Origin: Balanoglossus misakiensis
Taxonomy: Eukaryota > Animalia > Hemichordata
Length of the DNA: 64,000 nt
NCBI GenBank assembly: GCA_040954595.2
Contig: CM082584.2
Coordinates: 13,695,337 to 13,759,336 of the forward strand
Direction: 5' to 3'
Position numbers and translations under genes: made by a program
In this document: piece by piece, positions 1-64,000 of the stretch
How the letters are laid out: each line of letters starts with the position of its first letter
How positions within the stretch are numbered: position 1 is the first letter of the stretch
Notes under the pieces: model-generated
Database searches by the model: none
Told to the model about the DNA's origin: nothing
The model's input: only the letters and a program-made list of their open reading frames with translations

Positions 1-59
1 CGCTCCAAGACGTTGTTCAAACGGCCGCTGATGACCCGCACCGAACACACATTGCGTTG

Positions 60-85
60 ATGAATTTGCCGAGGAAAATTTACAG
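60..85 (+). CDS. CD225 gene, putative exon 1 (MNLPRKIY); may be 5' UTR if ATG1190 is used
   Basis: ATG at 60, donor AG|gtaat at 85/86, phase 2 matches the next exon. Confidence 0.5.
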
Positions 86-2303
86 GTAATGTTCCGAAAT
101 ATTGCTTGTGTACGTGTGTATGCGAGCTTGGTAGCTGTTGAATTCCTACGGCGTGATTTTTCAAAGAACATTGCTATTTCAGTTTTTTTTAATACGTGTA
201 GATTTCAACGTGTGTTGCGTGTCGTACTACGACGTTTCGAATCGATAATCAGGTCATGTCCCTGAAACATATAATTTATAAACAGATGCAGTGTTGAGGA
301 CAGTGCGTGCTCAACATATCAATGAAATACCTCTGACAACTGTGGTAGTTGTCTGGTGAAATACTATTCATGATTTATGTTTTCTTTAAAGCTACAATAA
401 AGTTCGATTACACTTTGATCTTACATCCGTAAGATTTCCGAACATGCGGGCGGCGGTTGCTCCACTACGCTACGTACATGTACGTAGGCCTTGCCGCCGA
501 AAGTAATTTGAATATATCCTCTTTACAATGCAGATCTGACTGACTGAAGCAACGCAAACGAATAGTCGATTAAATAACGTATCAGGGTTTTCTTGATTTC
601 GGATTTAGACTGAAACAAGTGACTGTGGAAAATTACTTTCACAGAATATTTGTACCATGTCTGGCACAGAAGTCACAAAATGTGATGAATATCATTGCAT
701 TGCGATTTACCATTATAATTTATATGAATATTGAAACTATGTCATGGCATTGACGGTGGTGGCGATGGGCAGGCCAATAACTTTGCAGCTGGGCTGCTCA
801 TTCACTGGCACAGTGGGTCACCACGAAACAAATACTGCTACCGGACTCAAAAAATATTTTAAATCTAGGTTATGGATATTCAGCTCTTGCTTTGATTTAG
901 ACCAGTTTGATTTAGGGCTTTGATTTTGGCGATGGAACAGATAGAGAGAGACGGAATTCGTACCAGATCAACTTCAGACTAAAATCATCTTCCAGAAATA
1001 AAGAACGTCCCACGACGAACGATGATTAGAATCACTTTGTAAACAGACATAAACGTTCATCATTTCATAATGATGTCCGCAAATTTCGCGCTTCTTTCAA
1101 CTCTCTTTCTTATTATATTTCTTGCCAGATTTCATCTCACCAAACCCACCAATCTGCAATCAGATCATACATCGAACCCTGAATATATCATGTCGGAGGA
1201 ACAGGGCCCGAGCCAGGAGAAGGGGGTGCGTGTCATCCACATTGTTACAGTTTAATTTGTAGCTTCTTCACACCCGCAAAATCAACCAGAGCACATTTTC
1301 TTCCTTTTTAAACACCAAACTCTCCTTTTTTCTTTTTCTTTTTTTAGGAAATTACTTCAAATTTATTTATTTTTCTTTTATCGACAGGCTTTCAACGAGA
1401 GCGCTGATCAAGGGCCCGATGACAGCTTCAGAGAATTAGTAATATCGGTAATTTTGAAGTCTATTTGAAAGGAGCAAAGTTACTAAACTGTCGTTTTGGA
1501 GTTTCACTCGAGTATTTACATGTATTTTTCTTTGCAAACCGAGATTCTGGACCTTTGGCCGCTGCTACAACGAATGGACATAGCAGGTGAAAACTGATTC
1601 CGTTATCGAGCAAAAAGGGTATCATGGAATCAATTTGTTCCTGAAAGAAGATTGAGTCACGTAAGCGATTGTACAGCTCTGTATGTAACCAATATTTCTC
1701 TAGATACTGACAACTTCCTGCGTTCTCTCGACAGGACCCCGGTGCCAAGGAAACAGCCATTGACATAGAAGTCATCGATGACGTCGGGTCCCTGAAAGAT
1801 GGCGCCGAAGACTGCCTTCAGTACTCCGTTTTTGCCGCATTTTGCTGTTGCTTTCTCTGTGGAATCCCAGCTGTGCGTTACTCACGACAGGTACTAAAAC
1901 GCTCCAAGTTTACAACTGTGAATAGAGCTAGAGCCGGCCAATTTCCTTATAAATATAATGTGTGAACGTTTTTATATAATTATGATAATTATATGTCATT
2001 TAAAAAATATTAATAGTATACCCTTTGTTACAAATTTTACTCGTTTTATGATGCAATGTCCCCAAAATAGTAGCCGCATTTGATGATCTGAGAAAAACTT
2101 GTTAAAACAAACGACGTTTTCATTTTTTTCTGTTCTGATTTCCTCTACAGGTACGGCAGGCCAAACAGAGAGGGGACATGGTTACAGCCAGGCGGGCATC
2201 TCAATATTCCAAACGAATGACAGCCGCCGCCATCGTGTGTGGCATGGTGATCTGGTACACCGTCATGTTCTACGTCATATTTTCAAACTTCAAGTTTAAA
2301 TAA
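60..2303 (+). CDS. CD225/dispanin family (IFITM/PRRT1/TMEM233-like) membrane protein, 5 coding exons: join(60..85,1129..1225,1388..1447,1735..1890,2151..2303), about 163 aa
   Basis: Spliced translation ends ...AEDCLQYSVFAAFCCCFLCGIPAVRYSRQ|VRQAKQRGDMVTARRASQYSKRMTAAAIVCGMVIWYTVMFYVIFSNFKFK*, which is the CD225 pattern (D-x-L-x-x-S, CC, G-I-x-A, YS, GD, A-R-R-A-S, C-terminal TM). All introns are GT-AG with matching phases. The start (ATG60 vs ATG1190) and the exon-3 donor (1447 vs 1438) are uncertain. Confidence 0.88.
1129..1225 (+). CDS. CD225 gene exon 2 (..IMSEEQGPSQEKG)
   Basis: Pyrimidine tract plus ccag acceptor, donor GGG|gtgcgt, open frame. Confidence 0.7.
1388..1447 (+). CDS. CD225 gene exon 3 (AFNESADQGPDDSFRELVIS)
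   Basis: Acceptor tttatcgacag, donor TCG|gtaatt; the only open frame is phase 0-0. Confidence 0.7.
1735..1890 (+). CDS. CD225 gene exon 4, N-half of CD225 domain
   Basis: DCLQYSVFAAFCCCFLCGIPAVRYSRQ; ag/gt boundaries. Confidence 0.9.
2151..2303 (+). CDS. CD225 gene exon 5, C-half of CD225 domain plus TM, stop TAA
   Basis: VRQAKQRGDMVTARRASQYSKRMTAAAIVCGMVIWYTVMFYVIFSNFKFK*. Confidence 0.9.
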   Translation, partial: VRQAKQRGDMVTARRASQYSKRMTAAAIVCGMVIWYTVMFYVIFSNFKFK

Positions 2304-3157
2304 TCTAAAAGTAGTTCATGTATTGTTTTGCCGACATTTCATATAGCCGTTAGACCGCATTACCTTAGAGATAGTTGGTCAACGTAGAAGGAAACTACAC
2401 TGCACTGTGTCAGGGAGTGGCAATGGATCACGTGAATCGTATGATGTGGGAAAACACTTCCTCGTTCTTTCTCTTCTTGATACCTTACATGTAAATGTGT
2501 GACCGGGATGTGTGACTTCCTTCTCATTTCTGCGTCTTCGCGGGGGAAAACCCGGCCGGGGAATGTGTTGATTTGGGAGAATATCTCATGTAAAGACAAA
2601 GTTGAAGTTATGATAGCTGAAAACGTCTTTTCACAGACGGGTATCAAGAGGCAAGAAACATTTCCGGCTTTGTGTATACAAAAATGTACTTATCTGTCAT
2701 TCCAGAAAATACTGATCGAGAAATTATGTTCGTGGTATGAGTCTAGAAAATGCACAGCACGTCCTGGCAGGATATGTTTCAACAACTGAACACGAAATGC
2801 TATTATCACAGGAATATTCCGATGTGGTTTGCTTGTAGGACTAGCAGAGAGTCACCTGTTTCAAATTCAGACATGGGAACAGTCAAGTACATTCGTTTTG
2901 GAAACTGCTTGTTGATGTTTTGTCCAAGAAAAGAGTGGTATATCAAAGTGATATTTATATAAGTAATATAAGATGTTAAAAATAGTTGAAAACGTGTGAT
3001 AAAGGAAATAGTTTAAACTCCGATATTTGTTGTCATTTGATGTGTTAAGCTCTTACGTATATCATCATCGCTTTACCTTTACTTTTAAGTTGCCTGCGCA
3101 GTAGTTCGTTCTAAACACTGTGATATTTGTCTTAATTCAATGTGTCAGATAAATTGT

Positions 3158-3163
3158 AATAAA
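3158..3163 (+). terminator. Candidate polyadenylation signal of the CD225 gene
   Basis: AATAAA about 850 nt after the stop codon. Confidence 0.35.
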
Positions 3164-3754
3164 AGGTTACAGAAAACGATTCGAGTGATGACCGGTCCTG
3201 AGGAATAGCAAGGTCAATATATTTTAACCAGCGATTCTTCTAAGTCCCTTTTTAGACTCCTTAAATTGAGGGTTTTGTTACATGTACAAGTCCGCCCATC
3301 CATGTCTGTCTACGTACTTTTGTGTGTGTCAACGATATCAAGAACGGCTGCTCGGTTTGATCTGAAATTTAGTGCACAAGAACAGTTATAAATTGTTTGG
3401 ACTTATTTGGATTTTGGTGTATGTAGATTGCACGATAATAAAGTTATCAACAAGGAAAAATTTGATGATACCCCGGGCGTTGAACTTCACGCGATGTTTA
3501 GACCACAAAAGAAAATGGTTGTATTGCACGCATGTGGGGGCGCTGTTCGTCACAATGCTCGGCTTTTAACACTGTTCAAGCATGCATGCGCTCTGTTGCC
3601 ATCGTCCGATCGTCGTGAACCACAGGCCCTTTACTGCTGCTTAAACTCTGAAATTGGCCGATCGATGGATAGCACACTTAAAATTGACTAGTATTAGAGG
3701 AATAGCATATATCTGGGAGGTTTTATTTTTTTGAAACGATGTAAATGTCAGTAC

Positions 3755-3809
3755 ATTGTACCATGGACGTAAAAAAAGAGTTATCTCTTTTTTACGTCCA
3801 TGATTGTAC
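3755..3809. mobile_element. 41-bp palindromic insertion with 7-bp TSD (P-element-like footprint or micro-MITE)
   Basis: ATTGTAC|CATGGACGTAAAAAAAGAG-TTAT-CTCTTTTTTACGTCCATG|ATTGTAC. Confidence 0.75.
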
Positions 3810-4158
3810 ATACCGAAACATTCAAATTCAATACTGTAGAATTAACGTGAAATGTTTGTATTGGTGCCAATTGGGATTTAGCTACAAATGTATATAAGAT
3901 ATTTTGTGCAATAGAATAAGATGTAACATTGCACATAAGCGATGTGCTCAAAAAGTTCGATTTGCACTAGGTTTACCCGGGAGCTTTTATTAACCGCCCA
4001 AAGGCCATAGGCTTCCTGAAAAGGTCAGAAGACTAGTCAAGGTCTTATTTCGTCGAAGCGCAAAATTGTGCGCCAGTTCCGTTTGACTAAAGATGCAGAC
4101 CGTGGATGGATGCACTTCGACATTAATTTTGTTATGGGACACATACAGGGGCAGACAT

Positions 4159-4232
4159 TCCTGTGTGGTGTAATGGATTGAGAGGAGGTTTACGATACGT
4201 GCGGTGCTTGGTTCGATCCCGGGCGTGTTTTT
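4159..4232 (+). pseudogene. Degenerate tRNA-like sequence or tRNA-derived SINE head
   Basis: A box TGGTGTAATGG (4166-4176), B box GGTTCGATCC (4210-4219) in a T-arm CTTGG/CCGGG, followed by TTTTT. Acceptor and anticodon stems do not pair. Confidence 0.45.
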
Positions 4233-4451
4233 CCACTCAAACTTGAAGTGAAAAAACTTCCTAATGTTTTGAAGCTGCAAACATTTATTACAACTTTTGA
4301 TTTGAAAGCACACAAAAATGACCATGTTTTAATATCAAATGCATGATGTGGCGATGCGTTTCCCATGGAGCTTTGCGCCACTGAAAAGTTCTGATCACGT
4401 GGTCTCATGCAAACTATCCAAAACAAGACCAAGGCGTTGATGCCAGCAGAC

Positions 4452-4512
4452 ATGGGAACGTCCGTGGTATATGTGACATTGTGGTCGATAGTTGTTCTGG
4501 CGTCTCCGGTCG
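4452..4512 (+). CDS. RPTP exon 1, signal peptide [20 protein letters not shown](DA)
   Basis: Hydrophobic leader; donor G|gtaagt phase 1 matches exon 2; in-frame ATGs also at 4407 and 4440. Confidence 0.85.
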
Positions 4513-6017
4513 GTAAGTGAGCAAATTCAATTTCCATGGGAACGGCCGATAGTTCTCTTGTTGTTCATATTTAGAATGAGGGCCAAGGAAGACCCGAAAT
4601 CCATGTCAATTAAAATGTCACCCGTACTAGTTTAAAGATGTATTTTCTGTGATTTACTTCCGCGTTGCACTTACTATGCATAGTATATAGTTTTGGTCGA
4701 CAGACTCCCTAGTGACCTCTACCTATTTGAAAACAGCGCAGAATTTTCTGTAACAAATCGAACAATTCGGACTGCCTCTAAGGCAAAAAAAAAAAGAGTT
4801 TTGTTTAGCGTCCTCGCGCGCGTCACTTTTAAACATGCGCGTCGAGGCTTTTTTTTCGTAATTTTCGAACCCGGAAATCAACTAATCAGTGTTTTCTCCA
4901 GGATGCGCGATCGCGCGATTCCCCCTCTTTTACACTTGAAGCGCCCCTTGTAACAAGTTCAGAGGGCGACAATCGCCCCTTCGTGAGCAGCCCACCCGGC
5001 CAGTACATGCGCGTCCAAGCCTCCATAGCATGCACCGTCAGTCAAAGCACTGGGAAAACGGCCGATATCACTGCGTGCTGGCCTATACATTTTAACTTCC
5101 CACTCCCCAAAACTATGTTGTAGATGACTTTCACATTCATTCACGTGTAATTTAGCTCCAGGGCTATAGTGTGCAATTGTTGGAACAGCCTATCTGGATA
5201 CTGTCTAAATTTAGAGCACACACTCTGCACTCAAGTGAACTTGTTGTTATGGCGACTTTTGAAATTGGGTTGGCAGAACGTAACAATTTTATGCAAATTA
5301 AAGAAACTGCGTTCCTGCCATGGCGATTATCAAGAATGTATCAGTTTTCCATGACCTTGTTTTCTTACTTAGGAAGGAAAGTCATTCAATATGTACAGAG
5401 ACTGTTTATTTGAGTAGTGTGCCTAGCCACAGATGGGGAAGTGTAGGCAGAAATCTGAAGAAATATATACCACTTCAATTTATTTAACTATTAATGGTTT
5501 CACAATCTAATATTTTGGCAGCTAAACTGAAACTTTTAAAATCAAACAAGAAATTTTTTTCTCAGGTATAGTATTAAAGAAAGACACTATTGTTTTTGCA
5601 GTTGCATTTATTTTATTAATTTCACTCTACTTGCCAGGGGAGCAGTTAATCAGTCACTCTCCTACCACTTGTGTAATTAATTTCAGGAGTTATTTTCAGC
5701 TCTCCAGCATTTTTTTAAATTACATGCCCTGAAAGTTATGCAAGCTGGTGTCTTCCTCTGCAAAATCTACTAATTTAAAGTAGAAAAAAACTTTAACTGT
5801 TAATATGTTGTCAAGTTCACATGTAAAATATTGTAATTTACTTATGCTGTTTTTAATATGGAATGAAGGCAGTTAGTAAGTTAACGTTCAAAATTGTCAT
5901 TCCTTGATGTTTACCTAATTAACATAAATTATGCAAATCATGATTCCCCCCTACTTTGACCAAATCCCTCCTTAATTTTGGACTATTAAAGAAATATTTG
6001 CTGTTCTTGTTCCGCAG

Positions 6018-6049
<32 letters not shown>

Positions 6050-9000
6050 AGCCGCGTCACCGCATCAATTTTGAGATTTTGCTTGGACGCTAAACAAAAC
6101 TCTTTTTTTTTTTGGCCTAATGAAATTTTTTTTCAACACTGGATTAAAACATAACGTCGCTACTCGACTTCGGAAAAAAGTCTTCGTCCGAGTCGACCGT
6201 GACATGAGTCATTGAAATGGCGCACCATTTCGCGGCGCTTCCAGTCTGCTTCGGCGAAATAAAGACACACTTCTTCGAACTTGCCTTTCATTTCATTTCC
6301 GTCGCAATAATGAACTTTTCACACAATATGAAAATAAAAAATATCCTTTGGCTTAGTAGCAGACGTTTGGAAACTTTATTTTGCCCATTTTTCAAATTCA
6401 TAAGATCGCTCTTAAAGCGGAAATGAAATAGTTCGTTTTTGTTGTGAGTTGCTTGCCCTATTAGAACATTGTATTTTTAGGTCCCATTGGTATAGGCCTA
6501 TATACCATGGGACCTTATGGGATGGGTTGCATCTGTATGTATGTATGTATGGATGTATGTATGTATGTATGTATGTATGTATGTATGTATGTATGTATGT
6601 ATGTATGTATGTATGTATGTCTGTATGTCCGTCCACATCAAAAACTTGAAAACCGCTGCGCGTATCACCTTGATATTTGGTGTGCAGATGCAGGCAGGGC
6701 TGTAGATGGGAGTTTGTTCAAACGAAGTTGCCAGGCCCAAAAATATGCAAATTAGCCAGTAAAATGTGAAATTTATCAAAACTCTGAAAGTCAACAACTA
6801 CTGGTCAGATTGCTTTAAAAATCGGTATGCATGTACTTTATGTCAACCTCACATCGACCTGTAAGTGTTAAGTTAATATCATGGATGTTTTATTTTTTAT
6901 GAATTTTTTAGTCTTTTTATAACTTTACTTATACCTCTATGGTTAAGCTATCACGTCTTATTGTGGAATTCTGGTCTGTGCAATAGTCCTGTACAGTGAC
7001 TGTCTATTGGTCAGTGAGCACAATGGGGCCAAAATAAAAGGCAAATTTTTGGGCTCACCTGTAACACCTGCTTAACACATTAATTATGTGCATACCTAAT
7101 TCCAGGCTAACCAATAGGGCTATAGGTTTGGTTTTTGTTGAACATGGACCAGTATAAGGTCAAAATTTCTTGCCCAAATTTTGCATGACCTCAGGTGACC
7201 TTTGACCTACTTTATCTCATCTTGGCATCCAGAGCAGGTACAGACTTCGCGTTTGGAGGGTTGGGACTAAAATTGAAAAGCCAAAATTGGGGGTCACCTG
7301 TGACACCTGCATATCTTATTAATTATGTGCATACCTAATTCCAGGCTAACCAATAGGGCTATAGGTTTGGTTTTTGTTGAACATGGACCAGTATAGGGTC
7401 AAAATTTCTTGCCCAAATTTTGCATGACCTCAGGTGACCTTTGACCTACTTTTCCATATCTTGGCATCCAGAGCAGATATGCTTATTGCTATGTTGCTAT
7501 GTGCTATGTCCTCAAATGGGACCACAGTGTCCTTGTCGCTATTTTTTAGTATATTGTCTGGCTGTGGCTGCGGCCAGTTCCAAGTGTCGAAGCTGGGAGT
7601 CGACTGTTCTACCATAGATGTGCGTACTTGTGTGTATGTTGCCAATCCTTCCACCATGGTTGTTGAAAGTGTTTAGATATTCTCAATTTTACAGATAACT
7701 ACTAAACTAGCATAGCATGCAACAAAAAGGTCAGTCTAAGTCCCAGAGCTAAACGATCAAGCAAATTAAAACAACTAAACTGGTTTTGTTGAGAAGTTAA
7801 AGACTGAACACATTATAGAGCTATCCAGAGTAGAACAAGAAACCAGAGTTGATACTTGGGAGAAAAAGGCTAAAAAAAATAACCAGATGTTATGTTTACT
7901 GGGGCTTTAAGCATGTATGATTGGTAAAAAAAATATCGTCATTTCTTTTAATTGTGGATTTTTGATCATAATAAAAATCTGTAATATAGGGGTCACCATG
8001 CTTGTTTTTGAAATAAAGGGCCATGAACTTATTTGATAATTGAAGAAAAAATACTGAGTCAGTTCTTTTTCACCAATGGTTTGTCTATGGGCAAAACATT
8101 TAACAAAGTTTCTCTCAAGATGAGCGCAGTGACCGTACAATTTTATTTTACCAATAAATTTGTTTTTATTTGATTGAGCTGAGTGTAAAATTTCATGAAA
8201 ATGACTATAGTAGAATTGAGTTTTCTTGCAATTCTAAAAAAACCCACATTAGCTAAGAGAGTATTGGCCGGTACCTTTTTTAATTATCTGGAAAACTATC
8301 AATGTTCACGCTAGGATTTTTTTCTTTGTAGCCACACTCCAAGAGTGAGGAAATCAGAAAGGTTTCTGAAACCCTTGTGGTCCAGTGACTGTGCTAAAAG
8401 TAATGGAATTTTGGAGTATATTGTAAAAAGGGAATATTTAATATACAACTTCATGATCAATTCATTTAACCATCCTTTACAGATGCTCGGTTAGATGTCA
8501 CCGTCTTTAATGCCAAAGCATTACCAAGTTTAAGTGGTAGTTATTTCATTGGTGGATACTCAGCTGGTAACCCAAATGTTGTAGGTACAAATTTTGCATT
8601 TGGAAGAATCCTAGATACGGGTACAGGAGCTGCACTCCCTGCAGGCCATTTAATTGCAGACTTTAAAACCTATGCCAAGAAACTCAACTTACCCTCTGGT
8701 GCTGGCAGACCTGGTGTGTACTACTGTGATGCCAATGCTAACACTGGGGAAACTGAGAGACTGATAACAGTACAGGTTGCTGCAACTGGTAAGTTAGCAA
8801 CAAATCTGACCCCTGGGCATCACTATTTGCAATTTTAGTGACTATTTGAATGTTATAAATCACAAATAATGTAGAAACTGAATACTGCAGCTTCATTTTA
8901 TCTTTGTGTTTTCTTTTTAAAATTAAATCTCCTATTTGCAAGATTTTAGTTTCTGAACTGCAAAAACAGAAGCAATACATATCCATTAGGTCATTAAATG

Positions 9001-12000
9001 TTACAGTTTGCTGGTCTATGCTTGTGTGGGTTGATGGGTGGAGGGATGCATGTTTGGATTTGGGACAGAGGGAGGGAGGTAAGGATGGAGGGGTGGATTA
9101 ATTTTTGACGCTAATATTGTTTTATATGAGCATTCATAATTACTGTTTATGGTACATAAAATTATTTCAAATATATACATGTACAGACGATTTGAAGATC
9201 ATTTTCGTTGTAAGCATTTAAATCAAGGCTTGTTTATTAAGGCTGAAGATAATTGTATGTCTCTGCCAGCTGACATCAAACCAGAGAGTCAAACCAAAAC
9301 AGTGAGTTGGGGAGAAGATGTAACATTGACCATGACAACATCCACCATCGCTGAATCATCATTGAAATGGAGACATAATGGAATACAGAAAACAAACTGG
9401 GATGGTCAGAAGAGTATTACAATCTCATTTGCAAAAACCAGTGACGCAGGAATCTATGAATGTTACACAGATGACAACCAACGAAGTCAAGGACTGCATG
9501 GATTTATGAGACTTATTGTCAGAGGTAATGTATGGATTGTAAGATAAACATGTCAATATTTATCATTGGAAATTATCTCAAATTAACGAATACAAATAAG
9601 TAGCACTGCTATAAGTTTATTGAGTAACGTTCGATATAAAATTTGTAAAACAAGGCCATGATGAACACTATATACACTATACATGTATATGGTACATGTT
9701 ACGTTGTTCATCACTAAGCCAACCAAATTGGCATTTTATACTTGTAGCCTCTCAAAGAGTCAGACATCGTATATGAAAAAATAAATAAAAATATAAACAT
9801 GTTATGTGATTATACAATCACAATGTGCTCCAATCTGCACTGTACAGTGTACTGTTTTCAACTTTTCGCCAAGCAAGATGTGGAAAATCAAAGCTTATTG
9901 CTTACTAAGGCTTGTCTCAACCACCATTTGGGCAACTGTTACCTCAATGTGTATGGCGTGAGCCGTAGACACCCACCGTTTGAAAATGTTTCAGTAACTT
10001 TTGATGAAATTTTGTAGGATGAAGATTTTGGTCAGTCCGTCCTGCATGCTATTTAGATTTTTGGATTGAATTGTTGCAAGTGTCATTTTAAGAACTTTGG
10101 TGCCCCTGGGCCCCATGTTGTTTACTGCCTTTTATCTTGTATATTACTCACAAGATGAGTAGCAATGCAAGATGCATTATAGCTGTACAGATATTTAAAT
10201 TAAATTTGAAAATACATAAACCATTATATTCTCAGCATGTCTTTAATTTACCTTGAAATAAAATTACCCTTGAATTTACAACCTGAAAGAAAACCTGAGT
10301 AAATTCATATCCAATTCCCATTATAGATTGTCCAAATGGAAAATGGGGATTACCAGACTGTTTGTCTTCATGTCCAATATGTTACAATGGAGGAATATGC
10401 AACTCTGACACTGGTGAGTGCATATGTCCGCCTGGATTTAAGGGAAGTAACTGTGAAATTGGTGAGTAACATCATCATGTTATTATATTGCAACATACTA
10501 ACTGGCAGTTGTGTAGATGAATTGGAGAATGGAAGAGTTTCACTGCAAGTTGCAAAGCCAACTGTTTCAGCCCTTGTTTACTTGAAAGTGATGAATATTA
10601 GGCCTGGCATTGTGATATTTCTACATGTCCATGTTCGAAAGTATACACTGCATCACTGCATCCTCTCTGGTAAGTGATCAATTGAAAAAGGATCCCAAGA
10701 AGTAACAAGTACTTGATGTACAGTGATTTTGGCTAACAAGTTGTATTACACTTGTGACTTGTGAGAATCCACCACAGCTGGTTGTTGTTGAGGACAAATA
10801 TGGTCATTGTAGGATGACAGCATAGCTGTCTGTGATTTATACAAAATAAAGAGGATGCATGAACACCCCCATTTTCTGTTTTGTTTTCCAAAAGACACAC
10901 GTTCACACTTTAAAATAGCAAAGAATTTAATGGTTTGGAGGACCAGCATTTTTCTGGATTTCTGTCCCTGTGGTTAGGACTATAACCTTATAATAGTCAG
11001 ACAGCTACACATGTAGGTCCCAACATGATAGGTCATGGTCACAAACGTAGAACTGATTTGGAATAGCATAGTTAGGTATCTTACCTCACACCTGGCTCAT
11101 TTGCTTCCACAGAAAGAAAGTTTTACCCGCATGTGTTGAGGCTACAGGTGGGGGAAAAAGGCTCTTTTGACAATGCCCCAATCCTCTTTGAAAACAATTT
11201 TGAGGATACTTGTAATAAAAATATGTGGCATCATCATGTTTATGGAGCCTCATTCTTGAACATAAACCATCTAAATTCTCAAATTCGTGCATTAACACAG
11301 AGTGTGGGATCGATTTGATCCCACACTCTCGATCCCACACTCCCAGCGGCCAGGAGTTTGAGAAATTAAAATGAATGACAGTTCTGTATTTTGAGAACCG
11401 TCTTGTATTGGTATGAAAGGTTAATTTCTTTCTCAAATTTCCTTTATCATGAGTTCTGGTAGTAAAACTACCATGATCGCTGTAAATATTACTACACTTT
11501 TAGTTTACTTGCTTATGATATAAAAGATTTCTTAATTGATTTGTCTTCCAGGCTGTGGTAAGAATAAGTGGGGAATAGAGTGTGGTCGTGGGTGTTCAAG
11601 TAACAATGATGATGCATGTCGCAGCGTTATGTTGTGCATAGCTGATCCCTATGGGTGTTCATGTGGTGCATCATATGGAGGACTAGACTGTGCAACGGGT
11701 AAGTAATATGTTATGACCTTCCGTAGATCTGTAGTTCAGAGGGATGCATTGATTGGGCTCTAAATGTCAATTTCTTTTTCAATACAATCCAAAATGGCTA
11801 CCTTCGGATGGCTCTTTTTTGGCTCACATGTTAACACAAGCGTTAAGTTCCAATGGCATCAACTTGAAATTAAATTTTTTTCAATCAAAATCTCTTTCAT
11901 AGAAGGATTTTCAAATGTTGTCTATTAATTGTGTTAGTTCAAGCTCCATGCAAGGTAGTGTACATTTGCTACAGGTACACTGGTACGCTTAATCTTCCCC

Positions 12001-15000
12001 ACAAATAAAGCCAGCTATGTCAACACTAACAGACCCAGGATAAACTCTTGTAAGGAAGCCTTCTCCAATATGGTGTTCACACGGAAACCATTGAAATGTA
12101 TCTGAAATGTCTCAGCTCAAATACTGGCATTATGTGTGAATGGTTTAAGTGGTCCTGCAATGTTTCAGATTTGAGACGGTCCAGGCAGACCTGTGCTGGT
12201 GTAAAGGATTAACATGTTTTTGCTGTCCATGGGGCTGAGGGTCAGGGTCTATGCATAAACTTTGTGTGTGGGGACACAAAGCGACTCAAAGGATTGACGC
12301 TCTGTGTTTACGAATGGCAAATAGTGTCTCTGAAACGTTTCCAGTTTTACCAAGTGTGAACATGGTACAGTAGACATAATATCCTTGCCTCACATGACTT
12401 ACAGGAGGTGTGAACGTTTTGATATCCGCAACTTGAATACGACGCATTGTCGACCAAACTTCGTGTAATAAGCCCTAATTATAATTCTTTTATGATTATT
12501 AAACTTTGACACAAGTGTAATCTGTCCATGTTCACACATAATGCAGAGTTCATTGTCCATAATTTCGAATGGAAATATGGTATAGGAGATACAGACACTT
12601 ACAGTTTACACAGCTGCAGTGTTGCATTATACACATGATGACTGACAATGAGGGCAACAGTGTATTTTGATGACCGAGGGCGCTGCTAGTCACAACTAAA
12701 ACTGTCTTGTTTTCCCGCCCGAGGGAAAACAGACTGTTTTGGTGTGACTGGCAGTCCCGAGGTCATCTAAAATACACTGTTGCTCGAATATGTCAGTCAT
12801 CATGAGATTTGTAACACACCAAACACGGAATTTTATCAAGACGGGGCAACAGTACCGGGCAGAAACTGATCGAAATGATGCCCTAGGGAACAGTTCAAAA
12901 TGACTAAGGTCACGTGACAGCGTATTGACGAATCACGATCGAGGGTTCGCTGCATGGTGTGTTACAATAATGATTCTCTCAACGTCTACAGAGTATATGC
13001 CTGCTTTGTCTTCTTTATCTTGACAGATTGTTCAAGTGGCACGTATGGTTCTGGATGTACACAGACGTGTCATTGCACCAATGGGTGTGATATAGCTACA
13101 GGTGCATGTATCAGTGGAGGTACATGTCAGTCAGGGTGGAGTGGAACAAATTGTCAGGGTAAGTGTCAGATTTTTCCGCGCAGGAAATGCACAAAGTGTT
13201 TTTCCATAAACATTGTTACATCCTATTTTATCATGTGTTCCTTTTAAATACAAAAGACTTATTTATTTTCACCAATAGCCAAATATTTGTAATCATTCAG
13301 TATATTTCTTTTTGTAGTCCCTGATTTATGCCCTACTGGTTTCTATGGTGACCTGTGCAGTTATGAATGTCACTGCAAAGACAATGCAGCATGTGACAGG
13401 ATAAATGATTTGTGTTCAAATGGAGAATGTGCTCCAGGATGGATTGATGTTCATTCAAGTGGTCACTGTCAGCAAGGTGAGTTACTGAAACTCAGCTTCC
13501 ATTTCATTTGTGTTAAATTACTGATTACTGTCCATTACCGGTATATGGTATTAGGATTTTCTCTTGAAGTAATTAGCAACCTTTGAAAATATTTGGTTCA
13601 TATGCTAATTTCTCAGAAAATTTGAGCTGGCTTCTCTACATGCCTGTGGTTATTTTCAGTGGGGAAGTCATTAGTCTTTGATGCACACTTTGTGCTTACA
13701 TGTTGGTTACACATGTACAGTACACCCCATTTGGTTGTACAGGCACCATAAGGTTTGTTGTAAGTTATTGGTTGGGTGGGGGTGATGATGTGTATTTGAT
13801 GTTGAAGTGTAATGATGGCTGGTAGCTAGCATTTCACCTAAAGGATCAGTGTATCACTACCACACCTGGGTTATTGAGACATGATACCCCATATGATCTT
13901 GCAATTTGATTATCAGTTTTCATTAAAATTAGACTCTGTTGTGTTGTTTTATCAAGCAATGAATGACTTATGGCTTCAATTTTCAGATGGCTCTCCAAAA
14001 TTAATAGAATTCAAGAATACGAAAGTAAACCCAGGTGAAGAGACACACTTTACATGTAAAGGTCGAAGCAATCCAACTCCACAACAGAATCAAATGGAAT
14101 ATTATTTAATCTCTGGATCACCAACTGCTGTAATGTTTGATGATATTGAAGAGGAAGCAGATTATCAATACACAGCAAATGCCAGAGGTGTTACTGTGAA
14201 CATTGGCCAGATCTATTATTGCTACATAAACATTTTTCCTTTTGGCAGTGTTAGTGAGCCGTTATCCCTTGAGTTGTATGGTAAGTAAAAGTCAATATTA
14301 TCAAATGCTTTAGTTTTGTGATTTCACATCATAAGCATGATCAAAAAAGGTAATTCTACATGTTGTGACTGTTATTTAGAGAACACTCAGACTGCAGTAG
14401 AGCAGCAAAATTTGAGATGTAAATTAAATAAAGTATAAATTGTTGGAATGGTCTTTATTCGCGAATGTGATGCTGTTTACATTACAGAGATATAATGCTT
14501 TCTTTTTAATAAAAAAAGAACAAAATGAAGTGATACTCCACAGTCAAATAAACAAATTCTTTGGGCTCTGTCAATAGATTAAGTGTGTCATCCATCTCAT
14601 GTGAACAAGTAGAAAGTATTTTTGCAGCAAAGGTTCCATCTCTATAATGAAATACCAATTGAAGTGACCAATTAATAGCTTCATACCCATGATAGTTTGC
14701 ATTTATCAGATCTTTTGGTTTGAATATTCAGCACTACCAAGATTTGCAGATAATAACAAACCAGGCGTTACAGTTCAAGCAACACAAGCAACCGTAAGCT
14801 GGCAGAAATGGGATTCAGAAAGTGATGTTGGTGATGGACCTGTAGAAGCTTACTTAGTTTACTACAAAAAGGCATCAGATGATGATTGGACGTCTCATGG
14901 TACAATTACAGTATCTGATCCTGATCAGTCGAGTTACACTACAGACATCACTGTTTTAGACTGGTCTACTAGTTATGATTTCACAGTGACTGTCAAGAGA

Positions 15001-18000
15001 CCTGGACTCAAGGGAGAAGGGAGCAAGGAAACTTTAACCTCAGCCACTACACTGTGTGATGGTAAGTGATATAGCTTTGCGCAGAGCATTGGTCACATGT
15101 ATAACAGGACAATTTGATTTCAGTTGAAATTGTTGTATCACAAATCAAACTTATTGCTTTCAGCAATAACTTTGATATTTGGGCACATTCACTAATTTTC
15201 ATGAAGTCTGTGTACATGTGCACACTAGCTGTCACATGTCTATGGCCTGAAACGTTTGTTTTGGCTATTAATGTAGGACAGGAAAAATTCTTGTGCTCTG
15301 ATGTTTTAGTTTTGTACATTTAATATTGCACAAACTTCACTCAATATAAAAATGTTCTTTCTTCAGTGCCCTCAGAAGGACCATCAATTAAAAGTATAAC
15401 ATCAACAGACCCAAAAGAGCTTGAAATTACAGTGGAGGTAAGGGCAGCAATTTGTAGTGTGTACACTTTGTACTTCTGTATTATCATATGAAATCATTGT
15501 ACAGTGGGTATATAGTTACTATGATACTGATTGACTGAGGGGAGGGACCTGTTCAAGTAGTTAGTCCATTTATGTCAGTGGTATTACTGTATACTGTTTA
15601 TGTACATCCTCATAAAGTGGCATTTATGTTAATACATTGTTTCACAGCCTCTCATCTGGTGGTCTGTTTCTATAGCTGCTGTACACTGATGCCCCCCTAG
15701 CATGTCACAACATCAGCATTGGATTGTGCAGTAGCAAAACTAGGCTACTACTTTTGCCAATTGGTAGGCTAGTAGCATGGTCAGAAGAATTAGACATTTT
15801 AGTAATAGTATCCAGCAATGGGACTGGGAGACAGTTTAACTACTTGTATACAAATGTACACAATCAAACTGGGAACAATAGGTCTTCAGGTTTATTAAAC
15901 GTAATAGAAAATTTCTTGATGTACATGTACAGTACATACTGTTCACATTGTAATAGTGTTGTTAACTTTTGACTTTATGACAGGTACCTGACACATCAGA
16001 GATCAAATGTAATCCTGATGGATACATTGAGAATTTCAATTTGAAGTATAATAAGACAAACACTCAGGAAGAATACACAGAGTTACTGGTGAATGATGGC
16101 ACTGAACGTACATTTACAATTGATGGATTACTGGCATACACTGAGTATGATGTGATGGTGTCATTTGACAACAAAAATGAACAAAGTCCATGGAGTCCAG
16201 TGTCAACTGCAAGAACGGATGAAGATGGTGAGTTGAAACTCAAATTGCTCTAATTCCGAGGGAGAATGTTACGGGTCATTTTTGATAGGTGTGGAATCTG
16301 ATATGATATATAATACCGCAAATAAAGAAATCAATAAGCAACAAAAGTTAGCAAAACCAGATCAAAGAGCATACATGTATACATGAAGGCATGCATGCAT
16401 GCATGCATGATGAATCAGACTGATTGCCTGATTGAAAACAAAATCATACCATTCATAGAACATAAGTAAAGTCACCTGAAGAGGAAAACTACCTGTAAAG
16501 ATAAAATTTAAACGCATTTCATATGGAACATATAAATCTTACATGTAATTAATGTGTGTATTATTTTCATGCATTTTCCCACAGTGCCATCCGAACCGAG
16601 AAATGTGACATTGAGACCTGCAGTGACGACCATAGAAGTCCAGTGGTTAATACCTGATCCAGTAAATGGTATCATCACAAAATATAAAATTATTTACCAG
16701 GAAACAAGCGATGTAAACACAAAGAAAGAGAAAGAAGTGACAGAAGATCTGAGTGGTGTTAACACATATCTCATAACCAACCTTACAAATGATATTTCAT
16801 ATACTGTTCAGGTAATTAAAACATGTATTTCCATAATTTTTCCATGAAATAATTATTCTGTCAAATAGCAAATAGTCAATTATATGTCCAATGTAATGTT
16901 GATTACTTGCAATCAATTTGTTGAAGAGAGAAAACTTGTCAGGCCAGGGCAAACATGCAAATGAGGCGATGAGTACTTGGGGGGAGGGGAGTCCACCATG
17001 TGTCTTTAATTCTATGTGAATAATTTGAGAAAGAAGGAACACACAAAAAATTGCTGTTGACTAACAAGTTCAAAAAAATAGTACACCCAATTTTTAGTGC
17101 AGTTATTTGTGTATGAGTAAATCAATGCTTATATGCAATTTTCAGGTTGGAGCATTCACAACCCCAGGAATTGGACCTTTAAGTGATGAGAAAAGTGCCA
17201 CAACAACAGTGACAAGTAAGTTGATGTGTTTTTCTTTACATACTATAGTCAAAAATATGATTATAGGTACTAGAGGGGATTACTTAAAACCTTTGGCAAC
17301 ACGAACAGCATGCTGATCATGTATGTACTCAAACATACTGATTATCAATTCAATATGTTGACCCAACTGTAACATATACTTGAGCCGATATGAGTATGAA
17401 AATCTTACTTTATATGAAAGTTTTGCTTTCAACAGTATAGCTGTCTCCTATATTGTATTAATACTGTTTTACAGTTGTGTAGTAATTGTTTTCTTCCCTA
17501 TTTTGACTCTTTAGTTCCACGGGAGCCCACCAGCCTAGAAGTTGGAGATATCACAGACACTGAGATTCAATTGCTTTGGACAGATCCCTTTCCATTTAGT
17601 GGAGACATTCAACACTATGGGGTAAGATTTTCAGATTTATTGTGGATTAAAGAAATAATTGTTTAAAAGTCATGTGAAAGCATTGACACATGGTGCTTGT
17701 TTTATGATTGTTATTTTGAGTATTGTGGACTATCCTTTAAATGCACAGAGGGGGAATTCTACTACCTGTTTGGTCAGATGTGCTATTGCTGGCACAAGGA
17801 TAACGTACAATTGCATACACATATGTCAACTTCTGTTTTGATAAAGACCCATTTTCTCATGTCAGAAGCCACTTTCTGTCATTATCAAAGAATGTTTCAG
17901 ATCTTTTAAATGGGATTGAACAAATAAGAGTTTGTTTGGCAAGTTGTAAATATGTTTTTGTCAATAAAGCTGACTTTGCAATTGACTTGTTAACAGAATT

Positions 18001-21000
18001 TTAAATTCCATCTTTCAGATATCATACACTTCCACTGAATCAGTGTTCAAAGACACACTGATGGAAACCCGATCATTGCTTGTTGAAGGCACAAAAAATA
18101 CTCACACACTTACAAATTTAAGTCCTGGAACGACATATAGCATTAATGTGAATGCCAGCACTTCCAAGGGATTTGGAGAACCCTCAACTGTGTCAAGTGG
18201 CACTTCATTTACAGGTAAGTAGATTCTTATTGTACAGTATAAAATCCTTTTCACAAATGAGAGTGCATGTTGGGAAACCTTGATTGGAAAAACAGTCCTT
18301 TGATTTGCCTCAGTATATTATTGCCATTCTGAATTTCAAAGGTAGGAAATTGGAGCTTTTGTCATGCAGTAAGAAGGATCTGACAGTTACTCTATAGTCA
18401 TTCACTTTAATTTCATGTGACACTCTACAAGAATCCACCACCCAAGAAATCCAGAACATTTGCACAGTAAATTGATTCGTTGTGAACTTATTGTGTAAAT
18501 GAATTTGGCCAATTTGTTACCCATCATCTACCGTTCTACTGATTCCTCAGACTTTTCTTGCCTTTCAGTTGTAGATTATACTCCATATACCTATCTATCA
18601 ATAATTTACTTTCAGTTGATATTTCAACAACGCTGCCCATGACAGATGTATCAACTGATGTTGTACACTCTGAGACGAAAGCACAAGTTACTCTACCAGG
18701 CCTCTCAGAGGACTCAGGCATTTCTGAAGACACCACACTCGTGTAAGTGTAGCACAGTTTTTTTCATGGTAATACAACTTTGTCTTGTACTCATTATAAA
18801 CTGAACCTCTTTTTGCAGAACCTCGTCCCATGTTCCCTTTCTGCATTTGTCCAATTCACTAGTAAATGAGACTCTTCGTTTCTAACTGTGGAATTTTCTA
18901 TTTAACCAGACACTTTTGGGATTGAACTTTCATTGATCTGTGTTGTTGATTTTGTGTGTCTAACTAACTAGAGAGAAAAAAATGTATAATAAATATATTT
19001 CATTTTTCAGTGACTACATCATAGTTCTGGAATATGAGCAAACCATTGAGACAAGACGACGACGAGAAATAGATACTTCAAAACTTGGAGAGTACGATCC
19101 TTCTGGTCCACCTTACTACATCACAGCATTACTCCCTGTCAATAATTTACCCGAGACATTTATAATTGGTGATGACGGTGTGTATGGTGGTTATTCCAAT
19201 GTTCCACTCACTACAGGGAGACAATATGGTGTCTACTATGGACTTAGGAGTGATGTTGATGGGGTAAGATAATTTTGAGCATTAAAAGATCAATTTATTC
19301 TTCAAATATGTATATATCAAAAGTATCAAATATAATTCTCCAAGCAAAGAGGAAGCAAGCTAGCAAGTCTGTCGGTCACATGTGTTGATCTTATTTTTAA
19401 ACTGGCCATCTTCTGACAGCAAATCAGTTTTGTATACATTATTTTCTCACCCCTGATCAGTGGCCATGTAGGTTGACCAGACTCTAACTTCTGATAAACT
19501 TTGTGGTGGTTCACAGACACATCTTGGTTTCAGAGATATTAATTAAAGTGAATTTCTTGGTGTGTTTTTTACAGGAATCTGTCTACCACCTTGATGAAGA
19601 CCCAGCACTGTCCTTCAGGGGTATGTGACACAGTGATTTCTAACTTGTTTGCATTCTGAGGGTTGCTCATATGAACCAGTTTATGCACTATGTCCTGTCT
19701 GTTTCTGCTGTAGATAGCTGCTAAATGACATGGCTATGTTTTTAATAGTCCAGTTACATTTTTTTCTAATATGTTTAAAAGGTGGTGGCCCTGAGCCAAC
19801 AGGATCACCAATAGGTGCCATAGTTGGTGGTATAGTGGCTGTTGTGGTAATCGCTGCATTGGCTGTCGTAGCTGTCTTCCTATTCAGACGGTGAGCAACT
19901 TTGATTTAGAGCCAATAATAGTAAGAGGCTAATGTTATACCTGTTTGAACTTGACTTCATTAAAACTCAGTATAAGAACACTGTGCAATTAGTATCTTAA
20001 ATGAGCAGAATAAATTATTTAAGAAAAAAACTTGTTAAACTTTTCATTTTGTGTAACATTCAAGAGATGGAGGACATGGTTTGCTCTTTATTTTGGAACT
20101 CCTACACTACAAATTTATTGAAAATCTGTAATATGAAGGTAGACTATAACTTGTATTTCATTGTTCTTCATGTTATCTGATGCAGGTATCGACCAGACCA
20201 GGATAAAGAAAAAGACAGTCAAAATGAGCTTCACCTGCCGTGCCAGAGTTCTGAAAAGGACAAAGAATTCAAATATCAAAATGTGGATTTTGATAATCTG
20301 AATTCTGGTAAGAATTGAGTTGAAATATTTTGTTTTAATTTGTACAAAGGATAAATTAGTAATAGCAGATTTAATGTAACTATGTTAAATTGATATGCCT
20401 ACAGATGAACAGGCAAGAAAACCCATCAACACCGAATCACAGTATGCAAATGTGGATGAAATAAGCAAGAAACCAAACAGAAAGAATGGTTCTCCGATGA
20501 CAGAGTCGCCCTATGCAACCCCTGATGACATCCACCCACAAGTAGATAGCCCACCTAAGATAGCAAAGAAACCAGTCATGGATAACCCACCTAAGCCACC
20601 ACAGAAACCTGTAATTCCTGCCAGAGACAATGCACCTGCACCTCCAGAGGTCGCCTCCAAGAAACCATCGTTGCCAAAGAAACCACAAGCTATTCCTAAG
20701 GCAACACTGTCGCCGAGAGACTCGGAGCATGTCATCCTTGTGGAAGAGTTGTCCGAGTGCATCACGAGGAAGAGAAAGAATGATGAGTTTAAGAAAGAGT
20801 TTAAGGTGATATGCTTTTGAAATGTGATTGCCTGCAATGTATTGAAAATTGAGTAATGTGAGGTCACTCATTTGTGTGTGACTTTAGAGAAATCCAGAGA
20901 CTGCTATTCTGTAGACTGAAATTTTACTTTGATTTCTTTTTTAGAGTCTCCCTGCTGGCCAGGTGAAGCCAGTATCTGACGCCAAGATTCCAGACAATGC

Positions 21001-24000
21001 CAAGAAGAACAGATTCCGTAACATTCTTGCGTGTAAGTAAAATGAGTTTTCACTGTGTGAGATGATTTCATTGAGCCAAAACAATCCACAAATGGGAATA
21101 CCCTGGGGTTGTGTGTGGTTATAGAAAATTCCATTTTAGTCTGGTCATTTTCTTGAAAGTTTCACAAACGTTGCTTGAAGATTTGTGTTGTCCCATGAAA
21201 CAGATTTGAAGGTGAATTTCACAGGTGGAACCTAATATAATAATTATGAATGAGTTTTGGGCAAACATGTGGTGCACATTCTTTGATGTAGAATTTCTCA
21301 TTGTATTATGTTACATCCTTTTTTAGATGACCATTCTCGTGTACGGCTAGATCTTATTGAAGGAGATCCACATTCGGATTACATTAACGCAAGTTATATC
21401 GATGTAAGTTGAATCTGTTTTGCATGGTCAGTTCACATTCTCAGCAACATACCTTATGAAAAAGAACTGCTGCATTATTCAGGATGTTTATGTTGTAGAC
21501 AGCAAATTTTGTATCAATCTGTATAGTAAAATTTAGCAGTGGAGATATTTTATACTTACCGAGTCTCATCTTGAAACTTTATTTTTCACTAATTTGTGAA
21601 AGAAAATTCAATTCAGATAAAATGAAATGTAATCATAGCATGGACAAATGTTTTGTATTCTGGCTTCCTAATTGAGGTTTTAGACGCTGCACTGCCCAGA
21701 GACATACTGATACAATCCACCATAACAAGCAAGTTCAGTACCTTGCTGTGGTAATTGAAAACATTGTAAATTTAATGGAAGCCGAGTTTTTAAAACTGTA
21801 CAGGAATTTTGAAATTTTTTGCTTGATTGCCAGGGTTACAAGAAGGAGAAGGCATATATCGCTGCACAAGGTTTGTATTACAATTTTTTGGCACTGTTCA
21901 CTTTTAGACCGTGATTGTGGTGTTGATAATGTACTGTACAATGTAGGTGACTTGTCCTGATAGAATACGATTTTTCACTCTGTATTGAACTGACTTGGCC
22001 TTAAGCCACACTTCCAACATGCTGTTGTATTACACATGAGCAATTCACCCATGCTGCAAACCCCAAAAAGAGTTGGTCACATATGTACCATGTGAAATAT
22101 TTTATCACTGTGTCAGTGTTTGTACATTATGTGATAAGATTCAAATGTACTGACTTTGTTTATGAAAGCGTGCCAAGACAAAAAGGTATTCAGTAGTTGT
22201 GAAAAACGATTACTTGTCCTAACATACACCAAAACAACTACATATTAATATTACTGATATTTGCTATAAATGAGACTTATACCTGGTGTGTTTTTATACA
22301 GGACCCAATAACTTTACAATAGATGATATGTGGAGGTTGATCTGGCAGGAAAATGTTACTATTGTCTTAATGGCTACCAACTTATCAGAAAATGGAAAGG
22401 TATTTAATTAATTTAAAACTTCCAAACTAAGTGCTGTAATTTCTGCAGTAATAAAATCAATATCAGCAACCAAGGCAATGGGCAAAAAGAGTCATGTCTT
22501 CCAGACAATAATCATCACTTTTCATGTGTTTTAATGTCTACCAGGTCAAATGTCACCAGTATTGGCCTGAAAAAGAAAGTCAATGGTATGGAGATATATG
22601 TGTTACACTGGCAGGCAAGGAATCATTTGCAGACTATATGGTCAGGACGTTCAAAGTCCAAATGGTAGGTTTATAAACTGTTAATATCGCAATTTGCATT
22701 AGTTGGTAGAGTTGACATTTATTTGTGTTACATGAAGTTGACAAGTAATTATCCATAGATTTGATAAGAATGTTTCAAAAGCCAGGTGGAGACAGGAATT
22801 CCAGCCACAAAGACCCATAATACATCAGCTGATATACAAGCTCTCCATAGTCTTGTTACGTGTAGTTGGCAACTTTTTTTCATAATGCAATTTAGTCCAT
22901 AGCAGAACTAAATTTTCTAAGCGTCCTTGGAATGCGGAAGCCCTTATATATCCAAGGAAACTAGTTATGGCAATCTTTTTATGCTCAGGTGACCACGGCC
23001 ACTTACATTTCTAAATCTCTGTGATTGGTGCGGTAAATTCCAGGTGGCGAAATTGATACAGGGTGGTTGAATCAACAGAAGGGCTAATAGAGGTTTATGC
23101 TATTGACTGTTCAACCCTAAAAGTTCCCAGAATTTATTAAGATATTTGTACCAGGGATCAAGGGTACAGCTTAGAGTTTTATGATGCTTTCAGTTCTGCA
23201 AGAAAAACAAAAAACGCTCATGTCAACGCAAAGTTATTTTCTTTTTTCTGAAATAATTGTATTGCCACCAGAACACTGTAGGTGTACGTTATCAGAAACT
23301 GACCATGAGAAGAAATAACAATGTTTATTTCCCCCAAAAAAACAAGTAAAGATAAAGTGTAAATTTACAAAGTGATTCAATTATACATAAAGGAGGAAAT
23401 AGGAGTGCCAAAAGATATCTGTCCAGCAACTAATCAAGTCTACCTCCATACTTATAAACCTTTTTGATAAGAAATCTGGGTACAGTACTAAGTGTAATTT
23501 ATCTTTCAGGATAACTCCAAAGTTCGTGTTGTCAAGCAGTTTCACTTCACTGTCTGGCCTGACATGGGCGTGCCGATCTATGCCACTGCGGTACTGGCTA
23601 TTCTGAAGCATGTCAAGTCTTGCATTCCACCGAACTCTGGTCCGTTGTTTGTACACTGCAGGTAAAGCCAACTGATGAAATGTTCTTTAATAATCTACAG
23701 TCAAAACCCTGATGATATGCGAATAGCTGATGTCATTATAGAGAATAAAGCTGCAAGAGAGGGCTGGAGATGTTCTGACAACCACTGATGCGATATGCTC
23801 TGGCTTTTCATGTGAGGAAGCGTCACATCTACTTGGTCTCAAACCCAATCTAGCCGTCCTCTTCTATTAAAGCTTATTTCATTCTCCATTTGAAAATCAT
23901 TATCGTGTAAAAATCAGCATGCTCAATTGATTTAAAAAGGCAACAGTCACAATAGAAATGCCAAAAATTAAACCAATGTAGTCAAACTGACGGAGTTCAA

Positions 24001-27000
24001 CATTTGAATATTGCAGTGCTGGAGTGGGTCGAACAGGTACCTTTATTGCAATTGATGCCCTGTTGGAAATGGCCAAACAAGAAGGCAAAGTCGACATCTA
24101 CAACTTTGTCAGGAAATCCAGAGAAAACAGAATGAATTTTGTGCAAGTAGAGGTATGAGTCAGTCATCTTTTTTGATAGTTTTCACCACAGTTTTTTCGT
24201 GATAGCTTTTGTTTTAATTTTCACAGTCATCACATACAGAAAGTGATGGATGTGTTTACCCTTAAAACATAGGATCCATGAAACATTATTTGCAGATGAG
24301 TTATGGTATTGTGCAGTTTTAAGAAAGAATATAAAATCTAACAACAAATAAATGTCAAAAGTGGGGACACACGCCATGGCAACTTGTTTACATGTTCTTA
24401 AAATATTCAAGGAGTTTGCATACCAATGTCCTACTTAACAATAAAAAATACAATAGCTGAGGTATGCTTGACAGACACTGATAAGGACTCGATCCTAAGG
24501 TATGCGATAATTTATACAGTCTTGGGCGTTGAGTGTACTACTTTGCCAAAGGTCACTTTTGTTTTGAATAATGGGAAACTGTGCATAGATAATCATGGTG
24601 CATGGAATAATTTTATGTATATTTAGGAGCGAATTTTTCCTGATAGATGATTGCATGAGCATATAGCAGTGTTCCAAGAGTTTTTTTCTGAATGCATAGC
24701 ATATTCTACTAGTAGCCACAAATTCAAAGTAGTTGTAGTTGTTGCAGTAGTATAGGGGTACAGTTTGTGAATTTCTCTGTTGTTCATTGCACACACAGGA
24801 TCAGTACGAGTTCATCCACACAGCTCTGATGGAAGCCACTGTGGCCGGCAGCACTGCCATAACTGCATCTGATTTCAGACAAGTGTTTGGGAGGCTGCTG
24901 AAAGTTGATAGGCAAACCCAGACAATAGCATTAGAGACAGAATGGAAGGTAAGTGTGGCAGAGAATGACTACGATATATGTCAGTGGATGAGGAGTACAA
25001 TACAATACAATACAATATTACAGTAAAATACTACAATACAGTGCAGAACCAATCAAGCATGATCAGAAAAAAAAGTGGATTACATGTTCAGATTTAAACA
25101 ATCGATATGTTTTGTTGTATTCTGCAGAATCTTGGTAAAGTAAGCCGTGTTGCCAGGGATGATGAACTCTCTGTTGGACAAGCACCGGAAAACTCGCACA
25201 AGAACCGATTCCCAGATATCGTTCCATGTAAGGGAAACATGTCTATAGACATTCTCTCGGTGTACTCTTAGTGCCAAATATGGGGGCAGATTCCAATGAC
25301 CACATCAAAAATTGAAGGGACATGCATTTGGCAAAGTAGCAGATACAGTATAGAAGTAGTAGCTAGTGTACATCAGATATCAATCAAATGGGAAGTAAAT
25401 AGGTCTGAATTTGTGATAAGCACATCCAAATATGAGAAAAATAAACAAGGAACTCTGCAGGGGCACATCAAACTACCGGTACAGATTAATTTTCTGCGTA
25501 ACCGTACATTTCCCCTTTTTCTATTTTTGTGATAGCTATCTTGAATCATAGACCAGGGTCTATGCTTGGATGTGGTGAATACAACAGAAACAAATGCTCA
25601 ATTGAGTTAGATACCAAAATACGAATATGGACACAAACAGACTTGAATCACTTATTCTGTGTTTGTAAAACATGTATACTGCCTACCAATATTGTTAGTT
25701 TTAACAGATCTGAAATAACTTAGGTAACAAATGTTTCCTTGTCAACAGTGTTGACCAATTTCCACTTACATTCATAGCATTATAAGAATTACTGAATTTT
25801 ATGTACCACTAGGGATTTCACTTGCTTTATTGAACGTATATTTCTCTTTACAGTCAACAGATATCGTCCTCATCTGATGACCCACATTGCTGACAGCAAT
25901 TCAAATGATTACATCAATGCAAGTTTTGTCAGTGTAAGTGCAGATTTCATGATAAACTGAGCTGTCAGTATTTATAGTGTGGTGTTCGGAACCATAGATT
26001 CTCTCTTCTTTTCTTACTGTGTGGTGGCAGTATGAGTTGGCACAGAGTCCTTCCAACACATTTGTGGAAACTGCCAGGATTGTGGGGTTGCTGTTATAGG
26101 ACCCTTCAATCAGCTAACAGTTTAGTTGAGGACAAATATACCTCTCCAAGGTTGATCCTCTATAGTGGCCCATTCATTCTTCTACATGGGCATCAGAGGC
26201 CGCACAGAATTTCAACACTAGCCGCATGCAGAGATGAATAATTTACTTTAATTTGTAAACCGGTAGCTGGTTGCATCAGTATGTAACAACATTCTTAACT
26301 GTTTTCACCTTAGCATATTCAAGACTTTGCTATATCAAGGATTATATCGTCTTTGGAATGATGAATTTGTTGTGATGGCTATATTGACAGATATATTCCT
26401 CTTTCTTCACAGGCTTATGTTGAAAAGGATGCTTTCCTTGTGACCCAGACACCATTACCGAGCACAGTGGTCGATTTCTGGAGAATGATCTATGATTACA
26501 ATTCTTATTCCATAGTTGCCTTGGACGCCATGAACACAAAAGACACAGTAAGTTGTACTTGCCAAACCAAACATTTTTTGTACAAATGATAATATTATCA
26601 TCATATGAAAGACATGTCAAATCTGGTTCTTGCATGACCTCAACTGCATCTGCCCTTACTTTCTCTCCACAGAGCATTGGCATGTACTGGCCTGAAGATG
26701 GTGCCCTTCAATGTGGACCGTTTAGTATTGAGACCGTCAGCAGAGATGTCACTGGCAGCATTGTCATCAGAACTCTTACTCTCACAGATGTAAGTATCAG
26801 TGTTAACCATGGGTAGATTTCTCACAGAAACGACATAAACCCCATGACAATATCAGAGGTTGAAACCTCTAATCATCTATTGATTCTGTTAGAAGAATTC
26901 TCATACTGTCTGATTAGCACCAGCAAACACTTTTTGACAGCATTCTGACTGAGAACATAGCCATATGTTTCTGTATTTAAATGTGTAGAAGAATTCTCAT

Positions 27001-27979
27001 ATTTGCTGCATTAAAACCTGTTGTGATCTTCTTTCATGATGTATCCAGCAACGGGGAAGTATGCGAACCATCCAACAATTCCAGGTGACAGGTTGGCCAG
27101 ACAACAAACCCAGACCAAATCAAAAAGGTGTCTTTGTAGAGTTGATGGGTATTGTTGAGAAATGGCAACAACAGACAGGCAATGGACCAATCACTGTGCA
27201 CTGCATGTAAGTATATACATGCACTTCAAGCAAATTACAGTTTGATTGTTTCCCTGAAAACAGTTCTCTATTGTGATTTGGAAGATGCCTCCTGAGTAAA
27301 ACTAGTGGCAATCCAGGTTTTCTCCAACAACAGTAAAATTTCTCTCACAAATAAATGTAATGTTTTTTTGTCTCCATCTCAGCAATGGTATTGGTCGAAG
27401 TGCCGTGTACTGTGCTACTGTCTCTACATGTGAACGAATCAAAGTCGATCAAATGGTGGATGTTTTCCAGGCTGTCAAGACACTCAGAAGTAACAGGCCA
27501 AACATGATTGAATCATATGTAAGTTGATGGTGTGATCATCTAACCTAATGTGTATACTTTTGCAAGAGGACATGCCATTGGTTGTCATTGAATGTCTGGG
27601 CTCCATACAGGTCATTTCATCAGCCAGTACAGTTAGGCTTATGTGGACAGGCCTCCAAGCCAGTGGAATAATGTATTTGCTAGTAAAGCTATGTTTATTT
27701 TGGGTGGGGCTCTCTCAGAAACATGCACCCCTTGGCAGAACATGACCAACCTAACCAAGATTGGCAATGCTGAAACCACTGAGTCCAATTGGTCAATTTT
27801 TTTGTAACTACTTCATATTGTCCAATCAAACTGAGCCATTTGACACTATGCAATGAATATGTTATTTAAAATCTTGTCTCACATGTGTTTGTCATTCTTT
27901 TCAGGATCAGTACAAGTTCTGCTATGAAATCATCCTGGATTACTTCGAATCCTTCGACACTTATGCCAACTTCCAGTAA
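4452..27979 (+). CDS. Receptor-type protein tyrosine phosphatase with Tie-like ectodomain (SP-Ig-Ig-EGFx4-Ig-FN3x4-cleaved FN3-like-TM-Pro-rich-PTP D1-PTP D2), 36 exons, 5451 nt CDS, 1816 aa
   Basis: 36 exons join through GT-AG introns with consistent phases and no internal stop. Motifs: [30 protein letters not shown] (D1); DYINASF, WPD, VHCINGIGRS (D2); [27 protein letters not shown]. Confidence 0.95.
4782..6117. mobile_element. Non-autonomous DNA transposon, 1336 bp, TAA TSD (Zator- or PIF/Harbinger-like)
   Basis: TIRs of about 32 bp: GGC(A)11GAGTTTTGTTTAGCGTCC at 4782-4813 and its reverse complement at 6085-6117; TAA on both sides (4779-4781, 6118-6120); no transposase ORF. Confidence 0.8.
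6534..6628. repeat. (ATGT)n microsatellite
   Basis: More than 20 tandem tetranucleotide units. Confidence 0.97.
7051..7476. repeat. Direct tandem duplication, period 239 bp
   Basis: 7051-7237 is near-identical to 7290-7476 (TAATTATGTGCATACCTAATTCCAGGCTAACC...CTTGGCATCCAGAGCAG). Confidence 0.92.
8483..8788 (+). CDS. RPTP exon 2, Tie-type Ig1
   Basis: [36 protein letters not shown]; phase 1-1. Confidence 0.9.
9270..9524 (+). CDS. RPTP exon 3, Tie-type Ig2
   Basis: [36 protein letters not shown]; phase 1-1. Confidence 0.93.
10327..10461 (+). CDS. RPTP exon 4, EGF-like 1
   Basis: [45 protein letters not shown]. Confidence 0.95.
11552..11698 (+). CDS. RPTP exon 5, EGF-like 2
   Basis: [49 protein letters not shown]. 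Confidence 0.95.
12074..12362. mobile_element. Possible degenerate Harbinger-like MITE
   Basis: Inverted TGTTCACAC / GTGTGAACA near the ends plus internal inverted CTGAAATGT/ATGTTTCAG-type motifs; no clear TSD. Confidence 0.35.
12634..12966. mobile_element. Fold-back (double hairpin) non-autonomous repeat
   Basis: Imperfect palindrome of about 170 bp at 12634-12804 (CATGATGACTGACA..TGTCAGTCATCATG), then a second inverted pair TGTAACACACCA (12810) / TGGTGTGTTACA (12955). Confidence 0.7.
13027..13158 (+). CDS. RPTP exon 6, EGF-like 3
   Basis: [44 protein letters not shown]. Confidence 0.95.
13318..13476 (+). CDS. RPTP exon 7, EGF-like 4
   Basis: [53 protein letters not shown]. Confidence 0.93.
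13987..14280 (+). CDS. RPTP exon 8, Ig3
   Basis: [42 protein letters not shown]. Confidence 0.92.
14732..15061 (+). CDS. RPTP exon 9, FN3-1
   Basis: [45 protein letters not shown]. Confidence 0.94.
15367..15437 (+). CDS. RPTP exon 10, FN3-2 N-half
   Basis: [24 protein letters not shown]; phase 1-0. Confidence 0.88.
15984..16227 (+). CDS. RPTP exon 11, FN3-2 C-half
   Basis: ..[30 protein letters not shown]; phase 0-1. Confidence 0.92.
16585..16811 (+). CDS. RPTP exon 12, FN3-3
   Basis: [41 protein letters not shown]. Confidence 0.93.
17146..17215 (+). CDS. RPTP exon 13, FN3-3 end
   Basis: [23 protein letters not shown]; phase 0-1. Confidence 0.9.
17515..17621 (+). CDS. RPTP exon 14, FN3-4 N-half
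   Basis: [36 protein letters not shown]. Confidence 0.92.
18019..18214 (+). CDS. RPTP exon 15, FN3-4 C-half
   Basis: ..[25 protein letters not shown].. Confidence 0.93.
18616..18742 (+). CDS. RPTP exon 16, membrane-proximal FN3-like domain start
   Basis: [28 protein letters not shown]..; phase 1-2. Confidence 0.85.
19011..19263 (+). CDS. RPTP exon 17, furin site and membrane-proximal domain
   Basis: [41 protein letters not shown]. Confidence 0.93.
19575..19620 (+). CDS. RPTP exon 18
   Basis: [15 protein letters not shown]; phase 0-1 bridges exons 17 and 19. Confidence 0.82.
19782..19890 (+). CDS. RPTP exon 19, transmembrane helix
   Basis: [28 protein letters not shown]. Confidence 0.93.
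20186..20307 (+). CDS. RPTP exon 20, juxtamembrane
   Basis: [23 protein letters not shown]; phase 2-1. Confidence 0.88.
20405..20805 (+). CDS. RPTP exon 21, Pro-rich insert plus wedge region
   Basis: [52 protein letters not shown]. Confidence 0.9.
20945..21032 (+). CDS. RPTP exon 22, D1 (KNRF loop)
   Basis: [29 protein letters not shown]. Confidence 0.94.
21327..21403 (+). CDS. RPTP exon 23, D1
   Basis: [26 protein letters not shown]. Confidence 0.96.
21834..21870 (+). CDS. RPTP exon 24, D1
   Basis: [12 protein letters not shown](G). Confidence 0.94.
22302..22399 (+). CDS. RPTP exon 25, D1
   Basis: [33 protein letters not shown]. Confidence 0.95.
22545..22664 (+). CDS. RPTP exon 26, D1
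   Basis: [31 protein letters not shown]. Confidence 0.95.
23510..23661 (+). CDS. RPTP exon 27, D1 WPD loop and catalytic Cys
   Basis: [24 protein letters not shown](S). Confidence 0.96.
24017..24152 (+). CDS. RPTP exon 28, D1 P-loop and Q-loop
   Basis: [30 protein letters not shown]. Confidence 0.96.
24799..24948 (+). CDS. RPTP exon 29, D1 end and D1-D2 linker
   Basis: [27 protein letters not shown]. Confidence 0.95.
25128..25227 (+). CDS. RPTP exon 30, D2 start
   Basis: ..[14 protein letters not shown]. Confidence 0.93.
25540..25571. mobile_element. 18-bp palindromic insertion with near-perfect 7-bp TSD (P-element-like footprint)
   Basis: CTTGAAT|CATAGACCAGGGTCTATG|CTTGGAT. Confidence 0.65.
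25854..25933 (+). CDS. RPTP exon 31, D2
   Basis: [27 protein letters not shown]. Confidence 0.94.
26413..26547 (+). CDS. RPTP exon 32, D2
   Basis: [29 protein letters not shown]. Confidence 0.95.
26673..26789 (+). CDS. RPTP exon 33, D2
   Basis: [28 protein letters not shown]. Confidence 0.94.
27049..27206 (+). CDS. RPTP exon 34, D2 WPD loop and Cys
   Basis: [30 protein letters not shown](I). Confidence 0.95.
27383..27518 (+). CDS. RPTP exon 35, D2
   Basis: [31 protein letters not shown]. Confidence 0.95.
27905..27979 (+). CDS. RPTP exon 36, C-terminus, stop TAA
   Basis: [24 protein letters not shown]. Confidence 0.95.
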   Translation, partial: DQYKFCYEIILDYFESFDTYANFQ

Positions 27980-30900
27980 TTAGCTGAGTAGCTAACTTGA
28001 ATTTACTGATCAATTTTGCCAATTATGTTGCCATAAATGATGACTTTGATTTTGCCAACTTGTCAGAAATTTGCACATTTGCTCAATGAATTAAGGAGAG
28101 AAATTTTTTTATATTAAATTTATCAGAATTTAAATCAATTTTTTGTGAGATATTTTCGTAAATAATGACAGATTTCTGCAAGCAATCTCAGTGTTCACCA
28201 TTAGTTAAAAATGTACTTTCAGCTTCTACACAAATTTAGAGTAATTTGTATCGAGTCATCAAGTTTTTGTAGAAAGGCTATTAAGAAGAGACCTGCTATT
28301 TATCCTAGCAACAGTGTTAAAATGCAGCATTGAATTAGTGAGGGACGTGTGAATTTGGAATTCTTATTCTAAAGGCCTGTCCAGTTGTATACATGTGTCA
28401 ATCATGTCACCTTTAATAATCCAACATAGACTTCTATTTCTGGGCTTGAATTTCCAGAGGAAAAAAAAGCTTTGAAAGGATTTTTTTTAGTTGAAGAGTC
28501 CCGTATAGCAGAACTCTTTTTTTAGCCAAAGTGGATCAAATTCCATTGTGTATAATCAGGGTGGGGCTCTTTTGGTGTGGATGTTTATCATTTACATGGT
28601 GTAGCAGGATCAAGCATGTAAGTTCCTCTGACATAAGCATTTAGTGTGTGATTGGACATATAATGAATTTTTGAGCAACTTGAAATTTGGCATGTTTGAA
28701 CTGTGAAAGTACTCACAGCTTACCATGCACTCTAAATTACGTATAAATATAGTATGTCCACTTCTTTTTTATTGTTAACTGCATTATTTCACCAATTAAT
28801 CGTCTGCAATATATTGTTTTATTGCTGTAAAAACAGTTGTTACAGAATGCAGTTATCAGGTTTTTAATTTGCTTGTCCAATCATGTGGTTGATTACTATT
28901 GCTGGCCAGTAGTAATAATAATAATGAAATCAAAGCACCCTCACCCTCCCCCACGCACAAATTTTGGTAACTGTAATTATATATTTATGATTAATAACAA
29001 TCCAGCACATGTTTGTTTGAACATGGTTGCTTGCCACAATTGACATTCCCAGATTAACGACTGGAAGTTTCCCTCAGTGCGTCAGGACATTCTCCATGAC
29101 CCCGGCCAAGTGGAGAGCACCCTCGAGGGGTGAACTTTCAGTCCATTTACCTAAAATCTTCAGATGCAATTGGTAAAAGTACCTATAATAAATGGATAAT
29201 GTTTTTTGAATTGTTAATTCAGTGAACTTTAGAAGTGCATCAGAGATTCCAAGTCATTAAACAGAGGAACAGAGCATTTTCATGGTAAAATGGTGATATT
29301 AGTGGGTAAAATGTTGAGATTTTATCTACATTGTTTGATTTTGGATGAATGTGTTTTTTTCATAATTATTTGTATAACTTGTATATTCATTGTGTACAGA
29401 GAGACTTGTCAGATAGTAAGTCGGTAATATGACATTATTCAAAACAGTTTCATTTTCATTTTCCTAATGTTTAGATTAATTTTATAAAAATTTGTAAACA
29501 AATATCCAAGAGGTTATCTTCATTATAGATGAAAAATTAATTTTTCTTCAAAAAAAATCCTTAAAAAAACAAAACAAGTATAGGATCAGACTTAAGTCTT
29601 AAGAATTTCTACAAATTTAATGTACTACTCCTGCCCCCCAGTCATGGCATAAATTTTGTATTTTAAAAGCTATTGATTACTAAGTATGTATGCATGTGTG
29701 TGTGTTTGTTTACACCCATTTACTCCAGAAGCAGTTGTAGTCAGCACTATGGTAGAGGGATAGCTGCAAACTAGCACATACTTAATCATGCCTCCATTGC
29801 TATTTGGACAGTCACCCCCTGGACATTTACCATACAGATTTTCCCACTCCAACAGTCAGGATTATGTTGTAGGTATGTTAGTATTACAGGGAGTATTAAC
29901 TGTCCTAGAAGCATTCAATCATTTTCATTTGACATGGCTGGGAACGTCAAATATAAGAACTTGTACTTTTATTTCATCCAATTTGAAAACATTTTTGGAG
30001 GCTGTGCTGGGAAAAAGTGGTTGTTGTCCTTGATGTGATTTCTGAGCCGATTGTTTCCCAGGTTTTTATCGATGAGGCTGGATAAAACAAGAAAGAGGTT
30101 GCCCATGTGTTTGTCTTTCTATCGTGTCATTTTTCTCACATTTTGCTATTAGTTTGTTCAAAACAGATTGTACTTACTTGTATCTATTAATCAAGAACAT
30201 CTTAGTCTGCTGTTGGATTAATCCAGATTTGAACAGTGCAACATAAACTCAAATGGTGACATTGTATTACTCACCTACACTGTGGATTCTTGGAGAATGT
30301 ATTTGCTAATTTCATTGATAGTTCCTTCACATATAATTCATGTATGTCATTACACTTGGATACTATTTGGGAAGGGTTAGCAAATGCTTTGGTTGCATGC
30401 AAATTTGCTTGACATTTTTATGAGTTGAGACTTGAAATTCATTTGTGACCAAACTGAATTACACTATAATCCACTCCAGTGTTGTTTTCAAATATTTGCA
30501 GATTTTGTTAACATACCCCTTAATTTTTTATTGGATATTAACATTTGTGCAATTTTCTGCATTTTTATATTGTGATATTGCTAAATTTGACTTGTTCACA
30601 TTTTTAAACCAACTGGAAACAGAAGTATACACTCCATAACATTCCTGTGAATATATTTTTGAACCTCAAAATCTTTTTTTAAAGAACATTTGGCTGTAAA
30701 CTCTGTCCTTGTATTTTTCATTGTGTCACAGTACAGTGAAACAACATTTACATCTTGGTGAAACTTTTGCAATAACTCCAGTTTTTGCAGGGATACACTT
30801 AAAAATACGGATGCAAGGTTTAACAAGGACCAAGTATTTAGTGAAATGTTCATAGATGCCATAGTGATTATCAAATTTTGATATCTTGTCATTTGGAAAT

Positions 30901-31024
30901 TGGACATTTGTTATTTGATCAAGTTGTTCATGGCCATGATGTAATTCCCTTGCTCTGAAAAACTTCCCCAAGAAGTGACCAAGACTATATGAGTAACTGA
31001 AGTCAAATCTGATTTACTAATAAA
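27980..31024 (+). other. Probable long AU-rich 3' UTR of the RPTP, with candidate AATAAA signals at 29187 and 31019
   Basis: U-rich non-coding stretch after the stop; AATAAA hexamers seen, but the true cleavage site is unknown. Confidence 0.4.
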
Positions 31025-31307
31025 TTTCATAAACTGTTACTGAATCACACTTTACTGTAAGATCAGTTTTGCCAAATATACCTAATGTGACACTTTTGAA
31101 GTTTTACTACAATGGGAATAATTTTGTTTTCGGTTATATAGACACAAGTGCATATACCAGTCATTGCATTTACTTATTAAATTCTAAATTTACGTAAGTG
31201 CATTCAAGAATAATAAAGATACACTATTCTATATTCAGACGATATGATGTGTCGCATCATATATGAAGGGAGTGGCTGCATAGGTTCCACTGTACATCTG
31301 TACATAG

Positions 31308-31478
<171 letters not shown>

Positions 31479-32424
31479 GCCACGAGTCGTCGGCTAAAGG
31501 AGAGCGCCCTCAAGCGATAGCAATGCTGGGGTGATTACTTTGTTTTTATGCTAGACTGACATTTTCTTGAAACCATGCCCATGGCAGTACGTAATTGTTT
31601 TAAGAGAGTACTAGTATGAAGTTTCTCATCGCAGATGGGGTTAGATAACGATAGTGTTTGTATCCTCACGCAACTGGACGCATAAAATATGATGAAGTTA
31701 TGATACCGTGTAAAATATGGAGTAATGGAGCGCCATCAATTAGACAGACTATTCAACGCGGAGTTAATTTCTATTTTTTAAACAGAAAACTGACATCGAT
31801 ACACGTGTGGAATGGATTTTTCAGAGAAAGAATGGCTTATGTGTTCTTTGTGTTTCTGAGAACAAATTTCCGGGTGACAAATCAGACTGACAGGTGATTG
31901 ATGATTGGAGTGAAGGGGACATACTCTTTATTTAACCTACACTACCAGACCGCAGTTTCCGGTGAAAAGTGGGGATCTAATTTCATAGAACAAAACGCCG
32001 GTTTACCCAGCAATGTTTTGCATTTGGCGAAATGACAGAAAATAATTTGGCGCGTAGTCCATTCAGATCCAGGGGTGCAATAAAACTGCATTGAAAGTCC
32101 AAGTTTTATCCGACATAAAAACTATCACCCGAAATGTTCGTGTTACTTGTGGTCATTTTTGGACTTTAAAATAAAACTTTCATTATTAAACTAACCTTCT
32201 TTAAAGTAATGGAAAATGCCATTATAAAAGCCAAAAGGCCTCTTATTTTATTTCTGTGCCAATGCAGTTCACGTGCTACCAAAATTAGAATATTGAAACG
32301 ACCAGTTGTCTTGAGGATGGCGTGATCACTTTTGATTGGATTACAGAGACGCGCATTCTTGAAATGCTAATTTTTGTCTTCAAAGTATTCAGTGGTTATT
32401 GTGCAGCAGCGTCGCTTATTTGTT

Positions 32425-32824
32425 TCTGATTGGTCAACTTTCTTTTTCAAACTGACCAGTAAAAATTAGATTATCAGAGGAGGTACAGTTGGCGGCCGTT
32501 TCATATTCACTCAGTCTCAGTTGTCAAGAGTCTGCCGTCGTCGCATGTGTTCGAGGGTTCTCGTCACCAGGTTCATTTTTCTAACTCAACTGGCATGGAC
32601 GTTATTTCGAAGCCAGCCAAACGCGAGGTTTGAAGTGATTGCAAAAAAGACGTATAATTTCTCAGATTTCGCGAAAACAAGAGTACCAAAAGCTACACAG
32701 TCGAACACAAAAAGCGTCGCTCAGTTTCGGAAAGACTGGGCCGACCGTGAAGCACAAATTTCACTGGACGGCGCGATGTTTCAGTTTCGCAAATGATGAC
32801 CGAGTTCGCAATTATATCAGCGAG
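32425..32824 (+). promoter_or_regulatory. Candidate promoter and first exon (probably non-coding) of a downstream gene
   Basis: CpG-enriched; ATTGG (CCAAT) boxes near 32335 and 32429; Inr-like TCAGT near 32511; consensus donor GAG|gtaagt at 32824/32825. Confidence 0.5.
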
Positions 32825-34142
32825 GTAAGTATGAGTGCCAGCGATCTAAAGTTTTGGCTGCAGTATTTCCGTCGATGTGGAAGTCAGGAGAATAACGGCG
32901 AAATCTCTTTTGACTACTTGACTTTGAGCCCTATAGGCCTAGGCCTTGAAAAAACGGTTTTGACTTATCGGCCTTAATGATTTCCTGTTTTGTATAAAAA
33001 ATAATTACTTCTCAGTGGTAAAGTATTTCAGAAACTTTCGATTGTTGCTGTGTGTTTATTGTTAGGTTTTACCCCACAATTTCCCTGTGCTGCAATGGTC
33101 TTTCCGCGAGTGCATATTCCCATGTTATGAACATCATCACTAAGGCCCTTGGATAGATAAAGACTCCGTGAATGGATCGCCGGAGCATTGTGATTGGTCA
33201 ATCGCTATGACTATTTTTAATTTTGAGTTAAACTCCATGAAATACTTTTTGACTCTTCGAAATCAATTGTTAAAAAGCTGCTGAATTTGGCGTTTCATGT
33301 ATCGGCTAAATTTCGATAACATTTACAAAGCGACTTTTAACACTTTTTCGCGACTTGTCTTTTTGTTTTTGTTCATAGAGTTCTACAAGACATGTTCGGC
33401 AGGGGACCAGACTAGGGATGCGGTTCGTTCCAGGGACGTCACACATTCGATTCCATAGAGAGATCTCGTCCAGTAGATTACTGATGGATATATATCCTGG
33501 TCGGAACTGACTTATCGGTTGATTTAGTTGACCTGGGCCAAGTCCTCTGTGAATTAGACTAGATTAATTTAATAAGTTCATACAACTGAACCGTGCGTGC
33601 CAAGAGCGATAAGGCGCGAATGCCTAATTTGCAGTGAATGACCGAGGATGATATGGCGGGCTTTGATGGTTCGGACACGACATGTTACAGCTCAGGATTT
33701 CAACTTTTCATTGTAGGCCCGCGATTTATTAGTTTGAATAGTTATCTGACAGGAAATTTATTTGACTAAAAGCTTCGTGCATTTTGTGTTAACTTTTGAA
33801 TACGGTTTTTGTGTGTGTATGTATTTTGTTCTTTTTGAGGGCCTTATAAGTAAATAAATACATTAAAGTATTAAAATTCATATTCTATCAAGTGGGGGTC
33901 TGTATGAGCTCATTACTTTCTCGACTCTTGATTGATTATAAACTGTCTTGGAGCGCCATTCAAGTTGATGGCATGGCAAGGTGGTTTATTGAATATTTTT
34001 TTGAGAGTGAACAAATGGCCCTCAACGTGTCGATTTCCAATGGCAAACATGTAACTAAATGGCATAGAAAATATGTCCGTTCGCATAGAGACCACAGGGC
34101 GTGCCTTGGCGTCTCGTTTTGGCGTGCATAAATTTATTAATT

Positions 34143-34534
34143 ATGCAAATGACAACATGGCGACTCGCATTTGAAAACATCGCTTGGCTGTATAAATTTT
34201 CAAATGGTACCGTAGCTGTAAACCTGGTTCGAAATTTTTGTTCACGGTAGGTTGGCCCTGGCTTATCAGAGTAGCCCGTTTACCTAAAATAATCACTTTT
34301 TAACCGAATTTTTTTTTTGCAACATATTCTCCTGGTGGTCAGTGGTCGCAACCTACAACACAGCAAAGTTCAGACCACTCACAAGAAAAGAAACCGCGGC
34401 CGTCAAGATTCGGTTAGATTGTTGTCGCTGTAATTCACGTTACCAGTTCGGTCATATACCATGGAAATCTGAAAAGGGGGACTGGGCAACCTGAGAATAA
34501 CCTGCGTTACCGTCTAGAATATCTTAATTCGAAG
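34143..34534 (+). promoter_or_regulatory. Second candidate promoter and alternative first exon
   Basis: Octamer ATGCAAAT (34143), YY1-like AACATGGCG, TATAAA (34191), CpG-rich segment ending in consensus donor AAG|gtaagt at 34534/34535. Confidence 0.4.
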
Positions 34535-37500
34535 GTAAGTCCGCCTGGAAGAAGCGAGTCAAATGTTTCAAGTGTGGTGACATTGTATCGTGTTGTGTAT
34601 GTATATACAGCATGTACTACACTATGTGTGTACCATTTCTTTTGTGGAAATGAACATCGGCGGGCCCTTTCTAAATATGTAAATAGTTTTTTTTTTTATA
34701 TCCGTCTACTATACGAAATTGTGATACAAACGTACACAGCGCCCGAAATTCATCAAAAGGGCAGTCACTTGGAAGCAATGGAACGCAAAGTAAAAACTGC
34801 AAAGTATCCGTTCACCGAATCAGTGACTTTCCCTAAGGGGGAAACAGGAATGTATGCGAGTTTACGCTATCAATCCGTGAAAATGCGTATATCATCAACT
34901 CTTGATAGACTGTAAGTAGGTGACGACAAAACCGTCTAATCAAACAAATCCAGACCATTTAAAATGACTGTAATTTGCAGAACGCATAAGTAACAAGTTC
35001 GTCTGCGCTAGATTTATTATAAATCAATTATTCGAACTTATCCTAGGGTCTTTTGGATAATTTAATGATATACATGCTTACTTTGATAACTAGGGTTCAT
35101 CGATTTGAGCGTTTAGTTTTAGTTCAGTACAAAAATGCAAAACGGCTAGCAACAACAGTGACGACAAGTGGACTTGTTTGTGGTGTGGCTTATATTATTC
35201 GAGTGTCTACAATCCTTTCATCTGTTTTGTGTCATATACATTATACATGTATGGTTTCACTAAACAGGGTAGCTCTGCGTGGCAGGGTGGTGTGTACCGT
35301 ACCATAGCTCGAGGTTTTGCCAGGTTTATTGTGTGGACGGCAGGCAAAACCGCGAGCTACTGTACTGCAGCTATACACTTTAATGTTAAGCTGCAAATCA
35401 ACGAGGGAATTCCTTGTCAGGTTTTTATTTTGGGAATGTTGGTTCATGCAGAATTTGTCTGTCATGTCATTGTGACATTTCATCAAAAACACCAGATGCA
35501 GGATAGAAAACCTCCACCAGTCATCACATTTATTAAATTATTAAACATTTTAAATTTTTTAATGGCAATTGGTTAACGCATTTTCTTGCTGGTGTCTAAT
35601 ACTGAACTTAAACTGTACATGCTGTACTTTAGTAATGCAAGCATTCCACACGCAATGCCTGTGTTCTATAAGTGGCGGTTGCTATCGATTAACCACAGGA
35701 AGAAATATTATCACTCTGTTCCAAGCTTCAAAGACATTCCAGTATTCAATGGGTTGAATGTCCCTAGCTGTGAATCGGTGTACATGGCTCAGTAGCCACT
35801 GTGTTGCATATTTGTCGGTCTGGGGGGTTTAACTCTGCACTCAGGGAAACTGCAGGTGTACAGACAATTTGACTAGATCTCCAAAATGTTTCAAAATGGC
35901 TGTTTAAATTTCCATCAAATTTAACATTGGTTCTTGGAAAATGCCCAAATGTTGTATATGAAGCTAGTTATGTTTTCATCAGTTATATAAAGATGCACTT
36001 CAAGAAAATTAGTTAAAACTTTACCTTTATTTAAGTTATTCCATTTGTAATTATGTAAGTCATATTTGAAATGTGACTTCACAAAAGACGTTTATTTCTA
36101 AGGCCCTTATTGTACTTGCACATGTAGTTATTAGAATTTGATATGGTTTGTGATTCATACCGACTGCAGCAGGGTTAATTACATATATTTCGAGGAGAGG
36201 TTATGTTACATTGAGGACAAGTTGTTGCTTTTTAAAGACATGTAGCAAAGGGTATGAAATTTCATAATCTAAAAACAGGAGAAAAAAATGTTCGCTCTTC
36301 TTCCATCATGCCCCAGGAAATTAGGCCCTCATCCAGTTTATTTGCATGTTAAATCTTAACCCTTCCTCCCTGAATTTGAATGTAGGAGCCCAGATTTAGC
36401 ATGGAGAACAGTAGGATTTGATTTTTGCTCAGTGATGGAGAGGTTAAACTGTATGATATGTTACGTCTTTACCTGTCAAGTGCCAAGATGTGGCGAATTA
36501 TCCTGGTTGAGTACCCAAGGAATGTTGACGGCATTTTATTGAGTAATTTTAATGCACCCAAATGTCAACACTACTCGACAGGGAATATTTGTTTTATCGT
36601 GTTGTGTCAGCCCTCAGATTAAAAGCAATACCGCACTCCCTGTTTTCGGTAAATACAAGACTCCAGAATATTGAGACAGGCAATGACAGATGTCAGGCCC
36701 TTGTTAGGTTTGAAATGCTCGGAGAAATTACATTTTATAATTGGACGATGGGCATTCTGATGGCTATATTAGTTTCCACCTGTTATGCTGCAGCAGATTT
36801 TTTGACATGGCAGCTCTGGAGAAACAGTGGGATTTTGATGAGCGGCTTGTGTTTACAGTAGAATGAATGACAGTGATGTGAGAGCTTTGATGAAGGAGCA
36901 GCTGTTATCCTTCATCCAGTCAGCATATCTTCAAATCAAAAATAATATTTTTTAGCTTTCATTTGCTATAGTTGTACCTGTGGGAGCTTATATGGGATCA
37001 TTCAGCCTCTGCCTGCCTGTATATACGTACACGTAAGTAGGTACTTACATGTATGTATGTATGTGTGTAATGAAACAGTCATCCTGTTGTGAACTTGGTC
37101 AGCGGTCTGGAATCTTTGGTGACAGTGCAAGTTGGAAGTCCTGGAATTTTGGCTTTTAGTGACATGTAATTTGGGAAATCCATACATACATGTAGACCTG
37201 GGCTTGCAATACGGTATTCATTATCATCACATCAGGGATGGAGATGGAAATTTCACGAAACTGATTAATTTCAATTTATTCTGTTCCTCCCAAATGAAAT
37301 GCACAGCAACTGTGACCTCAGGGGTATGCTCATTTCTTTAGATTAGAGTGGGCTGTCGCTTCTTTCAAATTTCTTTGCAATAATTTAAATGAAAATACTA
37401 TTATTAACATTTTTTCTGTTAGAATAGCAGGGGACATGTTCAGTAATTCTCTTGAAATAGTGTTTAGACTACTGTTTTGTGATATCACTCCACTCAGACA

Positions 37501-39560
37501 CTTGTCCTTCATTAATTATTTGTGTTACCTCTTACGCAAATAAGATGCTTCTGTTTGTTGGGAAGATTTATGCAAGATAGTGAGTAAAACAGATCGCTGG
37601 TGTTACAGGATATTTTTACAACACGTTTTAGAAGAGAGACCGAGATGGAGAGAGCGAGTAAAATTTATGGCATAACATCGCACACATGTCGCCATACAAA
37701 CACACGTAGGCAGTTACACAACTGCCAGAATGTTTTGTTAAAAGGCAAACTGTTGTGTGCACATACAAAACATTTAGCAAACAGCAGGTTGATATTTTTA
37801 CCATATTTCATATTTACACATAAGTTCTTGTTTTGTGTATTTTAAAGTAAAATATTGCATCTCAATATTTTTATTGTGTTACTCTGGTGATACGTGAATA
37901 ATATAATAAATTTCTCAGTGATACACATTATTAGTAATACACAGCGCAGGATTATTTAAGAATTTTCTATGATCCAGTGCTTGAACTTTGACCTCCCATG
38001 GGGTCATTTGGGTTCATATCCATAGCTACGAGGGCTGCAGACCAGTATCAACATGATTAGTTTGCGGGTGGTTTACACACAAGGGAATGTTACCCTGTAG
38101 TAATTTTCAGTCCATTGGCTTGCATTTCTTTTGAGAAGTCTCCTCTGATTTGAAATCTAAAGGAAAGGAAAGAAATGTACACAACACTGACATGAACAAG
38201 CTACAACACATACCAGAAAGAAATTTTCGTGAGATCAGAGAAATTTTACCCAACAGTCACTCACTGGCATATTTGCACTCTGTGCCATTTAATCATGGAA
38301 ATGCACCTTTTAGATTGAATCGAATTAACCTGATTATATTATTAAAAAAAAACATGAATATGGGAAACAGATTCATTCATTATGAGATGCAATAACACGC
38401 ACCAAAGTCAATTTCATTTCACCCTGGGCGGTACACATCAAACGTTCGTTACATGCTCTAATATTTTTGCGTTTCACTTTCATAAAGCAATGCAGAGATT
38501 GAAGAGCGGCTAGATTAAAATCAGAAACAGACTTCCGGAAAGTGATTTAAATTCCACTTTGGGAGATTATACATCTCGGCAAATCATTAGGGTCAGGAGC
38601 ACTGACCTTTCTTTATGGAAAATATATTTTGAAGCAGGGCAATATTTGTGCATTGCAGAGATTTCTTTTCCTCTTTTGGCGCAAGCCGGATAAGAGGAAC
38701 TCCGGATTCCTTGGAGAATTTTGCAGTTAATTCTGTCTGTGGCCTTTATGTACCTGAAGTAAGCCCTTAGAGAATCTTCGTTCTGTATTTAACCGTGTAG
38801 CAGACTTAGTAATTGTGAACAAATGTGGCAGACTGGTTTGTGGTGTCAAATTTTCTGGAAAGTGATCTCTGGCACACAGGAAGTGTACATCAGAGATCTA
38901 TTTAGAGTTGAAAGGAATACCACATGATTATAAAAGCAGTCACTTTTACCCATTTTATATATTAGTACATGTTAATGTGTGTTTTGAAGATTTCCCATTA
39001 TAAAGCACTTAGCATCTTGTAGCTATGGTCATTTCTGCTCATGTCAGGCACTGTGCATGTACATGTATAAAATGAAAAATATATATGTGCGGAAAGTTTA
39101 GAAATAACTGCCAGCAGGTACATTCACCTTGGTTTGTTTGAGATGTCATGGAAAGACGTGTAGTATCGATGAGAGATTATAATCTTGAGAGAGATTTGTG
39201 TTTGCTTCATACGTACATGTATGACAGCTCAGGAAGACTGTTTTTTAAAGACAGCATCTGTACTAATTCATGTTTTTATGTATGCCATGTCGCATACAGA
39301 ATCCATGACAAATGCGATAATAGATGTATATGGCAAGGTGTTTGCATCATTTCATTGAAATATGATCGATTGATATGTTTCAAACACCAGATGTATCCTA
39401 CATTAAAGTCATAAATGTCATCTTGAGAGATGTCTGTCTCCAGAGCTTCTGTCAGATTTATCAAAATACGTAATCCCTCTTCTATGAAACCTACAGTAAC
39501 ATTTGCAGCAGCTGACCCAACATCAACTCTTAAATTTACAATACTGTATTGCACAGAAAC

Positions 39561-39802
39561 ATTGCCATAGTGACATGCTCGTATGGTAATTATGAGCTGT
39601 CTCATGACACATTGATTTTTCTTGAAATTGCTTGGCTGTTGCCGTGGCAGTTTTATTTTCATCCCACAAAAGTTTCATGATTATCTGCTTGTGTTCCATA
39701 ACATTGATTGGCAAGGGTAGCGGTTCGAACATTTTAACCAATTCGCAGTTTCATGGTGCGCTCTCTTTTCTGATGAAGCTGATTGGCTGTTGCCATGGAA
39801 GT
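39561..39802. promoter_or_regulatory. Cluster of RFX X-box-like motifs with CCAAT boxes
   Basis: ATTGCCATAGTGAC (39561), GTTGCCGTGGCAGT (39638), GTTGCCATGGAAGT (39789), two GATTGGC. Confidence 0.4.
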
Positions 39803-42800
39803 TATCTTAAGCATGTCATTATGGGTAATTTCACGATGTCTGTTGTTTCCATCATGGTCGGCTGTTGCTGGGATTAATTACATGTATTTATGCACAGAAT
39901 CTGAGATAATGATAATATGTGGATATGAAATGCCTTGTGGATGATGTGCTACAGAACAGGAAATGTCAGGAAGTATTTGGGAGGGAAATGGAGGATGGGT
40001 GGGAGAGTTTCCCCAGTGGAATATCCCAAAAGTAAACAACAACAACAACAACAACATAAACCCTGGAGCACTGGTCTTACAATTGTACATTCATGTTTGT
40101 AAGTTCACATTTTTTGACTTGTGAGTGTTTAGAGTGCCAACAATAAAGGTATGTGCATGTGGCCTTGTCCCTGTGTTGAGAAGTGTGGTTTCGACAGCAT
40201 GCTTGTAAATGTGAATGCATTTGTGCCAGTTCTGACCTTATTTGACCTCTTCCGACCTTGCCTATGGTGGCATTGTACATTGTTGTGTGTGTTATTCGGG
40301 AAAGGGTTCAAACGACAGACAAAAAGTAACGAAATTCGAGAAGTCCAGCAACAGCAACAGAATTACCTCAGATGTCTGCCAGCAGAATTACTGAAACCGT
40401 GGAAACAGGATAAATTTGAAATTTTCCAGGTGATGTGCTTTGGGCATGTGTAAACCGAGATGAATTTCTAATTTTAGAAACAAGTACATTACATGCAGTC
40501 ATGCATATCTTCAGTGGGGCGGCATGTCACACATGTCCATGTTGCATGTCAAGGACCATCCTGTGGTTTAAGACGGAATTCATCCTTCAGTTATTAATAT
40601 GACCAAAAAAGATTACAGTGCTGTTTCAAAAGTGGAATAAGTTGATCTTTTTTGTCCACTGCCTGGCAACTGTAAGATGTGATCACACATATACAGTGTG
40701 TGACACATCAATGATGTTTGTATTTTGATTGTACATTGCAAATCCCAATCACTGCGGCCATTGTCAAAAGCATAGCACCACAGGCAGTTTGATCGACAAG
40801 GCGAAGTTTGGTGATGTCAAGTTAATCCACTCTGCTATTTACGGAACTGGTGGTATAATGAACAGAACTGTTGAGAAAAACAGTAGAAGCCATCAAGCAT
40901 GTACTCCTGAGGATCATGAGATTGTACATGGTACTGTTGTTAGTAAGGTGTTTGGAAATGATGTTGTTGGTTTCATGAAAGTATAGAGCAAAGGAAATAA
41001 GGGCCAAACATTCAGTGTCTTCAGTCACAAAGTTTTCAGTTGCAAGCCAATTCAATTTTAAGATTTCTGAATCAAAGTTTAGCATGCTGTTGTGAGTAGG
41101 ACAAGAAAGTGTACATGTACATGTAGTTGATACACACAACAAAAGTACTGGAAAAATGGGGAAAGTTTGTACCGTGACAGGTAGTAGACCTTTCAGAGCC
41201 AATATTAAACTGGAGAGATAAGACTGGGTTTTAGATCACCGGTATTATTTTCACTAAGTTGAATGTACCCAGCAGCTGAATTTAGAGAAGACAGAAAACT
41301 GAAAATCGAATAAATAGGACAAAAGTTGGCAACCATGGAATTCAGGTCTCTGTCGGAATCCAACCATTGAAACATTTTTGTTGAAGCGATGAATGTAGAA
41401 TCGACAGTTTTTGTGTGGATGTTACCGGTGGTATTGTGGTCTGTAACAGTTGTTAGATCAGGCCATTTTTTTCTTTCTGTCATGTCTTTGACGAAACATC
41501 AATGAACAGTTTTTGGGTTTTTATCGTCATTCAGCACGGAGGCCAGTCGATCCTTGCATTCAGCTGCACAAAAGACCAGTGTTCCAGTTATTTGACTCTT
41601 ACAAGTAGTGCTACATGTATGTTGTTTGCATTTGTGAAAAATGAAATTCAGTGTAAGGGATTATCGATATAAAATTGTTCTGCTAGTTGTTTGGAGTTTA
41701 ATGTACTGTTCAAGCGGTTAATAAATACATGTAGTTGCATACATTTCTGCAGGGGTTTCCGAAATCAATTTCAGTCTGCAGGCTGAAATCTCAGTTTAGG
41801 TGCATTTGTACTTTCAAACGAATGTTCTGTAATTTTTCATACTGAAGACATCATACTTGGTATACACTGACTTGTTCTCTCCAGTGAAGAGTTGTGTGTG
41901 TTTCAATTTTCATCTGTATACATGTATCTGTACCAATGGAAGTTTCCAGTGTGGTACGCATACCATCAGAGTTTGTCATTCTGTTTCGTCAATTGCTTCT
42001 CAGGCCGGCATCATGCGGCATGTGCAAAATTGTCTGTTCCAGTCTGCATTTGCCAGTTATTAATAAATCGTCGAATGCAATATATACACATTCTACCGGG
42101 GTATAAGCTTTTCCTGCATTTATTTGAAGAAAAAAAATTTCTATTGAACTTATGAGACACCTGTCAACACAGCCTAGCAAAACTCTTATGAACATTTATC
42201 TATGGTCAAATTAAATTACTTGGCTCTCAAAATATGGGTGCATGTGAAGATATGCAGTTTTGTATGTTTTTTACGCCTGATTGAACATGCCAGTATGCAT
42301 GCTGCAAACAGCCACCTGCAATGTCAAAATCATATTAGAACAATCATGATATATCGAGTGATCAGTTCTTTTGTCAGTGTTCACAATCTGTCAATAGAGG
42401 GCATTCTTTCCTGTGTCAGTTGCAGTTGATTTTTTTTGATATTCTCTCATTAGATCCAAAAAGAAAAAAAAGCCAAGGAGCCAGGTGGTGATGGAAAGTA
42501 TAAATAATAGTATTGTACTTGAATTCAAAGGAGGAAGTGGAAATTTGAGCTGCAATTTCACAGAATATTAAATTTGACATTCTGGTGTATCGTATGTGAC
42601 AGGTGTAACCTGTGACCATATCCTTTACTTCACCTGAAAAAAGAAATTGACATCAACTTCTCAAATCCTCCGTTTCAAGAGAACCAGGGGAAGCGTTCTC
42701 CTCTATCTTCCCTCACACCATTCTAACAAGCCAGAGCCTCTCTGCTGCTCCACACAATGATAAAGAGACTTGTAGTGTTCGACAAAGTTTCATCTCTGCT

Positions 42801-43575
42801 TCTCTCACATTTTGCTCCCTTCCAAAAACATCATTGAGTGAGTGGTGTTCTCCCCAGGAATTTATGATAACAGACTGGTTAATTTCCATAGCAATAGATA
42901 TAATTGATATGTTAATGAAGTTTTGTGTGTGTGCAATTATAAAGAGCAATGGCCATCTTGCTTTCATTGCTCTGAGGAGAAAATGTGTGTAAAACAGAGA
43001 GAAAACAATCCTTAAAATGGCCATTTATATTACACATTTCCCCTAGACCTAACCAAGGTGAGCTGAGTCATTTTCCCCAGTTCCCCCCCCCCCCCCCCCC
43101 CATTGTGTTTTCCCTGGCCCACTTCACTTCACCAGTAATAACGCTCACTTTCATGCCTAATGAAATTTGGCACCCGTAGATTCCAAGCGATTTCCCCAGA
43201 CAGCTGCCTGGAATGCATGGTGCACAGCCGGCCCTGGTTGAGCTAGAGAAAATTACAGTGTAAGAGAGAGAAAATTTGAAATTACATCCAGTTGGCTGCC
43301 CAGGTTGTATTGCGATGACGGTTTGATAATTCCATGAAGTGGAATGGTGTGAAATACATGTTGATGTATTTTGCTCGTTGTGTTGTGTAACTTTCAGACA
43401 GACAAAAATGGCTTTCTTTTTATGATATGTCAGAGGTACATGTACATGTAGTCTTCTGTTCGTATAGTGGTACTCAAGATGATATTACAGATACATGACA
43501 TACTTCTGTGACTTGTGAATTGTGTGTACCAATGGATGATAAACAGAAGTCAGTAAGCTGAACAATACAAAATAA

Positions 43576-43658
43576 CCCTTTCACCACCATGGTTTGGTCC
43601 ACATCCATCGTTTCTGTGGTAAAGTTGGACCTTTATAAAGGGGAATGGGGTGAAAGGG
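43576..43658. mobile_element. 83-bp piggyBac-like MITE
   Basis: ATAA|CCCTTTCACC...GGTGAAAGGG|TTAA. Confidence 0.65.
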
Positions 43659-46600
43659 TTAAGTGAAACAGAAATATTCTATTCTAAACATTAAAAATAA
43701 CATTAGCAACTTCTATAGTGCTGAGCAGACAATTGTTCTTTTCAGCATTTTTGTTTGTGGTGCTTGTTTGCGCCAGTCTCAGTACAGTCAACCTGCCTGA
43801 AATAACCATAGCTTGGCGAGCAAATATGGTGTCACTAGTGAATCTTTTGTGTCAATGGTGTGTGATACTGGCTTGTAAGGCACATCACACTGACTGAAGG
43901 ATGATAGCAGAGATCACACTGGAGTGATTGCAAGGAACAGGCAGAAAACATCACTTTCTACAAGGTTGTTTTAATTTTGAAGGCTCCTTACAGTGAACCT
44001 TGTGACCTAAATCAACCCCCACTGATCCAGGGACATCAAATTGTTGTGTCTGAGTTATTTGAGAAGGTCTATGTTGATCTGATTTGCATGACAAAAATTA
44101 GACAAGTTTCCATAAGAAAGTGCTTTGTACTTTTTTGTCTCTATTTCATATGAAGTAGGTTAAGTTTTTAAAACATTTTCTTTTTAAGCAAAAATCATGA
44201 CATTTTGTTGATGTAGTGATAGTTGAGGAAACATAGAAAACTGCATGTAAGTTATCAACACAATATATACAATTGAATTGTATGAAATACATGACATAAT
44301 CATGCGTGGCTGCTATGTAGCAATGTGGATGTACATAGTGTGTAAGTGTGATATCAGGCTTACATTTGTCTGTATCAGAAAATCGGAAATCATTATGTTG
44401 GCAATAAAACAAGATGTATAAATCAATCAGTCATCTCTTTATTCAACAGAGGGAACCATTCATTAGGAACAATAACGAAAAGTGGACCATTCATCAAAAT
44501 TGGTGCATGACCTACATCTGAGTGTCGAGCATCTGAAGTAATTGATTATATGAAGTATTTGCAGGGACAAACAACATTGTTTTATCCCCAAATGTTAGAA
44601 TTTTCTTTTATTTGGCCTGGGGTGACTGAGGGAATTGTGCCCACTCACAGTCAGATGTGTATGTACACAAACCATGTACAGAAATGGCGAATTGTTGAAA
44701 TTCTGCTCTGCACTTCTTACCCGGCGAAATTACCGGTATAACTTCAAAATGGACCATCAATCTGGCACCTGACCACTAAGTTGAAGTGGGTTTTATTTGC
44801 TGCTTGTTCAGTTGTTGATTCTTGTGGAATGTTAAGAGTCTTGAATGGCTCACACGCAGCACAAACTTGAAGTCAAATTACCCTGACTTTATGTGTGGGC
44901 TTGTTGGAGTTGCAATAAAATGATTGCTATGTGTTGGCGCTCATGGTCATAGGGATGTTTATTGTGACAATGCTGGTCGGTGAGAATGTGTAAAGAAATG
45001 TTGAAAGCAGGGAATACATGTGTTGTTACTGTCTTGGTTAGGTTTTCCTCTCAGAAAGGAACTAATAAGGTTTTGGTATCCACTACAGACATATTTGCAA
45101 TTGGAGTCAGAGCGTGTCTGTTTCACTATGGTATTTCTGTCAGCTCTTTGGAGACGTACATGGAAATTTGTATCGATGGGGAAAACCATAATGGAAACTG
45201 CACCTGTGTAGTTGTAGGTTTGTCACCAGTGTTTTAAAACTTGTCTGTGATCACACTTTGGGAAGCCTTTTTTTTATAAGTACATGTAAGTTCCAGAAAC
45301 AATTTTGATAAAACTTATTAAAAGATGCAGCTTATGTTGGGAGAGTCCATGTTAGTATATACTGGTATTTCATAATTTATATTGATGTAATAACTTCATG
45401 GAAAAGTGCACACATACATTATACCCACTCTGCATTCTCTGATGTAGTGAAGAGCGCCCCCACAAGGTGATACATGAGGAAACTGGGATGACCGTTTGGT
45501 TCAGAATAAAAAGACCTGTAGACTGAAATCACATGGTTTGACTGATAAAATCCTTAGTCAGACATGGTGCGATTTTCACCAGTATCCTCAGACACTTCCC
45601 CTACACCCCCCTCTTAATATGTGGACACATTGTGTAATTCAGAATCAGATGGCAAGCATACCACGGTAGAATGCATCCATCGTGTCTGTCCTGCACCACA
45701 TCAATCACGTTGACAGTGCCATGTTGGATGGTTCGTTCTGCTCTAAAAAAACGGAACTATTGAATTTTTGAAAGCAGGCTGTCATATATACATTACCATA
45801 TGGCATGTTTGATTTTTCTCTGTCTGTAGCTTCAAACCGAGCAGCGCTTACTGCATGTATACATACATGTGTCTTCAAAACCACAGACTATACTATCCAC
45901 ATCCCCTGTTCCCAGGCACTTAAAACTCTGCAGAATGCAGTTAAAGTAGTCTTCATTAAAGATTTAAGATGATCGTTCTAGTTTGAACAGCTGCAGTGAG
46001 CGGTACATTAAAGGTGTTCTGTTCGCGACAATTTGCGGATTCATCACACGAAGAAAACGGCGAATCTGAAGTCGCATGCCTGCCGTGATAGTTTTACAAT
46101 TACGACACAGTCCATTTCCCAAGCAATGTTGCAGAAACGTTGTTGAAACATCTCGGGTCGTAAAAACAACAGCTGGCCAGTACCAAAGGATGAATTGAAA
46201 AAAGAGAGAAAGAAAAAAAAAATGGACGATCTGTTGTGTAAATTTGTAATTACAGTGAATGATGTCATTGTCCAGTGTGAAATATGTTATTAGCTGGTCT
46301 CCCCTGTGTCTGTTGTACAGAAATTATTAATTGCTGTTGGCATAGTCATGGACTGTTGAAAAAGTAAATTTTGCATTTCTTTGCCGTATACTCAATGAAG
46401 TTGCAAACGTTGCTGGAGTGGCCCCCAAAAAACAAGGTTAACCGTTTAGGTGTTCATGTTCTGTGACTCCATATTTGTTAACTTCTTGTCACCAAAAGTA
46501 TCAGTTGACGTCTGTTGACATCAGTCTTAATAGTTCATATTTCCAATTACTTAAAAGTTGTTTCCTGTTCAGATTTGAGTTTTAATGCAACTACCACATG

Positions 46601-49324
46601 ACTAGTTAGCCTGAGGATGGATTGTATCGATATACGTGCGGTATAGTTACAGAGGCAGCCAGGCTCCATTTTGTGAGTGGGCCTTAATTCCACTGGGGCC
46701 CAATTTCTTCTACATCATATTTCAGCCTCAAGCCAACGCAACTTTCCAGAGTTTTTTCATCAAGTTGGACATCCTTTTTCTTGGGAAAACTTGCTTGTTT
46801 CCAAAGTTGTTCTTAATGATTCAGTACATGTATGTACAAATGCATCAATTCAAATAATAAAAATAATATTCATGATATAAGTTCCACCTCCAAAAGACAA
46901 AGATAACATTCGTTATGCATTGGTGGATTAATTAGCAGAATTTTGGAGCAAACCAGAAGGGAAATTGACTAAATGTTTAATTCATGGATGATATGTGATC
47001 AGTCCAACCCCTCCACCCCTCTGATCATGCGTAAAAATTACTTTATTAGAAGGAGATATGAAAAAGGTCAGTGAGGGTTGTTTGGAAGCCACCATGCTTT
47101 GTAGGTGATGTCTGGTGAGATGGTTGTATTAAAAATGAGTGAGGGCAGTCTTCTGTGAGATAAACACTGATGCCTATCCATACAAGATCTTTGCACACGT
47201 CACGGTCGACACTCTGAAGGATGTTCTGTGCAGACTCGTCGGAACCATACATGAGACGATGTGATTGTTCCCAATTTTGTCACTTTCTCTGTGCAATTAT
47301 CCTGGCATACACTCTGTGTATAAGTATTATGCACAAGTGTTTTTTCACTTTGTAGCCAATATTAGCCGACACTTTTTTTTCTCTTCCTGAGTCCAGATCA
47401 ATTTTACTGGATATTTTTTGCCTGAATGGAGATTGCCAACCCATCATATTGAGAGAAAGACATAAAAAATGACATGCAACTTGTGATCTCTGAATGTATA
47501 GACAGGAAAGGTTGTTGCCAAATTTGCATAGAGAAAATGGCATAAATGAAATCATTACGACAAAAATAAGCCATGTAATGAAGCCTATTAATCAGATTAT
47601 CAGTGCTTTAGCGACATGTAGTGCATTGACACCACCACTTGGCACAAAGCTACAGGCAGGCTGTCTGGAAACTACAAGCGATAGTAGCTGGATTTTGAAT
47701 CTTCCCAATGTGGAAATATACTGAGTGGAATAATAATATTCTGAAGTAATGCCGGACATGCCTATTCAGCAAACGCTTTCTAATAATCCATGCCGTTCAT
47801 TGATAATTGGCAACCTGTCTAATCTGGACACTTGGCAAACAGGAATTGGACACCCAGCATCCCCCGTCTTCGTAACACGTATTTTTGTAAACCGAACATC
47901 TGTGTACAGTGAAATTTTCTCTGACACTCCTAGTTCTATAATAAAAAAGTCATTTATAGCTTAATCTGTACCATCTTTGCAAGTTTAACATATAATCAAT
48001 TACATGTTTCCTTCCAGTTGCAACTGTAAAAGTTTAGAACTCGACTGTCTTGTCAAAAAAGCCAGAGAAAAGTGATGATTGTGAGATGCATGTGGAGACA
48101 GCTACTTACTGTCAATGTTTTTGTAGTCAGCATGACTGGTTTATTTGCCCCTAAATATATTTTGTCTGACCTGCTGTTGCATTTTGACATCATGATGCGG
48201 TCGTGTCGCCATAATTAAGATCTGTTTTATTTAGCTGTAGTAATGATGAAGTCGAAGTCAGACATCCTGAATGTTAATTTAGATCTATTCATTGACTTGT
48301 CTATTCTCACAGTTATCAGATCAAGTGGCATTTTTTTGAGGCAGAGGGAAGTGTGCTGTTGATGGGAAGTGTAACAACAGGGTTCATTAACGACTCCTTT
48401 TTCCACCTTGGTATTCATGATGGAAAGTTGTCAACCAGTGTTCACACTTCCCGGGAAAATCCTGGAATTACTGACCATTCCTTGAAAAGTCTTTGAGGAT
48501 CCTGGAGGATCCTGGAAAATGTAAACAAATTCCCGAAGATCAAGTCCTGAAAAATATATGTAGCTTTCCATTATGATATTGTAAAATGTTAATTATTGTG
48601 AAAAATGGTTTCGCTTGGGTTCATATAATTGTGAGGAGTTTGTGCGGTAGTGCTGAATTTAAGGTAAAAACACAGAATTCATACCTACATTATGTAAGCA
48701 GCTTTCACTTTTATGTGAGTAAAGACATTGCATCATTAGGCTGTTGTCAGTCTAACATACATGTAGAGGGCGAGATTTCAGTTGTAATAACCAATCATTC
48801 AACACATTCCAGTGAGCAGACCAAGCTAGCAAGTGAAATAAAACAACAAAATCCTCTCGAAATAAGTGATTTGTCCAAATTTGATCAATGGATTTGGTAT
48901 AATCTGTGATATTGATTATTCGGTCGCAAAAGAAACGTCGCTTTGGTGGCAAATTTTGCTGTGATTCCTTAAATTGTCAGTTTTTTTCACGGCACCATAC
49001 CACTGCCATTAATGATTGGCAACTGCAATGAGTGAAGTGAGCACGAAGGGACATGAACTTGTGCCTTGATGTGACAAGCTTAAATTGTCAATGTCAGGTG
49101 ATGGTTTCTGAAGTCTTCGCTGTTGTAGTGTTGATGTCATCTTTTTACGGTCATTGCAGAAATACACATTTATACAAATTGACCAATGATGTCGGAAGTT
49201 GTATCATCATACATGTACTCTAAATGCGATGGTTACATTTTTTCTTCAAGGAAAATGTGTTTCTAGTGGGGGTTTTTTGGATGGAGCAATAACATCAACA
49301 TATGATCCAAACTCCAAAGCTTAA

Positions 49325-50472
49325 AGTGGAACGTTGTGATCCGTTTTTGAGCCAATTCTGCGAAATGCGATTAAAAAGTACTATGAAAAACGTTGGTTTC
49401 ATTCACTTTCACTTACGCATAACAGAGCTACAGCCAGCCAAAAACTGCGCGAACCCGGAAGTGAGTGACGTCAGCAACTGTTGTCCGCTGCCGACGCGTT
49501 GGAGCGAGCTTATGCTTATACACGCCTGCACTCACGCGACCGACGACGTTAGCATGGCAACATATTCTCGGGTAGTAGGCTACAATTTTGAACCAGAGAT
49601 TCCCTTCTACGACCAAGCGACTGAATTTTACAGAGGACAAAAGTTCATGCAGTTCTGATCTCCGATGTGTCCGTTTGTCAAGGCTTACACTTGGTGTGGT
49701 TTCAGTGAAACCATAGACCCTAGAGTCTATGGTGAAACAGACAATGCTGCAATTAAACAATACCCTCCCTCCTTGTCTCTCCCTCGTTGTCACCTTTTCG
49801 AACCACTTTTCTTACAAAAATACTTAGTCACCTTTTATGGAGTTGAAAAGAACGCAGGTGCATCGTCCTGCTCTCCAGGTGTAGTACGTCCGTAGTATAA
49901 TGGAAGCCAATACTATAGTTATTGTATGCATGTTTCGTCTCTTGAAATGTATTAAAACTGCCCTTTTTAGTTGCTTTCATTTGATAACTATGCGATCGTC
50001 AATAAATGGAAATTAAACCCAAATACGTGTACCAAAAAACGTGCAGGAAGGATTTAAAACGGTACGTTTATTATTATCAGCGGCAGTTAGAACAACTTTG
50101 TATAGGCCTTACGGTTTGTTCATAAACGTCGACATGCATGGCATCATGGACATTGCAGGGTCTATGTCTGCACGCATCGACAAATACAATACACGAAGAG
50201 CATTGCCTTTGAAAGAAACTTATCCCCGTCGATTTTCCGAATATGTTTTTAAAATCATGAACTTGACATTTCGCCATGTCAGATCCGCGCAAAATGTGTC
50301 TGTTTATTGGAAATGACACGTCGAACGTGTTAGTTGCTGACGTCACTGTAGTATTTTCAACGCGCGTCTTCTGCTTGCGCAGGAAGTGAAAGTGAATTAA
50401 CCCATCGGAACGTTGCCGTTTTTGACACCCGGTTTGTACTTTGAAGCCCAAAATTGAGGGTGTCGTTCCACT
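49325..50472. mobile_element. Non-autonomous Kolobok-like DNA transposon, 1148 bp, TTAA TSD
   Basis: TTAA|AGTGGAACG...CGTTCCACT|TTAA; perfect 16-bp subterminal inverted repeat AGTGACGTCAGCAACT (49464-49479 / 50332-50347); CpG-rich relative to flanks. Confidence 0.75.
49705..49738. mobile_element. 20-bp palindromic insertion with perfect 7-bp TSD (P-element-like footprint) nested in the Kolobok-like element
   Basis: GTGAAAC|CATAGACCCTAGAGTCTATG|GTGAAAC. Confidence 0.75.
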
Positions 50473-51035
50473 TTAACTATTCTCGACTTTGTATTTCAAA
50501 GATTTGACACAATTTGACATTTACCCGTGATCATTATTAGATATTATTAATATTCTCTCCATTCTGTATCAATGTTTCAGTAAAACCATACATTAATAAT
50601 AAAACATTCATGGTTTGATAAAGAAACATTAGAATAAAAAAGTAATTAATAGTAATTTAGCTAATATGACAAGTCATTAAATATGCAATTAAAAAGTCAT
50701 TAGGTTGCCGAGATTACGTGTACATGTAGTTGGTGAAACCGATAACAAGTGACTAATTATAAGTTATGTTGTGTTTGCCAAAGTAATCAGGAGATTGTTT
50801 TGTTATCGATACTTACTTTGGGAATTATACAGAATAAAATGAAAAATGAACTGTCTATTTGTAATCCTGAAGATAATTGGTGGTTCACATATGGGATTTA
50901 AAAGTTTTTCATTTCTGCCTTACATGTATATTTTGTTCTCCTTTTACTTTTGAATTCTCCTATATTGATATTATCATTTAGCCAGCTGTATTTTGTACTG
51001 ATGAGACAACAACTCAGTACATGTAGGTCCATTTA

Positions 51036-51209
51036 CAGTTAAACATGTCTAAACCAAACAGCGAAGGGACTAAAGAAATTGTTCGGTTTGCAGAGGTGTT
51101 CGGTTTATAGACGTTCTTTTTAACGTGTGGTTCTGTGTAAAGGGGACTGGAAAAGGTGTTCGGTATAGACAGGTTTCCAGATTATACAGGTTTCAGTTTA
51201 GACAGGTTT
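51036..51209. mobile_element. Tc1/mariner-pogo-type MITE remnant
   Basis: TA|CAGTTAAACATGTCTAAAC at left, GTTTAGACAGGTTT at right (end truncated), internal GTTCGGTTT/ACAGGTTT subrepeats. Confidence 0.6.
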
Positions 51210-54200
51210 GTGAAATTTCCCACAGGAACATACAGTATAGTCAAATACACAAAGATGTTTCAGTGTTTCAGACTTTAAGTTTAATTAGAAATTTATGTCT
51301 ACAGGAGCTGTGCATTTGATGTTACCACTGTGAGCTCAAATTTGGAAGAGTACTTTTAGGAATTGGTTGACAAGACAATTAAAGTAAAGTGCCAGCCCTT
51401 TAAATGTCTTGCAAGTCAGTTTATGCAATTATTTCAGTATTAGTTGTGCACAATCACTCAGGGAGGTTTTTTCCTATTCAAAACCAGACTGCATAATAGT
51501 CATAGACATGTATGTGTGTATCAGTATACATAGATTATAATCATGCCTCTCATCAAAAGGGCTGTTGTAAATTCTGCAAAGATCTGTTACATTTTGGGGG
51601 AAATTATAAAATATTCATTTCAAAAGAGATAAAACTTCTCTCACCAACTTCCTGTCCATATTTTGATATGGGTCTCGTGTGTTGTTGCTGATTTTCCTGT
51701 AAAAAAATTGTTACTTTAGCTTTGCATCTTTCATTAGCGCTAATGCAAAAGGTAGGATGTGGAGTGCAACCTGTGGGCATATTATGGTTGGGGAAATTAA
51801 ATAGCCAATCATATCACTCTCTTTCAGTTCATAAAAATACTGCTCGGGTGCGTTTCCTCGTAACCCACCGCAAAACGCTGAACAGTTAACCGTCAGGCAC
51901 GATGTCTATTGGTCATGATTTCATTATTGATAATCGAACTATATGCTTAGTGTATTATCGCCAAAGAGAAAAAAGAATATTGTCGGTTTAATATTGAAAA
52001 TTTTATCTCCCCATAAAATCTGTTCCCTCCAGGCATGTGTGAATTAATAATGGATATTGTAGCACCAGTAACCTGATTAAAATATGTTGAAGACAGCCTT
52101 TTAAAGGCTAGGAAGAAGGGACAACTCACAGTACAGATTGCTCAGTATGAAAAATATAAAACATTGTTGATGGTATAGACTGTTAACCAGAAGCTTGATC
52201 TGTGTGTGGCTTCACAGTATGGTGTGTGTGCTTTTGTAGAATCCTATCATTTGGTCATCACTTTTCCCATGATGCTTTGCTGGAGTACTTGTGTTGTCCA
52301 CGCTTGCTGTGATGGCTTGCTAGATTGATTTTCAAATACACAGTATGTTTGTTCAAATAAAAAATCAAAATTGATGACACTGCATACATTGTATACCCCA
52401 CGATAGCTGGCAATACTGCCTACCTGTTGACCATCATTTATGTCATAATATTCGGCAGTTCTTCAACAGGGAGCTATCTTGTTGAGTGTAATGTAAACCT
52501 GGCTGAGATTTTCAGCAAAGTAATTAGTCACATGTTTATAATCCTCCATACATGTAGAATTTTTTTGCTATATTGAAGTTGCTGACAAGACTAGGTACTT
52601 GTACAATAGGCTTATGTATCAGCCTGAATATTTGGCCTAGAATTGGCGCTGTAATTCCAGTTGCCAACCAATAAAATAAGTACTTTATATAAATCTTAAT
52701 ATCCAGATTACAGTCTAGTGTTACTTTCAACAAATCATGTCTGGTTGGCTATTAATGAGAAAAACTTCAGCTTTCTGATTGGGTGAGTGATTAATGCAAA
52801 GAGAAATTTTGTACAATATCATAACTTTAACAGTACAAATGCCTTCATTAAGTCTCCACCAGAATATATGTTCTGTAGTTTACATTTAGCTAGTATGCGC
52901 GATACACTCGTCTAATCCCTTTCATGGCCATTACTCGTAATGAATGCTTTTATACAGAACACCTACACGCGCGGAATCCTTCAAAAACACACTGATTAAG
53001 GCTAGAATCTCAGTTTTCTATTGAATGTGGATACGCTGCCACAAAAGACACTGCAATGTGGAGGGTGGGACATTAATTTTGTATTGTCCGCCATCGGGTG
53101 CCAAAGTAGCTCTCAAGCCAGTCAGCAATATAGCGAGAGCTCTCTCGTTTGAACTTGCTTGTGCGGTCTGAATGGCAGTGTGCGGTGTTGGTATTGATGC
53201 GGCATTGTCAGTCGTCATGTATGTGGTGCTCCTTTGTAAACGCTTTAATTTGGGAGGACTGTTCTGTTTTCCTGCCAGACGTGCCGTTCCACAATGCAGT
53301 CTGTCATGATATTCTCTCCTTGAGGGGGCAATCACACTGAGCCATCAAAAATGATGCACGTCACACGCAATATGTTAAATGAAGGAGATACGTCCTTCAC
53401 AAAAAAATATGCAACCGACCAACAAAAGGAATCTTTTCAGAGTGAACAGCGAAAATAGAAAAAAGTCTTTTGGAGGAGTCAGTTTATTGAGCAGCCGAAG
53501 GAGACGAACATTTCTTGCAGAATGTTGTGAAGACGGTGATACTGGTTCTACATTTTTTCCCCTGGAATTTTTCCCGTAATTGCTCATGCTCGATTACAGC
53601 TGTTCACTTTCTTTTCTTGGTCATGAAGTTGATTACTGCGATAAACACGTGGAACTTTGCAACTTGTGGCATCTTTTTTAAAATTTCCACTTCATATACT
53701 TTGTATGACATTTTCAGGAGTGAATAAGAGCCGGAAAGTAATAGCAGGAAAAATATCGCTGATAACATTGATTAGCGTTCGTGATTAAGTTTAAATACTG
53801 ACGTGAGGCAAATTGCGCAAAATGCGTAATCTTCCTCAATTCGCAACAAAAGCCCACACATTATACATCTCTATGAATTCAATGGCAGGCTAAACTGGTA
53901 AACACCCTGCCGAGACAAAAGTGAATTACTCTCCTTTCTGTTCATTTTCTACTAATGATCACATCTATTGAAGGTCTCATTTTCCGGGCTCTTTCCCGTT
54001 TCCAGGCAGCCCAGGCGTTGGAAGGGGCCAAGCCACACGTAATAGATCGTACAACTTGGCAATTTTCACAGCAGTGCTAACGGTTCAAGCAACCTTGTTA
54101 ATGCAGTTGTAGAAAAGGCAACTGGCTTGAATTCCAAGTGCAAATAGGCGCAGAGAACTTCCTGCAAACACATTAGTATCTCATGCTAATTACATCGTTA

Positions 54201-56164
54201 TAGTTCTTGGTTAACAGGCTCTATAATGATTCTACAGGATGTGCATCCTTACGTTTAATTTGCCAAATTTGAATGGCCTTCTCTTTATCATCACTGTCGC
54301 AGTATTGTGTTCACGGCCGTGGAATCTTTCTTCTCGGACAAGAAGCCTCTGACGATAATATCAATTTGCTTTCATTTTCCTCTTCCGACTTGTTGGTACA
54401 TGAGCATGAAAAGTCAAAATAACACTTTGTCGGGCTGCACCGTTGAAGGAACAGGGCGCAATTTGCGATCAATTATCCTGGCGTCATGCTGGAGTTTTTC
54501 CCCCGCTTTCAACAGTTTATTTTTTTCCATACACATGTAGCATGTAACTGTGCTTGGTGCGACATGTACATGTAGGAGGTACAATGAACCATACTTCATT
54601 TGGAGCGCTGTGGTTTTCTGAAAACGTCATCTGATTTCTCTCGGTCTATGTGTATGAGGTGTAACTGCAGATGTGATTTGCTGGTGCTGTGTTGCCTACC
54701 AGATGGTCAGGGAGGTCGGCTGAATTGCACAAGGATACGATCGCCTGTTGAGATAATCACCAGTTTTTCCCATTATACACAATTTATTTGTGTATTTTCT
54801 TTGTGAGAGTTTTTTACATGTATGCTGTTCTGCTGGATTCAAACAGAGATTTTTTTGATGTCTTGACTTAAAATTTTCCCTGCGTTTGTAGAATTAAGCA
54901 AAAGAAATCCTTCCAGAAATTGTAAAATAGAGCATCGGCAGTCAAAAATACAACAAACCAACACATAGAATATGCAGATTACATTGTAGTCTTTGTAATG
55001 TGGTTCATTCCAAAATAAAGCATGACATTTTTCAAACTCCCAGAATATGGCATTTTCTCTCAAAATATTGTCAATAATCCTGACATTTAGGTGATATTTG
55101 TATATTGGATTTTCTTAAATCCTGATCAAAAATTGTCAATAAAACTCAGTGTGTATGGATTTTATAGGCATGTCTTGTGTGTTGTGACAGAGACTGTAAT
55201 GTTAAAGGGTGGTACAATTATAGAACTGATGAGGTTTATTTGACTATGATCATATTTGAAGTTTTTCATATTTTGATGATAAATATTTAAAACTGCAAAA
55301 TAGCCTGCAGTGTAGTCTCTATTACCCGCGCCATCAATTGCGATGTTTGTTTTGACACCTCCAAAGTGGAGATTGTGAATGAGAAATTGAGGAACCCGGA
55401 ACAACCCTCAAAGAGATCCAACATCATTACGCTAAGTGAAGTCAGCAAGAAAAGAAAAAAAGTTGTTTCAGACGTTGGCATGGCAAAATTGGAGAGAAGA
55501 TAAGTGGACAAATTGATTGGATTTGGTGTTCAGAACTCGGATGTAATCAAGCTAATCTTGGTATGGAGGATGAGGGATTTTATTAAGTGGACGTAAAGTT
55601 GTGTCTATTGACAGCTGCACTCAATGGGCACGGTGAGTCAACCACCTCTCGGATCAATACGCCTGCTTCTCAATTCCTCGCCTATCAATAATCCCGGAAT
55701 CCAGATCACCTTCGTGACAGAATCTCCATTCTTCCCGAGGTCAAGCAGCTGGATTTAATTCTTTCGGAAGAAAATGTATCATTTTACTAAAGATCTTTTT
55801 TTTCTTTCTCGCGTTTTGCCAGTTGTTGTGAAACTGGTTATTAAGCAGACGATCCACTGTAACAACCCAGGAGGTTTCACTGACAATTAACAGGCGCAAA
55901 ATGATTTCATTGATGTTGAATTTATTTTTTCTGGATGAATTTGAGATTTGTAGCTTTTCACCTGGACTTGCACAACAGCTCAGCAAGCCATGTGAATAAA
56001 CCATTAAAATGGTCCATTTTACAACTTTTTGCCTTTACTATTGATAGTTTTTTTATGCATTCATTCATCCTTTGAGCGTAATGCATTTGCTCAACATCAG
56101 TCCATGATCAGGTACTATTCAGGGCCTTGCTATTGAATGAATCCCTGAAGTCATTGAATGATAG

Positions 56165-56685
56165 TGATTTGACATTATTCAGGGATATATCATCTGATAT
56201 CATCATTATCATTTGTTAATTCAACATCATTTGATCTCCAGAATCAGTGCATTAGAGATGCTATGACATCATTTAGTGACATTCTGACATCAGGCCATTC
56301 TTTGACATCACACAGTGATGCTAAAAGCACCCGTCTGACATAGTGATGGTGTGATATTATTCAGCGATGCTACTCGTTTTTCACGTGAACTTGCTTCAGT
56401 AATGCTCTGACATCACACAGTCCCATGCAGAGATGCTGTGACATCACACGTCTCCAGTTAATGATTCTCTGACTTCACCCAATCCCATACATTTGTAAAT
56501 ACACTGTATACAGTGATTATTTGGACATCACAAAATCCCACACAATAGTGCTGTGGCATCACAAAATTTCTGCTGCGCCACAATCCCATACGATCTCAAA
56601 CACTTTCGCTCTGATATCACACAGGTAATCCCATTGCGCAGAAACATGCTCCCGATCATCAAACCATAATCTGACATTACAGGGT
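56165..56685. repeat. Degenerate minisatellite of TGACATCA(CAC) units
   Basis: About 15 irregularly spaced TGACATCA-like cores. Confidence 0.6.
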
Positions 56686-57667
56686 GATCAGACCCTGGCG
56701 TCTCAGATATATGATGCCCCGCCGAGCGTGTCAAGATGCACAACTGAAACATTTCAGCAGTGAATAATCTACCCGATGATTTATGACTCTTATTTCTTTC
56801 AAATCATGAAAGTAAGAGAAGAGGTACCCCTAAAGGCAATAGATCATCTTGCCACTAGTAACGCCGCTGTCCGCAACATTTTTTATGACTTCACTGGGGA
56901 ATCAACTGGCCCACAATGGTCACACTACTATTTCATCCACAATAATGAAAACTATCTTTATAAGAGAGTTTGTAATATTCTTTGAATTAAAACGACTTTG
57001 AAATTTATGGGACCCTGTACCCACTCTTACATGTACTTACTTACAGAGAAGCTGTGTTTCCCTCAGTCATCGTTCTACAGTAATATAATCCATTCATGTT
57101 CAAAAAAATCAATAAACTATGAATATATTCTTTTTATGTGTTGTGTTGTGTTGGTATGGCACCCATAAATTACAATTTTACGTATATGAAAACAAAAATC
57201 TGAAGTGATTGTAAATGTTTGATGGTAAGAGTTCACCTGGTGAAAGGGTGTCCCTTGCAAACTCAAAACCAAAATGTGCCGAGATGAGAAGCACAAACAT
57301 TTGTAATCCATCAAAGCAGATTTTAATAATTTGGTGAATTCTGCTGCTGTGGGGCTGATACTTGTGATGCCATGATGGTGCCAGCATGAAAATAAATAAA
57401 GATCTTAGAGGATCTTGGAGGCATGGACTGCTGACCCTAAAGTTCTACCCTCCACAAATCTTGTTGTTGCACTGAAGGCACAAGCTGGACTTGAAGGCAT
57501 ATAGCTAACCTCAAATTGAAATACAGATAAAGATTAATTTATTGTGGTGCATGTGTGCATATTGATCTTCTTGGGAGGAATATGGGATGTACTTTCCATG
57601 TTGATCCACAGATGAAATAAATAAGTGGAAATCTGTTTTGGTTTCTTATGTATGGGATATGTCCAAT

Positions 57668-58005
57668 GTAGATGGATGGATGGATGGATGGATAGATAGA
57701 CGAATAGCTACGTAGATAGATACTAAGGTAGATTATATAGAGACATAGATAGATAAATAAATAGATCAATGGATCAATAGCTAAATAGTAGTACATGTAC
57801 ATGTAGGCTAGCTAGCTATGTAGATAGATAGATGATACATGTAGATAATGTAGATAGATAAATGGATGGATGGATGGATGGATGGATGAATGAATGGATG
57901 GCTAGATAGAGATACTGTAGATTATGCAAGTGTGTGGATGGATGGAGATTGATGGAAAGGGGATGGATAGACAGATATACTGACTGGCTGACTAGAGAGA
58001 TAGAC
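57668..58005. repeat. Degenerate (GATG)n/(GATA)n compound microsatellite
   Basis: Runs of gatggatggatg and gatagataga. Confidence 0.85.
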
Positions 58006-58613
58006 ATGCAGTATTTATTATTTTGTATAATGCCTGTTACATTAGAAAGTCTGAGTTATTATGAATTTCTTCAGAAATGATGTTTCACCAGTGTGAAGAG
58101 ACGCTTAACGTGGATGACGCCAGTTTGGTTGTAGGGTTAATTGAGGTGGACGCTGGGAAGATCGGAACCACTTTGCTTATTACAAATATTCACCTGTCAT
58201 GGTTTCTATCTTGGAGAGTGTTACCACAATTAATATGAGTGTGCAGTATCAATGTTAAGTGTGTACATAAACCAAATTCTGCCAAGTCCCCAGCAGATTG
58301 TTTGATCATTACAGTTGATAAATGTTTGCAATTTCAGTGGTAATTACATGTAAGTGTGCACATAAAACAAGTTTCTCGTGTGTCAAGTTAAATTTCTGTA
58401 CTTGTGTGTGTTTGATGGAATTCCTGTCTGGGAGTTTGAGTAATTTGAAACAAAAAAGTATGGACATTCTGTTCTTTACATCGGCATTCAGAGTCAGCCA
58501 TGCTATTAAACTTCAAGTCAAAGATGTAAAATTTCTTGAATCTTAAGTCTTTGACTATAATATAAATATTTTCTTACAACTGTCAATAACTGACTTTTTT
58601 TTCTTCTTTGCAG

Positions 58614-58788
58614 AGCTTCAACTTTTGAGGAGGAAACCCAACCCTGCAGCGGCATGCAAGTCATATTAATATTGAATAGTGGAGAGTTAGTGCTTGTTCT
58701 GTAGCATCAGCTGCTGGTTTATCTGTCCGAGTGAAAGGCAACATCAACGCCAATCATTTCCTGAGCTTCTGCCTGATTTTTGGGGAAG
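58614..58788 (+). other. Probable internal non-coding (5' UTR or lncRNA) exon, 175 nt
   Basis: Branch-like CTGAC, long T/C tract and TGCAG acceptor; donor AAG|gtgagt; stops in all three frames. Confidence 0.6.
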
Positions 58789-61700
58789 GTGAGTGTGATC
58801 TTTCACTTCCTGGTTGATTGTGTGTGTGACTAGATTTGATATAAATTGGGGACTGATAAGGGAGTGTGTATGGCACCACTGTACACAGCTTTTCTGCTTG
58901 GGAGGCCTTGCTGTTTCAAATATCAAAATATTACCATAAGTTATGTTTGGGCTGTATGTTTTTCAAACTCAAGTTTCTCGCTGTTGTGGTGCGATTGTGT
59001 GATTCGTATGATGTATTGTTTTCTTCCTTATCAAGAGACACAATGATAAGTGCCAATCAGAACGCATTTATATAAGCTAAAGAAAGAATGAACAAGAAAC
59101 AGAATAAAGGAATGAAAAGCACCCCATGCATACTCAAATAAAATGCATTTTTATTAAACTGCACAATATTGCTTATTAAAAAGCCACATTCAAACCAAAC
59201 ACCCCCACAACTTGACATAGAATGGTTCATTTTTATGTCGAAAACAATTGGTGGTTGTTCAAAAGCTGGCTGGAGGGTCCAGGGGGTGACAAGGTTAAAC
59301 AAATGTTGAATGTTGTAGGAAAGCAGTATACTTGATATGACTGCTTGCAGCCCGTTTGATTGATATGCAAAAAAAACCCTGCCAGCTATACTTCCAAAAT
59401 GTTGTCCTACATGTATTTTTGAGCGATTGGGGTATCAGATGTTGAAACAAAAGACAGCAAGGGGAGGGGGAGACAATACACTTAATGGTGTCCACTGAAC
59501 CAGATAATAAAACCCAATTAGAGAAACTTGTATGAGCCCACTCGAACCCACCTGATACCCGACCCCAGTACCTTAGAATTGTGCGTATCACTTGGGCTAA
59601 TATTCTGTGTACAAACGGGTCCCCTCTGCAACAGTTTTGCAGATTTTGTTTAATATTACATGTGTGTTCTGGAAGAATGATGAGAATAAATTCTCTTGAT
59701 AGCCTGAGATTAAACCTATTTTTGAGAAGCAGATGTTTATCAGAATAAGTGAATTGCGCTATCAGTCTTCAAAACTACAATTCCATGTTTTAATGTATTT
59801 GTACCATTACAAAGGTAACTTCAATTTCTTACCCTATCAGAACATATACGAGAGCCATCAGGTTTGTTTGTGACAGAAGGCTGGCATATTCAGTGTACAT
59901 TGTGTTTGTACTAAAGTGCTATGAAGATAATGTGAAAAATAACTCAATGCATACGTAAAAAATGAACTTCTGTGCACCTCAAATTCCATCCGCGTTACTC
60001 TCCTAAATGTGCATCTGCAAGTGCAAAACAAAAATCACTGAAAGACATAGAGATCCAGCTGAAGATCTGAGTGAAAATTTTCTCAGGGAGGATTGAAATA
60101 GGGCTGATTCCCCACCAAATGAAGGAATTTACGGATTTCTCCTACATGCTTGTTTAATTAGCCATGACTCCTAACGTTAATGTAATGAGTAATCTCACAT
60201 TGATGTATAACTCCACTTCCAGGCCTGATTCATCAGGCTGAGGACTATTTTGCAACAAAAAGCGAATAAAATTTACACCTAGCGAGGAACTACCCTGGGA
60301 ATTAGCCACTCTGTTCTGAAGATGGAATGCAAATCAAAGTTTTCTTTTTAACCGAGGATAAATGGTACTTTGGTTGCACGCAACATGCGGTAAGGGTGCA
60401 ATTACTCTGCAGCCTCAGTCACATGATTTTCACAACAAATAAGATCCAATTTCCCAGCGCATCAGTTATAACATTCTCACGGCTTTTCAAACATCAGTGT
60501 CTGTAATTCTGCTGCATCTCTCCCTACCCCCAGTAGGATTGATGATGAAAAATTAATCACTTTTGCCCGTTCCTTTTATTAAAGCGGGATGCGTCTTCGA
60601 TAATCGCGGGGACATGGAAATTTGGTTTGGGGTTAAAAATTCAGGAAGTCGGAAACAAGAATTTGATGTGGTGAATCATACAGTAGCTAAAACTCAAAGA
60701 TGAGGAAAAGAACAAAAGCGATGGTATCATCTTACGGAACAATAGACGGCAGATCAGGTTGCCCCATCGCTCAGAAGATTAATTGATTTCCTTTCATCCC
60801 AGAGGAGATAAAGTGCAGAGTTTTCTTTTGTCTTGAATTTAGAATCAGATCTTCAGCGTATCCAGGTCTCTCTCTGCAATCTTATTCTTTCATCTTGTAT
60901 CACTTTTTTAGTATATGTCTATGGGTTGGAATTTCCCCTCGCTCTGCCCGCCTGAATTTATTTCAAAAGTATCACCCTCCATTATAGTTATACATGTGCT
61001 GTATTAAACCTCCCGGAGTCCAGGGATGGGGTGGAGGATGGGTGGCTAGGTAGGTGGGAGGTGGTGTAGCAATCTCATGGCTGTATTATGTGTATATATA
61101 CTCACAGTGCATGTTTGACAAAAAGTGCCTACCTTCAAGTGAAGCAATTTATTCCTCTCGTCTCTTTCATTTTGTAGTTTGAGAAAGGAAAAAAGCATCA
61201 TATTGACTGAGTCAGTGGTCTCTCGTCTGTGTGTATGCTGAGATTTTAATGTAAGAGTTATAATTCCAGTGCTCAGGGTGTAACGACTGAACATACCATC
61301 AAACGGTCTTTGTCGGTATTTCTAATCCAAGATAAATATGCATCGTAAGGATGGTATTTAAGGCATTACATTTTCTAAATGATATAAAATTTGTGGGCCT
61401 TTGAGCAAGATATCTTAATGAAGAGATTATTGGTGTTTTGATCAAATATGTACATGTACATGTAACATGTTGCGTAAGTCTTTGAAACCTGGGGAGTTTT
61501 CTCTATTGCAGTGTGTATTAAAGCTGTAATGTCTCCAAAATTAAGTGGTGGGTGTTCATGTTGAGTGTACCCAAACTGTCAAATTGATTTTTCAATCAGA
61601 TGCATGCTTTTCGAGATACGATATTTGTGTTGAGAGTGTCCAAATGACTTGTGTCCAAAGTGTCGCCCAGTTATTGCATTCACTGTGAAAAACAACAACA

Positions 61701-64000
61701 CTTTCACACTTTTTTTCAGACAAGCAACCAAACAAGCAAGTAAACAAACTAACAAAACTTTTCATTGAGGGATAAACACAAAACTATGTTTTTTTATTGG
61801 TTCTTTATTATCTATAAACAAATAATTCATCCATATAATTGATACAGAAACACAGACAAAACACGTAAGAGCCAGGGCCCCCATGATCCATCCATTATGT
61901 TAAAATTTATTACGTCAGCAGTAGCTCACCCATTGCATTCTCATATTTCTGTGCCCCCCCCCCCCCCACAAAGCTCTTTGGGTCAGCGTATTTCCTGTGA
62001 GGGTGTGCACAGGTAGGCTTTGAGAGGGATCCGATATAGCGGACTCCCCTGTGGATAATTCAATCTGCTGTTTACAGTGATTAGACACAGATAAATTACC
62101 CTTAGGACGTGATAAAATCTTTCAAGAAAATAAAACACCCTTTTTTGACAGTAATTTTTATGATCTTTTCTATTTTTCTTGCAAGACATATTAAGCTTAA
62201 TGTTGGCTGTCAGATGACGTCTTTTGCGTTGTTGCCGAAGACGGGATATTATCTGTCACATCAAACGAATGAGAATTCTGAATGTGGTACTAGCGGTGTT
62301 AAATTATGATTAATAAGTTTCCCCTGCATTCATATTGACCGTAATTGTGATAGGTATAATGTTTGTGACATAATCAGCTTTGACAGTTGGTGATGATCGT
62401 GTTTACATGTGGGGATTGTTTAATATTTAATTTATCTGCATTAATGAATACATTATACGTGTGGGTCAAATAAACTTCTTCTCTTTATGGAAACTTTTGT
62501 AAACTCTTCGAAAAATTCTGATAAATGTATGAAGTATGTATAAGCAGTTTTGATTTAAAATATCAGTTGCAGACTTTTTCGTGGATTACCAACTTTATTT
62601 GTGAAGTAAACAATTCTTTTCGGTGGACTAAGATTTTTCATCAAAATTGATGTTTTATGGCGCATCATTTCATTTGTGACAAAAGATTTTTTTTTTCATG
62701 TGAGACGAATGGACAATGGTGAATTTGATTAGAGTCACCAAAAACACTATGCATCTTCTCCATGAATAATAAAAATCATGAATATTTTACGTTGAAATGT
62801 TCATCTATCTTGTGATTGCACGATATTGTTTATAAATAATAACTTTGTTTCTCGTCAATTTAGATAGACAGTCGAAACTACATCATCATATGATTTTGAA
62901 TTATTGAATAGTGGTAGGTTTTTCCACCTGTTTGGAAGATATTTTGATTTTATTAGTAATGTGATGCTGTGAAATGCACCCATTTTAATTTAAAGTTGCA
63001 TTTTCTTATTATTGTTTAACAAGCAAAAATGTGGAAAAAACACACTGAATAAATTCAATGAAAACCAACTGCAGGTGTCTGTAGACTCATTACAGACAGG
63101 TGTCCATTACGGCATCAGGGAAACCTAATTAAGATGTAATTTGCTTGATGATTGAAACAAAACACTTGTCTGATTAGACTGATCAGTGATACAACACGGA
63201 AGCCAGATAAAATGCCATGTTTATGTAATAACTATGTTTCATGTTTAATTTATCCTTGGAAAAAAACAAAATGAAATTCTTTACCATACCAAGATGGTTA
63301 TCATTCAGTATCTTAGGCGACCAAGATGATTATTTGCTGATTGAAGTGGGAATCATATTGCAGTCAAGCTGTTATGTTAGATTAGTAGCATACATGATTA
63401 CTAGAGGCCAATGATGCATTAAAAACTTTCAAATGGTTACATTTGATGTGTGAGCTAACAAAGCTTGCATTCATTGTAGCAATTAATAACGCCAGAAACA
63501 TCAATATTATGATTTTTATATATTCGCTTACTTAAAATACATTTAGGGGACGGGTGCTGATAAATTTGCAAAGATATGGGTCACTAGCACTTAACTGTGG
63601 GGGTTTCAACCTGATTTATTACCCCCACATTTTTGTAATTAAACAGAGTGACTGTAGTTTTATGGGGCTGAATATATCAGAGAACAAAGCCCAGATAGAA
63701 AGTCAGAAAGATGAGGAGAAGTTGGCCAGACGTGGATCCATCACCATCAGAACTTGAACCGTAAAATTGTACGACGCGCTATTAGCATTCGGAGGGATGC
63801 ATCTGGGAAAGTGACATGTGATGAGTTCAATTGTAAAGAAGCATTATTTAGAATGATAAATTGGATGAATGAAGTTTGTGTGACAGATTTATCAGACGGC
63901 GATAGTGGCTGCCATGCGAGGAGATAGTGAGTCCCCCCAAATGTTATCATCATCCAGCGCAAGCGCAACTGCGAAGTAAAATTGATGTGTTCGTCACTCT

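Follow-up and report, generated by a model that had tools for sequence, protein, structure and literature searches.

Does a single gene of the hemichordate Balanoglossus misakiensis join a TIE-type head to a tandem tyrosine phosphatase and, if so, how might such a receptor work? The window, meaning the whole 64,000-nt stretch of DNA that was analysed, carries on its + strand (4452–27979, the strand of all features below) a gene of 36 coding exons for a receptor tyrosine phosphatase with such a head. Our preferred reading, to which we give a probability of roughly two in three, is that a TIE-homologous head sits on an R2B-like stalk and tandem PTP, forming a likely contact- or ligand-positioned phosphatase in a family with near-identical heads and different tails.

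The gene and its closest relatives

Rebuilt from the window, the gene has 36 exons that span exactly 4452–27979 and 35 introns, all of them GT-AG, and its 5451-nt frame encodes 1816 residues with no internal stops. The domain order is SP-Ig-Ig-EGFx4-Ig-FN3x4, a PTPRU-type membrane-proximal domain, TM and PTP-PTP. The signal peptide is encoded by exon 1 (4452–4512) and would be four residues longer with a start at the in-frame ATG at 4440. GTRAG is found at 26 of the 35 donors versus 3.3% of all GT, the pyrimidine fraction of the acceptors is 0.70 against a background of 0.49, and introns 1–9, from the signal peptide to the first FN3, are all in phase 1. Pfam recognizes Ig domains in exons 3 and 8 (exon 8 weakly, E = 0.011), EGF in exons 4 and 6 (weak in exon 6), fn3 in exons 9, 11, 12, 14, and 15, Fn3_PTPRU in exon 17, and Y_phosphatase in exons 27, 28, 34, and 35; it gives no meaningful match for exons 2, 5, and 7.

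The closest relatives of the gene are found in enteropneust hemichordates. Glandiceps talaboti P0013 (1823 residues) is colinear with the window protein at 57% identity, and 34 exons from 2 to 36 align to it in order with at least 36% identity, barring the short exon 10 (7/24) and the linker exon 18 (5/15), which fall below that value. The gene is confirmed as a real enteropneust receptor with head and tandem PTP on one frame; the single 36-exon frame from signal peptide to two PTPs, put forward in an earlier, sequence-only reading of this DNA, was recovered with GT-AG introns throughout, stop-free and colinear with P0013.

The head and its relation to TIE2

The head consists of Ig1 (exon 2, 8483–8788), Ig2 (exon 3, 9270–9524), four EGF-like modules (exons 4–7, 10327–13476; 10327–10461, 11552–11698, 13027–13158, and 13318–13476), and Ig3 (exon 8, 13987–14280). 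Three lines of evidence, from sequence, profiles, and the predicted fold of a paralogue, indicate that it is homologous to TIE2 Ig1-Ig2-EGF. First, the Saccoglossus relative P0008 has six PDB matches, of which the strong ones are TIE2 only (3/6, E about 2e-38), the other three being sidekick (E 2.5e-4 to 5.6e-4). For window exon 5 (EGF2), TIE2 is the sole significant PDB match, with E 8e-5 against at least 4.8 for all others. Second, of 80 vertebrate TIEs, 46 are matched by a profile built from 44 Ig1 domains of PTP-bearing invertebrate receptors, in 45 cases at the N-terminal domain; eight matches reach E < 1e-3, the best of them 2.6e-12, and the reversed control gave -0.5 bits. In the opposite direction, a vertebrate profile run against invertebrates gave nothing significant (best E 0.6). 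Third, the AlphaFold model of P0011 (pLDDT 91), a P. flava paralogue 62–78% identical in the head exons, was computed from an invertebrate-only alignment of 69 sequences by a predictor that had seen TIE2, and it overlays TIE2 2GY5 with Z 35 and an rmsd of 3.3 Å over 306 residues, versus a best non-TIE2 Z of 16.8. The overlay ends at model residue 345 and gives no TIE2-like placement of Ig3.

A plain MEGF/SCARF-type EGF array was considered for the head and rejected, the best PDB sequence and fold matches being TIE2 with both Ig domains included. The earlier view of the head as TIE-homologous, as opposed to generic Ig-EGF or MEGF, is borne out by PDB sequence, profile, and fold, and the overlay on the TIE2 ectodomain that it foresaw reached Z 35 with paralogue P0011 standing in for the window protein. 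Its individual TIE2 motifs fared unevenly. Those at the end of Ig2 and in EGF1, and DPYGCSC of EGF2, recur in the PDB alignments; Ig1 has no significant pairwise match to TIE2 Ig1 and is assigned by profile and fold; the Ig3 resemblance was not supported, with 7.3 bits against the vertebrate TIE Ig3 profile.

Among enteropneust relatives, Ig2 is the best conserved part of the ectodomain (59–80% identity), and Ig3 is the most variable (28–43% over at least 80 residues). The TIE2 counterpart of Ig2 binds angiopoietin through a face that does not look conserved here: in the alignment the C-C' region, which in TIE2 holds contact residues of the strands lining the angiopoietin site, is several residues shorter than that of TIE2 and dissimilar. 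Because these strands are shorter and different, the fibrinogen-domain, angiopoietin-like ligand of the sequence-only reading is not indicated, and the ligand is probably not an angiopoietin held as in TIE2.

The stalk and the tandem phosphatase

The first FN3 (exon 9, 14732–15061) is of the GDGP type common to TIE1/TIE2 and PTPRK/PTPRM. The nearest domain to the first FN3 of vertebrate TIEs is the first FN3 of PTPRK/PTPRT, suggesting a new link between the two. FN3 domains 2–4 (exons 10–15, 15367–18214) are followed by the membrane-proximal domain (exons 16–18, 18616–19620), which matches Fn3_PTPRU with E 2.6e-8 and PTPRK with 43% identity over 54 residues, and which includes a furin-type RRRR site (19054–19065); a furin-type site is also found in PTPRK P0206. 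Neither this PTPRU-type domain nor the furin-type site had been named in the earlier reading. No MAM domain was detected in the 15 window exons scanned or in six relatives, and the control P0206 has one. Hydropathy places the transmembrane helix in exon 19 (19782–19890) at about residues 1065–1089. Exons 20–21 (20186–20805) encode the juxtamembrane region, with YQNV, SQYANV, YATP, and a proline-rich stretch, and then the start of D1.

The catalytic motifs of D1 (exons 22–29, 20945–24948) are intact, including [13 protein letters not shown] and the Q loop, and KNRF replaces KNRY, a substitution that may lower activity. D2 (exons 30–36, 25128–27979) has an altered P-loop, HCINGIGRS, and ends in YANFQ and the stop. 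With P0013 as the query against single-D1 structures, PTPRT/K/M/U score 283–323 bits, and the group after them, with PTPRA, E, and G among its members, reaches 255–270. Head and tail checked separately, as the earlier reading had envisaged, point to different families: exon 5 to TIE2 and the P0013 D1 to PTPRT/K/M/U. The D2 P-loop CxNG is present in 8/8 enteropneust and 7/9 R2B rows, versus 0/7 LAR and 0/9 R4 rows. Enteropneust PTPs and R2B both fall outside LAR+R4 (98/95 without one Nematostella row) in a tree whose deep nodes are unsettled, and placing four enteropneust rows and three R2B rows in a clade of their own is rejected (p-AU 0.016, tree without R1, R3, and R5 outgroup). Membership of R4 was also rejected (p-AU 1.1e-5), and the D2 P-loop differs there as well. 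The tail lies outside LAR and PTPRA/E, with R2B-type features and no exclusive clade with vertebrate R2B.

Shared ectodomains and the working of the receptor

A PTP domain is present on 59 of the 210 head-bearing proteins in our set, from ambulacrarians, amphioxus, and chelicerates, and on none of the 80 vertebrate ones. The design was found in hemichordates, echinoderms, and amphioxus, where the sequence-only reading had pointed, and also in chelicerates. RefSeq names these relatives after assorted vertebrate PTPs and leaves the head unmentioned; the expectation that annotation hides the architecture is matched by the labels PTPRT-like, PTPRS-like, PTPRA, and PTPRM, and the correction reaches dozens of genes named PTPRA, PTPRF, PTPRS, PTPRT, or Tie. 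We found no earlier description of the head-PTP design in a literature search outside which the key sea urchin and amphioxus surveys lay.

Paralogues with near-identical ectodomains and different tails occur in Glandiceps, Ptychodera, Patiria, and Branchiostoma. Glandiceps P0013, with D1 intact, and D2-only P0012 are 74–88% identical per 100 residues over residues 101–600; Patiria kinase P0028 and PTP P0031 share 79.8% over 900 residues; Branchiostoma kinase P0040 and PTP P0166 share 75% over 1371 residues. The evidence for these pairs comes from RefSeq gene models in tandem arrays, where chimeric models can arise, and gene conversion could account for the high identity without the twins having a function in common. 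For B. misakiensis, twins are assumed from relatives, and no paralogue was found within the window. The kinase/phosphatase pairs suggested earlier thus exist in Patiria and Branchiostoma, whereas in enteropneusts the close twins of the window gene have D2-only (dead) or short tyrosine-motif tails. The only enteropneust kinase found with the head, Glandiceps P0178, has 66% identity to TIE2 in the kinase domain and clusters with the vertebrate TIEs (97/97); its head is 31–35% identical to the PTP heads. A single clade of all PTP-bearing heads was rejected (p-AU 0.0004, 32 rows).

How might the receptor work? The analogy is drawn from the R2B receptor mechanism, as treated in parts of PMC6440744 and PMC12067748. 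Furin cleavage would yield two associated subunits, the Ig-Ig-EGF head would hold a surface or matrix partner and so park the receptor at cell contacts, and D1 would strip phosphotyrosine from junctional or receptor substrates selected by D2, with the juxtamembrane YxN and proline-rich motifs docking SH2/SH3 adaptors. D1-less paralogues might vie for the same partner, blunting or reversing the signal. The opposite output would come, in starfish and amphioxus, from the Tie-like kinases with twin ectodomains.

Alternatively, the head could be a freely shuffled phase-1 cassette serving as a generic adhesive or spacer, the twins having arisen incidentally through tandem duplication and gene conversion, without any paired signalling. 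This we consider possible, if unlikely. It would account for head exons that are all phase 1-1, for heads on an adhesion GPCR (P0184), PKD1L2 (polycystin, P0154), a ZP protein (P0024), and zonadhesin (P0118), for heads that group by species, for close PTP relatives bearing trefoil, kringle, WSC, F5/8, sushi, or fibrinogen domains instead, and for a head core that only 16 of the 150 top-ranking PTP representatives possess. However, the ordered Ig1-Ig2-EGFn-Ig3-GDGP-type FN3 unit is kept on R2B-like PTPs from chelicerates through ambulacrarians to amphioxus, which, with the conservation of Ig2, speaks for selection acting at a binding surface.

More doubtful is that the protein is the phosphatase half of a Tie pair, with an angiopoietin-like, fibrinogen-domain ligand, directly opposing its own Tie kinase as a built-in VE-PTP counterpart. 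The head fold does match the ligand-binding region of TIE2, hemichordates possess a true Tie kinase (P0178), and a fibrinogen C domain lies in the same chain in 14 head proteins; yet all 14 are from amphioxus, the P0178 head falls outside the clade of PTP heads (weak support), and the angiopoietin contacts of TIE2 Ig2 correspond to a C-C' region that is shortened and dissimilar here. TIE1, with the same head, is not known to bind angiopoietins directly. Starfish coelomocytes have a Tie-2-like kinase and a PTPRF-like phosphatase, which would suit such a pair; the passages cited (PMC13409769) do not say whether the latter bears the head.

An annotation artefact fusing a Tie-like ectodomain gene with a separate PTP gene is scarcely credible, even if several P. 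flava and Glandiceps models have the ectodomain without PTP domains, given one frame across 35 canonical introns (at most 430 nt between exons 16 and 24), the colinear full-length P0013, and two transcript-sized Logan contigs of 5733 and 5502 nt, whose 1854- and 1741-residue head+PTP+PTP proteins leave no room for introns and point to one mRNA in other animals.

Beyond the preferred reading of a contact- or ligand-positioned phosphatase, the recurring head-PTP design and the near-identical heads on kinases suggest that TIE kinases and PTPRK/PTPRM likely descend from one old receptor family with swappable tails. Taken further, and with the odds about even, TIE and R2B would be sister products of a pre-chordate, probably pre-bilaterian Ig-Ig-EGF-Ig-FN3 family whose tails (kinase, phosphatase, dead-phosphatase, short) were swapped repeatedly; vertebrate PTPRK/M/T/U would be Tie-bodied phosphatases that gave up the head in exchange for MAM, amphioxus would keep the intermediate, and starfish and amphioxus would still run true paired receptors. 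If so, two vertebrate receptor families treated as unrelated gain a concrete origin, and the Tie head has an age and a mobility beyond those of blood-vessel angiopoietin signalling. Kinase and phosphatase on the same ectodomain would make an unusually direct on/off receptor pair, which the Patiria twins, coming from a laboratory species, place within experimental reach; should the paired receptors not share a ligand, what remains is a case of exon shuffling and a useful evolutionary link.

Among known systems, the RefSeq relatives share head and PTP, namely Glandiceps P0013 (domain for domain), Ptychodera P0002/P0004, Patiria P0031/P0032, Branchiostoma P0156/P0193/P0038, Centruroides P0278, and Nymphon P0054, and differ in domain counts and extra N-terminal modules. 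VE-PTP (PTPRB), likewise a receptor phosphatase, could counteract a Tie kinase, but it belongs to the R3 type, with FN3 repeats and a single PTP domain (described in part of PMC5336234), has no Tie head, and scores far lower in the PTP (231 bits). R4 PTPRA/PTPRE and R2A LAR share the tandem PTP, with similar whole-tandem scores (473–508 bits), and PTPRE/PTPRA-like rows share the C-terminal YANF-type motif, which is widespread in the set and of no diagnostic value, but R4 and LAR form a clade separate from enteropneust PTPs. TIE1/TIE2 (TEK; PDB 2GY5, 4K0V, 9LV4) share the Ig1-Ig2-EGF head and an Ig followed by the GDGP-type first FN3; they differ in three EGF and three FN3 domains (from profiles and general background) versus four EGF, four FN3, and an Fn3_PTPRU domain, in the kinase tail, where the window gene has a tandem PTP and no kinase domain, and, for TIE2, apparently in the angiopoietin face of Ig2. 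R2B PTPRK/PTPRM/PTPRT/PTPRU have a MAM domain where the window gene has Ig-Ig-EGFx4 and one more FN3, and they share the Ig-FN3 stalk, the GDGP-type first FN3, the Fn3_PTPRU domain with its furin-type site and, judged by sequence, the best D1 matches, the CxNG D2 P-loop, and the combination of a canonical D1 with an altered D2.

Gene structure and close relatives

The studied gene is real and is a variant among receptor phosphatases rather than a separate category, forming part of a wide, under-described family. The sequence-only reading had proposed a continuous 36-exon reading frame, and this frame holds: with boundaries set by AG/GT signals, it runs from window position 4452 to 27979 on the forward strand and stays open for 1816 residues. 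Donors are of the form GTRAG in 26 of the 35 introns, versus 3.3% of background GT, and the pyrimidine fraction at acceptors is 0.70 versus 0.49 in background. The protein consists of a signal peptide, Ig1, Ig2, four EGF modules, Ig3, four FN3 domains, a membrane-proximal domain assigned by Pfam to Fn3_PTPRU (E 2.6e-8), a transmembrane helix, a juxtamembrane stretch rich in tyrosine and proline, and the PTP domains D1 and D2. Introns 1–9 are all in phase 1, so each head domain corresponds to one symmetric exon. Two Logan contigs, 5733 and 5502 nt long, encode proteins of 1854 and 1741 residues with a head and two PTP domains; because their sizes leave no space for introns, they are taken as transcripts, from other animals, and give indirect support to a single mRNA carrying the head and both PTP domains. 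Intron 1 contains a pair of 219-bp direct repeats that are 91% identical (window 7024–7479), and intron 5 a 170-bp inverted repeat (window 12634–12804); both are possibly transposon remnants.

A search with exon 2 matched eight of 573 candidate proteins: seven belong to Ptychodera flava (62–68%) and one to Saccoglossus (54%), which makes an enteropneust hemichordate the most likely source of the window. P0013 from Glandiceps talaboti (1823 aa) has the same architecture and is 57% identical end to end, rising to 73% in D1 and 69% in D2, with the last ten residues identical. Ig3 (exon 8, 13987–14280) is only 28–43% identical among enteropneust relatives, versus 59–80% for Ig2, and the EGF exons are also far less variable; Ig3 could set the specificity of the receptor or could be a relaxed spacer. 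Numerous relatives sit together on a single chromosome-scale contig in each of P. flava, Glandiceps and Patiria. Within 36 kb downstream of the studied gene, no tandem paralogue was found by Pfam, tblastn or exon-like candidates: between window positions 28000 and 64000, 16 of the longer ORFs lacked a Pfam match, tblastn against the 368 collected proteins returned no match, and exon-like candidates were few. Upstream lies a small gene of the CD225/dispanin (IFITM-like) family (window 1735–2303, + strand), whose two coding exons reach E 7.7e-5 and 2.1e-5 against Pfam CD225, either one alone falling short of the curated cut-off.

The Tie-type head and a proposed link between TIE and R2B ectodomains

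Head identity: the head is Tie-type, as had been read from the sequence, by sequence match, profile and predicted fold. First, the Saccoglossus protein P0008 matches TIE2 at E 2e-38 from the end of Ig1 through Ig2 and three EGF modules, with no other match better than 2.5e-4, and exon 5 alone matches EGF2 of TIE2 (E 8e-5). Second, the likeness claimed for Ig1 failed to appear in pairwise searches but emerged with a profile of 44 Ig1 domains taken from invertebrate receptors that carry PTPs, which picks up the N-terminal domain in vertebrate TIEs (46 of 80 matched, 8 at E<1e-3, best 2.6e-12; reversed-sequence control, -0.5 bits); the reverse test, a vertebrate profile run against invertebrates, was not significant. 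Third, an AlphaFold model of P0011, a P. flava paralogue and not the studied gene itself, was built from 69 invertebrate sequences (pLDDT 91). Foldseek ranked TIE2 first for this model, which overlays TIE2 residues 23–343 over 306 residues at 3.3 Å (Z 35; best other entry, Z 16.8), with Ig3 outside the overlay. Exon 3 (Ig2) alone gave generic Ig matches, TIE2 being absent from the best 60 of 131. The match to TIE2 also claimed for Ig3 was not upheld, since a TIE Ig3 profile gives this domain of the studied gene just 7.3 bits.

TIE2 binds angiopoietins via Ig2 (PMC8560823). The C–C′ region of Ig2, which in TIE2 lines the angiopoietin site, is longer in TIE2, whereas PTP-type heads are shorter and different there, so a TIE2-like fold does not imply a TIE2 ligand.

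TIE–R2B relation: beyond the head, TIE ectodomains resemble those of the R2B phosphatases (PTPRK, PTPRM, PTPRT and PTPRU). A TIE FN3-1 profile made from 73 vertebrate TIEs and run on 288 other proteins ranked vertebrate R2B FN3-1 at 58–69 bits, amphioxus head-bearing PTPs at 43–57, the Glandiceps Tie at 46 and the best FN3 of LAR (R2A) type at 20, and the group order was repeated in another profile run; row P0202, wrongly cut in one display alignment of these comparisons, was disregarded there. The FN3-1 of the studied gene is not the closest to TIE: at 27.6 bits it ranks about 40th and falls in the other FN3 subclade. With the TIE Ig3 profile, amphioxus PTPs come first (35–45 bits) and PTPRK next (21 bits, E 0.002). 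Exon 9 (FN3-1) alone had four matches, with multi-domain titin first, PTPRM second and no TIE, and enteropneust-only profiles were weak against TIE and R2B (FN3-1 6–19 bits; Ig3 under 7 bits). In a 37-row FN3 tree of 108 columns with long branches flagged, the FN3-1 type common to TIE1/TIE2 and PTPRK/PTPRM (GDGP type) separates at 97/93 from seven of the eight rows of LAR type, with which a misplaced Logan row falls. One branch holds TIE1/2, the Glandiceps Tie, amphioxus P0193, P0200 and P0202, and R2B (98/96); the other holds the studied gene with chelicerate and echinoderm PTPs (93/81). The simplest reading, which we infer, is an old split between Tie-type and PTP-type ectodomains, followed by tail swaps and by a MAM domain replacing the head in the vertebrate R2B ancestor.

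The phosphatase tail and a proposed exchange of tails

D1 carries [13 protein letters not shown] together with the Q loop, and its WPD and P-loop are intact; its phosphotyrosine loop reads KNRF instead of KNRY (exon 22, window 21027–21032 region, aa 1285–1288), as it does in P0013. D2 retains the WPD motif and has HCINGIGRS in the P-loop region. With P0013 as query, whole-tandem scores were alike for PTPRS, LAR, PTPRA and PTPRE (473–508 bits), and among D1-only structures PTPRT/K/M/U came out on top (283–323 versus 255–270 bits). The CxNG form of the D2 P-loop occurs in 8/8 enteropneust rows, 7/9 R2B, 0/7 LAR and 0/9 R4 (PTPRA/PTPRE) rows. The membrane-proximal domain is 43% identical to that of PTPRK over 54 residues, and both have a furin-type site.

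Descent of the tail from PTPRA/E, an idea suggested by a C-terminal YANFQ, was rejected when the gene was forced into R4 (p-AU 1e-5), and LAR and R4 form a clade without the studied gene (D1+D2; 170-row FastTree, 35-row IQ-TREE). An exclusive clade with vertebrate R2B was rejected too, less strongly (p-AU 0.016). The D1 scores, CxNG, Fn3_PTPRU and tree tests thus place the studied gene, on sequence grounds, in a broad R2B-like radiation and not as a plain orthologue of PTPRK/M/T/U. Vertebrate anchor rows other than PTPRK (P0206) were assigned by their architecture and C-terminal sequence. The trees with tests or support values were computed under LG+G4, with no mixture model, from subsets: 32 rows out of 121 for the heads, 35 out of 170 for the tandem PTPs, and the 37 FN3 rows; the 121-row head and 170-row PTP trees are FastTree only. 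The lungfish receptor phosphatase P0265 (1852 aa, with Fn3_PTPRU) lies outside the classic R2B clade and heads a clade of eight representatives; its N-terminal 900 residues are cysteine-rich and lack a Pfam match.

A single orthologous group of all Tie-headed PTPs was rejected (15 of 35 rows forced together, p-AU 0.002). P0038, P0166, P0173 and P0246 of amphioxus fall in the PTPRA/E clade and bear the Tie head too; the ectodomain of the PTPRE-like vertebrate-type row is, by contrast, very short. Heads cluster by lineage, not by tail type, and forcing 18 PTP-bearing heads together versus 14 kinase-bearing ones cost 776 log units (p-AU 0.0004). Candidates for the paired receptors envisaged by the sequence-only reading occur in some lineages, all twin comparisons using predicted gene models: kinase and phosphatase with related heads occur in Patiria (P0028 and P0031, 79.8% over 900 residues) and Branchiostoma (P0040 and P0166, 75% over 1371 residues), but no kinase twin was found in enteropneusts. 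P0145 and P0146 are also sister heads. By score the kinase of Patiria is Tie-like (TIE2 284 versus FGFR1 235 bits, single kinase domains), but it does not fall in the clade formed by vertebrate TIEs and the Glandiceps Tie. Enteropneust twins are instead D2-only (P0002, P0004, P0012) or short-tailed (P0001, P0005, P0015; tails of 90–115 residues with many tyrosine motifs). Active and D2-only heads group within species, a pattern that recent duplication or gene conversion would produce. Among the proteins reported on starfish coelomocytes are a Tie-2-like kinase and also a PTPRF-like phosphatase, no statement being made on a head in the latter (PMC13409769).

Head searches gave 150 matches from 1290 candidates in one case and 258 from 878 in the other, the best 120 being listed from each, and a PTP search the best 150 of 21615; the resulting set of 368 proteins, window model included, is biased in composition by the queries. 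Among the matches listed, at least 210 proteins have the head core and at least 59 head plus PTP, isoforms counted, the latter in hemichordates, four echinoderm classes, amphioxus, chelicerates and further records. PTP domains were present on 0/80 vertebrate head proteins, and no named mollusc, annelid or insect protein combining head and PTP was among the matches listed, the latter being weak evidence. The head is mobile, occurring on an adhesion GPCR (P0184, amphioxus), PKD1L2 (P0154, Acanthaster), a ZP-domain protein (P0024, Diadema) and zonadhesin (P0118, Holothuria), and close PTP relatives bear trefoil, kringle, WSC, F5/8 or sushi modules. Fourteen amphioxus proteins (P0030, P0036, P0037, P0039, P0040, P0043, P0047, P0049, P0052, P0058, P0125, P0166, P0174 and P0184) join a Tie head in one chain to a fibrinogen C domain, the type by which angiopoietins bind TIE2. 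Relatives in RefSeq carry assorted PTP names, hiding the architecture as had been anticipated. The literature searched contained no description of Tie-headed phosphatases or of the TIE–R2B ectodomain link, the likeliest sources, sea urchin phosphatase and amphioxus kinome surveys, lying outside that search; an earlier description of the Tie-headed PTP architecture may exist in such surveys or in their supplementary data.

Proposed working of the receptor

The relevant motifs are present in the studied gene, and the twins occur in related species; a ligand, substrates, a cell type and opposite outputs are what we infer around them. A twin that lacks D1 would be a competitor of the active receptor for a shared partner. 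PTPRK offers the comparison: it is described as cleaved by furin, with an active D1, a substrate-selecting D2 and junctional substrates (PMC12067748, PMC6440744). By analogy, the receptor is likely cut at its RRRR site, its head likely holds it at cell contacts, its juxtamembrane tyrosine and proline motifs are probable adaptor docks and, like PTPRK, it likely acts through D1.

What the first reader, a model, noticed from the sequence alone, without database searches (positions are those of the whole stretch)
14732..19263. The FN3 stalk is R2B (PTPmu/kappa)-like, and FN3-1 could be the hinge linking Tie and R2B ectodomains
Seen: FN3-1 has GDGP...RPGLKGEG...TTLC, FN3-2 ends TDEDVP, FN3-4 has [18 protein letters not shown], and the last domain has F-x-IGD-x-x-x-YGGY-x-N-x-PL. 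Recalled: PTPmu/kappa have GDGP..RPGEGG..RTKC, TDED(L/V)P, PGTTYSFTIRASTAKGFG and FTIGDNKTYNGYWNTPL, while TIE2 FN3-1 also has GDGP..RRGEGGEG. Inference: the protein looks like an R2B phosphatase whose MAM-Ig head is replaced by a Tie head. The swap may have occurred at or just before this shared FN3 (phase-1 intron 14281-14731), or the gene preserves an ancestral state related to both families.
Basis: partly seen in the sequence, partly recalled or inferred. Interest (0 to 1): 0.75.

Follow-up and report, generated by a model that had tools for sequence, protein, structure and literature searches.

The report
Tie-headed phosphatase, likely R2B forerunner
An acorn-worm-type gene encodes a cell-surface tyrosine phosphatase carrying the outer head of the blood-vessel receptor TIE, a design also found in starfish, sea urchins and scorpions, and it likely preserves the old form from which the vertebrate adhesion phosphatases PTPmu and PTPkappa arose.

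Summary
The motifs are real and match solved PTPmu. They lie in a clean 36-exon gene predicted to encode 1816 aa: Tie head, Ig3, five FN3, membrane span, two PTP domains. It is not a local chimera: the same build occurs in hemichordates, echinoderms and chelicerates, and with another head in a snail; their PTP domains form one clade apart from LAR and PTPRA (100/100). The proposed breakpoint (14281-14731) is not supported: likeness to PTPmu starts one domain earlier, at Ig3, and every head boundary is phase 1. The Tie-R2B link at FN3-1 is real but is strongest between vertebrate TIE and R2B themselves (74 bits; this gene's FN3-1 scores 23). R2B is reported to begin in chordates, so the swap likely ran the other way: MAM replaced a Tie-type head. 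This is inferred from scores and motifs: no R2B sequence was available for trees. A starfish kinase and phosphatase share a 75% identical ectodomain. No earlier scan note describes this family.

The parts
4452..27979 (+). whole gene: 36 exons, 1816 aa receptor tyrosine phosphatase (model built by hand)
   Evidence: all 35 introns GT-AG, one open frame; 57% identical end to end to P0013 (Glandiceps)
4452..4512 (+). exon 1, predicted signal peptide
   Evidence: sequence
8483..9524 (+). exons 2-3: Tie-type Ig1 and Ig2
   Evidence: Ig1 10 bits, Ig2 25 bits on TIE profiles; Ig1 weak
10327..13476 (+). exons 4-7: four EGF-type exons, one more than TIE's three
   Evidence: 103 bits on TIE EGF profile
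13477..13986 (+). phase-1 intron before Ig3: upstream limit of likeness to R2B
13987..14280 (+). exon 8: Ig3, equally like TIE2 Ig3 and R2B Ig
14281..14731 (+). phase-1 intron proposed as breakpoint; not special
14732..15061 (+). exon 9: FN3-1, invertebrate (W-x-x-W) subtype of the FN1 shared with TIE and R2B
15367..16227 (+). exons 10-11: FN3-2 with the B-C loop Cys (15999-16010) shared with PTPmu
16585..17215 (+). exons 12-13: FN3-3, generic; skipped in the alignment to PTPmu
17515..18214 (+). exons 14-15: FN3-4, aligned to PTPmu FN3
18616..19620 (+). exons 16-18: membrane-proximal FN3 (Fn3_PTPRU) with RRRR at 19054-19065, predicted furin site
19782..19890 (+). exon 19: membrane span
20186..20805 (+). 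exons 20-21: Pro-rich juxtamembrane part with Y-x-N motifs
   Evidence: sequence
20945..24948 (+). exons 22-29: PTP D1, WPD and C-x5-R intact, predicted active
25128..27979 (+). exons 30-36: PTP D2 with HCINGIGRS loop, predicted pseudophosphatase; C-terminal YANF

Best explanation
The gene encodes a Tie-headed receptor tyrosine phosphatase of an old bilaterian family that is likely the invertebrate stem or sister of vertebrate R2B, with MAM likely replacing the Ig-Ig-EGF head in chordates rather than the reverse. Shown: the architecture, its spread in hemichordates, echinoderms and chelicerates, and a PTP clade apart from LAR, PTPRA and PTPRZ. Inferred: R2B belongs to or beside this clade. Predicted working: the protein is cut by furin at RRRR and stays a two-part surface receptor; the Ig2/EGF head binds a ligand as TIE's Ig2 does (established for TIE, untested here); D1 removes phosphotyrosine; D2 and the Pro/Y-x-N stretch recruit substrates. 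It would act as a ligand-tuned brake on kinases with similar heads, not as a MAM-dependent homophilic spacer.
For: Model. Spread: 88 of 150 representatives carry the Tie-type EGF pair, 22 of those with PTP and 8 with kinase (own profiles); 15 of the 22 are named: 13 echinoderm, 1 hemichordate, 1 scorpion, no chordate; three amphioxus Tie-headed proteins are kinases. Tree: 14 family rows 100/100, protostomes versus ambulacrarians as in the species tree (25 of 50 rows). R2B affinity: Ig3-FN1-FN2 aligns to PTPmu 165-463 (62 bits) and FN4-FN5 to 474-694 (72 bits); D1-only chains PTPkappa 488, rho 483, mu 456 vs alpha 451, 2nv5 445 (same order for P0013 alone); FN2 B-C Cys in 9 of 9 invertebrate rows and PTPmu, 0 of 5 TIE; hydrophobic residue after the D2 Cys in 26 of 29 family rows vs Ser in 20 of 21 others, and PTPRK D2 needs L1384S to restore the canonical loop (PMC6440744; position read by me). 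Heads vary upstream of Ig3: kringle in snail P0284, F5/8 in starfish.
Against: No R2B sequence was in any tree. R2B FN1 is TIE-type, not family-type (74 vs 45 bits; lacks W-x-x-W). Summed stalk scores barely separate PTPmu (136) from PTPdelta (132) and LAR (131). D1 margin of PTPmu over PTPalpha is 5 bits and PTPRU scores below them; two-domain R2B chains were absent from the lists, and none of the 120 listed hits of the D1 search carried an R2B name or a MAM-Ig-FN3 domain set. The C-terminal YANF is PTPRA-like. Searches were seeded from this family, so an invertebrate MAM-Ig R2B could have been missed. Expression, cleavage, ligand and activity are untested.
Confidence: 0.6

Rival explanations
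1. One reading: an R2B gene lost its MAM-Ig head and gained a Tie head at or just before FN3-1.
For: Stalk and D1 lean to R2B; head is Tie-like (220 bits on TIE2 4k0v); intron is phase 1.
Against: Ig3 already matches R2B Ig; build present in scorpion, Limulus cluster and echinoderms with a species-congruent tree; R2B said to begin in chordates; extra FN3 and extra EGF exon fit neither parent.
Confidence: 0.08
2. The family is a separate RPTP subfamily, lost in chordates; R2B is only a cousin from an older duplication and kept the TIE-type FN1 as the ancestral state.
For: R2B FN1 is as close to vertebrate TIE FN1 (74 bits) as sea-urchin TIE FN1 is (70); small D1 margins; LAR stalk scores close to PTPmu.
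Against: Shared FN2 Cys and D2 loop type; complementary spread, none of 15 named members chordate.
Confidence: 0.27
3. Motif matches are generic FN3 features or the gene model joins two genes.
For: FN3-3 and FN3-4 are generic; fold comparison gives ties (Z 11.5-13.3); no RNA run was examined.
Against: One frame over 36 exons; P0013 matches end to end; FN1 scores 45-74 bits against at most about 27 for other single FN3 domains shown.
Confidence: 0.05

Closest known systems
R2B receptor phosphatases (PTPRM, PTPRK, PTPRT, PTPRU)
   Same: Ig-FN1-FN2-FN3-FN4 aligns in order with Ig3-FN1-FN2-FN4-FN5; basic site in last FN3; tandem D1/D2; best D1 scores.
   Different: No MAM; Ig-Ig-EGFx4 head; one extra FN3; FN1 of another subtype; PTPRA-like C-terminus.
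TIE1/TIE2 angiopoietin receptors
   Same: Ig1-Ig2-EGF-Ig3-FN1 order and sequence.
   Different: Phosphatase instead of kinase; four EGF exons; FN2 Cys in another loop; extra FN3 domains.
R2A (LAR, PTPRD, PTPRS)
   Same: FN3 stalk ending in a related membrane-proximal domain; tandem PTP.
   Different: Separate PTP clade; Ig x3 head; D2 loop with Ser.
MEGF/galactose-binding-domain RPTPs of Biomphalaria SudRes1 (PMC12297450, passages)
   Same: EGF-bearing head, tandem PTP, clustered paralogues.
   Different: No Tie Ig head or FN3 stalk described; relationship not tested, though mollusc EGF-rich rows P0247 and P0072 fell in this clade in the quick tree (long branches).

Membership tests
R2B RPTP | N-terminal MAM domain | tested here: not met
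   No MAM hit on 13 exons or on full-length homologue P0013; head matches TIE2
R2B RPTP | single Ig followed by four FN3 | tested here: not met
   three Ig, five FN3; Ig3 plus four of the five align to PTPmu
R2B RPTP | membrane-proximal Fn3_PTPRU domain with basic cleavage site | tested here: met
   not exclusive to R2B
R2B RPTP | tandem D1/D2 grouping with PTPRM/K/T/U | tested here: inconclusive
   scores lean to R2B; no R2B row in trees
R2B RPTP | homophilic trans adhesion through MAM-Ig/FN1-FN2 | not testable with these tools
   mechanism from PMC6440744 passage; MAM absent here
R2B RPTP | shared intron positions | not testable with these tools
   exon-structure papers not held
TIE receptor kinases | Ig-Ig-EGF-Ig-FN3 ectodomain | tested here: met
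   EGF and FN3 counts differ
TIE receptor kinases | tyrosine kinase domain | tested here: not met
   PTP D1/D2 instead
R2A (LAR) RPTP | PTP domains in the LAR clade | tested here: not met
   LAR 100/100 and this family 100/100, separate
R4 (PTPRA/E) RPTP | PTP domains in the R4 clade | tested here: not met
classical active PTP | D1 WPD, C-x5-R and Q loop intact | tested here: met
   pTyr loop reads KNRF; activity not assayed

The most novel reading that the evidence does not exclude
Vertebrate R2B is the real chimera: the chordate heir of a bilaterian Tie-headed phosphatase that took a MAM head and a FN1 from the TIE kinase gene, joined to a phosphatase-type FN2-to-D2; Tie-type ectodomains have been traded repeatedly between kinases and phosphatases, giving paired on/off receptors such as the 75% identical starfish pair.
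Probability: 0.35. Interest if true: 0.75.

Novelty: new variant of a known kind. Interest (0 to 1): 0.58.

Why it matters
R2B adhesion phosphatases are described as appearing first in chordates, without a named precursor in the passages I read. If this family is their stem, it explains their origin by a head swap, links the TIE and R2B ectodomains through a shared Ig-FN1 unit, and suggests that kinase and phosphatase receptors with matching heads form paired switches in invertebrates.

Tried and rejected
No own genome held. No RNA holder listed. Foldseek on an FN1-3 model of P0014 gave generic FN3 matches, PTPmu rank 32, TIE2 rank 14. VIA on the FN3-1 model (pLDDT 94) gave ties; only the identity column leans to PTPmu FN1 30% and TIE2 FN1 27%, the two highest of 50 rows. 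The D1 homologue search listed mostly LAR, no R2B among 120 of 6245. Metagenome scan with the TIE FN1 profile: 0 of 108 matched stretches confirmed. ESM Atlas on D2 did not discriminate. FN3 tree: 47 of 94 branches unresolved; FN3-2, -3, -4 join neither TIE nor LAR with support. The careful 49-row PTP tree did not finish; a 25-row tree did. No paralogue elsewhere in the window. Papers not held: R2B exon structure, sea-urchin phosphatome (Byrum 2006), two TIE2 FN3 structure papers. Ten paper searches (listings only) showed no paper on a Tie-headed RPTP or a TIE-R2B FN1 link; the unread phosphatome papers (Byrum 2006, Chen 2017) may already name this family.
Full report
Gene. Exons joined by hand give 36 exons from 4452 to 27979 on the + strand, all introns GT-AG, one frame of 1816 aa: signal peptide, Ig1, Ig2, four EGF exons, Ig3, five FN3, membrane span, Pro-rich stretch, PTP D1 with intact WPD and C-x5-R, PTP D2. 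The 19 relatives found among 102 candidates with the FN3-1 exon are all hemichordate, 14 Ptychodera and 5 Glandiceps; P0013 matches end to end at 57%. The window is therefore likely an acorn worm. No transcript was examined.

Observation. The four motifs are present and their PTPmu counterparts are visible in alignments to 2v5y. FN3-1 alone hits PTPmu FN1 at E=0.0036; the last domain hits PTPmu at 5e-4 and PTPdelta at 0.014. A profile of 8 family ectodomains scores TIE2 220 bits on the head, PTPmu 139, PTPdelta 87, TIE2 FN1-3 37. A stalk-weighted profile narrows the gap: PTPmu 136, PTPdelta 132, LAR 131, because FN3-3 and FN3-4 are generic. What is specific is Ig3-FN1-FN2 and the last domain.

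Breakpoint. The PTPmu alignment starts in its Ig domain, residue 165 of the chain, against family Ig3. An Ig3 profile of 7 invertebrate rows scores TIE2 Ig3 31.1, PTPkappa Ig 30.4 and PTPmu Ig 28.1; the five multi-Ig chains shown above them reach at most 20.3 in one domain, and other IgLON chains at 30-32 bits were not shown per domain. So the unit shared with R2B begins at Ig3, before intron 14281-14731. Introns after exons 1-9, 11, 13 and 15 are all phase 1, so phase cannot locate a swap.

The hinge. A profile of 6 vertebrate TIE FN1 domains finds PTPmu FN1 (73.7 bits) and PTPkappa FN1 (74.4) directly after TIE2 itself among 81 PDB sequences listed; the next chain sums to 36.5 over several domains. 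The same profile gives sea-urchin TIE FN1 70, this gene 23, other invertebrate family rows up to 41, LAR at most 14. The reverse profile of 7 invertebrate FN3-1 gives PTPmu FN1 44.7, TIE 23-33 and LAR at most 22. In a tree of 97 FN3 domains the 16 FN1 domains group together (SH-aLRT 94) with TIE as a subgroup (98); R2B was not in it. FN1 has W-x-x-W in 11 of 11 invertebrate non-TIE rows and 0 of 5 TIE rows, and R2B lacks it; FN2 has a B-C loop Cys in 9 of 9 invertebrate rows and in PTPmu, 0 of 5 TIE rows. R2B thus looks TIE-like in FN1 and family-like in FN2. TIE1 and an acoel protein also carry the Cys at the end of FN1, so that motif is not R2B-only.

Spread. Of 150 representatives, 88 carry the Tie-type EGF pair, 22 with PTP and 8 with kinase. 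I looked up 30 representatives: named Tie-headed phosphatases come from starfish, urchins, a sea cucumber, a crinoid and a scorpion; a Limulus cluster member has the same build; a snail has kringle/EGF before the same Ig3-stalk-D1-D2. Six of the 22 were not looked up and one has no name. In a 25-row D1+D2 tree (25 of 50 rows kept; long branches and near duplicates dropped) the 14 family rows form a 100/100 clade apart from LAR, PTPRA-like and PTPRZ, split into protostomes and ambulacrarians; the 49-row quick tree agrees. Fearnley et al. state that R2B first appears in chordates, citing Chen et al. 2017 (PMC6440744, passage).

PTP affinity. D1-only chains rank PTPkappa 488, rho 483, mu 456, alpha 451, 2nv5 445 (PTPdelta, recalled), epsilon 434, gamma 425, PTPRU 401. 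The residue after the D2 Cys is hydrophobic in 26 of 29 family rows and Ser in 20 of 21 others; PTPRK D2 was mutated L1384S to restore the canonical loop, which I read as the same position. Against: PTPRA-like C-terminus and no R2B in any tree.

Tail swaps. Patiria P0224 (kinase) and P0232 (tandem PTP) are 75% identical over 1008 aa, 73-93% in windows through the FN3 run, falling in the last domains and lost at the membrane. P0224's kinase is 47% identical to TIE1, against 66% for the urchin TIE orthologue. Hemichordate paralogues have D1+D2, one D2-like domain, or no enzyme. These are gene models, unverified.

Mechanism. Shown: architecture, intact D1 motifs, family and spread. Inferred: R2B descends from or is sister to this family, with MAM replacing the head upstream of Ig3. 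Predicted by analogy: furin cleavage at RRRR as in PTPRK (PMC12067748, passages), D2 as a substrate-recruiting pseudophosphatase (PMC6440744, PMC7320164, passages), ligand binding by the Tie head (own knowledge of TIE2), and a role opposing Tie-like kinases. Snail EGF-headed RPTP clusters linked to parasite resistance (PMC12297450, passages) make an immune role a lead only.

Literature. I saw passages of PMC10815196, PMC11788884, PMC10084454, PMC5336234, PMC12067748, PMC7320164, PMC6440744 and PMC12297450, no supplements. Ten searches showed no description of this family or of the TIE-R2B FN1 link, but the sea-urchin and pan-genome phosphatome papers were not readable and may cover it. Scan notes: none near, none by sequence.

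Verdict. Observation confirmed; interpretation half right, with direction and breakpoint likely wrong. New variant of a known kind, interest 0.58.

Noticed in passing
window 1711-1962 +: Exon of a CD225/interferon-induced transmembrane-like gene upstream; Pfam PF04505 26.2 bits, just under the 27.1 cut-off.
   Followed up: partly
P0224 and P0232 (Patiria miniata): A tyrosine kinase and a tandem phosphatase share a 75% identical ectodomain, a possible paired on/off receptor set.
   Followed up: partly
P0315 (Diadema), P0027, P0038: Sea-urchin TIE has four FN3 domains; TIE1's third FN3 resembles TIE2's second at its C-terminal strand, so TIE1 and TIE2 may have lost different FN3 domains.
   Followed up: no
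P0008, P0009, P0012, P0015, P0021, P0023: Hemichordate paralogues with the same ectodomain but only a D2-like domain or a short tyrosine-motif tail; many lie on one contig per species.
   Followed up: partly
P0067 (acoel Convolutriloba): Tie head with family-type FN1 and FN2 and no enzyme domain.
   Followed up: partly
P0142, P0172 (amphioxus): MAM-bearing RPTPs that group with PTPRA, a separate MAM-phosphatase fusion.
   Followed up: partly
window 7024-7476 and 12634-12804: A 217-base direct repeat at 91% in intron 1 and a 171-base inverted repeat in intron 5.
   Followed up: no
window 28100-64000: No paralogue of this gene and no Pfam hit on the 17 ORFs tested there.
   Followed up: partly
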